Below are positions 1 through 62,440 of a stretch of 62,440 bases of DNA, one piece after another; the first letter of the stretch is position 1; each line of letters starts with the position of its first letter. A program made the translations under genes and the position numbers. Origin of the DNA: a virus. Taxonomy: Duplodnaviria > Caudoviricetes. The stretch is taken from positions 1-62,440 of IMG/VR virus record IMGVR_UViG_3300009026_000010, one strand, 5' to 3'. Under the pieces are notes generated by a model. That model was not told the DNA's origin. It saw only the letters and a list, made by a program, of their open reading frames with translations, and did not search any database.

Positions 1-51
1 AGAGGGTGTGTTGGTGTGTGTTGTTGAGATTAGTTGAGTGAGTTTTGGTGT

Positions 52-83
<32 letters not shown>

Positions 84-245
84 AGTGCAGAATAACTTTG
101 CTACTCAGAAGTGGAGTAGCGGAAAAACTGAGGGAGGAGGTATGTGAGTAGTACCTCCCCCTCTGCGCTAAGCCGCCGAACGTTTCGTTTCGCATCAGCG
201 CAGAGGCAAAAAGGATTCTTACCGCCCCCCGGTCACTCATCCTCC

Positions 246-291
246 CAGCTACCAAGCCCTCAGCTACCAAGCCCTGCGTCAGCCAGCTACC
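246..291 (+). repeat. tandem repeat CAGCTACCAAGCCCT x2 plus partial copy
   Basis: Copies at 246-260 and 261-275; partial CAGCTACC at 284-291. Confidence 0.8.
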
Positions 292-371
292 TACTACTTA
301 TCATCCAAGCATCATGCAGAGCATGATGCCTCCTTCTTCTTATGTCTTCTTCATACATAAGGAAATACATC

Positions 372-506
372 ATGTTCGTCATCGAGACCAAGCTCGCTAC
401 ACACAACGGCTTCACCATCAAGACCGAAGCACTCATGCTCTACGTCCATGGCTGTCGCTTCTGCTTAGCCATCAATGAGTACATCATCGTGGAGGCACAG
501 TCATGA
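372..506 (+). CDS. small early hypothetical protein (44 aa)
   Basis: AAGGA SD upstream; ATGA overlap with the next ORF; below the ORF-track cutoff. Confidence 0.65.
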   Translation: MFVIETKLATHNGFTIKTEALMLYVHGCRFCLAINEYIIVEAQS

Positions 507-673
507 GCACTTCTAGCCAGATGGTCGAAGCATCCAAGCAATTCAACAAGCACGTCGTTGCGCTCATCGAGTCACACTCTCTGGCGCTCAGCATGACAGA
601 CGAGAAGCAGCGTGTCGCTGCGCTCAACTACCTGAACGCCAAGCTCAGCAAGATGCTCAACCCTTCTACCTGA
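503..673 (+). CDS. small early hypothetical protein (56 aa)
   Basis: GGAGG SD; ATGA coupling; followed by a hairpin. Confidence 0.7.
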   Translation: MSTSSQMVEASKQFNKHVVALIESHSLALSMTDEKQRVAALNYLNAKLSKMLNPST

Positions 674-689
674 CAACTAAGCTCTCAGT

Positions 690-716
690 CTCCCAGCCGG
701 AGGCTGGGAGCTTTGT
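690..716 (+). terminator. hairpin/putative intrinsic terminator (9-bp stem, GGA loop)
   Basis: ctcccagcc-gga-ggctgggag followed by ctttgt. Confidence 0.55.
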
Positions 717-759
717 CGTTGTGTGCCACTTTCGGCCACAAACATCGGAGATTTACCTC

Positions 760-993
760 ATGGCTACTTTCACTGCATTCAAAAACCTTGGCAAAGCAAT
801 CGTCGCAGACATCGCAGCTGCCAAGAACGGCGTCGTTGAGTCTGCTCAACAGCGTAAGGCTGAGCGTCAGATCGTCTCCAAGTTCAAGGAGATTCTGCGC
901 GAAGACCCAGCTGCCTGCGCCAAGGCGTTCGCTGTCATGACAGCTGACAAGCCGAAGCAGACACGCAAGCCACGCGCTGCCAAGACAGCTTAA
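760..993 (+). CDS. basic early hypothetical protein
   Basis: GGAGA SD before ATG 760; Lys/Arg/Ala-rich. Confidence 0.8.
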   Translation: MATFTAFKNLGKAIVADIAAAKNGVVESAQQRKAERQIVSKFKEILREDPAACAKAFAVMTADKPKQTRKPRAAKTA

Positions 994-998
994 CCACC

Positions 999-1026
999 AA
1001 GCGCTCAGCCGAAAGGCTGAGCGCTT
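999..1026 (+). promoter_or_regulatory. 12-bp hairpin with GAAA tetraloop
   Basis: aagcgctcagcc-gaaa-ggctgagcgctt; weak U-tail. Confidence 0.6.
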
Positions 1027-1060
1027 AGCCTGCGTGAACCCACAACGCAGGAGCATCGCT

Positions 1061-1288
1061 ATGTTCGCTACTCTCACACACCGTCCGCAGCTGTCTTTTA
1101 ACAACAGCATCATCAATGCAACTGTCTTTGACTACGTATACGAAGGCGGTCTTGTCCAAGGCGAGTTCACTAGCGATACAAGCGGCGAAGCTTCACTCGT
1201 CATTGATACTTGCTCATTCATAACAGAGGGCAGACGATTTATTACGCATCTTCACGTAGAGATGCATTTTTATTCAGTAAACAGCTAA
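1061..1288 (+). CDS. hypothetical protein
   Basis: AGGAG SD before ATG 1061. Confidence 0.75.
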   Translation: MFATLTHRPQLSFNNSIINATVFDYVYEGGLVQGEFTSDTSGEASLVIDTCSFITEGRRFITHLHVEMHFYSVNS

Positions 1289-1293
1289 CCACC

Positions 1294-1325
1294 AAGCCCT
1301 ACGCCGGAGGCGTAGGGCTTTTTTC
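1294..1325 (+). terminator. intrinsic terminator (12-bp stem, GGA loop, U-tract)
   Basis: aagccctacgcc-gga-ggcgtagggctt followed by tttt. Confidence 0.7.
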
Positions 1326-1365
1326 ATTGTGTGCCACTTCCGGCAAATCAATGGAGATTCAAACT

Positions 1366-2145
1366 ATGTACATCGAAACCGCACTCGAAGCCAACAACGG
1401 CGTAGGTAAATCAGCTCTGCGCTCAACTGCCAACTCTGCGCTCATGCGTGCTCGCGGCATCGCTCTGCGTCTGGCCAACATCGCAGTTCGTACTATCGGC
1501 AACGGCATCGACGGCTACAACGACATGCACGCTGCTCGTGACGCTGCTCGCCAAGCTGCCAGCTGGTTCAACGACACCGGCAAAGCTGCTGAGCCGCTTG
1601 AGGACACAATGCAAAGTTTGATGGCATTGTACTACTCACTGGCTGACAGGCTGAGCGAGGAAGAGTTCTTCGCTCCGATGACAATACCTGATGCATTCAG
1701 GCTCATGTCCGCACCACAGGGCGCTGAGGTTGATAGCGAGAGTGAGATAATTAAAGCGCTTGCGGAAATCAGCGGCGAGTCCGTCGAGAAGCTGCTTGAA
1801 CGAAAGGAGAAGGAGCAGGCCAAGTCAGCTGCACGCAATGCAGACATGACACCACTGGCTATGACCTTCCTCGAAGAATGCGGTGGTAACGGCGCAGACG
1901 AGGACGCTCAGTTCGACGACCTGCCGCTGAATATCCGCTTTGCAATTTTCTGCAAGGCCATCGACGGCGCAGCCAACCAGTACGACCGTGATTTGTCTCG
2001 CGCTATGAAGTTCAGCGACAGCAAGTCCGCAGTGCTGCGTAGCTTGGCAGTCAGCGACACCGCTGCTGGCAAGAACACGCTGAATGACCTGGAGGCTTCA
2101 CTGACCAAGTTCATCCAGCAACACAAGTCCGAGCTGGACATGTAA
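1366..2145 (+). CDS. helical early hypothetical protein (259 aa)
   Basis: GGAGA SD before ATG 1366; typical phage codon usage. Confidence 0.85.
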   Translation: MYIETALEANNGVGKSALRSTANSALMRARGIALRLANIAVRTIGNGIDGYNDMHAARDAARQAASWFNDTGKAAEPLEDTMQSLMALYYSLADRLSEEEFFAPMTIPDAFRLMSAPQGAEVDSESEIIKALAEISGESVEKLLERKEKEQAKSAARNADMTPLAMTFLEECGGNGADEDAQFDDLPLNIRFAIFCKAIDGAANQYDRDLSRAMKFSDSKSAVLRSLAVSDTAAGKNTLNDLEASLTKFIQQHKSELDM

Positions 2146-2150
2146 CACGC

Positions 2151-2187
2151 CGAGCCACTTACACGCTTCTGTGTAGGTGGCTCGTTT
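2151..2187 (+). terminator. hairpin/putative terminator
   Basis: gagccacttacac...gtgtaggtggctc followed by gttt. Confidence 0.5.
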
Positions 2188-2247
2188 CCGCAAAACCCAG
2201 GGCCTTATGGGATGCCTTAAAAATCAAGCACTTAGGAGCACTACACC

Positions 2248-2634
2248 ATGACACTTAAAGTTGGCGATACAGTACCAGTAAGCTTTAACAACACAGCTGC
2301 TTACAAAGAGCACGTACTTCCTCTCATCAACCAGCTCAAAGCCGCAGCGGATGAGCACGATATCGCTCTGACTGTTATCGCTACGACACAACGCGAGCGA
2401 GAACAAAAAGACAAAGGGTTCGTAGAAGAAGCGAACACACATGTCACTTCTGTCAACCTGCAGATGCACAGCTCAACCGTTGCAATCTTCATGATTGCGC
2501 TCCAAGAGTCTTCGCGTAACGCTAACGAAGCTTCAAGCACGACACAACTGCTTGCAGAGTCCATGATGAAAGGAATCCAAGTTGTAGAGCAAATGACACA
2601 AGAAACTTTCAAAGGCACTTGTAAGTTCTTGTAA
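2248..2634 (+). CDS. hypothetical protein, paralog of 5394..5858
   Basis: AGGAG SD; shared pattern PLIxQL...EH...T(H/N)VTxxNL. Confidence 0.85.
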   Translation: MTLKVGDTVPVSFNNTAAYKEHVLPLINQLKAAADEHDIALTVIATTQREREQKDKGFVEEANTHVTSVNLQMHSSTVAIFMIALQESSRNANEASSTTQLLAESMMKGIQVVEQMTQETFKGTCKFL

Positions 2635-2710
2635 TCATTGACATTCAACCATGTAGACCACTCGGTCTACATGACCTAAAAATATAGTCTAACTCACCTC
2701 CCACCATGCG

Positions 2711-3023
2711 GTTACGTTGTTACGATCTTCACCCATATCCCCATCAACTTCGTAACAACTCCTCAACAGCTCTATTTCGGGGCTTTCAGCCTATATATTC
2801 TATATTTGTTACGATATTAACGAAATACGAAGTAGAAACTGTATTACAGAAAAAATTTAGTCCTTCACAACTTTTTTTATTTCTGTAAAACAAGTTCAAA
2901 GATCGTAACATCGTAACGGACAATCCGTGCAACAATGCAGCCGCTCTAGCACGGGGCTTTGAACCTTGTTACGTTTTTAATAAAATTCCGTAACAAGCCT
3001 TAAAATTTCGTAACATCGTAACA
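2711..3023. repeat. iteron array A: 10 GTTACG/CGTAAC cores around an AT-rich centre; putative replication origin element
   Basis: Cores at 2711, 2719, 2751, 2808, 2904, 2912, 2968, 2989, 3009, 3017; intergenic; homologous to the reverse complement of 33704-34020. Confidence 0.85.
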
Positions 3024-3134
3024 AACGCCTACAAGCCACCTTCCTGCGTTTTTAGCCCCTACCCGCTACCATCGTAGCTCCAACAGCTGAAAACGTCTCT
3101 ATCAAGCTCCTGCTCAGCCACAGAGGTCACAACC

Positions 3135-3464
3135 ATGCTTCTCTCAGCCCTTTTTCTCGGCTTCTTCCGCGCACTAGGTATCTTCATCACTCTGATTCGT
3201 TGCCCTCGGATGCTCGTCTTGCAATTATTGGGCCATGCTTGGGTACTTGATATCATAATGTCATCACTCATGTTCGCCATGCACTGGGGAACTGCCATCG
3301 GTGGTTTCAGTGCTGTCATCGCCGCTCTCTTCTGCTCACTCGGCATCACACTCTGTAAAGGATCACTCGGTTACATCCAATCTGGCACCTATTACAAAGG
3401 CTGGTTTGGTGACACACGACCCGCAGACAAACGCAACAAACATCCAATATCGAAGCCACTATGA
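3135..3464 (+). CDS. small membrane protein
   Basis: GAGG SD; 2-3 hydrophobic segments. Confidence 0.75.
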   Translation: MLLSALFLGFFRALGIFITLIRCPRMLVLQLLGHAWVLDIIMSSLMFAMHWGTAIGGFSAVIAALFCSLGITLCKGSLGYIQSGTYYKGWFGDTRPADKRNKHPISKPL

Positions 3465-3598
3465 CCCAACGCACTCTTCCTCTACCCAACCAACCACTCA
3501 AGCTTCCAGCTCATGTCCCAGTGTTCTGCCGTCGAACGCGGCAGGACATCAAGACATGTACGTGCTTGCGTTGCACAGCTCTGAGGACAGCAACATGA
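3461..3598 (+). CDS. small Cys-containing hypothetical protein (45 aa)
   Basis: ATGA overlaps on both sides; CTCLRC motif. Confidence 0.55.
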   Translation: MTQRTLPLPNQPLKLPAHVPVFCRRTRQDIKTCTCLRCTALRTAT

Positions 3599-3801
3599 TG
3601 GAAATAACATTCATAGACCTACTGATCTTCGCTTGCTGGGTAGCCATGTTCTACGCCTATTACTATTTCATTCCTCTACTATGGAAAGGTTTGGCTCCCA
3701 GCTACCCAACATTGCTACATATGACCAACTGTGCAAAATTCGCATCAGCCCTTGTAGCTATAGAAATTACCCACGCCTACCTACTGAGACTTCAAACATG
3801 A
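3595..3801 (+). CDS. small membrane protein
   Basis: GAGGA SD; two hydrophobic helices; ATGA coupling. Confidence 0.65.
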   Translation: MMEITFIDLLIFACWVAMFYAYYYFIPLLWKGLAPSYPTLLHMTNCAKFASALVAIEITHAYLLRLQT

Positions 3802-4133
3802 GCGACATCTACCAAGCTACCTACGACGCAGTACTCAAAAAACTATTCAACTGTGACATTGGGTCAGCGGTTAGTGACGCCATCCACAACTCAGCCATTG
3901 ACCACACAGCTACTATCGCTGGAGCTGCCATACAAGAACTGGCTATGGAGGTAGCGAACTCGCTTCAACGCCCTTCAGTCCTGTTCAAGCCAGAACTCTA
4001 TATCGTCGATAACAAATGGTGTGCTCAATACGGCGCAATCATGAACGGTTATGGAGATACACCAGCTGAGGCTATGGCTGATTTCGATACCAACTGGAAC
4101 GCACTCACAGTGCAAATTGCGGAGCACATGTAG
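3798..4133 (+). CDS. conserved phage hypothetical protein
   Basis: ATGA coupling; WCAxYG...GYGDTPAEAMADFD pattern. Confidence 0.75.
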   Translation: MSDIYQATYDAVLKKLFNCDIGSAVSDAIHNSAIDHTATIAGAAIQELAMEVANSLQRPSVLFKPELYIVDNKWCAQYGAIMNGYGDTPAEAMADFDTNWNALTVQIAEHM

Positions 4134-4134
4134 T

Positions 4135-4347
4135 ATGTCAGACTGCACAATACTACTTGTACTGCTCACCGCTGCCATAGTAGCTATGGTTACGGCACTC
4201 ATTTTTTCTGTGATCGGTGTATACACACGGAATACAAAAGAACAGAACTTCTTGCTCACATCAGCTGGAGTGCTTGCTATAACAAGTGTTTTACTGTGCT
4301 TTGCCTATTTCCTCTTCGACATGTCTATGAGGTTTCCACCACCATGA
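4135..4347 (+). CDS. small membrane protein (2 TM)
   Basis: Two long hydrophobic stretches; tight operon spacing. Confidence 0.65.
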   Translation: MSDCTILLVLLTAAIVAMVTALIFSVIGVYTRNTKEQNFLLTSAGVLAITSVLLCFAYFLFDMSMRFPPP

Positions 4348-4616
4348 TGCTATTCCTTACAATCTGCGCATGGCTTCTCTTAACGGTATTCATGTTGTAT
4401 CTCACGTGGATACTCGTGGACTACCACAGCCAAAAGGCAAAAATAATAGCTAGTGTCACATTATTCTTGTGTCTAGCATTCACTATCACCTTTATTGTCA
4501 GATACGAACAAAAATATCCGTGTCTGAAGTACGAAACCACCATGCAGTACGACCCTGCTACCAAGATGATGAGGCCAATGCGTATATGTACTCAACGCGG
4601 TGAATGGGTTGAATAA
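4344..4616 (+). CDS. small membrane protein with C-terminal Cys pair
   Basis: 2 TM segments followed by PCLKYET...ICTQRGEW. Confidence 0.7.
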   Translation: MMLFLTICAWLLLTVFMLYLTWILVDYHSQKAKIIASVTLFLCLAFTITFIVRYEQKYPCLKYETTMQYDPATKMMRPMRICTQRGEWVE

Positions 4617-4800
4617 CTAACCATCCATGTGGATAGGAGGTGTGTCATGTAACCTGCGACCCTTAAACCGGCGCAAAAAACTCTGCAGTTGGACATCCAC
4701 GTCCCTTACTGACTGTAGAGTTCACATATAAGGGCGGTGAGCTTGGCGACCTCTTTAGGAATCAATAGCCACGTCGAAACTGGTGTAGTACCGCAGTAGC
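4617..4800 (+). ncRNA. candidate structured non-coding RNA
   Basis: ORF-free stretch with several nested complementary pairs, ending in a terminator; no known family recognised. Confidence 0.35.
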
Positions 4801-4801
4801 T

Positions 4802-4832
4802 AAGAAACCCGGCCTATGTGTCGGGTTTTTTA
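4802..4832 (+). terminator. intrinsic terminator
   Basis: aaacccggc-ctatgt-gtcgggttt followed by ttt. Confidence 0.75.
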
Positions 4833-4887
4833 GTGAGTTCATCACGAACATCTACATACTACATACTAACCAGCACAGGTACTCAAC

Positions 4888-5370
4888 ATGTCTGAAGAAA
4901 CAACTCCTGTATCACAAATCCATGTTTTCACTGATACAGGACCAGCACAACTCGCTGCTATGCGTAAAATCTTCACTCCTGTGCTTGTACCTTTGTTCGA
5001 AGCTATGGTGTACGCCATGGCATCCAAGACTGCCAAGAACTACGACGGTGGTATCTGGACACTGGTAACAAACGAAGAAGGCACTGCAGGCTTCATCTTC
5101 CCAGCTGTCGACGACCAAACAACCTATGATGTAGCAGTTGATACGAACTACTACACCAACGCCACCATGGACCCAGTGTCCTTTGGGGCAGCTGTCAGCC
5201 TCACAGCTATTAACCACATCAGTTGGATGATGGCAGAGTCCCAACAAAACAACGAAGACGTAGTGGCTATGTACTACAACATGCGTAATTTCGTATTTGA
5301 CCTCAGTGAAGGCCAATACGACACGTCATTGACGCTCAATGGCGCAGAAGTAGCTCGCTACATCGACTGA
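4888..5370 (+). CDS. ardB: ArdB/KlcA-family antirestriction protein
   Basis: YDGGIW...GFIFP...NYY...MDPVSFGAAVSL matches the ArdB/KlcA pattern. Confidence 0.7.
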   Translation: MSEETTPVSQIHVFTDTGPAQLAAMRKIFTPVLVPLFEAMVYAMASKTAKNYDGGIWTLVTNEEGTAGFIFPAVDDQTTYDVAVDTNYYTNATMDPVSFGAAVSLTAINHISWMMAESQQNNEDVVAMYYNMRNFVFDLSEGQYDTSLTLNGAEVARYID

Positions 5371-5393
5371 TTTATTACTCAAGGAATACCGCC

Positions 5394-5858
5394 ATGCCCA
5401 TTCCAGAAAACGGCAGCACATCAGCTATGATCGCAAATTTCAGTAAAGAAGCAGTTTTCGATAAATATGCACAACCTCTCATCACACAGTTGATCGAGGT
5501 ATGCCAAGAACACGGCCTTGGCTTGTTTGCCATTTGCTGCTATGAACGCCGTCTTGAAATTGTCGGCCAGAACGAAGACAGCATGAGCACAACCGAAAAT
5601 ACCGGTACCAACGTCACCAAAATGAATCTTTTGCAGCTCAGTACTCATGCTCGTCTGGCTACTCTGTTCTACAAAATGTTGAACGACGATCCTACTTTGT
5701 TTGATAACCCTATGAAACTGCTTATGACTCTCAAAGCAGGTGAACAGGTTGTTACTGAGCACAACCAAGAACTGCTCGCAAAATCACCAACACCATGCGG
5801 TGAAGAAGCTGCGCAATTCATGAGTAAACTTATGGATGAAATTGGAGAACAAAAGTAA
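5394..5858 (+). CDS. hypothetical protein, paralog of 2248..2634
   Basis: AAGGA SD; shared motif with 2248..2634. Confidence 0.85.
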   Translation: MPIPENGSTSAMIANFSKEAVFDKYAQPLITQLIEVCQEHGLGLFAICCYERRLEIVGQNEDSMSTTENTGTNVTKMNLLQLSTHARLATLFYKMLNDDPTLFDNPMKLLMTLKAGEQVVTEHNQELLAKSPTPCGEEAAQFMSKLMDEIGEQK

Positions 5859-6271
5859 TGAGCGAATTTTCTCAAATCGACTCGCCGAAATACCAATCTT
5901 GTTTGGGTACAGCTGCTGAAGTTGACCGTAAAGAACTTCCTTACTTGTTGATATATAAGGGAGACGGTCAGCACCATGCACATCTGTGTGTAAAAAGTAA
6001 AGCCGAACACATCAGCTTTATTATTAGTGGTATCCAAGGTATTGGTGGCCATATCGCCAGTAATATCGAAGAATCTGAACCTCATCCTATGCATAACATG
6101 GGTTTTACAAGAGACATACAAGACCTTATAACCGGTATGTCTGCGGTAGTAATGACCATTATCGACAAACTTCCACATGCCGAAGCTCGTGCTTTCATCG
6201 AAATGACAGCTTTAACCGTTATCAAAGCCAAAGAACAGAAATTTGGAGAAGACAATGACGATAAAGCGTGA
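5858..6271 (+). CDS. hypothetical protein
   Basis: TAATG coupling; GGAG SD. Confidence 0.8.
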   Translation: MSEFSQIDSPKYQSCLGTAAEVDRKELPYLLIYKGDGQHHAHLCVKSKAEHISFIISGIQGIGGHIASNIEESEPHPMHNMGFTRDIQDLITGMSAVVMTIIDKLPHAEARAFIEMTALTVIKAKEQKFGEDNDDKA

Positions 6272-6731
6272 GTCATTCAAAGCTATAAATCTCACTGATG
6301 ACAACTCAGCCCATGAAGAAGCAAAAACACTAATTAACAAGCACGCTGAAATCATCAACGGCATGGCAGCACCTTCTTTTTTACTTGCCTACACTGATGC
6401 CAATAACAACGGCACGGATAAAGCCCAAGGAACAGCCATCGGTGCTGGAACACGCGAAGACATCGCAGAGCTTGTCGAGAACGTGGTCAACATGCATGGG
6501 GTAGCTATCACCACTATCGACGGTGTGTTTGATGATCTATGCCCCGAAGAAGTCTTCCTCGCTGGTGCCATGGACATCATGCTTACTTACATGATGGACA
6601 GGATACAAGATGGCCAAGCTGAGCAAGTTAAGAAGTTCCTTGACGACCTTCCGCTGATCGTCAAAGAAACTATCGACATGTGCGAAGAGAAACTCACACC
6701 TTCGTCTCCTTCTTCCGAATCCATCCACTAA
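6255..6731 (+). CDS. acidic hypothetical protein
   Basis: GGAG SD before ATG 6255. Confidence 0.8.
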   Translation: MTIKRESFKAINLTDDNSAHEEAKTLINKHAEIINGMAAPSFLLAYTDANNNGTDKAQGTAIGAGTREDIAELVENVVNMHGVAITTIDGVFDDLCPEEVFLAGAMDIMLTYMMDRIQDGQAEQVKKFLDDLPLIVKETIDMCEEKLTPSSPSSESIH

Positions 6732-6886
6732 TGGGCGCTACACGCCTATTTCCCTGTAGCCGTAAACGCTTTGCTTCTATTGAGCAAGCACGCACGGCTG
6801 CTTACTCCATGGCTGCACGTTCACAGGCTCATGTACAACCTGAGCCTTGCAGCCACTGTAACGGATACCACTTGAGGAAAGCGTAA
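6731..6886 (+). CDS. small putative Zn-binding protein
   Basis: C...KRF...A...CxxCxGYHL pattern; TAATG coupling on both sides. Confidence 0.7.
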   Translation: MGATRLFPCSRKRFASIEQARTAAYSMAARSQAHVQPEPCSHCNGYHLRKA

Positions 6887-7611
6887 TGCATATCACAGGC
6901 TTTGGCATGATGGGAGGCGGAAAAGAAACAGCTCGGCTTTACACAAATAGCCAATTAAAAGCTGAATACGTTGACCATATTCCGGGCATATTTTTTCATC
7001 CGACTTACCTTGTATCCAATGAATTCGGCGACAAAATTGGTTGGATAAAACAACACCAAGAAATGCTGGAAATAACAAAAAATGCCCATTTCGCAACTAT
7101 TTTGACAGGAAAAACGGTAGACCAAGCTAACGGATACTTGGGGTTAGAAATTGAAGAAGTCAAATCATGGCATAACAAACCGCAATTTGCCGAATCACAA
7201 CCCACCAAAGAGAAACCATCAATGAAAACTCCCGAAATCAAAGCTGTTGTAAATAACAACATGTTCAATGCCAAAAACGCCATGATCATGGAAGGCGGTC
7301 GTATTGCCAACATCCAATTGGCTTCTATCGTTGCCAAGAAAATCGACAAATCTGCTGCCGCTCTCCTGAACACGCCTTTGGGCCATCTGGTCATCGCCAA
7401 CGTCGCTAGTTTTGCCGCCCAGTCCTTCTATGACCAGAACAAGATGGTCAACAAGCTGGCACAAGCGATGATGGTATCAGCGTACCAAGAAGCACTTCAA
7501 GAACTGGACATCAACGGCGTTATTGCCGAGCTGATGTCGAATTCGGCTGTTGCATCTGTACTGGCTGAGTCTTTCGAAACTCCTGCAGAAACCAACACTA
7601 ACAAGGAGTAA
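6886..7611 (+). CDS. hypothetical protein
   Basis: Long ORF; GAGG SD. Confidence 0.8.
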   Translation: MHITGFGMMGGGKETARLYTNSQLKAEYVDHIPGIFFHPTYLVSNEFGDKIGWIKQHQEMLEITKNAHFATILTGKTVDQANGYLGLEIEEVKSWHNKPQFAESQPTKEKPSMKTPEIKAVVNNNMFNAKNAMIMEGGRIANIQLASIVAKKIDKSAAALLNTPLGHLVIANVASFAAQSFYDQNKMVNKLAQAMMVSAYQEALQELDINGVIAELMSNSAVASVLAESFETPAETNTNKE

Positions 7612-7617
7612 ATCACT

Positions 7618-8310
7618 ATGCCATCAACTCCTGAGTATGCCATCAGTAGACTCGAAATTACTTCTTTCGAGAGTATTTTTCGTGACCTTTTTTCTCATAT
7701 GTGTGATGTTCACGAGGGTCTTACTGACGAACTTAAGGATGAATTTCCAGACTTGGGAGAATTGATCGGTGAACTGCTTGGAAACAGTTTCGACTGTGGT
7801 TATGAAGATACGGGCGACGACTACGTAACGATCCTCCTCAACAGCACAACTCCTGAGCAGGTTAGAGAATATCTCGATGGTGTTTTCACTTTAAGTAAAT
7901 TCAACCTGCTCTTTAATATCTACAGCGTTAATATCAGTACCGACTATGATAACGACGCAATTTTGACTTTCTGCGACGAAGGTGGCTACACACGTTTTAC
8001 TTTGGTCGTAACGGATAACGACGTCGATACTGGTTCTATCGACCCTGACAGCTATCGTAGTGAAGACGAGGACGAAGACGAAGACGAAGACGAAGAAGAA
8101 CTGTCTTCAGAAATCGACATCGAAGATGGATTTAGCGAACTTTTCGATCCTTTAGTCCCTGCACCAACACATGTAGAAGTTGAGAAGTATGCCAAAACAG
8201 AAACACTTCCAACCTACCAAGAACGTGTCGATGAATTGAAGATGGAATTGGCCGTCGATTTCGCCGATACATTCGCTAAAGTATTCAAAATTCCCTATAA
8301 CATGGAGTAA
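7618..8310 (+). CDS. highly acidic protein (possible DNA mimic)
   Basis: AAGGAG SD; very D/E-rich with an EDEDEDEDEDEEE run. Confidence 0.8.
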   Translation: MPSTPEYAISRLEITSFESIFRDLFSHMCDVHEGLTDELKDEFPDLGELIGELLGNSFDCGYEDTGDDYVTILLNSTTPEQVREYLDGVFTLSKFNLLFNIYSVNISTDYDNDAILTFCDEGGYTRFTLVVTDNDVDTGSIDPDSYRSEDEDEDEDEDEEELSSEIDIEDGFSELFDPLVPAPTHVEVEKYAKTETLPTYQERVDELKMELAVDFADTFAKVFKIPYNME

Positions 8311-8316
8311 CCAGTA

Positions 8317-8898
8317 GTGAACAAATCCATCATTTGTGAAGCAACATTCCCTGAAGATTCAGGCCATACCATGCTGAACTTCTTCGACATCATCAGAATC
8401 TTCACTGACCAAAAGGCCAAGCTCGAAGAAGCAGAAATTCCAGACAATGCATTCAAAGAAATCATGAGTGCGATGCCTGCTCCTTCCATTATGTGTATTG
8501 ACCGTGCTAATGAAAAATTCGGTCACTACATGTACACGACTGATCGTGGTAAAGATGAAGACGGTCGCATGTGCGTCAAACTGTGGATGAAAGAAATTGC
8601 CAGTACTGACCCGTCGCTTTGCCACAAGATTAAAGACAAGATGCTTGATGTGTACAACGATTTTGCTGCTGTCTTCAAACTGAAGAATCTTGTTATCGGT
8701 CGTAATCCTTCTGGTGAAATCGTGTTGAAGTTTGTTTATGAAACACAACACGAAAAGAACAATGACCAAAATTCGTATGATGCTGAAACTAAGCTTCGTA
8801 CTACTTGGAGCAATAGTTATAACGAAAGTTATATTCGCCAAATTGCTTCGTTTCTTTCGGGTGAGTTCAACGTTCCTATTCTGGACGAATTGACCTAA
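8317..8898 (+). CDS. hypothetical protein
   Basis: GGAG SD; GTG start. Confidence 0.8.
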   Translation: MNKSIICEATFPEDSGHTMLNFFDIIRIFTDQKAKLEEAEIPDNAFKEIMSAMPAPSIMCIDRANEKFGHYMYTTDRGKDEDGRMCVKLWMKEIASTDPSLCHKIKDKMLDVYNDFAAVFKLKNLVIGRNPSGEIVLKFVYETQHEKNNDQNSYDAETKLRTTWSNSYNESYIRQIASFLSGEFNVPILDELT

Positions 8899-8947
8899 CC
8901 CGATTCTGTAGCAACAAAACCACCACCAAAAAAGTAAGGAGTTACCA

Positions 8948-10375
8948 ATGTCTCAAACTCTGGGTCAACAGACCTCCGTAGTCCACAACGTCGAAATCGT
9001 CAAACATGGCGAACAACTCATTCTCCCCACCGGTCTCGGTCTCGAAGATGCCGTCGAACTTCTCGAACGCCGCATCAAGTATGAAGCTCAAGAAGTCGCA
9101 TTCAGCGAATCGTTCAACGTCTTTCCGTGGGACGGTGCCAACGCATTGGACAAGGTTCTGACCAGCCGTTATGGTTGGGCACCTGCCACTGCAACTCCCG
9201 GCATGTTCGGTTCGCAGCCGCCGCAGATGGTCACTATCGACATCGGCTACGGTCAGCGTAAAGAAGTCGCATGGGGCCGTTTCAGCCTGCCCAACGTTGC
9301 TGGTTACATCCAGTGCTCTGCCACTACCGTTCGCGGTCGTCTGGTGTTCAAGGTTGACGCCAAGGTGCTTCGCCGTGACGAGAAAAGCGTCAAGGATTTG
9401 TTTGCTGAACTTCGTGTCGAACTGGCCAACAACAGTATCTATCGCGGTCAAGCATTCAAGATGCGCTTCCGTGATGACGATGGTGACAAGCTGGAAATGC
9501 CTGAACCTCAGTTCATCAACGCTTACGACATTGACGTAAGTGATCTGGTGTACGCAACTGACGTTCAGAACGCCATCGAAACCAACCTGTTCACACCGAT
9601 CCAGCGTATCCGTGACTGTCACGCCAATGGTATCAGCGTCAAACGCGGTATCCTGCTCGGTGGCATGTATGGCTGCGGTAAAACCCTCGCTGCCAAGGCT
9701 GCTGCTCGTCTGGCTGTTGAACAGGGTGTCACTTACCTGTACGTTCAGCGTGCTGACGAACTGGCTGACGCTGTTGAATTCGTCCAGATGTACTCCGACC
9801 CCGGTGCTGTTGTCTTCTGTGAAGATATCGACCGCTCGATCAATGGCAGTCGCTCCGCTGAAATGGACGACATCCTGAACATCATCGACGGTATCGACAC
9901 CAAGTCGGCCAACATCATCACGGTTCTGACCACCAACAACCTGTCGGCTATCAACCCGGCTATGCTTCGTCCCGGCCGTCTGGACGCGGTGATTAATGTC
10001 ACCGAGCCTGACGCTCCTGCTGTCGAGAAACTGGTTCGCCTGTACGGCAAGAACTCGATTGCTGTTGACGAAGACTTGACTGAAGTTGGTACCAAGCTGG
10101 CCGGTAACATCCCGGCTGTCATCGCTGAAGTTGTTAAGCGTGCCAAGCTGAGTCAGCTGCGCTTGCAAGAACCCGGTACCAAGGTCGACAAGATCAGTTC
10201 TCAGGCGCTGCTGGACTCGGCTACTTCCATGGCCGAACAGATCAAGCTGCTGAAACTGGAAACCACCAAGGAAGTGGTCACTGCTGAAGATATCATTGGC
10301 AAGCGTGTAGATGAACTGCTGCAACCGATGAAAACTCAGCTGAAAGCTGTCAACGAGTGGGTTGAAAACCACTAA
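8948..10375 (+). CDS. classical AAA+ ATPase (BCS1/FtsH-like AAA module with N-terminal domain)
   Basis: Walker A GMYGCGKT, Walker B VVFCEDID, SRH TTNN...NPAMLRPGRLD. Confidence 0.92.
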   Translation: MSQTLGQQTSVVHNVEIVKHGEQLILPTGLGLEDAVELLERRIKYEAQEVAFSESFNVFPWDGANALDKVLTSRYGWAPATATPGMFGSQPPQMVTIDIGYGQRKEVAWGRFSLPNVAGYIQCSATTVRGRLVFKVDAKVLRRDEKSVKDLFAELRVELANNSIYRGQAFKMRFRDDDGDKLEMPEPQFINAYDIDVSDLVYATDVQNAIETNLFTPIQRIRDCHANGISVKRGILLGGMYGCGKTLAAKAAARLAVEQGVTYLYVQRADELADAVEFVQMYSDPGAVVFCEDIDRSINGSRSAEMDDILNIIDGIDTKSANIITVLTTNNLSAINPAMLRPGRLDAVINVTEPDAPAVEKLVRLYGKNSIAVDEDLTEVGTKLAGNIPAVIAEVVKRAKLSQLRLQEPGTKVDKISSQALLDSATSMAEQIKLLKLETTKEVVTAEDIIGKRVDELLQPMKTQLKAVNEWVENH

Positions 10376-10386
10376 GTTTGGTGGTG

Positions 10387-10450
10387 CCTCTGGCTTCGGC
10401 CAGAGGATGTTGTGGGAAGGAGGACTACCTTCGTGGTAGCCCTCCTTTTT
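10387..10450 (+). terminator. tandem hairpins/intrinsic terminator
   Basis: cctctggc-ttcg-gccagagg, then aaggagg..tacc-ttcgt-ggta..cctcctt with U-tract. Confidence 0.7.
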
Positions 10451-10481
10451 ATGTGAGAATTCCCCAACTGGCGTATACCCC

Positions 10482-10793
10482 ATGACCTTTCTTAAAAATA
10501 TCTGGAACCGTTTGTTCTGTACCAAGAAAAACAAAGAACAAGAATTCGACCGACAAGCGCACAAGCTTGACATTGCCCGAATGCAGAAATTGGCTCGTGA
10601 CTACCAGCAGTTACAAGAAACGTACAAAAAGATAGCTACTCAGTACACACAGCTTCTGATGCGTACGCAGAAACGCGAAAAGCAATTGATAAAATATCTT
10701 CACGCATACCATGTGTCTCTGATGCCAGAACAACAAAGTGTAGAAGTAGAAATCCTGCTTGTTGATTACTTGAAGCATAATCCCAAGGGGTAA
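10482..10793 (+). CDS. coiled-coil hypothetical protein
   Basis: ORF within the early operon. Confidence 0.7.
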   Translation: MTFLKNIWNRLFCTKKNKEQEFDRQAHKLDIARMQKLARDYQQLQETYKKIATQYTQLLMRTQKREKQLIKYLHAYHVSLMPEQQSVEVEILLVDYLKHNPKG

Positions 10794-10796
10794 ATT

Positions 10797-11063
10797 ATGT
10801 TCTGTGAAGACATGAGCAAACATCCTGATGGATGCGGCTGTACTGATGTTGTGACTGCAGCAACTGACACATGCGCAAGTATGCAGAAAGAAATTCAGCT
10901 CCTTGCTGAGTTGGCTGCTGATCTGAAAAACTGTGTAGAACCACCGCCGGACAGGAACTGCTTTTGCCACACCTACTCACCATGCAGTGACTGCTTCAAC
11001 TATGCTCACACACGCGAAGTTCTGAGCGCGGCACAAACAATTCTTGAAAGGTATGGACTATGA
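10797..11063 (+). CDS. Cys-rich hypothetical protein
   Basis: CFCHTYSPCSDC motif. Confidence 0.7.
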   Translation: MFCEDMSKHPDGCGCTDVVTAATDTCASMQKEIQLLAELAADLKNCVEPPPDRNCFCHTYSPCSDCFNYAHTREVLSAAQTILERYGL

Positions 11064-11644
11064 AACAAGATCATCCTATGACTCCTAATGTGTTGGTTCC
11101 TTGTGACAAGGATGAAAGGCCAGTTATTGACCGAGTATCACTCTATACGCTAATGGATATCCGGAACGGTATTGCTGCTGTTTCAACAGATTTGGGTGAC
11201 GAGGCGTTTCAAGATGCGCTAGGAGCATGGGAAATTGCGCTACATAGGATAATAGAAGACTGTCGAATTGTAGCTCCTGATAATACGCCACAGGCAGAGC
11301 AGGTGGTGCAGCATTCCATAATTGCCGGAGCATTGTTCGACTTTCTCGGATTTCTTACTACGCGGGACAACAACACGACCTTTGGCGCTAACAGCCTCGC
11401 CGCTCCAGCAGTAGACCTGCTTTCGCAGTGGGCAGAAATAAGATCGCTGCCGCTTGACGAGGCAGACGTTAATTGCTGGCAATCGCACATTGGCACAGCC
11501 CCGCCCGCCCCTGACGTTAGTGGGTTGGTTGAGGCTTTGGAGCGGATAGTGTCGATATACGAGGCCGGGGAAAACTTCAGGCATATTCCTATGGATGAAG
11601 CCGCCACCGATGCCCTAGCAGCCCACCAGAACAGGGAGGGGTGA
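11060..11644 (+). CDS. hypothetical protein (lambdoid ea/nin-like mosaic)
   Basis: ATGA coupling; APPAPDVSGLVEALE segment typical of lambdoid accessory ORFs. Confidence 0.75.
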   Translation: MKQDHPMTPNVLVPCDKDERPVIDRVSLYTLMDIRNGIAAVSTDLGDEAFQDALGAWEIALHRIIEDCRIVAPDNTPQAEQVVQHSIIAGALFDFLGFLTTRDNNTTFGANSLAAPAVDLLSQWAEIRSLPLDEADVNCWQSHIGTAPPAPDVSGLVEALERIVSIYEAGENFRHIPMDEAATDALAAHQNREG

Positions 11645-11919
11645 GTATGCACATTTACAACGATGAATGCGAAGCGGCAGGGCTTGATCGTAAGGAGGTT
11701 CGGCGCATAGCGGCTGGCCTATCTCGATACGGAAAACAGGCGCGGGAGCTAGGGCTGACCGTGTTCGGTTGCGGGACAGGAGATATAAGGACTAATGATG
11801 GATGCCTGATTGTTGCCAGTATTGACGGGGATTTTGACGGCGGCGATGGCACGACAAGGACGGATGCTTATGGCCTATTGCGCGGAGAACATTACTACGA
11901 GGGCAGCAGCCATGACTGA
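11641..11919 (+). CDS. hypothetical protein
   Basis: GGAGG SD; GTGA coupling. Confidence 0.75.
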   Translation: MSMHIYNDECEAAGLDRKEVRRIAAGLSRYGKQARELGLTVFGCGTGDIRTNDGCLIVASIDGDFDGGDGTTRTDAYGLLRGEHYYEGSSHD

Positions 11920-12319
11920 TAAGAATCCCATCCAGCCGCTTGTGGTGGACGATAAAGGCGTATTGCGGTTTAAGCAGAACGCAATCGTGCGCGACCTGCT
12001 CGACTTCGCCAGCGAGCGAGGGTTCGACCTGAACGAAATAGCCCGCAAGAATTACACCCGCACTGACAGGCAACAACTGGCCCAGCTTATAGGATACAGC
12101 TTGTCGGGTTATGGCGAACTGCGAAGCTATGTAGACGATGACTCGTTTGCCGCAGCATCAGAAATGGCCGAGGGCAGCACTGAAGAGCGTGCCCGCATTG
12201 AAACCCTGCAAAGCACGATTGACCGACTACGGGCGGCATTGATAGCGCCAATGGCTGACTTGTTCGGCGTTCATCCAGACGACCTGTCTGCCAACCTGCC
12301 GGAGAGGGGCCATGACTGA
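11912..12319 (+). CDS. conserved phage hypothetical protein
   Basis: PIQPL...RFKxNAIV...QLAQLIGYSLSGYGEL pattern. Confidence 0.8.
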   Translation: MTDKNPIQPLVVDDKGVLRFKQNAIVRDLLDFASERGFDLNEIARKNYTRTDRQQLAQLIGYSLSGYGELRSYVDDDSFAAASEMAEGSTEERARIETLQSTIDRLRAALIAPMADLFGVHPDDLSANLPERGHD

Positions 12320-12890
12320 TAAGCTGGAGGTAGTGGCCAAAATAGTAAATTACACAGACGGGTTCCTCTGCGAAGCTCGCGGAATGACGCTCGTGTGGCA
12401 GCACGGGCAGCACAATAAAGCGATTGATGGGACCAAGCTCATCCGCCTCACCGACCACGAATCAGCAATGGCCAATACCGAGCCAGCCGGAAGTTACCAG
12501 AAGGGATACGACGAAGGCAGACACCAAGGCACCCGTCATCGTGTCGCTGAAATACAGCAGCTCGAAGCCTCCCGCGCAGCAGACAAGGCGCGGATTGAGG
12601 AGCTGGAGTCAGAAAACGAGGCCGTTAAAGGGATGCTCAATGACGCTGTAGTGGACGTGCAGGCGCTTTGCCCTGATTGCAGAAACGGTTGGCTTTCACG
12701 CCACTGCCAAGACAAGCCGTACATGCACGAATATCAGGCTGAGCGCGACGAACTGCTGGGGCTGTTGCGTGATGCCCGTGATCCGGTATGCGAGGCGCTT
12801 AACGGCGCATCTAACGAGCGCGGGGAGGCGATGTTTCGGGACGTTCTTAACCGCATCGACGCCACCCTAGCCCGGCTTGGTAAGGCATAA
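12312..12890 (+). CDS. Ea22/ead-like coiled-coil protein
   Basis: ARIEELE and AERDELLGLLR...RIDATLA segments. Confidence 0.7.
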   Translation: MTDKLEVVAKIVNYTDGFLCEARGMTLVWQHGQHNKAIDGTKLIRLTDHESAMANTEPAGSYQKGYDEGRHQGTRHRVAEIQQLEASRAADKARIEELESENEAVKGMLNDAVVDVQALCPDCRNGWLSRHCQDKPYMHEYQAERDELLGLLRDARDPVCEALNGASNERGEAMFRDVLNRIDATLARLGKA

Positions 12891-12945
12891 CTTCCACCCG
12901 TACTCCAACTGACGAAGAGTACGAAGAACGCTACGGAAAATACCC

Positions 12946-13203
12946 ATGATTAACGTCATACCGAATTACCCTTTCTGGGTATCTATGCTGTTCTTCCCAG
13001 AACAACCTATCGAATCGTTTAGCACCGAAGTACCTTTCGACATCGACAATGATCCTTTCGGTACAATAGCTGCTTTTGTAAAAGCACATCCTCGTGGCTG
13101 TTTTTCCAGAGATATACCGCAGTTCGCACTTGAAGTACGCAGCTGGGCGACACTTAAAAACGAGGAACATCGTGATGGGCAAGTCAAAGCCTCACAGCAA
13201 TAG
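12946..13203 (+). CDS. hypothetical protein
   Basis: ORF with GGA SD. Confidence 0.6.
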   Translation: MINVIPNYPFWVSMLFFPEQPIESFSTEVPFDIDNDPFGTIAAFVKAHPRGCFSRDIPQFALEVRSWATLKNEEHRDGQVKASQQ

Positions 13204-13513
13204 GCACAAGTGGGTAGCGCATGAAGATGCTTTCCTACGAAAACACGCAGGTAAGCTTTCGGCAGTACAAATTGGGGCAGAACTGAACATACCTCCCCCT
13301 AAAGTGCGGGACTATGCGCGCAGAAACCGTATACCGCTACAGCGGCATGGGGAGTACATGCACAATGCTCTGCTTAACAGCCTCTTAGTAGATATGCTGA
13401 TAATCCTCAAAGATGCTGGCTATACAGCTAACCAGATAAAAGCAGCTTTCAACCTGAAAGCATCCAAAAAAACTATCAACGATGCTGTACTCGAAGGGAT
13501 ATGGGGATCATGA
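13175..13513 (+). CDS. HTH DNA-binding protein (Myb/AsnC-like repeat)
   Basis: WxxxEDAFLR...SAVQIGAELN...V...ARR; GAGGA SD. Confidence 0.7.
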   Translation: MGKSKPHSNRHKWVAHEDAFLRKHAGKLSAVQIGAELNIPPPKVRDYARRNRIPLQRHGEYMHNALLNSLLVDMLIILKDAGYTANQIKAAFNLKASKKTINDAVLEGIWGS

Positions 13514-13668
13514 ACAAATTGTGTCCTTGCTACGGCGAAGGTATAACCAATTTATCAAGTATGAACGAGCGGGTATGTAGTGCTTGTGGCCACAAAGAAC
13601 CGTGGACCAGAGACGAAAAACAACCTCCCTTAGTATCCAGCAACCGTGACACAAGGAAAAGAAAATGA
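13510..13668 (+). CDS. small Zn-ribbon protein (52 aa)
   Basis: CPC...CSACGH; ATGA overlaps on both sides. Confidence 0.6.
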   Translation: MNKLCPCYGEGITNLSSMNERVCSACGHKEPWTRDEKQPPLVSSNRDTRKRK

Positions 13669-14273
13669 GACTGACAAAAAGCATCCGTGAACATATTCTC
13701 AGAAACGCACTAGCTGATTTATTTGATGAAATGGCTGAAAAACACAACGCCGAAGTAAATGTACTGGTGAAGACAGCTTTCGAAGAATACTTTGCCGAAG
13801 AACTAGAAACTATAAGCACTATCCCTAAAGAAAAACGTGAACGAATTATCGGTATTTACACAGGTATTATAGAAGTTCGATTAACAAGCGGAGAAGAAAA
13901 AGACAGTATTCTTCTGCTTAATAGTAGAGGTAAGGAAACCAGTAGATATCTTAAGTATCCTTTACCCTATGGATTAGGTATTTTTCGTGACCGCTGGAAT
14001 CAAACTATTCTATTTTCAGAAAAAGATATTCCAAAAACCTACGATATGTTTAAAAAAATCAACGAAAAAACAAAAGAAATTGCTTCTCAGATATCACTGG
14101 CAAAAAACCAAATAAAAGCAATTCTGGACAGCGTTACTACGGATAAAAAACTTATCGAACTTGCTCCTGAGCTTGAGAAATATCTACCTAAACCAGAACC
14201 CGCACCATCCAACATCTTGCCGATTGATCTTATAAATTCTGTACGGGCTTTGCTGCAAGGGAACAAAAAATGA
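13665..14273 (+). CDS. Nmad5-like (nucleotide-modification-associated domain 5) protein
   Basis: MRLTKSIREHIL N-terminus and SVTTDKKLIELAPE..YLP C-terminal pattern, recalled from this family. Confidence 0.6.
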   Translation: MRLTKSIREHILRNALADLFDEMAEKHNAEVNVLVKTAFEEYFAEELETISTIPKEKRERIIGIYTGIIEVRLTSGEEKDSILLLNSRGKETSRYLKYPLPYGLGIFRDRWNQTILFSEKDIPKTYDMFKKINEKTKEIASQISLAKNQIKAILDSVTTDKKLIELAPELEKYLPKPEPAPSNILPIDLINSVRALLQGNKK

Positions 14274-14488
14274 TCAAGCGGCTGAAAGTATGGTGGCTCA
14301 AACGGCAAGGCGCTAAGCATTTTTGTATCGTAGACCGTAAACTTACGAGTTTAAACTGCGGAATGAACTCAGGTTTACAGCTACCTTCCATAACATACCA
14401 TGCTAGAAAATGTGATGAATACTTAGACAAGCTACAAGCGCTTGGCGAGCCTGTTCCTAAATTCAGATTTGCCACACTATTTAAATAA
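14270..14488 (+). CDS. hypothetical protein
   Basis: ATGA coupling. Confidence 0.65.
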   Translation: MIKRLKVWWLKRQGAKHFCIVDRKLTSLNCGMNSGLQLPSITYHARKCDEYLDKLQALGEPVPKFRFATLFK

Positions 14489-14511
14489 TACAACAGCACA
14501 GGAAAAATCCC

Positions 14512-16500
14512 ATGAGTAACTTCGCTCCTTTCGGCAAGCTGGTACAACGACAATTTGACTCAATGACTGGCGACAAACTGTTCCGTACTGTTCTTTCTGG
14601 TGATGAAATCTATGCAGCTTATCTGGCTTCATTCCCAGAAGGCACCAATCCTATATTCCGCGAACGTACTGAACATGACTGCACTACTTGCCGCAATTTT
14701 ATCAAGAATCTCGGCGGCGTAGTTACTATTACCCCGCAAAACACATTGACTACTGTGTGGGATGTCGAAGGAGCTGAATACCCTTACGATGTAGTAGCCA
14801 AAACTATGGGCGACTTGATTCGTAAGCAAGAAATCGCTTCGCGCTATTACTCAACAGAACGCAAGTATGGGGCTGAAAAGACAATCAGTGCCGTTGGTAG
14901 TGAAGTATGGCACCACTTCTGCGGCGACACAGGTGTACACCATGCTGGTGTCAACGCGCCTTCGATGATGGGGGCTTACAACAGCAGTGCTATCGTGTTC
15001 ACTAACACGCTTGAGAAGTTCACTACCAAAGCTGTTGCTATAGTACTCGACTTGATTGGCAGCAACAGCCTCTATCGAGGTATTGAATTCGAAGCTGGCG
15101 TGTTTGGTCTGAGCCACCTACTTATGGCATACCAAACGCTTCAAACTGCTGAAGAACGCCACAACTTCATCTGGGTAAATGCGGACAAACCCGGTGCGCG
15201 TGTCAAAAACACAGCCATCGGTACTCTGATCGAAGATTTGTCTGAAGGAGTAGAACTTGAAAAGGCAGTTAAGGCTTACGAAAGCAAAGTAGCTCCTGCC
15301 AACTACAAGCGGCCGACAGCACTTATCACTCCTCGTATGATCGAAGATGCTGTCAAAACTATCCGTGACCTTGGCCACGAAGACGCTCTTCAACGTCGTC
15401 ACGCTACGCTTGAAGACATCAGCGTAAACGACATCCTGTGGGTAAACAATGAATCTGCTACGCAGATGAAAGACTCACTCAAAGACCTTCTGAATACAGC
15501 AGTAGTACCCAAGCCTGTCAAAAATCAAGAAGCCAAGCCTGTCAGCATGGAAGATTTTCTTGAAAAAGTTCTCCCTACTGCCAGCAAGGTAGAGGTCTTG
15601 TTTGAAGGTAATAAACAATCAAACCTCATGTCTATTACAGCTCCTGTTCACCAAAATTCTGGCCAGCTGTTCAAATGGCACAATAACTTTGCTTGGTCTT
15701 ACAAAGGTAACGTCACTGACGCCTTTGTCGAACGTGTGAAACGTGAAGGTGGCAAAGTCGAAGGCGCTATGCGTGCTTCTCTCATCTGGTATAACCGCGA
15801 TGATTTGGACATTCATGCCCACACGCCGAAAGGACATATTGCTTATTTCGACCGAACAAAAGGTTCAGGACGACTAGACATCGACGCCAACGGTAGTAAT
15901 GGCATGATGGACGAACCAGTCGAAAACATTGTGTGGTCAAAACTGGAAGACGGCGATTACCAAATCGACATCAATCAGTACAGTTGTCGTTCCCGTTCTG
16001 ACGTAGGTTTTGCTCTACAACTGGTAGTGAAAGGTGATATCTATGAAGTCTCTTACCCCAAAGCACTACAAGGCACAATAAGGGTAGCAACTTACACAAT
16101 CAAGAAAGGTGAGCTTACCAATCTCAAGTTCCATAAAGATGTACAAGTAAGCTCTTCAAAACAAAATGTTTGGGGTATCGACACCAATACTTTCGTTCCT
16201 GTGAACTTTGTCACTGTCAGCCCGAACCATTGGGACGGCAAAGCTATCGGCAACAAGCATTGGTTCTTCATCCTTGATGAGTGTGTGTCTGACGAACCAA
16301 CACGCGGTATCTACAACGAATACCTCAAGCCAGAACTCGAAACACACCGCAAAGTGTTCGAAGTACTGGGTGAAAAAACCAAATGTCCTATGAGCAACAA
16401 GCAGCTCAGCGGTCTTGGCTTCTCTTCTACCAAGCACGACACTGTAACGCTCCGTGTCGTAGTTGGTAACGAACAAGTTCTCTACAACGTCGCTATTTAA
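14512..16500 (+). CDS. large conserved phage protein with HDCxxC motif and YfaP/DUF2135-like domain
   Basis: EHDCTTC; LIWYNRDDLDIH...LDIDAN...VENIVW. Confidence 0.85.
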   Translation: MSNFAPFGKLVQRQFDSMTGDKLFRTVLSGDEIYAAYLASFPEGTNPIFRERTEHDCTTCRNFIKNLGGVVTITPQNTLTTVWDVEGAEYPYDVVAKTMGDLIRKQEIASRYYSTERKYGAEKTISAVGSEVWHHFCGDTGVHHAGVNAPSMMGAYNSSAIVFTNTLEKFTTKAVAIVLDLIGSNSLYRGIEFEAGVFGLSHLLMAYQTLQTAEERHNFIWVNADKPGARVKNTAIGTLIEDLSEGVELEKAVKAYESKVAPANYKRPTALITPRMIEDAVKTIRDLGHEDALQRRHATLEDISVNDILWVNNESATQMKDSLKDLLNTAVVPKPVKNQEAKPVSMEDFLEKVLPTASKVEVLFEGNKQSNLMSITAPVHQNSGQLFKWHNNFAWSYKGNVTDAFVERVKREGGKVEGAMRASLIWYNRDDLDIHAHTPKGHIAYFDRTKGSGRLDIDANGSNGMMDEPVENIVWSKLEDGDYQIDINQYSCRSRSDVGFALQLVVKGDIYEVSYPKALQGTIRVATYTIKKGELTNLKFHKDVQVSSSKQNVWGIDTNTFVPVNFVTVSPNHWDGKAIGNKHWFFILDECVSDEPTRGIYNEYLKPELETHRKVFEVLGEKTKCPMSNKQLSGLGFSSTKHDTVTLRVVVGNEQVLYNVAI

Positions 16501-16511
16501 GGAAAAAACTG

Positions 16512-16919
16512 ATGAACATTTTCGAACGTGGTACTCGTGAAAACTCCTTGTTTCCTTCTGTGAAAGGCGACCTGACTATCCAGCAACTCTGGAATCTGCC
16601 ATTGGAATCAAAAAGCAATTTCAGCTTGGATTACATAGCCATCACAGTGAACGATGAACTGGAAAAGCTTCACGAACGCAGTTTTGTATCTACTCGTGCT
16701 AACCCGGCCAAGGCTACTTTGGAACTGAAGCTGGAAATCCTCAAGCACATCATTGCAGTACGCCAAGCCGAAAACCAAGCCAAGCTGGATGCTCAGAAAT
16801 TGGCTGGCGAACGTGAACGTTTGCAAGGCTTGTTGGAAAAGAAAAAAGACGAAGTGTTGGGTTCTTTGTCTATCGAAGAATTGGAGTCTCGTCTGCAACA
16901 GCTTGGAGGTAAACAGTAA
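16512..16919 (+). CDS. conserved coiled-coil phage protein (likely partner of the upstream gene)
   Basis: MNIFE..R..FPSVKG.L..QLW.LPL pattern. Confidence 0.85.
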   Translation: MNIFERGTRENSLFPSVKGDLTIQQLWNLPLESKSNFSLDYIAITVNDELEKLHERSFVSTRANPAKATLELKLEILKHIIAVRQAENQAKLDAQKLAGERERLQGLLEKKKDEVLGSLSIEELESRLQQLGGKQ

Positions 16920-17398
16920 TGTTTGCTACTCCGCTTACTGGGAATGAATGGTTCGTTTTTTGCTTAGTTGTTGGATTTTTTCTCGCGGTAGCGTGGATTT
17001 TTTTATGCTTCTTGGGTAATTGCTACGTCCGTATATTCCATTGGATAGACGATGGCGAATCCCCTATAAAGCATAATCCGATAGAAGCTTTTGTTATGAA
17101 AATACTGGGATACAAGAGCTTACCTTCTAGAAACCTGTGGAAGTATGTAAGAACTGGAACAGAAGGTAATGACTATGATATTGACGAATATAGCTCAGAC
17201 GGCGGTGCTGCGTGGGGCGTGCCATCGCTTATCCTATTTTTTTCACCTCTGGTCATATATTTGACCGTGATCTTATATCCTGTAGCAATCACGTTATTTG
17301 TAATTTTCGTTTTTGCTTACATGGCACGATTCGCTCGTCGTCACCACAAGCTATTCCAGAAGCATCTTAAAGACCCAGAGGCACACAAACGTGATTGA
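16919..17398 (+). CDS. membrane protein
   Basis: GGAGG SD; 2-3 TM segments. Confidence 0.8.
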   Translation: MFATPLTGNEWFVFCLVVGFFLAVAWIFLCFLGNCYVRIFHWIDDGESPIKHNPIEAFVMKILGYKSLPSRNLWKYVRTGTEGNDYDIDEYSSDGGAAWGVPSLILFFSPLVIYLTVILYPVAITLFVIFVFAYMARFARRHHKLFQKHLKDPEAHKRD

Positions 17399-17606
17399 CT
17401 CAGAGATTAGCGAAGAACAACTGCGCGCTCTTCTGAAGGAATATATCAAGGATAATTACAAAACTCAGAACGAGTTTGCCAGAGCAACGAACTGTAGTCG
17501 GGCATACGTTTCTGCTGTGTTGTATGGAAAAAGCAGAATGCCTCCTAGCTGGGCAAAATTAGTAGGTTACACATGCCGAAAGATAATCCTGCCGATCAAG
17601 AAGTAG
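17391..17606 (+). CDS. Cro/XRE-like HTH protein
   Basis: TQNEFARATNCSRAYVSAVLYG helix-turn-helix; GTG start. Confidence 0.7.
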   Translation: MIDSEISEEQLRALLKEYIKDNYKTQNEFARATNCSRAYVSAVLYGKSRMPPSWAKLVGYTCRKIILPIKK

Positions 17607-17878
17607 ATACTCTTGTCGAGCGTCTGCGTATGGAAGCTCAGCTCCATGCGCAAGAAGCTCGAACAGCCAACGCTACAATAGCTGAAATCTATCAGACCAT
17701 CTCGAATTATAGAGGCGAGCCGGGTAACTGGAATGGTGCTATTCCTGTGAGCAATTTCGTAGTTGAAGTACTCCAGCTTCTACGCGATGCACGCAACGCT
17801 TTGTCTGGTAACGAGAAAACTGAACAGCTCAGACGTGCTATCGAGATACAATCCTTTCTGGACAAATTTGGCGCTTGA
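17573..17878 (+). CDS. hypothetical protein
   Basis: ORF within the operon. Confidence 0.7.
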   Translation: MPKDNPADQEVDTLVERLRMEAQLHAQEARTANATIAEIYQTISNYRGEPGNWNGAIPVSNFVVEVLQLLRDARNALSGNEKTEQLRRAIEIQSFLDKFGA

Positions 17879-17977
17879 CACAATATCTTGTGGATTGAAA
17901 AAAGATTTGACCGAACGCTCTGAGCAGGTCAATCATGGTCGTCACCCCCACAGAAAAAACAAAGAGCGTTTAGCCTT

Positions 17978-20344
17978 ATGGAAATCGTATTCCTCAGTGC
18001 TGAGGTTCCGCTTACAAAGACCTACCGTCAGCGTAGGGATCGCATTGAAAAGACGTCATACCCGCTTGTAGACTGCTTCACAAGCCATACCGAACAAGTC
18101 GATACTATCTCAGATTTCTTCACAGCGATAGGCAAACACGCTGCTTTAGGCCATTGTCTATTGAAAGGAACTATTACCGCTGCGCTTGTTGATGAGTCAC
18201 GAGCGGGTGCTACAGATCGGAATGGCCATACTGAGTGGGTGTGTCTGGACGTCGATGGTGTGGATATTGAATCCCCCGACGACTTTATGAACGCCCTCGG
18301 TCTTGGCAATCTCAGCTACATTGTGCAGTACAGCTCCAGCCACGGCATCAGTGACGATTTGCTGCACTGCCATATTTTTGTGATGCTGGAAAAACCATTC
18401 TCTGCCCCTTTGCTCAAGCAATGGCTCATTGATGTTAACTTCAACGTGCCGTTGTTGAACGCTCAGTTTAGCTTGTCTCCAAGCCAGAACTTTCTGTCTT
18501 GGCCACTGGACATTACTACTTGCCAAAACGACAAGCTCTTGTACATAGCACCACCGATTCTGGTAGGAATCGAAGACCCCCTTGGACCTGACCGCTTCCA
18601 ACTTGTACGCAAGAAAAGCGACCGACTACGTTTACCAGCCAACATCAGTTCAGTATCTGCTAACAGGCAGCGAATAGACGAAAAGATCAACGAGCTACGA
18701 CTTGGGCTGCAGTTACCCAAGCGCAAAGCCAGTAAGTACTCAAATGCTGGTCCTATCGAATATCAGACCAACCCTGACCAGTGTACTGTCACCGGCATTA
18801 AACAAGATCGTGGCTATGTATATTTGAATTTGAATGGCGGCGATTCATGGGGTTACTACCACCCCGAAGATCGTTTCGACTTCATCTACAACTTCAAAGG
18901 CGAGCCTACTTACCGCACCAAAGACCTCATCCCTGACTACTGGAATGATTGTGCCAAGGAAGTAGAACGCCAAGAAGATGCGGGAGTAATCACTACTCAC
19001 TTTGCTTTCCGTGACTTCAATTCAGCCAAGTACTACAACGGGTATTATGACCCGCAGAATCGTGAGGTATACATTGCTCAGGCAGCGTCCGAGAAGCAAC
19101 TCAATGATTACATGAGTGCCAATGGCCGAGTTATGCCTCCGGCAGTTCCAATTTGGTGTATGGAGTTTCTGCCGAACGAACCTTTCGTCATAAGGAAATG
19201 CCCAGATAAGCGGGGGTGGTCGGCACAGCTTAATACCTTCACGCCTTCGATCTATTTACAGCAAGAGCCGAAGAAGACAGCCAAGATTCCGCCTATTATC
19301 GAGCGTGTTATACGCCATGCTCTTGGTGGTAGCGACATGGTATTCGATGCTTTCATCAACTGGCTTGCTGTAGCTGTCCAAGACCGGAAAGCAATCGGTA
19401 CTGCTTGGCTGCTGTCAGGTATTCCCGGTACAGGTAAAGGTCTGTTGTGCCACAAAATTCTGAAACCGATGATGGGCCACAACTATGTTGTCCAGCGCCG
19501 GATGGATGAACTTGATGATAAGTTCAATGACTACCTTGAAGAATGTCTATTCTTCTTTGTCGATGAAGTAGAGCTTCCAGAAATGAAGAACTCGAACGTC
19601 ATCGAAGCCAAGATCAAAAACCTTATCACTGAAGAGACAATCAGCTTACGGGGTATGCACAGGGCTTCACGTACTGTACCTAACCACGTCAACTGGATAT
19701 TGTCTTCTAACATGTCTGACCCGTTGACCATCACAAACTCAGATCGCCGCTTTAACGTGGCTGATTACCAGCCTCAGAAACTCAAGATCACAGAAGCTGA
19801 GATTGCTCAGATTGAAAAAGAGCTGCAAAGCTTCTGTGATTATCTTCGTGTATTCAAAGCGAACCGTGACAAAGCGCGTGAAGTAATTTTGACTGCACAA
19901 CGCGAACGCCTTATCCATATCAGCACCACTACTATCGACCTTGCTGCTCAGGCTGTCCTGACTGGCAATCTGCAGTACTTCTTTGACGAATTGCCTACAG
20001 GTAACGTCAAGTACATCAACCCACGACAGCAAATGAAGTTGGGTCTGTATAAAGAGGTACTTGGCGATATCCTTCGTGAACCAAATGTGGGGGCTATAGG
20101 ACGTGACGCTTTACACGTTCTGTTTGACTACCTAATTCCTGAGTCGCCTACCAGTGGTAATAAATTCACAAGCATGCTCAAACACCACGGGCTGCATGTG
20201 TCTCCATGCCGCGTAGCTGGAAGCGCTGGTATTGTACGAGGTGTACCTACCCAATGGGTTATCAACGACCGGATGTATGAGACACTGGAACTTGATAAAT
20301 CAGGCATACCACTGTCTAAAGCGATAGGGAAAAAACAAGTATGA
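17978..20344 (+). CDS. primase/SF3 helicase fusion (AEP-like N-terminus, D5/DUF5906-like NTPase)
   Basis: N-terminal LDVD and HCH primase-like motifs; Walker A GIPGTGKG; FFVDE; SSN...DRRF. Confidence 0.85.
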   Translation: MEIVFLSAEVPLTKTYRQRRDRIEKTSYPLVDCFTSHTEQVDTISDFFTAIGKHAALGHCLLKGTITAALVDESRAGATDRNGHTEWVCLDVDGVDIESPDDFMNALGLGNLSYIVQYSSSHGISDDLLHCHIFVMLEKPFSAPLLKQWLIDVNFNVPLLNAQFSLSPSQNFLSWPLDITTCQNDKLLYIAPPILVGIEDPLGPDRFQLVRKKSDRLRLPANISSVSANRQRIDEKINELRLGLQLPKRKASKYSNAGPIEYQTNPDQCTVTGIKQDRGYVYLNLNGGDSWGYYHPEDRFDFIYNFKGEPTYRTKDLIPDYWNDCAKEVERQEDAGVITTHFAFRDFNSAKYYNGYYDPQNREVYIAQAASEKQLNDYMSANGRVMPPAVPIWCMEFLPNEPFVIRKCPDKRGWSAQLNTFTPSIYLQQEPKKTAKIPPIIERVIRHALGGSDMVFDAFINWLAVAVQDRKAIGTAWLLSGIPGTGKGLLCHKILKPMMGHNYVVQRRMDELDDKFNDYLEECLFFFVDEVELPEMKNSNVIEAKIKNLITEETISLRGMHRASRTVPNHVNWILSSNMSDPLTITNSDRRFNVADYQPQKLKITEAEIAQIEKELQSFCDYLRVFKANRDKAREVILTAQRERLIHISTTTIDLAAQAVLTGNLQYFFDELPTGNVKYINPRQQMKLGLYKEVLGDILREPNVGAIGRDALHVLFDYLIPESPTSGNKFTSMLKHHGLHVSPCRVAGSAGIVRGVPTQWVINDRMYETLELDKSGIPLSKAIGKKQV

Positions 20345-21105
20345 ATAACGAAGAAGATCGCCTCATACCTTGGTCGATTTCCATGCTCCATGTCTACGAG
20401 ACGTGTCCTCTGTACTTCAAGAATAAATATATTCTTCGTATACCAGAGCCTGAGCGTCCATTACCGAAGGGAAAGACTGAGCACGCCAACGACCGAGGGG
20501 GGCGCATACACACTGCCTGCGAAGATTACGTCAAAGGTGAGCGTATTGAGTTCCCCGAAGAAGCTGAAGACTTTGAAGAAGATATTGAAGACCTTCGGAA
20601 TCTGTATGACCAAGGCTTGGTTATGCTTGAGCATGACTGGTGTTTTGACTCTGAATGGATACCTTGTGCTCGGAAAGAACGTGACAGTATATTCATCGTC
20701 GACGTAGCTGCGTGGATCGTACCCAACGAATGGTTGCTGATTATTGACTACAAAACTGGTAGTCCATATCCAGTCAAACACATGGACCAGATGCAAGGCT
20801 ACGCGCTTGGGGCATACAAGAAGTTTCCTGACCTCAAGCAAGTCACTACTGAGCTGTGGTATCTGGACAAGAATGACATTTCTACTTCTACATTCAAACC
20901 ACAAGCTGCCAGAGCTATCCAGAACACATTAGAAAAGCGTGTAGCACGTATGCGTGCTGACACTGAGTTTAAGCCTGCATCACACCAGTATGCTTGTAGG
21001 TTCTGTCCTTATAAAAATGATTGTGAGTTTTTCGAGTCGGGAGTGAAGAAGAAAGCACGCCCGCCATCATCCATAAACGCATGGAATACAGGGTGGAAAA
21101 TATAA
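20341..21105 (+). CDS. PD-(D/E)XK (Cas4/RecB-like) exonuclease
   Basis: CP...G..IH...VD...IDYKTG...Q..Y...CRFCPY..C. Confidence 0.88.
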   Translation: MNNEEDRLIPWSISMLHVYETCPLYFKNKYILRIPEPERPLPKGKTEHANDRGGRIHTACEDYVKGERIEFPEEAEDFEEDIEDLRNLYDQGLVMLEHDWCFDSEWIPCARKERDSIFIVDVAAWIVPNEWLLIIDYKTGSPYPVKHMDQMQGYALGAYKKFPDLKQVTTELWYLDKNDISTSTFKPQAARAIQNTLEKRVARMRADTEFKPASHQYACRFCPYKNDCEFFESGVKKKARPPSSINAWNTGWKI

Positions 21106-21164
21106 ATGCATGATCCACGACTTGAAGATTTCAAACGCCAAGCAAAACTGAAGGATACAAGCGA

Positions 21165-21434
21165 ATGAGAAACTGGGAACGAGCGTCTGAAGTAGGTATG
21201 ACTCAAGAAAGCATTGAGCGCAGAGAAATGAATCGCCAGCGATCACTTGATCTTCTCGAAAAGCACTCCATTACTTTCGAGTCAAAGAATGATGGAGCGC
21301 ATTTAATTGTTACTCATAACAAACACGTCATTGATTTTTGGCCCGGTACTGGCAAGTTTATCCCACGCGGTACTACTAAGACCGGTCGTGGAGTTTTTAA
21401 CCTGTTGAATTACCTTGGGGTGGAGCATGCCTGA
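21165..21434 (+). CDS. conserved phage hypothetical protein (true start may be 21198)
   Basis: HLIV...DFWPGTGKF...GRGV pattern. Confidence 0.75.
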   Translation: MRNWERASEVGMTQESIERREMNRQRSLDLLEKHSITFESKNDGAHLIVTHNKHVIDFWPGTGKFIPRGTTKTGRGVFNLLNYLGVEHA

Positions 21435-21609
21435 AATGATGGTAATTGATGAGTTTGAAGACATTGATCGACGTTTTAGAAACGTACCATTCAGCACTAT
21501 TGTGCAGAAGAACTCATACCGTAACCGGCCGTGTTTGTGCGGCAGTGGCAAGAAGACAAAAGTATGTTGCTGGAACAAAATGGCTAAGAAAGGGCAGAAA
21601 ATTGATTAG
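21427..21609 (+). CDS. SEC-C (SecA C-terminal Zn-finger) motif protein
   Basis: RNRPCLCGSGKKTKVCC. Confidence 0.75.
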   Translation: MPEMMVIDEFEDIDRRFRNVPFSTIVQKNSYRNRPCLCGSGKKTKVCCWNKMAKKGQKID

Positions 21610-21683
21610 TACCTTGGGCTGGGTTGAGAGTTTCTTGGCCGTATAGCCATCCGGACAGGGTGCTATTCAATTGGAGATAATGA

Positions 21684-23054
21684 ATGCCAAAAACAATTAA
21701 GTTCTACGATCACCAGCTTGAGACTATCGAACTGCGTGAGCGCTCAGAAATTGTGTTGGATTTGTCTGAACCCGGCACCGGCAAAACACTGGCACATGCC
21801 CAGCACTTTCTTGAGCACAGAAGCAAAGGGGGTGGGGCTGGGCTTATAGCTTGCCCTCTCTCGCTTGTGGGGTCTGTATGGCCTGTTGATATGGCTAAGC
21901 TCGACAGGGGTATAGACGTCAGCTGTGCATACGCAGCCAACCGTGCTGAAGCTTTCAAGCCCGGTCATGACCTCTATGTTACCAACTATGAGGGGTTAAA
22001 GTACGTCGAAGCCAACTGGAAGAAATTGAAGAAGGAACTGGGTATCGACTGGCTGCTGATCGACGAAGGTACAGCCATGAAGAACAAGGAAGCTCAACGC
22101 ACGAAAGCAGCGACCAAGATTGCCCGAGACATTGAATACAAAGCCATATTGAGCGGGACACTGGGTTCCAAATCCATTCTGGACTATTGGGCACCTATGA
22201 ACATTCTTGATCGCGGTAAACGGTTGGGGTCTGTTTATTCAGGCTACCGGTCTGCTGTATGCGTGCCTGTGCAAGTTGGCCCGTCAAGCAGTATGATCGA
22301 ATGGGTGCCACGCGACGGAGCATTTGACGCTGTAGCTGCACTGGTGGCCGATATTAGCATCAGGCACGAACTTGAAGCATGCCATGACATGCCGGGTATC
22401 GTGATGCATAACTTGCAGATTTCGTTACCCAAGAAGCTGCAGAAACTGTATGACCAAATGGCCAGAGAGCAAGCCATCATACTGGCCAAAGGCAAAATCA
22501 TCACAGCAGTCAACGGTGGAGTGGCTGCAAACAAGCTGCTTCAGATTGCTTCAGGCTCCATATACGACAATGACAAGCACGGCGAAATCCTTGATTTACA
22601 ACGTGCTGAAATCATCGCTGATTTGTGTGAAGAACGTGAGCATTCAATCATAGCGTTCTTGTGGCACCACCAACGAGATATGATCATCCACGCTCTTGTT
22701 AAACGCGGCCGACGAGTAGCCTACATTGATGGTACTGTGTCTGCATCCAAGCGCAACAAGATCGTTGAAGATTATCAGGCTGGGGTGTACGACGACATTC
22801 TTCTACACCCACAAGCTGCTGCACATGGCCTGACGCTTACCCGCGCTACTACAACGATATGGGCTTCGCCTACATACAACTACGAATGGTTCGACCAGCT
22901 CAACCGCCGTGCCTATCGTATTGGCCAGCTCAACCGCTGTGAAGTCATCGTCATTACAGCTCGCAACACATTGGACGAGCATGCTTACGCTGTCTGTACC
23001 GAAGATGGGGTGAATATGCGGGATATGTTCAACGCTATTGCAAACTACAGGTAA
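21684..23054 (+). CDS. SNF2-like SF2 helicase
   Basis: EPGTGKT, IDEGT, LSGT, QLNRRAYRIGQ. Confidence 0.9.
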   Translation: MPKTIKFYDHQLETIELRERSEIVLDLSEPGTGKTLAHAQHFLEHRSKGGGAGLIACPLSLVGSVWPVDMAKLDRGIDVSCAYAANRAEAFKPGHDLYVTNYEGLKYVEANWKKLKKELGIDWLLIDEGTAMKNKEAQRTKAATKIARDIEYKAILSGTLGSKSILDYWAPMNILDRGKRLGSVYSGYRSAVCVPVQVGPSSSMIEWVPRDGAFDAVAALVADISIRHELEACHDMPGIVMHNLQISLPKKLQKLYDQMAREQAIILAKGKIITAVNGGVAANKLLQIASGSIYDNDKHGEILDLQRAEIIADLCEEREHSIIAFLWHHQRDMIIHALVKRGRRVAYIDGTVSASKRNKIVEDYQAGVYDDILLHPQAAAHGLTLTRATTTIWASPTYNYEWFDQLNRRAYRIGQLNRCEVIVITARNTLDEHAYAVCTEDGVNMRDMFNAIANYR

Positions 23055-23058
23055 CACC

Positions 23059-23265
23059 ATGCGAACTTGTGTATACGACAACCCTGCCACCATGCAGCGT
23101 GAATGCTGGCAAGACGGACATCTTCTGCATGTATATTCTTTTTTGGTGTTGGAGCCTTACGCAAAAAAATCTATACCATCTGAACATTTCTTTTTCGGTG
23201 CTAACGTAGGCCCATGGGACGAAAGCCAATTGATAGGAGACGCTAATGCGCGTAGCCCCGAGTAA
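23059..23265 (+). CDS. hypothetical protein
   Basis: Fills the gap between helicase and polymerase. Confidence 0.55.
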   Translation: MRTCVYDNPATMQRECWQDGHLLHVYSFLVLEPYAKKSIPSEHFFFGANVGPWDESQLIGDANARSPE

Positions 23266-25153
23266 AAAACTGACACCGCTGTTCCTTGATTTCGAGACTT
23301 ACTGGTCTGTGGATTTCACCCTCCGGAAAATACCGACAGGTGACTACATACGTGACAAACGGTTCAAAATCCATTGTGTATCAGCCAAACTCGGGCGAGG
23401 TAAGACTCGTTCGTTCACCAATATGGATGAGTTCCAAGCTTACCTAAACGAACAAGACTGGGACAACATAGTGCTGGTCGGCCATAACCTGTACTTCGAC
23501 GGGCTGATCCTCACCGAACTGTTCGGTGTATACCCTGCTGCTTATCACTGCACCATGTCAATGTCCCGTGGCTTGTGGCGTAACACCTGCGCCCATAACC
23601 TCAAAGATATGTGTGCTCGTGTAGGGATCGTAGCCAAGACCAAAGCAGGTGCGCTGCTCAACACTAAAGGTAAAGAGGAGCTTACCAAGCGTGAGCTTCG
23701 TCAACTGTGCGGGTACTGCAACGACGATGTGAACGAGACAGCTCAGGCTTACTACATCATGCTGCCGTACGTTCCAGAAATCGAGCTGGAAATCATCAGC
23801 CATACAGTTCGTTGCTTCACTGAGCCACTGCTTGTAATCAACGCTGCGCTGCTTGAAGAGGCAATTGAAGAAGTTGAAGAACGACGCGAAGAGCTGCTGG
23901 CCAAGGTAGAGGAGTTCGTGGTTGAGCAATGCCCCGAGGCTGACACATTGGCCAAGGCACTGCGTAGCCGTATTCACTTTCCTCGTATGCTCGAAGCACT
24001 TGGCATTAACCCGCCAATGAAGATCAGCCCACGTACTGGCAAACTCACCTACGCACTGGCAGCAAAAGACCCTGAGTACATGGAGCTGCTTGAAGACGAA
24101 GACCCTATGGTCAGGCTGCTGTGCGAAGCTCGTTCAGAGTTCACCAGTAATCAGACTATGACCCGTGCTCAACGGCTACTGTCAGCGACTGAAGGTGGCG
24201 CTACGCTACCGATAATGTACTTGTACTGTGGTGCGCATACTATGCGCTGGTCAGCTTCCAACAAGATGAATCTGCAGAACCTGCAGCGTGGTTCTAAGCT
24301 GAGGAAGGCTATCGAGGCTCCACCGGGGTACGTGATGATGGTCGGTGACTCCGGCCAGATTGAAGCGCGTGTGGTAGCTTGGATTGCCGATGAAGAACAG
24401 CTGCTACATGGCTTCAGGCAAGCTGATTTGAAGTTGGATCGTGATGTGTACTGTAAATTCGCTGATGACGTATACGGGCGTACGATCACTAAAGACGACG
24501 ACGATGAACGCTTTGTAGGTAAGACAGCGATTCTTGGTCTTGGCTTTGGAATGGGCTGGAAAAAGTTTTTCAGCACAATGGTTATAGCGGGTCGAGCCAT
24601 GTCACCCGACAAAGCTCAGCAAGTAGTTAACCTGTACCGAAATAAGTACACCAAGATACCGGCGCTTTGGGAATATCTTAACCGGATTCTCGGCATCATG
24701 GCGGCTGGCGGTTCAGGCGAGATTGTCTTGGCTGGTGGTCAACTGGTGCTTGAGTTCGAGCACGACAAAGTTTGGATGCCCAACGGTCTTGCCCTTCACT
24801 ATCCCGGTCTCAGAGCTACATACGACGAGGAAGGGCGTCAGAGCGGTTTTGAGTTTCTGTATGTCAAAGGTAACAAAGCCTTCTACAAGAAAATCTATGG
24901 CGGGCTATTCACAGAAAACATTGTTCAGTGCTTGGCACGGATTATTGTGGGTGAGCAGATTGTCAAAATAGCACGCCGCTATCGAGTTGTGATGACCACT
25001 CACGACGAAGCTGTAATGTTGGTTATGAAGAAAATGCATGAAATCGACAAGGCTTATAACTTTATGTTCCAAACAATGTCGATAGCTCCTGACTGGTGCG
25101 CTACCTTACCGGTCACAGCTGAAGTAAAATACGCGGATAACTACTCAAAATAG
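23246..25153 (+). CDS. family A DNA polymerase with 3'-5' exonuclease
   Basis: ExoI DFET, ExoII HNLYFD, ExoIII YCNDD; motif A DSGQIEAR, motif B RFVGKTAILGLGFG, motif C THDE. Confidence 0.93.
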   Translation: MRVAPSKKLTPLFLDFETYWSVDFTLRKIPTGDYIRDKRFKIHCVSAKLGRGKTRSFTNMDEFQAYLNEQDWDNIVLVGHNLYFDGLILTELFGVYPAAYHCTMSMSRGLWRNTCAHNLKDMCARVGIVAKTKAGALLNTKGKEELTKRELRQLCGYCNDDVNETAQAYYIMLPYVPEIELEIISHTVRCFTEPLLVINAALLEEAIEEVEERREELLAKVEEFVVEQCPEADTLAKALRSRIHFPRMLEALGINPPMKISPRTGKLTYALAAKDPEYMELLEDEDPMVRLLCEARSEFTSNQTMTRAQRLLSATEGGATLPIMYLYCGAHTMRWSASNKMNLQNLQRGSKLRKAIEAPPGYVMMVGDSGQIEARVVAWIADEEQLLHGFRQADLKLDRDVYCKFADDVYGRTITKDDDDERFVGKTAILGLGFGMGWKKFFSTMVIAGRAMSPDKAQQVVNLYRNKYTKIPALWEYLNRILGIMAAGGSGEIVLAGGQLVLEFEHDKVWMPNGLALHYPGLRATYDEEGRQSGFEFLYVKGNKAFYKKIYGGLFTENIVQCLARIIVGEQIVKIARRYRVVMTTHDEAVMLVMKKMHEIDKAYNFMFQTMSIAPDWCATLPVTAEVKYADNYSK

Positions 25154-25160
25154 GTGACAC

Positions 25161-25568
25161 ATGGCTACTCCCAAAGTAGACTTTACTGAGATTACCGATG
25201 TGAAACAGCGGAACGCTGCTATCGCATATCGCCACAAACTGGAAGCTCAAAGGAAAAAAGCTTCTGCTGCCCTCAAGGTCATTGAGGATGAAATTAAGGC
25301 GCTTGACGAGAGCTTGATCGTTTACCTGAAAGACTCCGAGGAAGAGCGGGTAGAAATCAAAGCGGGTGTTGGTGTGAGGCTCACGAGCAGCACCGTGCCT
25401 ACTGTCAAAGACTGGGATGCTTTCTATGCATGGATTAAGAAGAATAATGCCTTCTTCATGCTTGAGCGTCGTCCCAGTGTCACCGGTTATAGGGATGTTC
25501 TGGCTTCAGGAAAAGCCATTCCGGGTGTCGAAAGTTTCACGAAGATCAAATTGAACTTGGTTTCGTGA
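25161..25568 (+). CDS. conserved replication-module protein
   Basis: Coiled coil followed by V.DWDAFY.WI...PGV. Confidence 0.8.
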   Translation: MATPKVDFTEITDVKQRNAAIAYRHKLEAQRKKASAALKVIEDEIKALDESLIVYLKDSEEERVEIKAGVGVRLTSSTVPTVKDWDAFYAWIKKNNAFFMLERRPSVTGYRDVLASGKAIPGVESFTKIKLNLVS

Positions 25569-25612
25569 AGCGATACTTGATCCGTTAAATCCGCTTAGAT
25601 AGAGGAAGTGAA

Positions 25613-26383
25613 ATGCCTGCAAAAAAAGCACCATCAACTGCTGTAGCCACAAAGCGTGAATCCCTCCCAGTCGATGTACAAGCCCTTCTGGAAAAACAGA
25701 AGAATGCTGTCATGGACAAAATCGGTCGGCCCACGTCAACTGTGATTCAGATTAAACAGAACAAGAACTTCGTTCTGCCAAACGGCGAAATCACTGAAGG
25801 ACCGATTGATCTGGTCATTCTTGACTTCGTTTCCATGAACACGTTCTACGAAGGTGCATACGATAAGGATAACATCGCTTCTCCTGTTTGTTTTGCTATC
25901 GGCGATAATCCTGACGCCCTTATCCCTTCTGTGAACGCTCCTGAAGTCCAAGCTGATACCTGTGCAGTCTGCCCGATGAATAAATACGAGTCGGCTGAGC
26001 GTGGTAAAGGCAAGGCGTGTAAGAACATGCGTGTACTAGCCGTGATGGCTGCCGACGCATCTGACGAAGATAAAATCTGGTTGCTGCGAGTAAGTCCTAC
26101 TGGCCTCAAAGCGTACGATGCATACGTACGCAATTTGGCTCAACGGAACAATGTGGCACCTATTCAAGTCGTCACCAAAGTTGGTTTTGATCCTAACTCA
26201 GATTATCCTTCTCTGCGCTTCGCTCCCGAGCGTGTGCTTATAGGCGATTCTCTGGCTTTCTTCCTGAGTCGTGTGGAAGAAGCTGGTGAGTTGGTGCGTA
26301 CTGAGCCTGATTACAGTCACGCCGAAGAGGAAAAGAAACCAGCTAAGAAAGCACCTGCGCGTAAGCCAGCTGCTCGTCGTTAA
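25613..26383 (+). CDS. putative ssDNA-binding/annealing protein
   Basis: Position after the polymerase; C...CAVCPMN...GKGKACK pattern; basic tail. Confidence 0.65.
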   Translation: MPAKKAPSTAVATKRESLPVDVQALLEKQKNAVMDKIGRPTSTVIQIKQNKNFVLPNGEITEGPIDLVILDFVSMNTFYEGAYDKDNIASPVCFAIGDNPDALIPSVNAPEVQADTCAVCPMNKYESAERGKGKACKNMRVLAVMAADASDEDKIWLLRVSPTGLKAYDAYVRNLAQRNNVAPIQVVTKVGFDPNSDYPSLRFAPERVLIGDSLAFFLSRVEEAGELVRTEPDYSHAEEEKKPAKKAPARKPAARR

Positions 26384-26391
26384 ACCATTGT

Positions 26392-26418
26392 GCTGCTACT
26401 TCGGTAGCAGCGTTTTTT
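26392..26418 (+). terminator. intrinsic terminator
   Basis: gctgctac-ttcg-gtagcagc followed by gtttttt. Confidence 0.8.
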
Positions 26419-26437
26419 AGAAAAAAGGAATCATTCC

Positions 26438-26893
26438 ATGGCTCGTAAAAGTACTGCTCTCAAGCACGCTGTCGCTGAACCCGCAACTGAGGATGCTCCA
26501 GCAGAGAAAGTCTCCAAAGCAAAAGCTACCAAGGAGAAAGCTGCACGTACAAATCCAACAACTGTCGCTGATGCCAAGCAGCTAAAAGCTGCTATCAAAG
26601 CCAAAGAGAAAGAATTGGCTCAAGTCACGAAAGATTTGGATAAAGAAAGCAAGGTTATCGGCGCTACATTTGACGCTTCCATGAAGCCGTTGATTGATAG
26701 CCAGAAAGCTGCGCTGAAAGAAAAAGAGAAAGCTGCTGCTGCTTATGAAAAGACCCGAGTGAAGAACAACGCTGCTGCTACTAAGATAGCTACTGCCAAA
26801 GACAAAGCTGAAGCAGCCTTCACCAAGAAGAGCGAGCGTATCCTGAACAAACTGGCCAAGGAACTGGGAGCTCTGCGCGCTAAAGATGTATAA
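26438..26893 (+). CDS. Lys/Ala-rich (histone H1-like/coiled-coil) protein
   Basis: AAGGA SD; very K/A-rich; flanked by terminators. Confidence 0.8.
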   Translation: MARKSTALKHAVAEPATEDAPAEKVSKAKATKEKAARTNPTTVADAKQLKAAIKAKEKELAQVTKDLDKESKVIGATFDASMKPLIDSQKAALKEKEKAAAAYEKTRVKNNAAATKIATAKDKAEAAFTKKSERILNKLAKELGALRAKDV

Positions 26894-26907
26894 GTTGCCA
26901 GTATCAT

Positions 26908-26930
26908 AGCCGCCTTCGGGCGGCTTTTTT
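26908..26930 (+). terminator. intrinsic terminator
   Basis: agccgcc-ttcg-ggcggct followed by ttttt. Confidence 0.8.
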
Positions 26931-26946
26931 GACTGCGGAGAATCAT

Positions 26947-27447
26947 ATGGCGGTAAAGCCAGAGAACCGAGCACGTTCCGCACTTAACAAACTCATTCCG
27001 TTATCTATCCACCGGGAGAAGATGGGATCGCCTTATTCAGCAGGGACTGCTGATCAGTGGTATAGCGGGTTTCCTTTTGATATGTGGGTTGAGTTTAAGT
27101 TTCTCCCCAAGCCCCCAACACGTCCGTTCGAGTTGCAACTGTCGACGTTACAGTCTTTATGGCTGCTGAACCGATATAACGAGAATCGTGCTGTAGGGGT
27201 CATACTGTTGTTCCCAGCTAAATATGGGTGCTGGATGTTTTTCAACAGAGAATGGGAGGGCAAGATCGACCCTGCTAAATGCACCACGTATTCTCGTCAA
27301 GAAGTTGCGGACTTCATAACACGAGGATGTACTGAATATGCCCATTATTCCGCACTTATACGTCACAGCGAAGGCGCTGAAAGGTCTCTATCTGATAGTG
27401 ACATTTACTGTGGCAATCTACTACACGATGAAGAGCGTGAAAGATGA
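26947..27447 (+). CDS. VRR-NUC/Holliday-junction resolvase-like nuclease
   Basis: GTAD...WVEFK...LSxLQxxWL; GGAGA SD. Confidence 0.7.
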   Translation: MAVKPENRARSALNKLIPLSIHREKMGSPYSAGTADQWYSGFPFDMWVEFKFLPKPPTRPFELQLSTLQSLWLLNRYNENRAVGVILLFPAKYGCWMFFNREWEGKIDPAKCTTYSRQEVADFITRGCTEYAHYSALIRHSEGAERSLSDSDIYCGNLLHDEERER

Positions 27448-27986
27448 CCAGAAAATTGGTGTCAATCGACTTGGAGACGTTGGACGTCTTGGAGTCAGCA
27501 GTGATCCTATCTATCGGGATAGTAGTAGGCGACAGCCAGGGAAACGTAAGCGAAAAGTTTCACATCTTCCCTAACATACAACAACAGATCGCCGCTGGCC
27601 GAACTATCAGTGGCGATACTATTATGTGGTGGTTGGGGCAAGATGAAGATGCTCGACTAGAACAAATGAAATCCAAGCGCTTCGGGTACAAAGAAGCTAT
27701 TGACGAAACGCTTCTGTTCCTTGAACGGCACAGCGATGCTAGTCTGTACCTCGGCAACGCGCCTAGTTTTGACTGTGATATGCTTGCCAATTTCCTTGGT
27801 ACTAAGCCGTGGAAATTCTATCAAGAACGTGATGTACGCACAGCTCGAATGATCATTCCTGAAAAAGCTCGTGCCGTACCACATCTTGCACATTCTGCAC
27901 TCGCAGATGCAGAAGCTCAGTATCTTGATTTTGTGTGGTTCTTGAAACTTGAAAACTTTTTTAACGACCAAGGAAAATCAGCATGA
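27444..27986 (+). CDS. DnaQ-like DEDDh 3'-5' exonuclease
   Basis: IDLET, FD, HSALADA. Confidence 0.88.
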   Translation: MTRKLVSIDLETLDVLESAVILSIGIVVGDSQGNVSEKFHIFPNIQQQIAAGRTISGDTIMWWLGQDEDARLEQMKSKRFGYKEAIDETLLFLERHSDASLYLGNAPSFDCDMLANFLGTKPWKFYQERDVRTARMIIPEKARAVPHLAHSALADAEAQYLDFVWFLKLENFFNDQGKSA

Positions 27987-28345
27987 CAACAAAAAAGACA
28001 TTGCCTACTCCTTTCGAGCAGGTGTTTAACCAGCCCGGATATAGCCACTTCGCCACTATCCTAAAGTCTGCTTATGATCAAGCTGCAACAGGTAAAGGCA
28101 AAGAACGCCACGCCAACGATTTGCCATTCGATGAGCAACCGATGCAAAAGCTTATAGCGCTGCATGGTGTAGGCTTTGCTGCTGGTCAAGTGGGCAAAAA
28201 GCTTACAGAAGCACAAGGCATGCTTGTCCGTGGTGAAGTACAAGCTGCTACCAGAGAAATTTTGGGTGCCATTGTCTATGCTGCAGGAATGCAGGTATAC
28301 ATCGACAATCACATGAGTGAGTTTACTGACGGCAAGAAAACCTGA
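27983..28345 (+). CDS. all-helical MazG/NTP-PPase-like phage protein
   Basis: QAxxGKGKERHA...KKxxEA...ExLGAIVY; fold assignment is inference. Confidence 0.55.
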   Translation: MTTKKTLPTPFEQVFNQPGYSHFATILKSAYDQAATGKGKERHANDLPFDEQPMQKLIALHGVGFAAGQVGKKLTEAQGMLVRGEVQAATREILGAIVYAAGMQVYIDNHMSEFTDGKKT

Positions 28346-28348
28346 CCT

Positions 28349-28603
28349 ATGCAACTCGCATGGAATTCAAAAACCAACAAGATCGTGACTATAGGTCGAG
28401 GTAAACACCCTCCGGGTGTTCCTCGGCTGTGGTCCGTCAAGATCAAGATGTGGAACGACAAAGCTCAACACGAACTGTCTTTGCGACCGACAAAAAAGAT
28501 GCTTGTGTCTGACCTTGATCCCCTCATAAAAGAAGCGTTCGATGAGTTTGCTGCTGAGCATGGGCCTGCTACAGACGCTTCGTGGATAGCTACTGCGAGG
28601 TAA
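28349..28603 (+). CDS. hypothetical protein
   Basis: ORF within the operon. Confidence 0.7.
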   Translation: MQLAWNSKTNKIVTIGRGKHPPGVPRLWSVKIKMWNDKAQHELSLRPTKKMLVSDLDPLIKEAFDEFAAEHGPATDASWIATAR

Positions 28604-28604
28604 T

Positions 28605-28814
28605 ATGCCTGATGAAAAAGTAAGCAGGTTGTACAGCTCCAAGCCTGTGAGTGAGCATGTGGAATTTGCTGTGCAAAGATTTAGCGGTTCTATTGCTGAG
28701 GCGATACGTGTAGCGAAAGAAGCAGGCACACCACAAGGTTTGATATCGGCTATTCTGCATACGTACAGCCTTGAAGAAACCCAACGATTACTTAGCATGA
28801 AGAAAGGAGAGTGA
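28605..28814 (+). CDS. hypothetical protein
   Basis: GAGG SD. Confidence 0.7.
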   Translation: MPDEKVSRLYSSKPVSEHVEFAVQRFSGSIAEAIRVAKEAGTPQGLISAILHTYSLEETQRLLSMKKGE

Positions 28815-29011
28815 CTATGTTTTCTGTTCTCGGAAATTTGTTTATGTTGTTTCTTTTCTATTTAGCTATAGGTGTCGGACTGCTTGCTTTTTATGACACC
28901 GACGATGTTGAATTCAAGAAAGCAGAAAGCCATCCTAAAGGCAAGTACGTAGGTGTTTTCCTATTGGTTATGAAGTGGCCGAAGATTGTCGGCAGACTTA
29001 TCAGGAAATAA
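28811..29011 (+). CDS. small membrane protein
   Basis: AAGGAG SD; hydrophobic segments. Confidence 0.7.
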   Translation: MTMFSVLGNLFMLFLFYLAIGVGLLAFYDTDDVEFKKAESHPKGKYVGVFLLVMKWPKIVGRLIRK

Positions 29012-29015
29012 ATTA

Positions 29016-29042
29016 AAGGGCGCTAAGCGCCCTTTGTTTTTT
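29016..29042. terminator. terminator at the convergence of the early and late arms
   Basis: aaagggcgc-taa-gcgcccttt followed by gtttttt. Confidence 0.75.
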
Positions 29043-29077
29043 AACACACAGTCCTACGCATTCCTATGCGCTCGGCA

Positions 29078-29860
29078 CTATACACTGTGTACGTTGGTGA
29101 TTATGGAATTGTAAGCATCCACGCTTTCAACTACGCAATCGACACTCCCCCCTGACGAAGCAGACCCAGTTAGATACAAACCGTATTTGAAGTAGCAAGT
29201 GTTGTACCCTGCCCAGTCTGCCAGCGTCTGAGAATGTCGTACCGTGCCATCTATGGTTACAGTAAGAGTCAGATCAGTAAGCTCAATACGCACATCCATG
29301 AAGCCTTCCACACGCGGACCAAGATCGTACCTTTCATAAGAACCTGAATCCCTACGCACCACTGCCCACAAGTGCTGAGCTATTCCAGAGCGTTGCTTGG
29401 CCCAAGTAAGCCGTAAAGGAGGAGGTACACTCACAGCAGCTTTACGGTGAATCTGCGCCCATGTGTATTCATTCAACTCAGAATCGCTGATTGATAGGCG
29501 AATATGCATGACGTTAGTACCGATAGCTGCAGGCCATTCATCTGCGTGGCGAAGCTCTGTTCTGAATTGTTCAGTACCATTACGCTGTCCGAAAAAGGCC
29601 AGTTGCGGTGTAGCAGTGTGTGTTGTGTAGGTGAAGTAAGGGGGTAGAGTCATCCCTTGTAGAAGCTGAGCAGCAGATAAAGTTTGTCGTGGACCTCCGA
29701 AATCGCCTTGAAATTCACATTTGCCTATGAACGTTTGGAACCCCGGACTTTCTGGCTCAGGTTCTTCTATCACGATAGGCGGTTGTGGAGTGCGGTCAAA
29801 TACACGCAGCCACGTCCGTGCTGCTGATCGTATGGTGTAATATATGGCTGACCTTATCAT
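29078..29860 (-). CDS. polysaccharide lyase family 7 (alginate lyase-like)
   Basis: All three PL7 signatures in order: RTELR, QIH, YFKYGLY. Confidence 0.82.
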   Translation of the reverse strand: MIRSAIYYTIRSAARTWLRVFDRTPQPPIVIEEPEPESPGFQTFIGKCEFQGDFGGPRQTLSAAQLLQGMTLPPYFTYTTHTATPQLAFFGQRNGTEQFRTELRHADEWPAAIGTNVMHIRLSISDSELNEYTWAQIHRKAAVSVPPPLRLTWAKQRSGIAQHLWAVVRRDSGSYERYDLGPRVEGFMDVRIELTDLTLTVTIDGTVRHSQTLADWAGYNTCYFKYGLYLTGSASSGGSVDCVVESVDAYNSIITNVHSV

Positions 29861-30120
29861 AGGATAACCTGTACAGATACATCGTTACAGTTATACGCCT
29901 GAATCTGGATAGCGTCGTCCGGATGTAGCTCTACGGCAACCATCGTATTTTTTGTGAATGTGAGTTTATCTAAAGCATAGAACTCACCGTCTACTGACCG
30001 CATGAGAATCCGAACTTCACCTGCGCCAAAATCCCCCATACATCTGATACTTACTGCGCCAGTACTCTCGATGTTGATGGGGGCAGAATTAAAATTTTTC
30101 AAGTTCAAGAAAGAAGGCAT
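29857..30120 (-). CDS. small beta-rich protein, possible lyase adaptor
   Basis: AGGAG SD; ATGA-coupled to the lyase. Confidence 0.75.
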   Translation of the reverse strand: MPSFLNLKNFNSAPINIESTGAVSIRCMGDFGAGEVRILMRSVDGEFYALDKLTFTKNTMVAVELHPDDAIQIQAYNCNDVSVQVIL

Positions 30121-30147
30121 ATGTTTTTCTCCTAGAAAGTATCTATA

Positions 30148-32025
30148 TCACGTTGTCATTACCGGGCGTAGCACGATCTGGCTTACCTCGATAGCTCCAG
30201 ATACTGTTGACCCCGGATACCCACCGGCACCGATGCGCACGCGCACATCAATGGCATCGGCAGGTATGGTAATCACCGGCGTGCGCATCACTCCTACCCA
30301 CGACCCATCGGGCAAGCGCATGGCCTGCACGTCGGTCATGGTAGTGAGCTCACCAGCCATGGCATACAGAATGCCACCAGCACCGCGATCAATCCGAATA
30401 TCAAACTGCAGGCCAGCCAGATTCACGCTGGCATCAACGCGCACAACACAAAGCGCTTCTACATCCGTACCAATCGGCCAGTCGGGGGCGATCTGCTGTA
30501 GCGCACACTGCCCAACGCCAACGCCAGCCGTGCCTGAAATCACAAAGCGCTGCGCCGGCACGCCTCGATGACTGGTTACCTTGCTGGCGACAACCGACAG
30601 CCCGCCAACGGCATCCACCTGACTGCTGGCAGCAACATCACCCGTGCCACCGCTGACACTGCCACCAGTACCAAGCAGCATGCCGTTTGGCAGCAGGTTG
30701 CCGTATGGATTATCAGTAGCGTGCCACACGTTGCTTGGATCAAAAAACATATCATCACGGGGCGGCTCAAGCGCATTGATTATCTCTGCAATGCTTCGGC
30801 CCAAACGCCACGCACCCCAAGTGCCGGGGTGAATGCCGTCATAGGTCATATACTCAAGGCTTAGCCCATCACCATCACTGTAATCAGTGAAAATTGGTAT
30901 CGGGTTCAGCACCTCAAACCGCTCGCGCCGATACTGCGCCTGCTGAATATAGTTGTTGATGCGAGCGCATTTGGTCTTGTGAGCGGCGGTGTACGTGGTC
31001 TGCGGACCACGCGGATAAATCATGGACGCCAACACAAACTTACCGGCTGCATAACAGGCGTCCCAAATTGCCTCAAGGTTTGCACACGTTTCATCAGAGG
31101 TGATCGACTGCGTCACATCGTTACCACCGATTGATACCAGCACATAGTCAGTACCCGCAGCCAACACATCGTTGATGCGGGCCAGCAGGTCTGCGCTGTT
31201 GTCGCCGCCCACGCCAAAATTCCAGCCCTTGTCGAAATACACGCGCTGCTCACACAATGCCAGCGCCCATGTCATATAGCCAATATCTCGCAAACGCTCG
31301 CGGGACGTGGTTCCAGAGTTCTGACCTGTAACGCTGTCACCTGCTATCGCTATGGTCTTGCGGCCCCCTGTAGCAACAGAAGGCGCTGGAGCGCCACCAA
31401 CACCAGTAGCTACAAGCTGACCGTACTTGGTAACAATCATCTTCGGTTGGGCAGCACTGGCCAGCCGGCTGTAAAGAGTCAGCGTGTGCGAAGAGCTGGC
31501 CGGACCAATCCGCACTACCACTGCGGTAGTAGTTCCTACCCCCGCAACGAATCCTGCTTTAAGACTCACGCCGTTGCCAGACGTGGCACCGGACGTCAGG
31601 CGATCCACCAAGGTGGCCACCAGCACACCACCAGCCCACACCGTCACTACCAAGTTACCGGCCGAGCTGATTGCGATAAACGGGATCAGTATATCCAGAT
31701 GGACGTGTTGACCCTCGAAAGTATCCAGCGTCTGGGAAATAAGCGCGTAACCATCTGACGCACCGGGAGCAGAGGAACCCACTGCGATCTGGAATGAAGA
31801 ACCTGCAACCGAAGTAGAAGAAGACAGCCCAGCCGTATACGACTCAATCTCTACCCCTGCTTCGCTAAGGTCTACTTCACTCAGCGTCACGATGTCGCCG
31901 CTGCCTTTCTTGAAGAACAGCAGCCCATCAGCCGTGTTGACGGCCAGCTCGCCCAGTTCTAGCGAGCCAGCAGTCGGTACTGCTGCGGCCGTAGACGACC
32001 GCTTATGGAGTATCTTGTCAGCCAT
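30148..32025 (-). CDS. tail fibre/spike with SGNH/GDSL hydrolase domain
   Basis: Mtd_N-like N-terminus (KRSS...GELAVNTADG); blocks GDSVT, GVGG, GGND, DGIHP. Confidence 0.85.
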   Translation of the reverse strand: MADKILHKRSSTAAAVPTAGSLELGELAVNTADGLLFFKKGSGDIVTLSEVDLSEAGVEIESYTAGLSSSTSVAGSSFQIAVGSSAPGASDGYALISQTLDTFEGQHVHLDILIPFIAISSAGNLVVTVWAGGVLVATLVDRLTSGATSGNGVSLKAGFVAGVGTTTAVVVRIGPASSSHTLTLYSRLASAAQPKMIVTKYGQLVATGVGGAPAPSVATGGRKTIAIAGDSVTGQNSGTTSRERLRDIGYMTWALALCEQRVYFDKGWNFGVGGDNSADLLARINDVLAAGTDYVLVSIGGNDVTQSITSDETCANLEAIWDACYAAGKFVLASMIYPRGPQTTYTAAHKTKCARINNYIQQAQYRRERFEVLNPIPIFTDYSDGDGLSLEYMTYDGIHPGTWGAWRLGRSIAEIINALEPPRDDMFFDPSNVWHATDNPYGNLLPNGMLLGTGGSVSGGTGDVAASSQVDAVGGLSVVASKVTSHRGVPAQRFVISGTAGVGVGQCALQQIAPDWPIGTDVEALCVVRVDASVNLAGLQFDIRIDRGAGGILYAMAGELTTMTDVQAMRLPDGSWVGVMRTPVITIPADAIDVRVRIGAGGYPGSTVSGAIEVSQIVLRPVMTT

Positions 32026-32033
32026 GCGTCACC

Positions 32034-32564
32034 TCAGAATGTGCCGCCATCTACTCCATCGACAAACTCAATGGCATTACCAGCTGCGTTCACTTTCGCA
32101 ATGAAACCATTGGCACTGGTGAAGTTGGCTGGTGTATCCGTCAGAGCAATGAACGTGGTTACACCAGACGGTGGCGCTTCCATTTCAAAGGTGCCGCTAC
32201 GGTAAACCAGAACCTGCCCGTTGGCTGCACCTGCCAGATCAACGTCGCTAAGATCACCTATGCTCTCAGCTTGTAGCCGTGCAAGAACCGCAGAAGCAAA
32301 GTCGCTGATAGTTGACGCAAGCTGAGTGCCGGTGTGCGTAGCACGGTCACGTAGGTCTGCATCCGAGGCGTTCGCTGTAGCGCCCGCTGCGATACCTGCC
32401 AGTTTGTCTACGTCAGTCTTACCACCGATCTTGACCGGTGTGCCGTCGCTTATACGACCGATGAACAGGTTGCCTGAATCTTCCGAATACGCCAGCTCAC
32501 GTGCTGCAAGCGTAGTAGGAGTCGCTGTAGTTGTACTGCCCTTAATCCGAATTATATCTGCCAT
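32034..32564 (-). CDS. short tail fibre/adaptor protein
   Basis: Mtd_N-like N-terminus; RATHTGTQ and LSDVD repeats; C-terminal DGGTF. Confidence 0.8.
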   Translation of the reverse strand: MADIIRIKGSTTTATPTTLAARELAYSEDSGNLFIGRISDGTPVKIGGKTDVDKLAGIAAGATANASDADLRDRATHTGTQLASTISDFASAVLARLQAESIGDLSDVDLAGAANGQVLVYRSGTFEMEAPPSGVTTFIALTDTPANFTSANGFIAKVNAAGNAIEFVDGVDGGTF

Positions 32565-32576
32565 AACCCACCCCGT

Positions 32577-32870
32577 TTAGAAGTAACCACCGTCCGGTGA
32601 AACCGGTTCGAACGCTCCGTCATGGAACACTTTGAGTTGGAGCGTTAATGGGTTGTACCACGTCTCGCTCTCCACCGCGCCTACAGGCACTGTGTCCTGA
32701 ATGTATGATATCCCGCCTGCTCCTACACCATTACGCCCCGGTCTGCCCATGATACCGGCAGCTACAACGCCTGTCTGTGGCTGAGCTGTCTGTGTGACGA
32801 ATCGCTGCTGCTGCCGTGCTGCAGTTACATGGGCAGAGCTGCCTGTACTCACACGCAGAATCTTAGCCAC
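32577..32870 (-). CDS. small tail fibre connector
   Basis: Short collagen-like GxxG; WYNP...; C-terminal DGGYF. Confidence 0.75.
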   Translation of the reverse strand: MAKILRVSTGSSAHVTAARQQQRFVTQTAQPQTGVVAAGIMGRPGRNGVGAGGISYIQDTVPVGAVESETWYNPLTLQLKVFHDGAFEPVSPDGGYF

Positions 32871-33537
32871 GAGTCACTTCCCCTGTAATAGAGAACGGAC
32901 TGACCGCTACGAGAGAGTACACGCCATCGTCAGCAGTGATGTACTCAGCATCCCACACACCGGTACATACCGGCAGCGTCTCTGCTACAGCAGCAGGTAA
33001 GCGAAGGATGTACCGGCTGTTGGCCACATCAACTTCGACTACACCACCAGCAGCGTCGTATTCATCCAGCCCTGATGAGTAGAAGGACAGAACCTCTTCT
33101 ACGTCATTGGTGCGTCTGCGTAGCTGCGCACGAGCTTCACAACCGGTCAGGTCAGAAGGCTTGTTGAACTCCACGACACCACCGGAGGTATACGTCTGTA
33201 GACTGGTGCCGTTGACATTGAAGAGCGTGATGGTGTCTGCATCGACTACACGCACACGGTACGATTTAGCGCGCTCAGCAGCCGATACACGCAGGGAGCC
33301 ACCACAGGTGCTGGAAGGAGCGTTCTCGTCTGTATTGAGCGAATTGGGCCGTTGTATACCGGAAATCTCAATCTCCCAGTCATCAACCAAGCCGTGGCCA
33401 ACCACAGTCAGAGTAACGGGGGCATAGTTGGTGATGGCTGGGATTGGCTTCATCACACGCTCTTCTTCGCCAACAAACAACGCCAGTTCGAGCGTTTTTC
33501 CTTTGACGATATGTAGATCAACAATAGATGCGCTCAT
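32863..33537 (-). CDS. tail fibre attachment (BppU-like) protein
   Basis: DLTGCEARAQLR...GVWD pattern; first gene of the fibre module. Confidence 0.7.
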   Translation of the reverse strand: MSASIVDLHIVKGKTLELALFVGEEERVMKPIPAITNYAPVTLTVVGHGLVDDWEIEISGIQRPNSLNTDENAPSSTCGGSLRVSAAERAKSYRVRVVDADTITLFNVNGTSLQTYTSGGVVEFNKPSDLTGCEARAQLRRRTNDVEEVLSFYSSGLDEYDAAGGVVEVDVANSRYILRLPAAVAETLPVCTGVWDAEYITADDGVYSLVAVSPFSITGEVTRG

Positions 33538-33568
33538 AACCGGCCCCGTAGTCCTTCGTGTACCACGA

Positions 33569-33597
33569 AGGATAGTCTACCAATGGTAGGGGGTCAA
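33569..33597 (-). promoter_or_regulatory. sigma70-like promoter for the tail-fibre module
   Basis: TTGACC-N17-TATCCT on the minus strand. Confidence 0.55.
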
Positions 33598-33694
33598 TAT
33601 AAACAAATCGACGCTTATACGCGCTCTCAGGCGGTCTGGTAGTAAGTTCCTCTGCCGCAGGTGGGCAGTAGCACAGCTGCGTGAAGCTGTCAAA

Positions 33695-34020
33695 TTACCG
33701 GCTTGTTACGATGTTACGAAATTTCGGCGTCTGTTACGAATTTCGTAACATCGTAACAAGCCGGTAAATACGCGGGCTGCAGACCATTTGTTACGATTGT
33801 TACGATGTTACGATCTTAAAACTGTTCTACAACAGAAAATTTTTTATGGGCTGAAAAAACTTTTTTTTCTGTAAACTAAATTCTATTTCGTATTTCGTAA
33901 AGATCGTAACAAATAGGGGTATAGAGGGGTTAAGAAGCCCATTCCAGAGCCTCTGGAGGCTGTTACGAAACCTGTTACGAAATTGGGTAGGATAGGGGTC
34001 AAGATCGTAACATCGTAACA
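33695..34020. repeat. iteron array B: 13 perfect TGTTACGA/TCGTAACA octamers, including a 29-bp perfect inverted repeat
   Basis: Octamers at 33704, 33712, 33732, 33743, 33751, 33789, 33798, 33806, 33904, 33961, 33973, 34005, 34013; inverted homolog of 2711-3023. Confidence 0.9.
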
Positions 34021-34143
34021 AACTCCCAAACCTTTGGTTATAAGACGTTGAGACCTTATAACCAAAGTATGTAGTGGCACTATGCTGCTATACCATTCGT
34101 CGGAGATTTCGGCTTTTTTGTATGTTGTCGCATATCTGTATGT

Positions 34144-34443
34144 TTATGTCGGAAATACGACTTCAGCAGCACAGTTTACGCAGTGCATCGTCTTCTGCGC
34201 TGTTATCTGGAACATCTGACACCCGCACAGGCACTGGAGCCGTGGCACAGCGTCCTGTAGCAGCGTAGGATGCACGAAACGCCCCTTAGCGGTGTGGCAG
34301 GAGGGGCAGGTCAGGAAAACCTCTCCTACGTCCGTTTCTGCGGCCCATTCGTGCTTACAGGCAGCGCAGACGGCCACGCCTGCGATCTTCGGGTTCTTGG
34401 CTCTACGTGCTTTGTCTAAGTCAACTATGCTCATAATCACCAC
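34144..34443 (-). CDS. Zn-finger protein
   Basis: CAAC, CPSC, CLC and CVNC pairs. Confidence 0.75.
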   Translation of the reverse strand: MVIMSIVDLDKARRAKNPKIAGVAVCAACKHEWAAETDVGEVFLTCPSCHTAKGRFVHPTLLQDAVPRLQCLCGCQMFQITAQKTMHCVNCAAEVVFPT

Positions 34444-37400
34444 CCTTTCCAGACTACGTTACCCGGTAGGCCAGCCACCACGGCGTCAGTGACTTCCCCA
34501 TCCAGTACTTTTTCCCCAGCTTTCCACATATATCCGGCTGTAGGCCCAAGAGCAAACATAGGGTTCTCAGCTCCATCCATGCCAAGCTGGCGTACACCAA
34601 GCAGGCCAGCACGCTGCGTGCCATGCCATACAGTCTCACCAAACGACATGTCTTTCTTCCAGTCAGGCTCTTCACCCAGTCCTTGCACCATCCCACGCAG
34701 ATAGTCAGCCGCGATCATGAAGGGTACATAGGCTGCGATGGCCATGAGCGGAGCGTAGTTCCCGTTCTTGGACTCGTGCATCACACGCTCCAGAATCGTC
34801 TTCTGGAAGCTGTAGGTGAACTGCTTCAAGTGCCATATCAACATCCAACGCGGGTCTGAACCCCAAGCTGGCCGGTGTGCAGCATGCGGCCGAAGCACTG
34901 CACCATCCACCCACCGGTTGATAGCCTCACGGGCGAAGCGTGATTTCTCCAACGCTGTGCTGATGTCACCCCCAGTGTTGATCATGTGTTCAGTGATGTC
35001 GCGCTGTGACCACAACAGCTTACCTTCTTCAGTGAACACCACGTTGTCACCGGTTATGCCCAGCTCAGACAGCCAGCGCTTACTATTCTTCGGGTCGATG
35101 TTCTGTGCGTGACGTTCGATAAAGTCCACAGCAGCCACAGTAGCTGCGCTGCGTATAGCTGTGTTCCAGCCTTCCATGAGGTTGTACCGGAACAGCATAT
35201 TGTTGGTCTTCCGCGCCCAGTCAGACATGAACGCCGAGCCATACATGTCGCCCAGCATATCCATAGTCATCTGAGACTCTACAGTGCCGACCAGCTCCGC
35301 AAATTGCTGCATATCGGACTTGGTGCCGTTCTTACGTATTGACTGTGGGATGTTCTTCACACCTGCTTTGAAGCCGGTCCAAGCCTGCTCGACTGTACCA
35401 CCGCGCACCACGATACCCATAGGGTCGATCAACGAGCTGAATATAGCCAGAGGTAGTACAGCAAGGTTCTGCCATGTCACCAGACCAGACATGACATTCC
35501 GGGCTACCGGATTGATGTCGTGACCAAGCGTACCTTCCATAGCCATAATCGCTGTGTTGATATCGCCACGAACTTCTTCAGGCGTTACGCCAGTCGCCAT
35601 GGCCTCATCCAGCCATTCTTTCAGATTCTCACCTTCTGGTCCGAAGTGACGTGTGTACTCACCACGCTTCGCCGCCTGTGTGATGTATCGAGTCAACACC
35701 CGTACGATGTCATGATCCATGAACTCAGCAGCCAAAGCTCTGTCATCCAATACGATCTGCCGTCCCATCGACGCTTCCATGAATGGTGAGTACCCGGCAA
35801 GGTCTTCTTGGATATCCAGTTTTTCTTCCCCGTACAGCAACATATCGGCTGTAGCCTCAGCGCCAGCACGGTCAAAGCTCTGCAGCCTACCGTTGTCGTC
35901 ACGGAACTTGGCATTATTAACCAGCATGTCGATGAAGCCGTCGCGGTTGTCCTCGATAGTGGTCTTGTCCCAAGCCTGTGGGAAGTAGTCCTGTACTCTT
36001 CCTACATTCAGGCCAGACGATTTCGAGTAAGCATGTAGCCTGCGTAGAAGCTGGTTGATCTGGTTGTACCGACCACGCAGCGCAGCGTCAGTAGGCGCTT
36101 TCTGCGAATGCAGCGCAGATGCCAACGTGCTGATATCTGCAGGATCAACACCCTGCATGATCTGCCCAAACTGGGAGCCATACATTGTCACTACAGAACG
36201 CACGGTCTGCAGATAGCCAGAGCTGCTGTCGTTATAGAACGTGTCAGCTATCTTGTCCAAAGCCGGGTTGCCGTAGCTCTTCAAGCGTCCATGCGAAGTA
36301 CGTACTACCTTCTCAGCAATCTTGTAGATTTTCTGTACGACAGGTGCAGCGCGCAGAGCACGTTCAGGACCAGACAACGAAGCCATGACCACTTCATTGA
36401 CAGCGCTTGGCTGTTTCAGTCGGCCGTCACGAAACGCAGCCATATACAGACCAGCTTTGTCTACGTTGCTGGGTATACCAAACACCTGACGTAGCATCTG
36501 AGTGAACTTGGCAAACCAGTTCTCTACACTGCTGGCAAGGTTAAGCTCACCAGCTGCCCAGAACTGATACATGTAGGCGATACGTTCTTCAGAATCTTTG
36601 TTCACCTGTTCCAGAGCGGCTGGGTGTCCTTGCAGCTTCGCGCGCAGCTGACTGAGTACCAGTGGCGAGTTCGCTGCTTTGGTCAGAGCCTTGATGAACG
36701 GAGCTTGTTCTCTCTGCCTGCCCATGGTCTTGAGCAAGGCGTGCATGGACTCGTGGAACGCTACGCTCATAGGATCAGCTGTGTAGACTGACAACTCGAT
36801 TACCCGATCAACGAACTCGTTACCGTCAGTATCAGTTTCCGTAGTTTGTGAGTAGAAACCGCTCATACCGGGTAGCTCAGATATCTCAACACGCACATCG
36901 TCAGGTAATACGTTACGGATGTACTCAATCGCGTCGACGAAAGCATCGTCATCAGCAGTAATCTGGTCGCCGGGATCAACTCTCGACGCTTTGCCCTGTT
37001 CTTTCTGGTAGGCGTCGAAAGTGCTGTTCAGGTTGTCGATGTTATCGAGCAGTGTGTTGAGACTGCGCCCTTCGATGGCAGCAGAGAAGAAGTCATTATC
37101 AGCCTTCATAACAATGTCAGCCAGCGTCTGTAGGCTCTGCATGTCAGTGGTAGTGAACATCCCAGCATCCATACGCTTGGCAATCTGCGCATTCACTACA
37201 TCGCGCACGCGCTCGATACCTTGGCGCTCTTCACCTTTGAGCATAGCCTTCTTCATTTCAGCACTCATAGTGCTGCTGTTCTGTACCTGCTGGCGACGGC
37301 CACGGTCGTAGCTGCGTAGGATGTCACCTGCGATCTTTTGCTGCGCCGGTACTGACAGGTCAAGCACTGGAATACCAAGGCGTGTAGCCAGCCTGCTGCT

Positions 37401-40400
37401 GGGTGTGTCACCGATAGTCAGAACCAGATGTACAGGTGCATCGGCGTTGGCACCAAGCAGCCGGGAGGTCACAGCATCGGAGTAGATATTACCTTCCACG
37501 TCTGTGTTCATTGGTACAGCTTTGCGCATGCGGAAACCGCGACGGTTGTAGGCTTCGACCAGTTTGTTGGCGTCCTCAATCTTCACATTCTTGGTTACAC
37601 CAGTCTGCGCCTTGGCAGTAGCGAACTGCAGCGGCTCACCACGGGCAGCGATCTTACCCAACACGGCATACTTCCCTTTCAGGTCTACACCAGTCGGTAG
37701 CTCGCCAACTGCCCACTGCATATTTCGCACAAGCTGCTCAGCACGACTCATTGTCTCTATGAACGAGCGGCGAGGACGTGTAGGGTCACGGCCTTCCAGA
37801 CGATCAGCTGCTGCTTGCTGCGCTGCGCTTCTGCGCTTCGATATCTTGGTTGGTTCATCCCCACGCTCAGTGGCCACACCTACTTCTTTGAGCAGCTGAG
37901 CTGGCATGGTGTCAGGGTCAAGCTCTTGAACACCGAAAGCTTGGGCTACTTGAGCAGTACGATCCTCAGAGTCACCACCGATAGCAGCTGGACCTTCACG
38001 GTCACGTTGGGCCTGTACACGGGCTTGCTGGCTATCAGCCAGAGCATCATCACCGGCACGTACACGGTTCGGTGCGATAGCAGCCAGTGCGCGGGAGTCG
38101 ATACCTGCGTTAAGCGCCCATTGCACCATGTCGAACATCAAGCTACCACGCACGGAAGCACGACCAAGCTCAGAAGGTACGTTGGTGCCGTGTTTGTCGA
38201 TCAGTGCTTGAGTCCACGTAGGGATAGCAGTACCGCGTGCGGCAGCGTTCCGGCTGGCCAGCGCAGCGACGTACTTCTCTACGATCTGCGTAACGTCCTG
38301 CTCGGATAGATACAGCTCGCCAGTTGTGTAGTCCACACGCGGTTCGATACCAAGAGTGTTAAGCACACCAAAGTCCTCAGCCTTGAACGGGAACGCTTCA
38401 CCGGTATTCTGACGTTGTGCTTCAGACAGTTTGCTTCGTGCTCCATCAATAGTGATTGTGGTCTCTTGCCCGCTACGGTCATATCGCGCCAGCACCAGCG
38501 AACCGGGCAGACCATCAGCCAGTGTGTAGCCGTCAACCAACATGTCAGTCACGCCTTCAGCCATTGCTTCCATCAAGGCATTCGGTGTGCGCTTACCAAA
38601 CACTTTCGATCCGACATATAAACGAAGATCAAGCGCGGCTACCGCGCCTTTATCATCGACGAAGCCAAGATATGAACCGTTGGAAGGATCGTTGCGGTCA
38701 TTGTTCAGCTGTTCGATAGTACGTTTCTTCAGTTCGGTGACGAACTTACGTACGCCAGACTCGTTGTTCTGCGCTGTGCCTTTGATGAAGAACATACTGC
38801 GCAGAGCATCAGTCGATACGCCCATTTCGGCCGCGACATCTGCAGGATCAACACCAAGACGTTGAAGCTCGAAGAACGCTGGCACAGCAGCCAGATCACT
38901 CTCGGGTGCCAGCCGCTCGACATTGCGAGTAATGTTCTTAGTCAGCTCGATGTTGGCTGAATCGACAGGATATGGGATGTTCAAGCCACCGGTCTTGATG
39001 CGGCGGTTGCCTGTTGTATCGCCGAACAGCTGAGTGCTCACGTCCTGTACAGATTGAGTTTCACCGAACTCGGCTTCCGAGCCAGCTTCAAAGGCGGTGT
39101 CAGAATCCACAGCAGCCTGAGTCAGATCAGCTTCCTGAGTACCGTCAGGCACTGTGTTGGCGCTCAGCGCATCAAGCACTTCTTGTGGATTGGAGAAAGC
39201 AGTAGATAGGATTTCACTTACATCGCCCACACCTTCGTTGGCAGCATCAAGGATCATTCCTCGTAGCTGGCGTAGCTGGGCAGGAGTGATGTTGTCACGA
39301 TACTCAGGCTTCAGTGCCTGCAACATGAAGTTGTTGAAGTTGCCGTTCTCACGCTGATCTTGGTCGACAAGCTCCTGAACCTGTGTATTGTCAGGCGCTA
39401 CAGCTCGCAGCACAGAGTACCCGCGCTCACCGAAGATGTTCAGAGCGTCGTTGATCATGGGAGCAGTCAGCTGCCCGCCCTCGCCAAAGAACTGACGAGT
39501 TGAAGCGATCCAGTTCCGTACCACCGGACTCTGTGCCTCGTTCTCTACTGCTGCGCTCGACACTACAGCGTCGATTTCTTCCAGCGGCACCGTCGGGTTC
39601 ATGCGTGAAGCTGTACCTTCAGGCTGCAGACGGTTGATACCAGCCTGTGCTGCATCTTCGCGGTTCTTCTTCTCATACAGATTCTGCACTGCTTCTTGCG
39701 CATCAGGATCAAGGTCTGTCTCTTGATCAAGTACCGCACGTTCTTCGTTGGTCAAGTCAGTGCGTGCTTGCAGCTGACGTCCAAGCTCAGCCATACGCTC
39801 AGAAATCGTCTGCTCCTGCACAAGCTCGTCAGCAGCAAGGTCTTCGATACTGGCGTTCGGGTCAGCAGCCGGAGAACGTGGAGTCAGTAGATTACCAATA
39901 CTCTGACGCAGCCCTTCAGTATTCGGGCGCATAGTAGGAGCAGTGTTGAGTGCGTCAGCAGCCACACCTACTGAACTCATAGCTGTGGTGGCTACACCAG
40001 CTGGGATACCGAAGCCTGCACCACCGGCAGCGCCAGCGGCTGCAGATTCAAGGTACTCAGCTCGTGCTTCAGGGTCTCGTGGGTCAACAGCAATGTTCGG
40101 GTTGAATAGCGACTGAGCACCACGGCTTACAGCAGTCTGTCCAACTTCAGTAACTGCTTCGCCAGCGATAGCGCCGGTAGCTACACCAGTGCCTTTGACC
40201 ACAGCATCTGCCATGTTCTTGGCAGGGCTACCGCGTCCTGCGCCCATGAGCTTACGTAGTACACCGGTCTCAGGCAGTACTTCCAGCACTGAACCAATAG
40301 CACCAGCACCGGTTGCAGCAGCAGCACGTTCTCCGATAGTAGCTGTGCTGTCTTGGTCCTGCCTCATGGAGTAGCTGGTCTCACCAGCCAGAACAGGGAA

Positions 40401-40817
40401 GGTAGCAGCTGAGGAAGCCGCGAGCTGTGCCGGTATGGAGGTACCGCCAGTAGCCATAGCAGTCCCCGCAGCGAGAGCAGACACAGGAGCGGATTCACCG
40501 AACTTATTGACGCCATATCTTACGGCCGAGTCTAAGCCTTGAATATCGCCGAGGGTCTGGGGACCGCGCTGCATACGCCCAGCTTTCACCATCTGCTTGT
40601 CGGCATAGCCGTACAAGTCTTGGGCAAGCTCAGGTTTGTCGAGGTTTTCAGCTAATAGGCCAGCGTAGTCAGCGCCGAGACCAAGTGACTGTTCAGTACC
40701 GCGTCGTGCGGCATTCTGGAACAGGTCTTGATCAGAGGATTGTACCGTTGGGTCAGTCTCGCCAAGTGCGTGACCGCGCACCGCACGATTAAGTGGATTG
40801 GGGTCAAACAAGGCCAT
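34437..40817 (-). CDS. giant internal virion/ejection protein (2126 aa) with HExxH motif
   Basis: Size and position; Gly/Ala-rich N-terminus; FHESMH; GGAG SD before ATG 40817. Confidence 0.8.
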   Translation of the reverse strand: MALFDPNPLNRAVRGHALGETDPTVQSSDQDLFQNAARRGTEQSLGLGADYAGLLAENLDKPELAQDLYGYADKQMVKAGRMQRGPQTLGDIQGLDSAVRYGVNKFGESAPVSALAAGTAMATGGTSIPAQLAASSAATFPVLAGETSYSMRQDQDSTATIGERAAAATGAGAIGSVLEVLPETGVLRKLMGAGRGSPAKNMADAVVKGTGVATGAIAGEAVTEVGQTAVSRGAQSLFNPNIAVDPRDPEARAEYLESAAAGAAGGAGFGIPAGVATTAMSSVGVAADALNTAPTMRPNTEGLRQSIGNLLTPRSPAADPNASIEDLAADELVQEQTISERMAELGRQLQARTDLTNEERAVLDQETDLDPDAQEAVQNLYEKKNREDAAQAGINRLQPEGTASRMNPTVPLEEIDAVVSSAAVENEAQSPVVRNWIASTRQFFGEGGQLTAPMINDALNIFGERGYSVLRAVAPDNTQVQELVDQDQRENGNFNNFMLQALKPEYRDNITPAQLRQLRGMILDAANEGVGDVSEILSTAFSNPQEVLDALSANTVPDGTQEADLTQAAVDSDTAFEAGSEAEFGETQSVQDVSTQLFGDTTGNRRIKTGGLNIPYPVDSANIELTKNITRNVERLAPESDLAAVPAFFELQRLGVDPADVAAEMGVSTDALRSMFFIKGTAQNNESGVRKFVTELKKRTIEQLNNDRNDPSNGSYLGFVDDKGAVAALDLRLYVGSKVFGKRTPNALMEAMAEGVTDMLVDGYTLADGLPGSLVLARYDRSGQETTITIDGARSKLSEAQRQNTGEAFPFKAEDFGVLNTLGIEPRVDYTTGELYLSEQDVTQIVEKYVAALASRNAAARGTAIPTWTQALIDKHGTNVPSELGRASVRGSLMFDMVQWALNAGIDSRALAAIAPNRVRAGDDALADSQQARVQAQRDREGPAAIGGDSEDRTAQVAQAFGVQELDPDTMPAQLLKEVGVATERGDEPTKISKRRSAAQQAAADRLEGRDPTRPRRSFIETMSRAEQLVRNMQWAVGELPTGVDLKGKYAVLGKIAARGEPLQFATAKAQTGVTKNVKIEDANKLVEAYNRRGFRMRKAVPMNTDVEGNIYSDAVTSRLLGANADAPVHLVLTIGDTPSSRLATRLGIPVLDLSVPAQQKIAGDILRSYDRGRRQQVQNSSTMSAEMKKAMLKGEERQGIERVRDVVNAQIAKRMDAGMFTTTDMQSLQTLADIVMKADNDFFSAAIEGRSLNTLLDNIDNLNSTFDAYQKEQGKASRVDPGDQITADDDAFVDAIEYIRNVLPDDVRVEISELPGMSGFYSQTTETDTDGNEFVDRVIELSVYTADPMSVAFHESMHALLKTMGRQREQAPFIKALTKAANSPLVLSQLRAKLQGHPAALEQVNKDSEERIAYMYQFWAAGELNLASSVENWFAKFTQMLRQVFGIPSNVDKAGLYMAAFRDGRLKQPSAVNEVVMASLSGPERALRAAPVVQKIYKIAEKVVRTSHGRLKSYGNPALDKIADTFYNDSSSGYLQTVRSVVTMYGSQFGQIMQGVDPADISTLASALHSQKAPTDAALRGRYNQINQLLRRLHAYSKSSGLNVGRVQDYFPQAWDKTTIEDNRDGFIDMLVNNAKFRDDNGRLQSFDRAGAEATADMLLYGEEKLDIQEDLAGYSPFMEASMGRQIVLDDRALAAEFMDHDIVRVLTRYITQAAKRGEYTRHFGPEGENLKEWLDEAMATGVTPEEVRGDINTAIMAMEGTLGHDINPVARNVMSGLVTWQNLAVLPLAIFSSLIDPMGIVVRGGTVEQAWTGFKAGVKNIPQSIRKNGTKSDMQQFAELVGTVESQMTMDMLGDMYGSAFMSDWARKTNNMLFRYNLMEGWNTAIRSAATVAAVDFIERHAQNIDPKNSKRWLSELGITGDNVVFTEEGKLLWSQRDITEHMINTGGDISTALEKSRFAREAINRWVDGAVLRPHAAHRPAWGSDPRWMLIWHLKQFTYSFQKTILERVMHESKNGNYAPLMAIAAYVPFMIAADYLRGMVQGLGEEPDWKKDMSFGETVWHGTQRAGLLGVRQLGMDGAENPMFALGPTAGYMWKAGEKVLDGEVTDAVVAGLPGNVVWKGW

Positions 40818-40823
40818 GGACAG

Positions 40824-40878
40824 CTCCAAGGTATAGGCGTGTAGACGTAACTATACCTTGGAGTATCCTACTTGGCTA
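40824..40878 (-). promoter_or_regulatory. 13-bp SD-occluding hairpin with internal promoter-like TAGCCA-N17-TATAGT
   Basis: Arms 40824-40836 and 40851-40863; SD at 40824-40827; -10 at 40850-40855. Confidence 0.6.
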
Positions 40879-40880
40879 TA

Positions 40881-43304
40881 TCACTGTCGAGCTATGAAAT
40901 TAGCCAGCTCACGGCGTTGTTGCTCAGACAACATGTTACGCATTGCAGCGCTGTTGTTGCCTGCCATAAGCGCCAGCGCCTCGCGTGCTCCTTCAGCTCC
41001 TTGCCCACCGCTTTGAGCCAGTTGAAGCGCTTTGGTGAAGGCTGCGCGTACTGCTGGCTGAGCTTCTGAAGTGACACCCCCGCGTCCACTCATATACGGG
41101 ATGCCGTCTGCACGACCGGGGTTCACATTCTGATAGATCATATCGTTGAAGTTAATGGTCTGACCATCTTGGGTTTGCACCATCAGAGCATCACCATCAG
41201 CGAACACAGCGTTCAAGTTCGATGGCATCATAATGCTCTGGTTGGTACTACCGCTCGGCGCGTAGCTGCGTTGTCCGCGTACTGCATTCTCAGCGGTATT
41301 ACCACCGAAGCCACCGACAGCAGCTCCAGTAGCTGCGCCTATGATCTTACCGCGAACGCCTCGGCCAGCACGGAAACCAGCCGCAGCACCGGCAGTTGCC
41401 CCGCCCAACTCGGGCAACCATGAGTCAGTCTTACCAGTCTGAGCACGTAACTGTGTCTCCACATCGCGGAAGAACAAGTCCTGTTCTTCTTGTGGCCACT
41501 CACTAACAGGTCGTGGTTCCAGAGCACCTTGAGGCCCGACACGGAACATGGCAGCAGTGAGCTGCTGGCGCTGTGCCATGACTTGTTCCAGCTCAGCACG
41601 GGCTTGCTGGTCGCCACCCTGCGCACGAGCGCTGAGGTCAGCAACCATAGACTCCATAGCGTTGCGACGCTGCTCAGCAAACGAACTTTGGCGCAGCTCA
41701 ATCATCTGCGCAGTCTCAGGCGGTACAGACATGCCACCATCCCCGTCAGACTCACCGAACACGTTCAGTACGCGACCGGGGAAAGCCTGAGCATTCCGAG
41801 CAGCAGCATCTTCATAAGCATCAGCATTACCACCAGCTTGACTGTAGCGCTCACGCTCGGCAGCAAGAGCAGCCCGCTCTGCAGCGATGACGTCGCGGTT
41901 CGACATCCGGTTGGTCTCGTTCTGCATACGGCCAAGCTCGATACGCTCACGACGACCGGCCGAGTTCTCGATCTGATCCATCAACGAATCGTTCTGGCGT
42001 TGTAGCCCACGCGCCTGCATGATGTCAGACGGCTTACCAGAACTGAGCATAGACCGGATCATGCGGTTGTTCATGTCGATACGGGACTGGGTGATACGCT
42101 CTTGGCGAGTCATATCGAATCCTTGTCCTGCACCACCTTGTCCTAGCTGCGGAGCAGCGCCAGCACCGGTCTGTGGGCCGAGCATAGCTGCTGCGTTCTC
42201 CATCACGTTGAAGGTGCCTCTACCGTCTCCAAGTCGACCACCAGCGTCGAACTGGCCTTGCGCGTTGGCTATAGCTTCGGGGTTGTTGGTGAACTCAGGC
42301 ACACCATCTGCGCCTTGACGGCCTACGATACCGGGTACACTTGTCTGCCCATATCCTGCTGGCTGAGCGGCTTCAGGCATAGATGCCTGCGTAGCTTCAG
42401 GCATAGATGCGCCAAGCTCAGGCTCAGCGATCTGTGCGCTCGGTACTTGAGGAACAGCACCAGAAGGAGCTTGATACATAGGGTGGCGCGGGTCATCTTC
42501 ATAGACAACCTCAGTGTACCCCGGTACATCATTGATGCCGGGAACTTCAACCTCAAAGCCGCCATCAGACATGATCTGAGGTGTAGACTGCTGCTGCTCA
42601 GCTTGGCGCATAGCTTCGAGAGGACTCATGCCATCGCCACCAAGCATACGGTCTACACCGCCAGCAATCTGGTCTCCTGCTTTGTACCCATAAGCACCAC
42701 CAGCGGCTGTACCGAAAGTCATAGCTGCTGGGCTACGGCGACCGAGCGAGCCACCAGCTACAGCACCAAGACCACCGAGCACAGCACCGGGGATATCGTA
42801 AGCTACCTGTTTGGCAGTTTCACCGATGTCACCACCCGAACGGTTGTATACAGTATTCGCGTTCATAATGGTCTCAGAAGCACCGAGCGCAGTGGCACCG
42901 ATACCGCCAGCTCTGCTGACTGTAGATGCAGGCATACCGCCCGGACTCGGAGGATTCACGATTGTGCCTGTGGCGTTGGTGAACCGCTTCGCACGATCAA
43001 GCGCTTGCTGGCTGCGTTCGCCAAGACCCATACGCTCAGCCTCTGGGCGCGGGGTGAACAAGTCAGGCTGCACGGGCGCGTTACGAAGCGGTGCGTTCGC
43101 ACGGATACGTTCACGGCTGTCAGTAGCCACATCAGGAATACCAGTCTGGCCACGGGTCATTCTGGCGTCAGTGCTGGTGTAGTTCTGCGATGTGGGGGCA
43201 AGCTCTTCTACCCCCGCACGCGGGAGCGGAGGAGGCATGATCCTGCCGGTAGCGCTATCGCGGAAGCCAAGAGGGATTCTGCGTTGTTCAGGGGTTGTAG
43301 GCAT
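40881..43304 (-). CDS. internal virion/ejection protein with glycine-zipper segments
   Basis: GxxxG-rich hydrophobic stretches; Q/A-rich; upstream of the giant protein gene. Confidence 0.75.
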   Translation of the reverse strand: MPTTPEQRRIPLGFRDSATGRIMPPPLPRAGVEELAPTSQNYTSTDARMTRGQTGIPDVATDSRERIRANAPLRNAPVQPDLFTPRPEAERMGLGERSQQALDRAKRFTNATGTIVNPPSPGGMPASTVSRAGGIGATALGASETIMNANTVYNRSGGDIGETAKQVAYDIPGAVLGGLGAVAGGSLGRRSPAAMTFGTAAGGAYGYKAGDQIAGGVDRMLGGDGMSPLEAMRQAEQQQSTPQIMSDGGFEVEVPGINDVPGYTEVVYEDDPRHPMYQAPSGAVPQVPSAQIAEPELGASMPEATQASMPEAAQPAGYGQTSVPGIVGRQGADGVPEFTNNPEAIANAQGQFDAGGRLGDGRGTFNVMENAAAMLGPQTGAGAAPQLGQGGAGQGFDMTRQERITQSRIDMNNRMIRSMLSSGKPSDIMQARGLQRQNDSLMDQIENSAGRRERIELGRMQNETNRMSNRDVIAAERAALAAERERYSQAGGNADAYEDAAARNAQAFPGRVLNVFGESDGDGGMSVPPETAQMIELRQSSFAEQRRNAMESMVADLSARAQGGDQQARAELEQVMAQRQQLTAAMFRVGPQGALEPRPVSEWPQEEQDLFFRDVETQLRAQTGKTDSWLPELGGATAGAAAGFRAGRGVRGKIIGAATGAAVGGFGGNTAENAVRGQRSYAPSGSTNQSIMMPSNLNAVFADGDALMVQTQDGQTINFNDMIYQNVNPGRADGIPYMSGRGGVTSEAQPAVRAAFTKALQLAQSGGQGAEGAREALALMAGNNSAAMRNMLSEQQRRELANFIARQ

Positions 43305-43372
43305 GGTTCTCTCCGACTATCCGGTTGTTCGGTCATTATGCAGTATGTAGCGCCGTAGTCCAATAGTCTGGT

Positions 43373-44290
43373 TTACGGCACGTCTACTACTATGTTTATC
43401 GTCACTGGGTCGCCCACTTCCCAGTTGGGGTCGAGTTGCAGTTCCACACTCAGACCGCCGCTGAAGTTATCTGCAAACGAGTCGAAATACGCTTCCGCTG
43501 TACCAACCACCGTACCTGCGAAGTTGGTAACGGTTAGAGAAAAACTCAGACCATCAATCTGCGTTATATCTATGTCAGACTCGAACCCAACAAATAGTGA
43601 ACTGTCTTGATACACGCCGCCTTCGATATACATGTCATAACCCACATAGTTCACAACTATGGGAAAACCCATAATTGTGGCGGGGCTGGATACGAGGGTA
43701 CCAAGCGGTTCTTCATAACCCTCGTAGCCCAAGCCGATGTAGACAGAATCGCCATAGGCGTCAGTATATAGCTCGGCAACCAGTATGGACACTGAGAACA
43801 TATTGTCGTCAGGATTAAATTCTGGTGGTGGCTCGGGGGGTGGTGGCGGCTCGTACCGTTGACCTGCTATCTCGAAGGCATCAACAAACCGCTCCCAGAA
43901 CGCCGAATAGACGTTGGCAGGCGGTGCCCAGTCACCGAACAGAGGATCACCAACAGGCTGAATACCTGATTCTGCAACCAAGGTCATGCTGGTAACTACT
44001 GGCGTAACCACATCGCTTTCAACTGTGTAGACACCCGTAAACGAATGGATCGCTCCCTCTTCGTCTTGTACATACCCGCTTGCGAAACCAGCACCATCGT
44101 GCGTGGCCCAGCCGAACGAAATGCAATCCAGACCTATAGGCATTACCGACGCCTGACAGATACACAGCTCTGCCTTCTGTTCGGTAGTATACGGCTGCGT
44201 ATTGGCCCAAGGCGGGTTGTATGTGTACGCAGCGTTGGTATCTACTGGACCGCCGCTACTTATCTCCGTGGCCTGAAATAAGAAACTCAT
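43373..44290 (-). CDS. virion protein with Pro-rich linker and acidic C-terminal domain
   Basis: EPPPPPEPPPE linker. Confidence 0.75.
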   Translation of the reverse strand: MSFLFQATEISSGGPVDTNAAYTYNPPWANTQPYTTEQKAELCICQASVMPIGLDCISFGWATHDGAGFASGYVQDEEGAIHSFTGVYTVESDVVTPVVTSMTLVAESGIQPVGDPLFGDWAPPANVYSAFWERFVDAFEIAGQRYEPPPPPEPPPEFNPDDNMFSVSILVAELYTDAYGDSVYIGLGYEGYEEPLGTLVSSPATIMGFPIVVNYVGYDMYIEGGVYQDSSLFVGFESDIDITQIDGLSFSLTVTNFAGTVVGTAEAYFDSFADNFSGGLSVELQLDPNWEVGDPVTINIVVDVP

Positions 44291-44805
44291 GCTTGTAACC
44301 CCCCGACATACACGCTGGTTCCATACTCAGAAACAACCGCACCACTAGCCACTGAAAAACTAGGGCTGTATATAGTAGGTATAAGTCCGGTACCGGGAGG
44401 AAATACGCGAATACGCAAGAACGAGTTGTCTATTCCCAACAATACGGACGAGTCGTGCAGCGGTCCATCCATGGCAACTGGGACATTTATGGGTTGTTGG
44501 TTGGTAACAACCACAAATTTGTAGTCCTCGTTTGGTAGCTGCCACGGGGCAAATAACACATCGCCACTCCCGGCCACATCCCACTCATTGGCCGGGAAAG
44601 GTCGGAAATTGGTGTAATAATCCCAGAACCAAAGCCCTAAAGGCGACACTGCCAGCAACGGGAAGTGGCCAGTGGTATTTACAGCCTCTACTGCGGTATT
44701 CGGGTTCCCTATAAAGGCCACTTCTCTGGTCAGCACATTCACAAGCCGTCCGGGCGATGCTGGGTCTGTAGGTTCCTCGGGGGGTACATAGGTAATGGGT
44801 GTCAT
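44287..44805 (-). CDS. putative tail protein
   Basis: ATGA coupling within the late operon. Confidence 0.7.
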   Translation of the reverse strand: MTPITYVPPEEPTDPASPGRLVNVLTREVAFIGNPNTAVEAVNTTGHFPLLAVSPLGLWFWDYYTNFRPFPANEWDVAGSGDVLFAPWQLPNEDYKFVVVTNQQPINVPVAMDGPLHDSSVLLGIDNSFLRIRVFPPGTGLIPTIYSPSFSVASGAVVSEYGTSVYVGGLQA

Positions 44806-47129
44806 GCTTCTTCCTCTGGTTCAGAAAACCATAATTCACCAAACTCTGGCCTGAATATATCGCTACCAGCGTACCATAACGACCTACCAGCTGTTCCAGA
44901 CGAGAACATACTTATCCACGTTACGCCACCATCAAACGATATTTTTCCTCGCCCGGGGCGTTGTTCATATCCAAAATTATTCGCAGGTGATGGGTTTGGG
45001 TTCATCTGATACGCTGCCATCATAATTATGCCAGTAACTTCGGGTCGGTCGTCCGTCGCAGGTATCCATCGCTGAACCATGTGAGGCTTAGTGAAGTAGT
45101 ACTGCCTCGATGCAGTATAGAACTCAACCTCTTCATCAATGTCGCCTAACCTGACAACGCCGTAAATATAAGACCCTACTTCTGCGGAGGTAAAAAATGT
45201 CCCTACTACCTCCATAATACCGGTAGTCACGTCCATGGTAGCCAGCAGGTACGGCTGAGGGGCCACGTTTTCTATGTCTGAATCTGGTGGTCCTACTGGG
45301 TCTCCGCCTCCATCGGTACCCCCGTCCCCCGGAAGCGAAGGAATGTCAGGTGCTATGAGCTGCGCGGGGAACGCTACTTTGTTTCCCCCATACCAGCACA
45401 CCGAGTTGCGAGCCAAATGGCTAGTCTGCTGAAATGTCCGAGCGTCGATTCCTATAACTATGCCAGCGCTGGGTATACCGAACCCGTCGTTCCCACCGGG
45501 AAACTGAGATAGCTGCATAGTACGTGCATTTAACACTACAGTTCCGTTGGCACTGTGCGGGTTTATGTATAGCGGCTCACCATTCACCATGGCTCCACCA
45601 AAGTACAACTGTCTGCGCGAGCCTAGACCGGTTACAACGTCCAGACCAACAAGGTACCGGTCTGCTAGTTCGTGGGGTTCCATCAGCTCAACGAACTCGC
45701 CATCAGCGTTTAGCACTACATTACGCCATCGACCACAGCGGCGGTTTATCGCGCTACCTCCGGTTTCCGGGTCTAGCTCGTCCTCACGTACAAGACCTAT
45801 GGTAACAAAAGGCACTACCGCCGTAGCTCCTGCCCCGACAGCGGGCTGACCAAACGTATGAGGTACCCACCCGTAGACTCCGTTTTCTGGTCCAGTATTT
45901 ATATCCGTGTACCCGCCCTCTGGATCATTCGGGTCTTCGTATGTATATGGCTTGGCTCGGTCATCAGGATTTACGAAATTCAACGCCGAAAAATCTCGAC
46001 GGCGTATGACCGTTGCCTGCGGAAACCCCTCATCGTCTCGCACGACTTCCACATCAAGCGCGAGTAAGCGCCACAACTGCTGCACTTCTTTAGGGTCTTG
46101 CTTGCTCCCTTGGTACCGGGTAAGCACCCGCCAAACGACACGTTCGTCGCTGACCACTAAAGGCAGACCTACTGCCCATGGTGTGATATATCGGAAGTCT
46201 GACGTATCAAATATGCCTGTTAGGTTTGTGAGTACCAAATTATCAGGAGTCAGCCCTTTGAACGGCGACAGCGGAAACGACCTGTACGTACCTAATGGCA
46301 ATGCTTCATTCCCCCCAAAGCTGACCATTTCTTCGTACACACACCGAGCGCCGTTACCTAAGTACTGCTCTATCCAGAGCGTATCTATGTGTAATCCCAA
46401 GCCGGGAGCGCCCGCAACCTTTATCTCGCGCCGTGTATCTACAACATCTGACGATAATGTTACCGACGCCGGATAAGCACCGTGCACCAGCGAAAAAGAA
46501 AACAATACGTTCGTAGGAGGGCGTCGGTCAGACTTCCAAATATCAGGGTTCCCGAGGGCTAGTTGTCCCGCGCCCGTGCCTTCTGGTTCTATTTTTACCT
46601 TTTGAAAATGGGTTTGCCCATGAGCCATGTAGCCCCCCGCCACTTCTATGGGAGCGTGTGCGCTTAGTGGAGTAGCAGTTAGCTCGAATACCTGCACATC
46701 CGGCGCAGCTACTAATGATGCGGCGTTGCCTCTCGAAAGTCCGACATCCAGCGATTCTACTGCCCCTGCTCTTGGACCCAGAGAAGCGTTCATGCCGGTA
46801 GCGTTACTTCCAGCATCGAAACGTATCGGTCCCGGTATAGGGTTCTCACTGCTTCCCAACGCCAGCTGATCGCGCATTACTTTTCTGCCGACTATAGATA
46901 CTGCGCCGGTATCACTTACTGGTATTACATAATCCCATGCTATATATCCTGCTGGTTCTATAACCGAAGCGCGAAGAAGTTTGTTGGTTCTGCTACCTTC
47001 GATTATGAACCCGTCTATGATCTGATACTTTCTACCATATTTTTCTACTATGCTGCGCGCAAGACGCTCGGCAACCTTGAGCCATTTAGCCCCGGATGCC
47101 GAGTTCGTGCGCTTGCTGCATGGCTTCAC
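44802..47129 (-). CDS. putative tail protein (beta-rich)
   Basis: 775-aa ORF in the late operon. Confidence 0.75.
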   Translation of the reverse strand: MKPCSKRTNSASGAKWLKVAERLARSIVEKYGRKYQIIDGFIIEGSRTNKLLRASVIEPAGYIAWDYVIPVSDTGAVSIVGRKVMRDQLALGSSENPIPGPIRFDAGSNATGMNASLGPRAGAVESLDVGLSRGNAASLVAAPDVQVFELTATPLSAHAPIEVAGGYMAHGQTHFQKVKIEPEGTGAGQLALGNPDIWKSDRRPPTNVLFSFSLVHGAYPASVTLSSDVVDTRREIKVAGAPGLGLHIDTLWIEQYLGNGARCVYEEMVSFGGNEALPLGTYRSFPLSPFKGLTPDNLVLTNLTGIFDTSDFRYITPWAVGLPLVVSDERVVWRVLTRYQGSKQDPKEVQQLWRLLALDVEVVRDDEGFPQATVIRRRDFSALNFVNPDDRAKPYTYEDPNDPEGGYTDINTGPENGVYGWVPHTFGQPAVGAGATAVVPFVTIGLVREDELDPETGGSAINRRCGRWRNVVLNADGEFVELMEPHELADRYLVGLDVVTGLGSRRQLYFGGAMVNGEPLYINPHSANGTVVLNARTMQLSQFPGGNDGFGIPSAGIVIGIDARTFQQTSHLARNSVCWYGGNKVAFPAQLIAPDIPSLPGDGGTDGGGDPVGPPDSDIENVAPQPYLLATMDVTTGIMEVVGTFFTSAEVGSYIYGVVRLGDIDEEVEFYTASRQYYFTKPHMVQRWIPATDDRPEVTGIIMMAAYQMNPNPSPANNFGYEQRPGRGKISFDGGVTWISMFSSGTAGRSLWYAGSDIFRPEFGELWFSEPEEEA

Positions 47130-48076
47130 GCACCACCGCCAGTGATGATGTCAGCAGCCAGAGTGGACTGAGCGTTGGAGGCGGCAGCAGCGACATCAGC
47201 GAAACCAGACACAGCACGTGCGATAGCATCGCCTTTGGGCTGAGCATCTGCCAGACCAATCTTCAACTTGTCTTTGGACACAGAACTGTTAAATTTGATT
47301 TCAGCAGCTGCAAGACGAAGCCGCTCGAAGCCAAGCTCCACTTCATAATACGAAGACAATGCACTTTGTAGCGCAGCATACATCTGTGCTTTGACTTTTT
47401 GACGCTCAATGTCTTTATCAGGCAGCATCATCCACTGACGGTAGAAATCAGCAAGAGCACTCATTACCCCAAGCTTCAAACGAATAGCCTGTTCCTCAGC
47501 GAACTTGAGCAGGTCCAGTTTGATTTCAGCATCTTTGGTAGTCTGTTGACGGTTGACGGTAGCAATAGCGTCACTGGCACGCTCTCCAGCTTCAGTGATA
47601 GCGCGTACCATAGAACCTGTAGGCAAGCCGTACCCTCGCTGGACATACTCAGCTTTGATCTGACTCACTTCGCTGTTCGCAGTGCGATACGCACGGTCAC
47701 GTCCTTCATGCCACACAGCATCGAACGCTTCGCGGCTGAGGCCAAGAGGTTTCTCTCCAGTGATGATCCCACACAACCACTCTTCCGGTGACGTCTTTAG
47801 GCAAGCATTTAGCTCAGGGAAATACTTATCGAGCCACTTCTCTGCTTCACCATCAAGGAACATCAGGCTGGACTGTGTAGTGTCACCTTCTACGCCTAAA
47901 AGGTCAGAGAAGGTAGGCGGTCTTTCTCCCGTAAACTGACCGGGGTTAAAACTGAAGTTATAAGAACCTACACCGCTGCCTACCGAAAACGGAATCCTGT
48001 TAGCCAGCGTAGATGCACGACCAAGAGCGTCGTTAGCGAAGTCCTGTAGAAAATCAATACTTCTGTCTATGTACAT
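47126..48076 (-). CDS. putative virion protein (helical)
   Basis: Late-operon ORF; AAGGA SD. Confidence 0.75.
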   Translation of the reverse strand: MYIDRSIDFLQDFANDALGRASTLANRIPFSVGSGVGSYNFSFNPGQFTGERPPTFSDLLGVEGDTTQSSLMFLDGEAEKWLDKYFPELNACLKTSPEEWLCGIITGEKPLGLSREAFDAVWHEGRDRAYRTANSEVSQIKAEYVQRGYGLPTGSMVRAITEAGERASDAIATVNRQQTTKDAEIKLDLLKFAEEQAIRLKLGVMSALADFYRQWMMLPDKDIERQKVKAQMYAALQSALSSYYEVELGFERLRLAAAEIKFNSSVSKDKLKIGLADAQPKGDAIARAVSGFADVAAAASNAQSTLAADIITGGGA

Positions 48077-48078
48077 GG

Positions 48079-49992
48079 TTATTTCCTTTTGTTCTGGCGG
48101 CGAGTAGACAAGCCTACGTTAAATTCTACGTCAGACAGTTCAGCAGACGTAGCATCTACAATCTCAAGATGTAGACGCCAGTGCCTTGCCTTGACACCCT
48201 TAGCCAAACTGGCTCGTCCATCTTCTTGACCATTAAGCACACGATATACGATAGGCTGTCCGTTGTCGGCAGCAGCGCGCAGATAAATTTCACCATCAGT
48301 GGCGATACCTACGAATACATCCGACAGGTATTTGAGCTGTGCTGCCCCAAATCCCTTACCACCAAAATCAATAGAAGCTTGGATTGGAGAACTATCTTCA
48401 TCCATACGCTCGACACGATAGATACCGTCTTTCTTCCAGCCGTAAGTATCGCCTTTGTGGTCGCGGAAGAAGCCATCGAAATCAAAGTCTTGGTATTGAG
48501 TAATCGCGCCCTTACCTACGCTTACCGCATACTGGGCTTGTAGCCTCGCGTCAGAAGACGAATCATTACTGATTATAAGCTGCTCTGTTGCTATGAGAGT
48601 GAGTAACTGCCCTACTGTTACATTGTCGCCAACAGTAATCGTCTCGATAGCCGACAGGTCAATCTGGCCAATAATAGACGCGAACGTGTAGACCGACATG
48701 CTCTCTTCTACAACAATGAGAATAGAGCTGTTGATCAGTACACTATCCGATACGACCATACCGCAGCCCACTTCTGCAAGGCTAAGGTTCGACGATCCTT
48801 GGTACGCCAGCATTATGGGAACTTGGAAATTACCGACCATGTTGCCGTACAGAGCATCATCTTCCGCAGCGATACCACGCCATCTGCTCGGCCAGTCTTC
48901 TTCCATACGGCCGAACGCTCCTACCATAACCAAACCAAGTAGATACGGGCGTGGAGCAACGCCAGTCATCAACGCAACACCGTTCTTTGGAGGACCAAGC
49001 TCTCCACGCAAAGTGAAGACAGGAAACTCTCCATGCATAGCACCTGATTGGCTTTCTGAAGCAAGCCCTTCAGGAGCAGGGAAACTACCAGCCATATATC
49101 CAACAAGCTCTTGCTGCAGACGTACTACAGACTGTGACAACATGGATACGCTTGATTGCTGCTCAATGCTCGGATTAAACAGCGCTCTGGATGCTGCCAA
49201 CATAGGCACTGCATACGACCGAGGCCCGATACGTACAAGAGCGTCTGACAGCATCTTGACTATTGTTGACATGGTGAAGCTGACCACAGGGTCAGACACC
49301 ATAGGGATCAAGCCACCGCCAATCGCAGCGATTGTGGGGTCAAACACAACAGCTGAACTGTAGATAACTCCTTTCAGCACCCATGCTGTGGGCGGAGCCT
49401 GAGAACTTTCATACACGGCTACGCCGTTAAGACGGTAGATTACTTTGTTACCTACCACGTCAATGCGGAATTCTTGTATACCCTCAGCATCAGACTCAGC
49501 TTCGAAGACAGACGAGCCATTTTCAACCACAGCCACACGGCCTGAATCAACAAGCCATGCGTGGCTGCAGCTACTGAAACTGTATGCTTGGTTGGTAGTA
49601 CGGGATAGGCCAACTAGAGCGCCGTCAAGACCAGCATCAACTCTGAATGCTGTGTAAAAATTATCTGCACCTTGGGCAATACTAACGCCGCCAGCTGTCC
49701 AGCCTACATCCCGAATAAGATAAGCTGGAACAGCCTGCACGTATTCTATAGCAGGATAGCATTGGGTTTGGGTGCCTACACGACGCCATTGGTAGGTTCC
49801 AGACGCGCCACATATTGTCGAAACGGCACCGTTTTCGCCGATTTCCATTCTACATACAGTTCCACCCTTACCGTCTGGTACCCATACACGACGTATGACA
49901 GGTACCTGAGCGCAATATGCAGGACGTGCTTCTACCCCCCGAATAGCCTCGACGTATTCAACGTTGACGATACGCACGAGGGCGTTACGCAT
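48079..49992 (-). CDS. putative tail protein with lectin/ConA-like segment
   Basis: FRIDVVGNKVIYRLNG beta pattern; GGGAG SD. Confidence 0.7.
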   Translation of the reverse strand: MRNALVRIVNVEYVEAIRGVEARPAYCAQVPVIRRVWVPDGKGGTVCRMEIGENGAVSTICGASGTYQWRRVGTQTQCYPAIEYVQAVPAYLIRDVGWTAGGVSIAQGADNFYTAFRVDAGLDGALVGLSRTTNQAYSFSSCSHAWLVDSGRVAVVENGSSVFEAESDAEGIQEFRIDVVGNKVIYRLNGVAVYESSQAPPTAWVLKGVIYSSAVVFDPTIAAIGGGLIPMVSDPVVSFTMSTIVKMLSDALVRIGPRSYAVPMLAASRALFNPSIEQQSSVSMLSQSVVRLQQELVGYMAGSFPAPEGLASESQSGAMHGEFPVFTLRGELGPPKNGVALMTGVAPRPYLLGLVMVGAFGRMEEDWPSRWRGIAAEDDALYGNMVGNFQVPIMLAYQGSSNLSLAEVGCGMVVSDSVLINSSILIVVEESMSVYTFASIIGQIDLSAIETITVGDNVTVGQLLTLIATEQLIISNDSSSDARLQAQYAVSVGKGAITQYQDFDFDGFFRDHKGDTYGWKKDGIYRVERMDEDSSPIQASIDFGGKGFGAAQLKYLSDVFVGIATDGEIYLRAAADNGQPIVYRVLNGQEDGRASLAKGVKARHWRLHLEIVDATSAELSDVEFNVGLSTRRQNKRK

Positions 49993-50007
49993 ATCGGTAC
50001 TCCCATA

Positions 50008-50463
50008 TTACTGAGGAGGAAACGCGATCTGGAAGAAGCCAATGCGGATAGGCGCATCTTCGAAGAGCGTGTCAGAAGTCAAGCCAAGGTCTGCGTTACC
50101 TGCACCTGCAGTTCCTTGAACCCGATACAGGGTAGTCGAAGCCAGACCATCATCAGACAGTTTCACCAGCCTGAAGAAAGTAGGTACTCCGGTGACAATA
50201 ACATCGCCTGACCACACTTCAGACAGATTCTTGGTGATGAATCCTCCCCCCGCTGGTGACTGGAAAGTAACTCCCGTGCCGGTACTATCCACACTAATTT
50301 CGGCAATGAGGATATTACTTACGCCAAGCGCTACGTCTGCATTACACGGACCAGCTGGAATAGGACCGCTGTACAGGCGCAACACTGAGTTATCCATCAA
50401 AGACTTGAAGCTGGCATTTGTCAGCAGGTTGTTACGCAGGCCAGTACTGAAACTGAGGCTCAT
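50008..50463 (-). CDS. putative tail structural protein
   Basis: STGLRN...LRLYSG.xP pattern common in phage tail modules. Confidence 0.75.
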   Translation of the reverse strand: MSLSFSTGLRNNLLTNASFKSLMDNSVLRLYSGPIPAGPCNADVALGVSNILIAEISVDSTGTGVTFQSPAGGGFITKNLSEVWSGDVIVTGVPTFFRLVKLSDDGLASTTLYRVQGTAGAGNADLGLTSDTLFEDAPIRIGFFQIAFPPQ

Positions 50464-50467
50464 AGTC

Positions 50468-50875
50468 TTAATCCTGTATCAAAATTTCCCCGATGGCAAA
50501 GGACACGATTGTGCTCTCCACCACAGGAATGTTAGGGGTAGGGCGACCGTATGCCAACAGATCACCGGTTGTTGCATCACGAACTGCGACGTGGGTAACT
50601 AAGTAGTTTGCACCTACAGCAGCAGGATCGAACTCTACCAAGATATCGTTGGTAGCTTGAGCGACAAGCTCTGGTCCACCAAGGTCAACGTTGTTGACTT
50701 CGAAGGTCACAGTCTGGCGTACATAGTTCGCATCCATACCCACAGTCACTTCGTTACCGAGTACTGGGTTGCCAGTATGCAGCGACACTTCCCACACAGT
50801 CGGCCGAGCAGCTACTGTGTCGGTAGTAAAGTACCGCTTGAGCTGGTCACTTGCTCGTTGAAGAGGAATACTCAT
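50468..50875 (-). CDS. putative tail structural protein
   Basis: SLHT..P...EV...YxRQ...THVAVRDA. Confidence 0.75.
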   Translation of the reverse strand: MSIPLQRASDQLKRYFTTDTVAARPTVWEVSLHTGNPVLGNEVTVGMDANYVRQTVTFEVNNVDLGGPELVAQATNDILVEFDPAAVGANYLVTHVAVRDATTGDLLAYGRPTPNIPVVESTIVSFAIGEILIQD

Positions 50876-50886
50876 TTGTCAGCTCC

Positions 50887-51405
50887 TTACGAAAGCGCGG
50901 TGATAGGCACATAGGTTATGGAAGTCAGTACCCGGATGTCATCAGCCGGTGTTGCTGGGCGTGGGTCATCAAGACGGAATACAGACAGAAGCAAGCCGGT
51001 GTTGCCGCCTTTTGCCGAAGACGAACACATGAAGACACCACGGATAATACGATCAGTAGTTGGCGAGAACACAGCCCTGTTATCTTCGTTATCGTGTGTA
51101 CCATCTTCGTAACTTCGTACCCACAGAGGACGAGCGCCTTGGGTGTAGGCCACGAACTCACCGATCACTGACGGCAGATCGGCAGAAGTTGCTGCGCTGG
51201 AAGGTACGTAGTTACCATCGAACAAACCGATGTAGAAATCACTTATTGGGCTGACTGCGCCGAACGGAGCTTGAGCGAGAAAGTCCCGTCCCACATCGGG
51301 GATTAGATTAAACGCCGGGGGGCTGGTGTATTTCACTCTGCCCGTCTCCCGATCAACAATCTCGATCTGGTGGGTAAACCCCTTAATAACCATTGCATCT
51401 TTCAT
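50887..51405 (-). CDS. putative tail structural protein
   Basis: YIGLF...Y...R...IRGVF pattern. Confidence 0.75.
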   Translation of the reverse strand: MKDAMVIKGFTHQIEIVDRETGRVKYTSPPAFNLIPDVGRDFLAQAPFGAVSPISDFYIGLFDGNYVPSSAATSADLPSVIGEFVAYTQGARPLWVRSYEDGTHDNEDNRAVFSPTTDRIIRGVFMCSSSAKGGNTGLLLSVFRLDDPRPATPADDIRVLTSITYVPITALS

Positions 51406-52574
51406 CGCGGTACTACCTCCACATCGCAGTGATCACCAATTGCTGCTGCGTTTTTAGTTACGCCTCTGTTGAGTGACGTTACTACTGTCCTCACACCATC
51501 GACTTCGATGAAGCCAGACGCACCAGCCTGCGCACGGTTTGGTAAATAGTTGTCCTCATTCGGGAATGTAACAGCTCCGTCAGGAGTCCCGAATACCTGT
51601 CCTTCTTCAGTAAACCAAGTAGCTCTGTCATCTGGCAGAGTGATGCCGGTAAACGCCACGGCACCGCGATTTACCACTACCCGTTGCCTGTGTTCAGTAG
51701 TACCTATCCCAGAGATAAAATACGTCTTATCTGCGGTTATGTATACCCCCAAACCTGCACTTACTACATTTGTGATTTCCTGTGGAAACTGGATAACATC
51801 CTGAGCATCGCATAAATGTGGCGAATAAGGTTTGGTCATCCATAGATACCGTCCTCTGGCCATTAGGATAACAGCTCCGACCGACGCAAGAATAGCGGCC
51901 ATGGGGGGCGCAGAATCGTTAGCGGTAGTAAGTCGTTCGCCATCATCAAAAACACGAGTGACAGCGTAACTGGCAGCTGAATCACCTTGGTAATAGAGCG
52001 TCTGGCTATCCACCGCACTCACATATACTCTATCGCCCGACTGCTCAGTATACACACGAATCTGACGGCCTTCGGGCAGTTTGATGATCTTGACCTCACC
52101 GCCTGACTCTTCGCCTCGGTCAGACATCCGTGTAACCGCCACTTTATAGATACCTGCAGGTAAGCTGCCGGGTTCATCCACAATGGAGAAAGCAGGCGGG
52201 TACATACCCCATGGATACAACTCTCTACCGTCGAAGCACAGGGTCTCAGCTACGGTGCTGATATACAAAATGCCTTGATGCTCTACACCAGTGATACGCC
52301 CCGAAGCGTTGACTTGGCCAATCAACCGAGGAATGCCTTTCTCAAGCACAAAGACTTCATCGTTTTCTATGAACAACAAAGCGCCGTTGATACTGGCAGC
52401 GAAGCGAATATCAACCCCCTCGTATATCTTTCTGGCTCCGTTACGCAGAGTGAGCTTGCCATCATCACGGGCATCCATGTTGATTGCGTCTCGCACAAAG
52501 TTCTCTGGCAACCGGTCAGGGTCAGCCATGTTGTTCGCACCTAAAGACCAATCACTCTCTTTGGGGTATTCCAT
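51402..52574 (-). CDS. putative tail nozzle/stabilisation-type protein
   Basis: GANN...RDAINMD...G.L..R N-terminus resembles P22 gp10-type proteins. Confidence 0.6.
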   Translation of the reverse strand: MEYPKESDWSLGANNMADPDRLPENFVRDAINMDARDDGKLTLRNGARKIYEGVDIRFAASINGALLFIENDEVFVLEKGIPRLIGQVNASGRITGVEHQGILYISTVAETLCFDGRELYPWGMYPPAFSIVDEPGSLPAGIYKVAVTRMSDRGEESGGEVKIIKLPEGRQIRVYTEQSGDRVYVSAVDSQTLYYQGDSAASYAVTRVFDDGERLTTANDSAPPMAAILASVGAVILMARGRYLWMTKPYSPHLCDAQDVIQFPQEITNVVSAGLGVYITADKTYFISGIGTTEHRQRVVVNRGAVAFTGITLPDDRATWFTEEGQVFGTPDGAVTFPNEDNYLPNRAQAGASGFIEVDGVRTVVTSLNRGVTKNAAAIGDHCDVEVVPR

Positions 52575-52583
52575 GATGCCTTC

Positions 52584-53072
52584 CTACTCAGGTGTCAGGG
52601 CGTCGTAGGACCATTCGCAGACAAGTCCTCGATTCCGAGCTGTCTCATAAGCTCCAGTGAGGATTTCCGCCTCTCCGTCAGCATCTTCCAGCAATCCGGC
52701 GAGCACTCTGACGGTCTCGGCAGTTGTCGCCCATTGGGTGGCAAGGCGGGAATTGTCAACTGCGAATCGTCTGCGGAGCTGGGCGATTTCGTCTCGCAGC
52801 CGCTGAGCATCATCGCCAGCAGCGATAGCAGCAGCATCGTTCTGAATAGCATCTTGTTCTCCTATAGCGGCAGCTTCATCTACGCCTTTCTGCATACGGC
52901 GTTCTTCCTTTCGAGCAGCTGACACAGCAGCTGCCTGAGCTTCAGCAGCTTCGCGCTTGATGTTGGACACATCTGCTTCCCACCGGGCTGACTGATACAT
53001 CCACGCAGGCACCGCGCCTACCAAGAAAGCAATCAGGTATGGGGTAAGAGCACGAAGCACAGCCAAGTTCAT
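52584..53072 (-). CDS. Rz: i-spanin (Rz-like)
   Basis: N-terminal TM plus coiled coil; directly after the endolysin. Confidence 0.85.
   Translation of the reverse strand: MNLAVLRALTPYLIAFLVGAVPAWMYQSARWEADVSNIKREAAEAQAAAVSAARKEERRMQKGVDEAAAIGEQDAIQNDAAAIAAGDDAQRLRDEIAQLRRRFAVDNSRLATQWATTAETVRVLAGLLEDADGEAEILTGAYETARNRGLVCEWSYDALTPE
52595..52852 (-). CDS. Rz1: o-spanin lipoprotein (Rz1-like), fully embedded in Rz
   Basis: Signal peptide with lipobox LSGC; Pro-rich mature part; alternate frame inside Rz. Confidence 0.85.
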   Translation of the reverse strand: MLFRTMLLLSLLAMMLSGCETKSPSSADDSQLTIPALPPNGRQLPRPSECSPDCWKMLTERRKSSLELMRQLGIEDLSANGPTTP

Positions 53073-53455
53073 GGGTACTTCCTCCGATCAAGTTCGAAGT
53101 GCGGACCATCTTTGAACGTACGCCAGTCACCGCCCCATACGATAGGGACATCCAAGGACTGAGCAGCACGCTTCATGGCATCTGCAAGTTTATAGTACAG
53201 AGGCCAGTCCCAGCTCATACGTGTGCCGATATATGCTGCCAAGTCAACGGCGTGGCCTGTCAGGTGACGACTATTGAGCGTCCTACTGGCTCCGGCTGCT
53301 TTCAGCTCGCGTTGGCGCTCAATAGTACGCAGCCCTTCAGCCACACCAAAATCAACTTCAGTAAGCTCGATAGCCAGCTTCACCACTGATACAAGATCAG
53401 GGTGTACGCCTTCCATATTAGAAAGGCTGCGCTTACTGAGCTTGAACTTACTCAT
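53069..53455 (-). CDS. endolysin, M15 (L-Ala-D-Glu) peptidase
   Basis: EGLR...Q, SRHLTGHAVD, WGGDW...DGPHFE. Confidence 0.92.
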   Translation of the reverse strand: MSKFKLSKRSLSNMEGVHPDLVSVVKLAIELTEVDFGVAEGLRTIERQRELKAAGASRTLNSRHLTGHAVDLAAYIGTRMSWDWPLYYKLADAMKRAAQSLDVPIVWGGDWRTFKDGPHFELDRRKYP

Positions 53456-53801
53456 TTTTTTCCGTCATCTTGTCTATTTTGTTTTTGGCAAACCGCTCGA
53501 TAAGGCTGCTGGTGACATCGCCGCCTAACACTGCCGTGAAGATACATATAGCCGCTGCCGTATATGGGTGCATGTCATATGACATCGCTACCATGAACGT
53601 AGCAAGTCCGGTAAGACCTGCAGCACCGAAGCGCATAAGGATTCGGCAGACTATCTGTTTCCAAGTCATATCGGTAATGGAAGAAGCCCGAAGCATTTCT
53701 CCACTCAGTCCTGATGCCATAGCCAACACAACGATAATCCAGAGAGGAAGATCGGCTATGTTTTTTATCGCATCGCCTACTTGCTGATGAGGGTCTGTCA
53801 T
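53448..53801 (-). CDS. holin (about 3 TM)
   Basis: Three hydrophobic helices and charged C-terminus; directly before the endolysin; AAGGA SD before ATG 53801. Confidence 0.75.
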   Translation of the reverse strand: MTDPHQQVGDAIKNIADLPLWIIVVLAMASGLSGEMLRASSITDMTWKQIVCRILMRFGAAGLTGLATFMVAMSYDMHPYTAAAICIFTAVLGGDVTSSLIERFAKNKIDKMTEKNE

Positions 53802-53826
53802 AGTACTTCTTCCTTCTGTTGCTTTT

Positions 53827-54489
53827 TTATAAACCGCCATAGCCGGTACTGATATTCTGCGGGCCGTTGCGTCTTTGCGATTCCGAAGTTGTGTAGCCAT
53901 CTATTAGATACTCAAAGGCGTTAAGGCTTTGTTCCGAAGTCTCTCTGTTGAAAGTCTCAGCATCATTCTTTTTGAACGCCAAAAACTTCATCCACTCCAT
54001 AATCGCTGGTCGAAGTTGGTGTGGTACTTCGAATCGTTTACCACACTCCAGCTCTGACAGAGGAAGACGGTAGATTACCAAACGCAGCTCCCCAGCAGTC
54101 TCAGGGGTAGGGTACAAACGAGCGTTTGTGCTCCCGGTATACAACACACGCGGTCTACCGGAAGTAGAAAACAGGCGCACTCCCTGCGCGATTGCAGCAT
54201 CCAATGAATCAATTTCGAGATAGCATTCTTGACCGTTCTCTACCCATACTGCTCCCCGAATACGGAGTATAGAAGGGAAGATGGCGATGTCTGCTTCTCC
54301 GGCAAAGACTTCATACCGCGCTGCGTCAGTACTCATGTCTTGGATACACAAGGTTCGTTGAGCTACGACACTTTCACCCTCAGACATATAGCTGAAAATC
54401 TCCCGGTCAGACCAGAAGTACGGAGCGATGTTATCGCCCGTACGGACACGGAACTCTTTCAACATTTGTTCGGGGGTGTCAGTGTACAT
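53827..54489 (-). CDS. head-tail adaptor
   Basis: D...YFWSD...LYPTP...K.DAET pattern; position after the capsid genes. Confidence 0.7.
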   Translation of the reverse strand: MYTDTPEQMLKEFRVRTGDNIAPYFWSDREIFSYMSEGESVVAQRTLCIQDMSTDAARYEVFAGEADIAIFPSILRIRGAVWVENGQECYLEIDSLDAAIAQGVRLFSTSGRPRVLYTGSTNARLYPTPETAGELRLVIYRLPLSELECGKRFEVPHQLRPAIMEWMKFLAFKKNDAETFNRETSEQSLNAFEYLIDGYTTSESQRRNGPQNISTGYGGL

Positions 54490-54492
54490 AGC

Positions 54493-54897
54493 TTAGTTGA
54501 TCCCGTGCTCAGCCTTATACTCTTTCCACACCTTGTCGCGCTCGGTGTTAGAAATCTGGAAGCCACTGATGGTCTCCAAAGAACGAACCTGTGGCGCACC
54601 GTTGCGGGTGTAGTCAGTAGGTTCTTCGCGCTCTCGGATAACATCCATGGCAGCGAACAGAGCAATCCGACGCTCTTCAGCAACTTCTTCGCTGTACTGC
54701 TCAATGGTAATCAGCTCAGGAGCTTCTGTATCCTCCGTGACAGGCACACAACCAGCTGCCTGCACAGCGGCGATTACTCGCTTGCTGTTCGGTACATAAG
54801 TAGTGGTATTGGCTTTGAAGCCGATGGAATAACCGTCGAGGGTGGCAACTACCACGTCTCGCAGTGAAATATATGGGACTTTTTGTTGGACGCTCAT
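54493..54897 (-). CDS. head-associated hypothetical protein
   Basis: C-terminal DYTRNGAP...ERD..W; GGAG SD. Confidence 0.75.
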   Translation of the reverse strand: MSVQQKVPYISLRDVVVATLDGYSIGFKANTTTYVPNSKRVIAAVQAAGCVPVTEDTEAPELITIEQYSEEVAEERRIALFAAMDVIREREEPTDYTRNGAPQVRSLETISGFQISNTERDKVWKEYKAEHGIN

Positions 54898-54918
54898 GCG
54901 TTTCTTCTCCGATGGTTA

Positions 54919-54947
54919 GAAAAAAGGGAGGGGATTGCTCCCCTCCC
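54919..54947 (-). terminator. intrinsic terminator after the capsid genes
   Basis: gggagggga-gcaa-tcccctccc followed by a U-tract on the minus strand. Confidence 0.8.
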
Positions 54948-54960
54948 AAGCTCCCAAACT

Positions 54961-55359
54961 TTACTGTACTTCGTTGCCGCGATCTACGACGATGTACTGC
55001 GCAATAACACGCAATGCACCAGCAGTCGCGCCAGTGGTAGCTACACCAGTGAAGGTGATAGCGCCACCATTGGGGAAGTACGTTCCAGCACCCGCCGAGA
55101 ACGCTGTGAAGCCAGCAGTCTCGATGTCGGCGTCATTCAGCAGTGCGTTAGCGGCACCACCTTCCAGACCAACATCCAACAGACCAGCGCCAGTAGCGTT
55201 GAACGGGGTAATTACCAATACACCACCGCTCAGCAAGATTGCGCCCGGAGGCAACTCAATCTTGATGGTAGACAGGCCAGCAGGCAAGAGGTCATCGACC
55301 TCAAGCAGCTGTTCTGCAGCCAGCGGATACTGGCGGTAGTTGTTTTGCAGAGTAGCCAT
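54961..55359 (-). CDS. capsid decoration/cement protein
   Basis: LPPGA..L...V...FN beta-sandwich pattern directly after MCP. Confidence 0.7.
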   Translation of the reverse strand: MATLQNNYRQYPLAAEQLLEVDDLLPAGLSTIKIELPPGAILLSGGVLVITPFNATGAGLLDVGLEGGAANALLNDADIETAGFTAFSAGAGTYFPNGGAITFTGVATTGATAGALRVIAQYIVVDRGNEVQ

Positions 55360-55371
55360 TTCGATATCCTC

Positions 55372-56490
55372 TTACTGTGCTACGTAGCAGTTGATCACAC
55401 CGAAATCTTCGGTGGAGCCGCCTTCGTAGATGTTGGGGAACTGAGGCTTCAGCAGGCCGAAGATTTTGCCGATGGCGATACCCTGACGGTTGCCATAGTC
55501 AAACTCTTTTTCCTCCCAGACTGGAGCGCCAATGTCGGCCATACCCAGTGCCTGAGCACCGCAGAACAGTACAGAGCAACCATCGACAGTACCGTCACCG
55601 CCCCACTTGCTGCCAGAAGCCAGACCAGCAGTGTTGTATACGTGACGGAAATCGTGGATAACCAGACCGTCAACAGTAGTCACACCACCAGCAAACAACT
55701 GGTTGCTTGCGGAACGCGGACCGGCACCACGCAGGTTAGCGATGTAGTCCGGGTCGAGCTTCAGCTTGGCCATTGCTTGCGGAGACAGGAAGACGTGATA
55801 CAGCTCTTCCCCGCCATCGCCACGCAGACCACGCATATAGCGCGAACGGGCATAAGCCTTGAGTTCTACCAACATTGCGTAGCTGGGCTTGTCATCGACA
55901 GTAACGTCAGTGGTAGCAGCGTTGGCAACCAGTGCCTTGGCAGTGCTATCCCAGCGCAGACGACGATTTGCAGAAGGAGGAGCTACATCAGCAGCGAACT
56001 CCAGATTCGGCAGATCAGACACCGGGCGCAGAACACCGTTGGTGCCGCGAGCGTAGGTCACACCGGCCAGCGTCAGGAACGCCAGTTGGTCGATACGGTC
56101 GCTCATCCAGTACGCCAGCATGTCACGGCTGGTGAAACGGAAGTTCACGATAGACTTCTGGTCAGCCATACGGCCTTCCTGCACGTTGGCGTCACGCAGC
56201 TGATCCATGCGGATCACCCGGTCGTGGGACAACAGCGCTTCTTCGTTACCTTCCAGCTGGCGATCACCAGCTACACCGTCACCCTGCATGTCAGACAGCA
56301 AGGTCAATACGGCTCGGGCACCTTTCTCGTTCTTACGGAGTTCGGTGACACGTTGAATCATTGAGTTGGGGCCAGTGCCAGTGAATTTCTCCACAAAGCT
56401 GGCGTTACGGGCGCGCTTCCAAAAGTCCAGCGACCATGCGGTCTTCTGTTCTTCGGTGAGCCGCGCAAAGTTTGTCATGTTTCCAGACAT
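55372..56490 (-). CDS. major capsid protein (N4-gp56-like family)
   Basis: G...LEGNEE.L, FDYGN, DFGVI motifs; strong codon bias. Confidence 0.88.
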   Translation of the reverse strand: MSGNMTNFARLTEEQKTAWSLDFWKRARNASFVEKFTGTGPNSMIQRVTELRKNEKGARAVLTLLSDMQGDGVAGDRQLEGNEEALLSHDRVIRMDQLRDANVQEGRMADQKSIVNFRFTSRDMLAYWMSDRIDQLAFLTLAGVTYARGTNGVLRPVSDLPNLEFAADVAPPSANRRLRWDSTAKALVANAATTDVTVDDKPSYAMLVELKAYARSRYMRGLRGDGGEELYHVFLSPQAMAKLKLDPDYIANLRGAGPRSASNQLFAGGVTTVDGLVIHDFRHVYNTAGLASGSKWGGDGTVDGCSVLFCGAQALGMADIGAPVWEEKEFDYGNRQGIAIGKIFGLLKPQFPNIYEGGSTEDFGVINCYVAQ

Positions 56491-56623
56491 GGCGATGCCT
56501 CTCCGGTACGGTGATAAGTATGAAGTCGTATGGGTGGTACTTCAGGATTCGAGGTGCGCTCTCGATAGCGGGGGTGAGCACTGCGCGGCTCTGAGCGGGG
56601 TGGACAAATACGTCCGTAGTCAG

Positions 56624-56660
56624 ACTATAGAAGCAAAAAAGCCGGAACGCAAGTTCCGGC
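56624..56660 (-). promoter_or_regulatory. terminator hairpin overlapping a sigma70-like promoter for MCP
   Basis: gccggaac-ttgc-gttccggc followed by tttttt; TTGCGT-N17-TATAGT. Confidence 0.6.
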
Positions 56661-56681
56661 TTTAAATAACTTCGCTATTTA

Positions 56682-57722
56682 TTACACGAAGTCGCCTCGG
56701 GCAACAGCAAGTTCCTCTTCACTGATGTTGTCCAAATCTTTTAGTGTCCGAACTGTCTTCACAGCAGCAGTATCCGTAGTACCTGCTTTAGACAAATCCG
56801 GCGCTTGTGAAGTTACTGCTGCGGCCGTACGACGCTTACCTTCAGCTTGCCGTGTTGCACGAGTTTCGTCGCCAAGTTTAGGTTCCGCAGGACTTGCAGG
56901 GGCTTCTTTAGCTTCGCCGAGCACATACTTCACTGCTTTACGCATAGCTACTGACTTACTTGGGCTGGTCTGCAGAAGACCTGCATACAGATCGTTAATC
57001 TCTGCCACCAGATCAGCATTATAACTATCATCGTTCTTATCAAGTTCCGGGTGCTCAGTAGTAATCTCGGTGATAGTACTCGCAAACTCCCTGTTCTCGA
57101 AACGCTCTTCCACGATAGCTTCAGCTTCGGCCGAAGACTCCAGACGAGCAATCTTACGATCTACGCCACGGAGCTGAGACAACAGAGTCTCGGCTTTCTC
57201 AGGGTCAGAGTTGAGAGCTGCGTGATACTCTTTCTCAAGCTTGGCAGCTGTAGTCTCCAACTCAGTGAGCTGTTCCGCTACCTGCTTGTCGCCGGTCTTT
57301 TTCTCAAGCTGCCGTTGTAGAGCCGCTTTCTCGTCTAAGAGTTGCTGGATTCGGCGCTCGGCACGCGAAGGTTTCTTAGCGCCCTTGTCCTGATCCTTGC
57401 CTTCCTTGCTATCCGCGCCCTTGTCTTCATCCTCGGCTTCGACATCATCCTCTCCCTCTTCTTTGGCTGTGTCTTCTACTTTACCGGACTTGGCTGGGGC
57501 TTTTTCGGTGGGCTTGGCGGCGGCTTTTTCTTCTTCCTTCGCATCCTCAATAAGTTTGCGTGTGGCATCAGTGTCCGACTCTTCAGAGAACAGAGAAGGG
57601 TCGAAATCGTGTCCGTAATCAACATCGCCACCATCGTCAGTGCTCCCTGTGTTTCCCGGAAGGTCTGCGCCTTCTTCAGCGGGGGCCATATAGATAGTGT
57701 TCAGGAGTTTATTTCTTAACAT
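56682..57722 (-). CDS. capsid scaffolding protein
   Basis: Acidic, disordered N-terminus plus coiled coil; between portal and MCP; GGAG SD before ATG 57722. Confidence 0.8.
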   Translation of the reverse strand: MLRNKLLNTIYMAPAEEGADLPGNTGSTDDGGDVDYGHDFDPSLFSEESDTDATRKLIEDAKEEEKAAAKPTEKAPAKSGKVEDTAKEEGEDDVEAEDEDKGADSKEGKDQDKGAKKPSRAERRIQQLLDEKAALQRQLEKKTGDKQVAEQLTELETTAAKLEKEYHAALNSDPEKAETLLSQLRGVDRKIARLESSAEAEAIVEERFENREFASTITEITTEHPELDKNDDSYNADLVAEINDLYAGLLQTSPSKSVAMRKAVKYVLGEAKEAPASPAEPKLGDETRATRQAEGKRRTAAAVTSQAPDLSKAGTTDTAAVKTVRTLKDLDNISEEELAVARGDFV

Positions 57723-59850
57723 TGGCCGATTCTCCGGTCTGTTTGGTTTTTTCAGCAATACGCGCTTTCACACGTTCGGTAACAGCGTCGAGACGAATCT
57801 TCTCGCGCTCAACTTCCAACTTCCGCTCTTCCAGAGCCAACTTCCGTTCTTCCAAGGCGAACTTCCGTTCCTCGGTACGCTCAGCAGCTTCCAGACGTTG
57901 TTTCTCGATGATAGTACGTGCTTGGTCAGGTGTCATTTCATCAGCATCCTGAGCTTCCTTCAGGGCTGCTACCTGCTTCTGCTCAGCCTGAGCACTCTTG
58001 TTCGCTGCGTCAGCCTGCAGTCGGTCGTACTCACCACGCTTGGCCAAGACCTCAGCTTCCAGCATATCCAGCTCAAGCTGGCCGCGACGCTGCGCTTCAG
58101 GACTGTTCGCAGCTTCTTCCATGGACTTGATAATGTCCATCTTGTCGAGCAGACGGCTATTCTGTATGAGCACAGAGTCAGGGATCGGGATGTTGTTCTC
58201 GCGCATAGCCAAGGCTTGCTGGAACTGGCTATCTTCCAGAGACTCTTTGGCCGGAGCGCTGTCTACAGTGACCAGATACTCACCCAACGTAAGATCGTTG
58301 GTGATAGAGCCATCTTCACCCACTTCGTTGACTGTGAAGGACTCGTCGGGCTTACCGTCGATACCAGCGATGTACATGACGCGCTCTTCAACGTAGTAGT
58401 TCTGTACGATGCTGAGGATAGCGCGTGCCAAGATGACGTCAGTACGAATCAAGTTATCCAGAATCCGCGCCATGCCGGTGCGGCCTTGGTTCTGGTTCGC
58501 TTCCAGCGCACGGGCTGACACGTCAGCTCTGGCCTCGCCACGCATGTAGTCGGACACACCAAGCGCTTTCAGCATAGCCTCTGCCTTCTGGCTCAGGCGG
58601 TCGATGCCGGTAGGCACTTGGTTCGGCTGAATCTTCTCGATTTCGTCCAGACTGTTCGACATTTCAATGACCAGACCCGTCTCGGCACCACGCACCGACA
58701 GTTCTTCAGTGGTCATATTGGTCATAGCGCCTTTCTTGACCTTCCAGCCGCTGTTTGATGTGGTGTTAACGATATGCAGTTCTTGACTGACGGACTTGTT
58801 CAACAGCTCTTGTACACCGATAAGCTGTTCTACCAGACCGACAGACCGGCCGTTACGGAAGTGAGCGAAGTACGGCACAATAGTGAAGTGCTCGTAGGGA
58901 CTCCACTCATCATGCAGGACAATGTTACAAGCCACAGTAGTCCAACGTATCCGCTTGGCCAGCTTCTGCATGATGGCGATGTCAGGGTTACTGGCTTGGT
59001 ACTCAGCTATACGGTCTTCGTCCCAGTCGTCAGGCACCGGTCGCATGTCGCCGTGACGCAGGTTGACGAAGAACTTCCGCATAGTCAGCATGCGGTATTG
59101 ACGGTCGAATATACGTACGTAAGCTGCCTGCTCGACATCATCGTCAGGCACGCGGCCTTGCAGTTCGTAGGCGCTGGCTACGCGGTCGCGGAGGTCGTCA
59201 GATAGGTCAAGCCCGCCGTCATAGCTGGAAGTGACCTTGGAGCGCAGCTGGTCAGCCTTGTTCTTACCGTACAGAATTTCAACATCGTCGATAGTCAGCC
59301 AGCGAGTCACGCCGACGTCGTTCCAAGTGTCTGGGTCATACTCAGTGGCGTCGGCGTCGATCATGACGTTCTTGGGGTTCAGGCGGGTGACTCGCACTTC
59401 GCCCAGCATATTGTCATCGAATCCGAGTTTGACCTCATAGAAACCGCGACCGGTGATCAGACCGTCTTCGAACACGTCTGAGCGCACCCAAGTGAGGTTG
59501 TTCCCTTGGGAGATATGTTTGAACACTTTGTTGAGTACGTCAGAGGTCTTGTCAGCATTCTTACCGTAGCGCGGGCGATATCGTACTTCGTTGCGGTTGT
59601 TAATCTGCTCACCGAGCATAGTGTCGGTAGTTGTAAGCACAAAGTTCATGGTTACGTGCGGACGGCGCTGGCGGTCGAGCTTCGCTACTGTCTCTTCGTC
59701 CCACTGGTTGCCGAACCAGAAGCGTCCACACTTGTCACTGAGCAGTAAGTACTCAGTGAAGCCGTGGTCACGTAGGTATTCATACCGGTTCCATGTCTGC
59801 TCAGCCAGCTTAGTCTTACTGACTTTCTTCAGTGCTTTGTCCGACGCCAT
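57709..59850 (-). CDS. portal protein with long C-terminal coiled coil
   Basis: GNQW...R..P...N pattern; follows TerL. Confidence 0.9.
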   Translation of the reverse strand: MASDKALKKVSKTKLAEQTWNRYEYLRDHGFTEYLLLSDKCGRFWFGNQWDEETVAKLDRQRRPHVTMNFVLTTTDTMLGEQINNRNEVRYRPRYGKNADKTSDVLNKVFKHISQGNNLTWVRSDVFEDGLITGRGFYEVKLGFDDNMLGEVRVTRLNPKNVMIDADATEYDPDTWNDVGVTRWLTIDDVEILYGKNKADQLRSKVTSSYDGGLDLSDDLRDRVASAYELQGRVPDDDVEQAAYVRIFDRQYRMLTMRKFFVNLRHGDMRPVPDDWDEDRIAEYQASNPDIAIMQKLAKRIRWTTVACNIVLHDEWSPYEHFTIVPYFAHFRNGRSVGLVEQLIGVQELLNKSVSQELHIVNTTSNSGWKVKKGAMTNMTTEELSVRGAETGLVIEMSNSLDEIEKIQPNQVPTGIDRLSQKAEAMLKALGVSDYMRGEARADVSARALEANQNQGRTGMARILDNLIRTDVILARAILSIVQNYYVEERVMYIAGIDGKPDESFTVNEVGEDGSITNDLTLGEYLVTVDSAPAKESLEDSQFQQALAMRENNIPIPDSVLIQNSRLLDKMDIIKSMEEAANSPEAQRRGQLELDMLEAEVLAKRGEYDRLQADAANKSAQAEQKQVAALKEAQDADEMTPDQARTIIEKQRLEAAERTEERKFALEERKLALEERKLEVEREKIRLDAVTERVKARIAEKTKQTGESANVKK

Positions 59851-59860
59851 CTATGTTCTC

Positions 59861-61669
59861 CTAAGCAGACATGTACCCTTCGCCCCGATCCTGCTTGAGC
59901 AATTGTTCAAGTATAAGCTGTTGTGTTGTTTTAACACCATAGTTCGCTTTCTTCCGGCGCTCGGTGAGGGGGATAGGAGGCTGCTTGGTGATGACCAGCT
60001 GCACCATCCATGCCAGTGCGTCCACAATATCATCATGGACGCCGGTAGGGAACCTAAGCATTTCCTCGGATGTCTTGTCAAGCCATGCTGCGTTCTTGGA
60101 GAACGTGACCATGTGCATCTGCATCCGGCCTTGCAGCGGCCTTGCCCGAGCACGTTTGTCAGTCAGCGGCTTCAATAGCTCTACGTTAGGGTATATGTGT
60201 CGCTTCCGGGCTTCAGCAAAGAACAGAGCCGATATCGACTTCCAAATCTGACCATCCTCCACCCCAAGCACGGGGTTGTTGACCTCGTAGCGCTTGAACA
60301 CAGTAAGCAGCGTGTCAACGATCCTGAATGCGTCACCACTCCTGAAACGTATGATGTCGTCGATGTGTATGGTGTCGTTGGGCATGTGTAGACCTACCGC
60401 CACTACAGTCCAGTCAGCCTGAGTCTTCTCGGATATGGCGAAGTCACACGCAATGTAGGCCGTACCGTCAGCTCGTCCATGCCCCGGATCGTACTCGATT
60501 ATCTGGTCACGGCAGAAGAACTCACCATCGTCAGGCACCGGTTTCTGCTGGAAGAGCGCGTTCCAGCTACGTGGGTGCATGTTCGCCTTCATCCGTAGCA
60601 GCAGCTCACGGGGGTAGCGGTCAGGGTGCAGCGCGTCACCCTGCTGACGTACCAGCCGAGCGCCCGGTTCTGGCTCGTTGACCAGCCGGTTGTCGAGGGT
60701 GATGTACTCATCGTCAGTGGCCAGAGCAGCGAAGTTCACCAAGTCCCACTGGTCGATGTAGGTCTGGTCACGTTCCTCATCATTCATCAGAGCCAGCAGT
60801 CGGCCGGACAGGTCATCATCATGCCAGCGGGTGTTAATCACCAACACACCACCGCCCGGTGCCAGACGGGTCTGTGCTACGTCAGTGTACCAGTCCCAAG
60901 TCGTATTCCGTACGGTGTCGGAGTCCGCGTCCTGTCTGTCCTTGAACGGGTCGTCGATGATCAGCATGTGTGCGCCCATACCCGTCACACCCACACCCAC
61001 ACCAGCGGGCTTCATACCGCCGTTTGCCGTGGTACGCCAGCCACTCATGGCTTGGTCCATAGGGTGCAGCTTGGTCTTGGGGAACAGTTCTTGATACTCA
61101 GGGTCTCTCAACAACCCGATAACGTGCTTACTGAAGCCCTCAGCCAGCGTAATACCGTACGACGCAAGGATAATCTCCATATAGGGGTAGTGTCCAAGCG
61201 CGAAAGCAGGCAGCTTCCGGCTGGTCTGCTCTGATTTCCCATGTCGCGGTGGGAAAGTGACCATCAGACGTGGCGATAAGCCTTTGTGGCAGTCTTCCAC
61301 GAACTTTTCCAGCTTCGAAGCAAGCAGTTCGTGGCACCAACCGACCTTGTACTGAGGCGCGAAGTGCTGGATAAACGGCAGGAACCGGCGTCTGGCCAAG
61401 GCACGCTGGGCAAGTACGCGCTCTGCAGCCAGAATCTTGTATTCCAAGCTGTTCTTGGCGATCTTTGCGCGTTTTCCGTTCTCATACTCCACTACAACAT
61501 CAAGACCGAAACGCCCTTCTTCCTCACGCTTATCATCAATCTTGGCTGATGTGACGGGTACACCTACCGGAACCTTCTTCTTTGCTGCTGCCTTGGCTCG
61601 TTTTTCAGCCAACAGCTGCTCCCGGCGCTCGGGAGTCATGGGTTCACGCTTCTTCGGTGTCGTCGCCAT
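59861..61669 (-). CDS. terL: terminase large subunit
   Basis: PPRHGKS, IIDDP, TRWH, nuclease D...HDDIVDAL; GGAGG SD before ATG 61669. Confidence 0.95.
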   Translation of the reverse strand: MATTPKKREPMTPERREQLLAEKRAKAAAKKKVPVGVPVTSAKIDDKREEEGRFGLDVVVEYENGKRAKIAKNSLEYKILAAERVLAQRALARRRFLPFIQHFAPQYKVGWCHELLASKLEKFVEDCHKGLSPRLMVTFPPRHGKSEQTSRKLPAFALGHYPYMEIILASYGITLAEGFSKHVIGLLRDPEYQELFPKTKLHPMDQAMSGWRTTANGGMKPAGVGVGVTGMGAHMLIIDDPFKDRQDADSDTVRNTTWDWYTDVAQTRLAPGGGVLVINTRWHDDDLSGRLLALMNDEERDQTYIDQWDLVNFAALATDDEYITLDNRLVNEPEPGARLVRQQGDALHPDRYPRELLLRMKANMHPRSWNALFQQKPVPDDGEFFCRDQIIEYDPGHGRADGTAYIACDFAISEKTQADWTVVAVGLHMPNDTIHIDDIIRFRSGDAFRIVDTLLTVFKRYEVNNPVLGVEDGQIWKSISALFFAEARKRHIYPNVELLKPLTDKRARARPLQGRMQMHMVTFSKNAAWLDKTSEEMLRFPTGVHDDIVDALAWMVQLVITKQPPIPLTERRKKANYGVKTTQQLILEQLLKQDRGEGYMSA

Positions 61670-62225
61670 CACCAACCTCCTCAAATTCGCCGTCAATGGC
61701 TTCTTCAAGCAGTGAACTGCGCTTGGCGATCAACGCCAACAGGTCTGCATCTGACATTCCTTTGAGTTGACGCTCAATTTCCGTGCCGCCACCGGTTACT
61801 TCAACTTTAACCTTGGTTTCATACATCCCAAGCATCTTCCCAATCTCTCTCCAACCAGCAATCATAGGGGCTGCGTCGGATTGTTGCCGGGCGATACTGA
61901 TAGCATCCTTGAAGCCCTCGATAACTTCCTCCCGAGTGACCTCAGATATCTCCATAGTTCGTTGAATCATGCCGTTGAGCGCTCTTTTTACGCCCGGACG
62001 GCGCATGAGTTGTTTGGCTGCAAGTCCCGGTTCTTCATATCCAGCAAGAAGTGCTGCATCACTTGGGGATTTGCCTTCTGCGATCTTGATACAGAACTTG
62101 CGGACTTGAGGATCGAGTTCTGCAACGCTACGTACTCGTTCAGCTTTGGCTTTGCGCTCTTCTTGCTGCATACGTAACTTTTCTTTCTCAAGTTCGAAGT
62201 GTTCTTTGGAGTATTTCTCGGCCAT
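61644..62225 (-). CDS. terS: terminase small subunit
   Basis: HTH (AALLAGY...A..LM) and EIGKMLGMY; upstream of terL. Confidence 0.85.
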   Translation of the reverse strand: MAEKYSKEHFELEKEKLRMQQEERKAKAERVRSVAELDPQVRKFCIKIAEGKSPSDAALLAGYEEPGLAAKQLMRRPGVKRALNGMIQRTMEISEVTREEVIEGFKDAISIARQQSDAAPMIAGWREIGKMLGMYETKVKVEVTGGGTEIERQLKGMSDADLLALIAKRSSLLEEAIDGEFEEVGDGDDTEEA

Positions 62226-62347
62226 GTGGGAGTCTCGAAGGAAAACTTTGGGTAACTATATACATAAATTTTGCAGAAATCGAAATTAAGCAAGGGGGTG
62301 GGTACTTCGGACTGTATAAATTTATCCTGCAATTATTCATAGGGGGT

Positions 62348-62372
62348 GGGGGGGGGGGGGGGGGGGGGGGGG
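62348..62372. repeat. poly-G tract (25 G), right contig end
   Basis: Seen directly. The following 68 nt resemble a degraded read of positions 83-155. Confidence 0.85.
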
Positions 62373-62440
62373 AAAAAAAATTACTGCCAAAGAGAGGGGG
62401 GGGGGGAAAAAAAAGAAGGAGGATGTATGGTGGAGAACAC

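What the first reader, a model, noticed from the sequence alone, without database searches (positions are those of the whole stretch)
2650..34067. Two inverted TGTTACGA iteron arrays at opposite poles of the genome: candidate bipartite replication origin
Seen: two intergenic ~320-bp elements, 2711-3023 (10 GTTACG cores) and 33704-34020 (13 perfect octamers). The reverse complement of B aligns colinearly with A, e.g. TGTTACGATCTT(C/G)ACCC, TATTTGTTACGAT..T.ACGAAATACGAA.TAGAA, TTACAGAAAAAA, AAGATCGTAACATCGTAAC and AAATTTCGTAACATCGTAACAA. Spacers have diverged while octamers, their orientation pattern and a central A/T-tract core are kept. Each copy also has a hairpin of unrelated sequence at the equivalent outer end (2650-2673; 34032-34067). 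Their centres are ~31.0 kb apart in a ~62.3 kb genome, i.e. almost diametrically opposite on the circle. Established: satellite phage P4 needs two separated cis sites (ori and crr) carrying the same octamer iteron, bound and looped by its primase-helicase alpha. This phage encodes a primase/SF3-helicase fusion (17978-20344). Inference: the arrays are paired initiator-binding sites (dual strand-specific origins, or origin plus enhancer/terminus), possibly looping half the genome. Alternatively they could be recombination sites that invert the 31-kb segment.
Basis: partly seen in the sequence, partly recalled or inferred. Interest (0 to 1): 0.88.

Follow-up and report, generated by a model that had tools for sequence, protein, structure and literature searches.

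The report
Duplicated iteron replication origin in phage
Two near-identical stretches of short repeats around an easily melted AT-rich core, found at the same two places in a whole family of 60–70 kb phages, are most likely two copies of the phage's replication origin, a layout already known from phage SPP1.

Summary
All 19 exact TGTTACGA octamers of the window lie in two ~320-bp non-coding elements (2711-3023; 33704-34020), and these align colinearly in inverted orientation.

The elements are conserved. Of 12 complete family genomes, 10 have two paralogous arrays at the same two syntenic places: the early region, and just after the giant virion-protein gene. These include Pseudomonas phages KPP25, phiR18 and CRPAP1904. 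Two genomes have a single array, directly upstream of the primase-helicase gene.

The iteron word differs by lineage, but the layout is constant: opposed 8-bp tandem repeats around an AT-rich core. That core is the least or nearly least stable duplex of each genome. One relative adds four DnaA boxes.

The phage initiator candidate is an NrS-1-type PrimPol/SF3 helicase. Its winged-helix-like tail shows one case of co-variation with the iteron.

Best reading: two copies of an iteron origin, A ancestral and B a second origin or SPP1-oriR-like auxiliary site (0.65).

Half-genome spacing is clade-specific (48.6-49.8% in four genomes, 38-46% in six others). Circularity of this genome is not shown, and no inversion isomers were seen.

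This is a new member of a known kind. The scan noted a similar duplicated array in Dhillonvirus before.

The parts
2650..2673 (+). Hairpin after gene 2248-2634. It is probably the terminator or RNA-end structure of the upstream gene and not part of the origin proper.
   Evidence: Folds at -16.2 kcal/mol, z -5.2. The relatives have unrelated GC hairpins at the same place.
2711..3023 (.). Array A: 10 GTTACG cores (6 exact TGTTACGA) in opposed groups around an AT-rich core.
   Evidence: The syntenic arrays in KPP25, phiR18, CRPAP1904, G009-G012 lie in the early region.
2790..2902 (.). AT-rich core of A, the candidate DNA-unwinding element, flanked by an inward-facing iteron at 2807-2814 (+) and a pair at 2903-2918 (-).
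   Evidence: The least stable 60-bp duplex window of the whole record starts at 2792 (rank 1, z 3.9). Map.
2844..2888 (.). Two opposed copies of TTACAGAAA (2844-2852 +, 2880-2888 -) inside the A core: a candidate priming or melting word.
   Evidence: All 3 of 3 exact copies in the window lie in the array cores. A relaxed form is present in an array of 7 of 7 genomes, but that pattern was defined post hoc.
33695..33767 (.). Perfect 29-bp inverted repeat built from iterons (outer module of B).
   Evidence: pair I4. Folds at -47.5 kcal/mol, z -12.7.
33704..34020 (.). Array B: 13 exact TGTTACGA with the same module order as A, read on the - strand.
   Evidence: A syntenic array sits directly after the giant virion-protein gene in 10 of 12 complete genomes.
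33814..33903 (.). AT-rich core of B with one TTACAGAAA (33866-33874, -).
   Evidence: The 60-bp window starting at 33855 ranks 3rd least stable (z 3.6). Word.
34032..34067 (-). Hairpin after gene 34144-34443, at the upstream outer end of B in the direction of transcription.
   Evidence: Folds at -18 kcal/mol, z -4.1.
17978..20344 (+). PrimPol / SF3-helicase (788 aa), the candidate initiator, with a C-terminal winged-helix-like tail (about aa 682-757).
   Evidence: Pfam DUF5906. PDB sequence match to the NrS-1 C-terminal region, E 2e-30. AlphaFold2 model with pLDDT 84.9. Foldseek hits to the NrS-1 CTR at E 1e-25, poxvirus D5/E5, SaPI PriRep1 and SaPI5 primase-helicase. Tail alignment.
21684..25153 (+). 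Second helicase (21684-23054) and family-A DNA polymerase (23246-25153): replisome partners.
   Evidence: PHROGs phrog_62 and phrog_17.

Best explanation
Arrays A and B are two copies of one iteron-type replication-origin element. A phage-encoded initiator, most likely the NrS-1-type PrimPol/SF3 helicase (17978-20344), binds the TGTTACGA iterons through its winged-helix-like tail. The iterons face each other across the AT-rich core. The core melts, the helicase rings load, and the PrimPol domain primes, possibly at the TTACAGAAA words. The family-A polymerase then extends.

A is the ancestral origin: in relatives it sits directly upstream of the initiator gene. B is a second copy kept just after the giant virion-protein gene. 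Because B keeps the meltable core as well as the iterons, I take it to be able to fire. It may also serve, as proposed for SPP1 oriR, as an initiator-bound site that stalls forks and helps the switch to concatemer synthesis.

Shown: the anatomy, the conservation, the duplex instability, and the initiator's fold class. Inferred: binding, melting, priming and firing.
For: (1) Clustering. 19 of 19 octamers lie in the two arrays against 1.8 expected.

(2) Conservation. The same octamer and layout occur at both syntenic gaps of KPP25. phiR18 and CRPAP1904 each have two clusters. There is no nucleotide-level similarity to any phage record, and the initiator is only 59% identical in amino acids.

(3) Family tally. 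Of 12 complete genomes, 10 have two paralogous arrays and 2 have one (G005, G008). The iteron word changes by lineage (GTTACGA, GTTCCGA, AGTGTAA-type, T[GA]CTACA, GGTACA, GGGACAA, AGAAC) while the architecture stays the same.

(4) Duplex stability. The cores rank 1 and 2 among the least stable 60-bp windows in KPP25 (z 6.4 and 6.3, next 3.55), G006, G009 and G011, and 1 and 3 in the window and G007.

(5) Adjacency to the initiator gene. The A-type array lies at most about 1 kb upstream of the primase-helicase gene in G005, G006, G007, G008, G013 and L014.

(6) DnaA boxes. G015's array carries 4 exact TTATCCACA words within about 400 bp, out of 5 in its 23-kb contig. That this word is the DnaA-box consensus is recalled.

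(7) Same octamer elsewhere. Clusters of the same octamer beside AT-rich tracts lie next to unrelated primase/helicase genes in other viral contigs: L015 (PriCT_1, D5_N, DUF5906), L023, L013 and L018 (DUF927 plus HTH_56), and L026 (AAA_25).

(8) Initiator fold. Matches to the NrS-1 CTR, D5/E5 and SaPI PriRep1 with dsDNA.

(9) Co-variation. G006 nests with G005/G013 in the helicase-body tree, while G008 falls outside. Yet G006 and G008 share both the AGTGTAA-type iteron and a T-x-F-T-R signature in the candidate recognition helix, against (N/H)-K-F-T-(S/A) in the GTTACGA and GGAAC genomes.

(10) Precedent. SPP1 oriL and oriR have the same organisation (repeats plus an AT-rich DUE), are both bound by gp38, and oriR lies in the late region between transcription signals (PMC6316719, passages).
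Against: There is no experimental or depth evidence: all 7 runs are held as contigs only.

Cumulative GC skew shows no turning point at either array and follows gene orientation instead.

In the window, array A is 15 kb from the initiator gene.

The tail is the least conserved part of the protein, even between the window and KPP25, which share the octamer (23-46% identity in the last three blocks against 58% overall). No block of the protein tracks iteron type in the sliding comparison.

The tail-only model has no significant structural match (0 hits at E <= 0.001), and no profile link to a D5/P4-type tail (hhalign E 0.25).

The co-variation rests on one contrast.

DnaA boxes occur in 1 of 13 genomes only, and the window has none.

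The same octamer beside non-homologous helicases could also mean chance reuse or an unknown shared factor.
Confidence: 0.65

Rival explanations
1. Only A is an origin. B never fires and is an auxiliary initiator-binding site. It could be an SPP1-oriR-like roadblock that stalls the fork and triggers the switch to concatemer synthesis. It could instead be a P4-crr-like enhancer that loops to the origin.
For: A-type arrays are universal (12 of 12 complete genomes) and ancestrally adjacent to the initiator gene. B is missing in 2 of 12, G005 and G008. SPP1 model: PMC3485210 abstract and PMC6316719 passages. In the window, B has more and better iterons than A (13 against 6 exact), plus a perfect 29-bp inverted repeat. 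That would suit tight binding.
Against: B keeps an AT-rich core that is among the three least stable spots in every two-array genome tested, and it keeps the TTACAG word. A mere binding site would not need either feature. The P4 ori/crr details are recalled only; no such paper was found in the library.
Confidence: 0.25
2. The arrays are transcription-control regions: clustered operators for a phage regulator that times middle/late or tail-fibre gene expression.
For: Both lie between genes of one orientation, after a hairpin and before the next gene group. A sigma-70-like TTGACC-17-TATCCT lies downstream of B at 33597-33569. AT-rich islands also mark promoters in SPP1 (PMC6316719).
Against: Promoter-like hits are at chance level: 2 found against 1.5 expected, and 1 against 1.3. 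None is at equivalent places in A and B. The core orientation of B relative to its flanking genes is flipped in KPP25. In G009-G012, B lies at the end of the structural operon facing the opposing replication genes. No small regulator is conserved with the octamer.
Confidence: 0.08
3. The arrays are recombination sites that invert, or in direct orientation excise, the ~31-kb segment between them.
For: They are long imperfect inverted repeats. A and B are more alike within a genome than their orthologues are between lineages: 60 and 108 bits against 38-42, and with iterons masked 40 and 51 against 21-25. G006 has a 164-bp pair at 92% identity. This shows sequence exchange between the copies.
Against: No joint or flank switch appears in contigs of 4 runs. 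The loose ends at 2917 and 3024 are 19-21-nt iteron cross-matches to B's own flank. Gene order between the arrays is identical in the window and KPP25, although the relative orientation of the arrays differs. No recombinase was seen among the 38 window proteins scanned, but I did not scan every ORF.
Confidence: 0.02

Closest known systems
Bacillus phage SPP1 oriL / oriR with origin-binding protein gp38
   Same: There are two copies of one origin-type element (repeats plus an AT-rich unwinding element) in one phage genome. One lies in the replication/early region. The other interrupts the late region between transcription signals. Both are thought to be bound by the same initiator (PMC6316719 passages; PMC3485210 abstract).
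   Different: The SPP1 initiator is a separate origin-binding protein that works with a loader and a DnaB-type helicase. Here the candidate is a single PrimPol/SF3-helicase. SPP1's sites are about 13 of 44 kb apart, against 38-50% of the genome here. I did not test for homology to gp38.
Satellite phage P4 ori + crr with the alpha primase-helicase (recalled; not found in the library)
   Same: Octamer iterons are shared by two separated cis sites. The initiator is a primase fused to an SF3 helicase, with a DNA-binding C-terminal domain.
   Different: Both sites here have full origin anatomy with a meltable core. They lie 26-42 kb apart. The second site is dispensable in 2 of 12 relatives. Homology of the tail to a D5/P4-type tail is not shown.
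SaPI / PICI Rep or PriRep origins, and SCCmec Cch-type helicases
   Same: Iterons flank an AT-rich region next to a self-loading SF3 helicase gene. There is a Foldseek match to PriRep1 with dsDNA (7pds) and to the SaPI5 primase-helicase (7ola). The same octamer lies beside DUF927+HTH_56 helicases in L023, L013 and L018.
   Different: Those elements have a single origin directly beside the gene. Here there are two, and in the window neither is adjacent to the initiator gene.
Nitratiruptor phage NrS-1 primase-polymerase and its 8-nt recognition sequence
   Same: It is the closest solved relative of the initiator. The enzyme starts DNA synthesis at a specific 8-nt template word that occurs only twice in its genome, once per strand, and this was proposed as the origin (PMC7102993 and PMC8718748 passages).
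   Different: The NrS-1 word (TTTGGTTA) is a single-stranded primase site, not a repeated array. No iteron arrays are described there.

Membership tests
Iteron-type replication origin of an SF3 primase-helicase initiator (P4 / SaPI class) | Cluster of short repeated binding words in both orientations | tested here: met
   19 of 19 octamers lie in two arrays. Maps.
Iteron-type replication origin of an SF3 primase-helicase initiator (P4 / SaPI class) | AT-rich, easily melted unwinding element between or beside the repeats | tested here: met
   The cores rank 1 and 3 in the window, and 1 and 2 in KPP25, G006, G009 and G011.
Iteron-type replication origin of an SF3 primase-helicase initiator (P4 / SaPI class) | Origin lies next to the initiator gene | tested here: not met
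   In the window A is 15 kb and B 13 kb from the gene. The feature is met in the relatives G005, G006, G007, G008, G013 and L014.
Iteron-type replication origin of an SF3 primase-helicase initiator (P4 / SaPI class) | Genome encodes a primase fused to an SF3 helicase | tested here: met
Iteron-type replication origin of an SF3 primase-helicase initiator (P4 / SaPI class) | Initiator binds the repeats; the fragment supports replication | not testable with these tools
   Only indirect evidence: one case of co-variation between iteron and tail helix.
SPP1-type dual origin (oriL/oriR) | Two copies of the same repeat plus DUE organisation in one genome | tested here: met
SPP1-type dual origin (oriL/oriR) | Second copy sits in the late region, bracketed by transcription signals | tested here: inconclusive
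   B lies between late genes, with a hairpin on one side. The promoter-like site downstream is at chance level.
SPP1-type dual origin (oriL/oriR) | gp38-type origin-binding protein with a loader and a DnaB-type helicase | not tested
   No search with gp38 was made. The replication genes found are PrimPol/SF3 helicase, a second helicase and PolA.
P4 ori + crr | Alpha-type C-terminal origin-binding domain | tested here: inconclusive
   The tail is winged-helix-like by secondary-structure order. Foldseek gives 0 hits at E <= 0.001. hhalign against a D5-type tail gives E 0.25. The PDB profile search gives nothing relevant.
P4 ori + crr | Both cis sites are required for replication | not testable with these tools
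   Indirectly against: 2 of 12 complete relatives have one array only.
Invertible DNA segment bounded by recombination sites | Both orientations of the segment exist in the population | tested here: not met
   No joints or alternative flanks in contigs of 4 runs. Contigs drop rare forms, so this is weak.
Sigma-70 promoter / operator region | Promoter hexamers at conserved places within both copies | tested here: not met
   Hits are at chance level and not at equivalent positions.

The most novel reading that the evidence does not exclude
In the window/Kochitakasuvirus clade the two origin copies are held almost exactly half a genome apart: 49.7, 49.6-49.7, 49.7 and 48.6% in four genomes whose initiators are only 59% identical. 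On this reading the replicating circle is a two-origin replicon with symmetric termination. Alternatively it is an origin with an initiator-bound barrier placed at the antipode to time the switch from circle-to-circle to concatemer replication. The copies would be kept alike by gene conversion.
Probability: 0.15. Interest if true: 0.65.

Novelty: new member of a known kind. Interest (0 to 1): 0.45.

Why it matters
It gives concrete, testable origin candidates for a phage family that has none described. The family includes Pseudomonas aeruginosa phages that are studied for therapy (KPP25, phiR18, CRPAP1904).

It shows that a duplicated origin, so far best documented for SPP1, is conserved over deep divergence in an unrelated group that uses an NrS-1-type PrimPol/helicase.

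The lineage-specific iterons, matched to one initiator gene, form a natural series for working out how such initiators read DNA.

As for prior description: the CRPAP1904 paper has 0 occurrences of 'origin', 'iteron' or 'intergenic'. In the KPP25/phiR18 search I saw only titles and abstract starts, and none mention an origin. The original KPP25 paper is not in the library.

Tried and rejected
Searches that found nothing useful:
- Megablast of window 1-25000 against phage records: no match.
- The search for related loci with the 109-aa protein next to A: none confirmed.
- Text search for the octamer: 12,585 papers, all primer noise in the 15 listed.
- P4 crr papers: none in the library, so P4 details stay recalled.

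The 16-mer scan of IMG/VR gave 16 loci, roughly the number chance would give. Only those with local clusters were used. L011, L012, L016/L021 and L019/L020 have no real cluster. L024's neighbours were not examined.

Sequencing runs: all 7 are Logan contigs, so no depth profile, read ends or rare isomers could be seen. Parts of the stretch without cover in X3 and X4 mean nothing.

Protein comparisons that gave no answer:
- The sliding identity of the primase-helicase does not single out a specificity region.
- The tail-only model (pLDDT 73) gave no significant fold match. The weak list is mostly winged-helix domains, and I use that only as a hint.
- hhalign of the tail alignment against L015's D5-type tail: E 0.25, probability 0.2%.
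- PDB profile search with the tail: one chance hit at E 1.7.
- BLAST of the tail against the tails of the helicases that sit beside the same octamer: nothing below E 2.6.

DnaA boxes are absent from the window arrays. GC skew is uninformative. The HTH candidates were rejected as conserved binders. A mobile-element (MITE-like) reading was considered and dropped, because the two positions are syntenic across lineages whose repeat words differ. Complex prediction was not used, since it takes no DNA. Supplementary files of papers were not opened; supplements of the NrS-1 papers may hold more on recognition sites.

Full report
OBSERVATION. The window is a viral record of 62,440 bp, classed linear and 97% complete. 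The octamer TGTTACGA occurs 19 times: 6 in 2718-3023 and 13 in 33704-34020, with none elsewhere. Shuffles give 1.81 +/- 1.40, and 0 of 100 reach 19. Array A (2711-3023) has 10 GTTACG cores and array B (33704-34020) has 13 perfect octamers. A on the + strand aligns colinearly with B on the - strand: 77% column identity over 452 columns, with a best HSP of 120 nt and E 2e-13. Both outer hairpins fold strongly. B also holds a perfect 29-bp inverted repeat made of iterons.

GENOME ENDS. The 'circle' is not shown. Both record ends are poly-G junk. An independent 62,313-bp assembly of run X1 stops at the same left end, near window position 93. The contig of a second sample stops at 152. This suggests a real fixed end in the divergent region between the terminase genes and the early genes. 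It could also be a stretch that no assembler crosses. Five of 10 more distant relatives do assemble as circles, and the cultured relatives are deposited as circular.

CONTEXT. Genes run on the + strand from about 1210 to 29011. These are early and replication genes: an AAA ATPase, an Nmad5 protein, the PrimPol/SF3 helicase at 17978-20344, an exonuclease, a second helicase and PolA. Genes run on the - strand from 62225 down to 29078: terminase, portal, capsid, a 2130-aa virion protein, then B, then a tail-fibre, esterase and alginate-lyase group. A lies between + genes and B between - genes, and each is preceded by a hairpin.

RELATIVES WITH THE SAME OCTAMER. No phage record is similar at the DNA level. 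By protein, the nearest cultured phages are Pseudomonas phages KPP25, phiR18, CRPAP1904 and YMC17/07/R4900a (genus Kochitakasuvirus), at 59% identity in the primase-helicase. KPP25 has the same gene order and two large gaps at the same places. Both gaps are filled with GTTACGA/GTCACGA iterons around an AT-rich core. phiR18 and CRPAP1904 also have exactly two clusters. I did not check YMC17/07/R4900a.

WIDER FAMILY. A search with an alignment of the primase-helicase found 19 viral contigs at 31-59% identity. None of the 10 whose whole records I scanned has a GTTACG cluster. A de novo search of eight complete genomes found lineage-specific arrays with the same architecture:
- G007: GTTCCGA
- G006 and G008: AGTGTAA-type
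- G009 to G012: T[GA]CTACA
- G005: GGAAC/AGAAC-type
.

In total 12 complete genomes were examined: the window, KPP25, phiR18, CRPAP1904 and G005 to G012. Ten have two paralogous arrays. Two (G005, G008) have one, and in both it lies directly upstream of the primase-helicase gene.

Where there are two, one array lies in the early region and the other directly after the giant virion-protein gene. The early-region array is beside the homologue of the 109-aa protein in KPP25 and G009 to G012, or directly upstream of the primase-helicase gene in G006 and G007.

Three partial contigs (G013, G015, G016) each show an A-type array. L014, a 12-kb contig with a 40%-identical helicase, has the window's own octamer directly upstream of that gene.

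ORIGIN HALLMARKS.

(a) Duplex stability. With nearest-neighbour stacking energies in 60-bp windows, the array cores are the least stable places of each genome. They rank 1 and 2 in KPP25 (z 6.4 and 6.3, next 3.55), G006, G009 and G011, and 1 and 3 in the window and G007. The single arrays of G008, G013 and G016 rank 1. In G005 the rank-1 spot falls next to its single array.

(b) Adjacency to the initiator gene in six relatives, as listed above.

(c) DnaA boxes. G015's array combines GGTACA iterons facing each other across an AT-rich core with four exact TTATCCACA words. These are 4 of the 5 in its 23-kb contig, where about 0.2 would be expected. I recognise that word from memory as the DnaA-box consensus. 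It is found in 1 of 13 genomes only, and not in the window.

(d) A second word. TTACAGAAA occurs three times in the window, all in the cores: two opposed copies in A and one in B. A relaxed form lies in an array of 7 of 7 genomes. That is 10 of 21 hits where about 0.3 would be expected, but I chose the pattern after seeing the data.

(e) The same octamer, clustered beside AT-rich tracts, lies next to unrelated primase or helicase genes in other viral contigs, one cluster per record where I checked.

THE INITIATOR. The 788-aa protein matches the solved C-terminal region of the NrS-1 primase-polymerase by sequence, E 2e-30. An AlphaFold2 model built on 14 sequences has pLDDT 84.9. Foldseek finds the NrS-1 CTR at E 1e-25, then poxvirus D5/E5, SaPI PriRep1 with dsDNA, the SaPI5 primase-helicase and ASFV PrimPol. 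So it belongs to the primase plus SF3-helicase initiators.

NrS-1 polymerase starts synthesis at a defined 8-nt template word that occurs twice in its genome and was proposed as its origin (PMC7102993 and PMC8718748, passages).

The last ~110 residues have the helix-strand-helix-helix-strand-strand order of a winged helix. The tail alone finds no significant structural or profile match.

The candidate recognition helix reads (N/H)-K-F-T-(S/A) in the GTTACGA and GGAAC-type genomes. It reads T-x-F-T-R in G006 and G008, and it is quite different in G009 to G012. In a tree of the helicase body, G006 groups with G005/G013 and with window/KPP25 (support 0.93-1.0), and G008 lies outside. G006 and G008 nevertheless share iteron type and helix signature at only 23% tail identity. 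That is one joint switch against phylogeny: suggestive, not proof.

Against the tail as reader: it is the least conserved region even between the window and KPP25.

WHY TWO COPIES. A and B are more alike within a genome than orthologous arrays are between the two lineages that share the octamer. The best HSPs are 60 and 108 bits within genomes against 38-42 between them. With iterons masked they are 40 and 51 against 21-25. G006's pair is 92% identical over 164 bp. So the copies exchange sequence, or are held alike by a common partner.

Their relative orientation is not fixed. It is inverted in the window and G006, direct for the KPP25 cores, and mixed in G007.

The spacing, as a share of the record:
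- window 49.6-49.8%
- KPP25 49.6-49.7%
- phiR18 49.7%
- CRPAP1904 48.6%
- G007 46%
- G006 39%
- G009 to G012 38-40%
(my arithmetic).

Half-genome spacing is therefore a property of one clade and follows from synteny. It may or may not be selected there.

The closest described case is SPP1. Its oriL and oriR share repeats plus an AT-rich DUE, and both bind gp38. oriR sits in the late region between transcription signals. A fork stalled at gp38-oriR is proposed to trigger the switch to concatemers (passages, abstract).

RIVALS. A transcription-control role is not excluded. However, promoter-like hits are at chance and not at matching places, B's core is flipped relative to its genes in KPP25, and no regulator is conserved. 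Inversion has no support in contigs of four runs: the loose ends at 2917 and 3024 are short iteron cross-matches. GC skew gives nothing either way.

VERDICT. The arrays are real, conserved and origin-like. Most likely they are two copies of the phage origin served by the PrimPol/SF3 helicase (0.65). The role of the second copy is open. This is a new member of a known kind (SPP1-like duplicated iteron origin; P4/SaPI-like initiator class).

Earlier notes of this scan report a similar duplicated array in Dhillonvirus coliphages (unchecked by me), so the pattern may be widespread. I found no description of these elements in what I could see of the literature. The CRPAP1904 paper has no occurrence of origin, iteron or intergenic. 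The listing of 20 of 33 papers naming KPP25 or phiR18 shows none about replication origins (titles and abstract starts only). The original KPP25 paper is not in the library.

Noticed in passing
window 47-85 and 62342-62373: Poly-G runs and low-complexity junk at both record ends. An independent assembly (62,313 bp) and a second sample's contig stop at the same left end, so the phage may have fixed physical ends in the region between the terminase and early genes.
   Followed up: partly
window 11048-11080: A 33-nt stretch is shared with another contig (4,389 bp, depth 8) in runs X1, X2 and X4, with loose ends on both sides. It may be a related phage or a mobile piece.
   Followed up: no
window 13665-14273: This protein carries Pfam Nmad5 (nucleotide modification associated domain 5, E 7.5e-19), a hint that the phage modifies its DNA bases.
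   Followed up: no
window 29078-32025: A tail-fibre-like protein with a GDSL/SGNH esterase domain lies next to a PL7-type alginate lyase, directly downstream of array B.
   Followed up: partly
L015 4225-4459; L023 2571-2849; L013 3698-3904; L018 4830-5036; L026 1406-1556: The same octamer forms origin-like clusters beside unrelated primase or helicase genes (D5/P4-type, DUF927+HTH_56 Cch-type, AAA_25) in proviral or viral contigs of very different GC content. There is one cluster per record where I checked.
   Followed up: partly
G015 (L083) 17100-17560: The A-type array of this relative carries four exact DnaA-box words in addition to its own GGTACA iterons, so the phage origin may recruit host DnaA.
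   Followed up: partly
G005 (L052/L053) 38204-38240 and 46776-46847: Short tandem repeats: a CTAACCC-type unit x7, and a 13-nt unit x6. Neither is at the array positions.
   Followed up: no
G017 (L088) 24346-24616 and 25214-25484: Two blocks of 10-11 tandem copies of a ~27-nt unit lie upstream of the primase-helicase gene, near the contig end. No iteron array was identified in this partial contig.
   Followed up: no
G008 (L074) 60210-60511: A second AT-rich spot (rank 2, z 4.3) has a different repeated word (ACTTCGG x6). It lies between the early genes and the terminase gene, 5 kb from the single iteron array.
   Followed up: no
KPP25 (L009) 29863-30121: A dense tandem repeat of a CAGCC-type unit (15-17 copies) lies inside an annotated early gene.
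   Followed up: no
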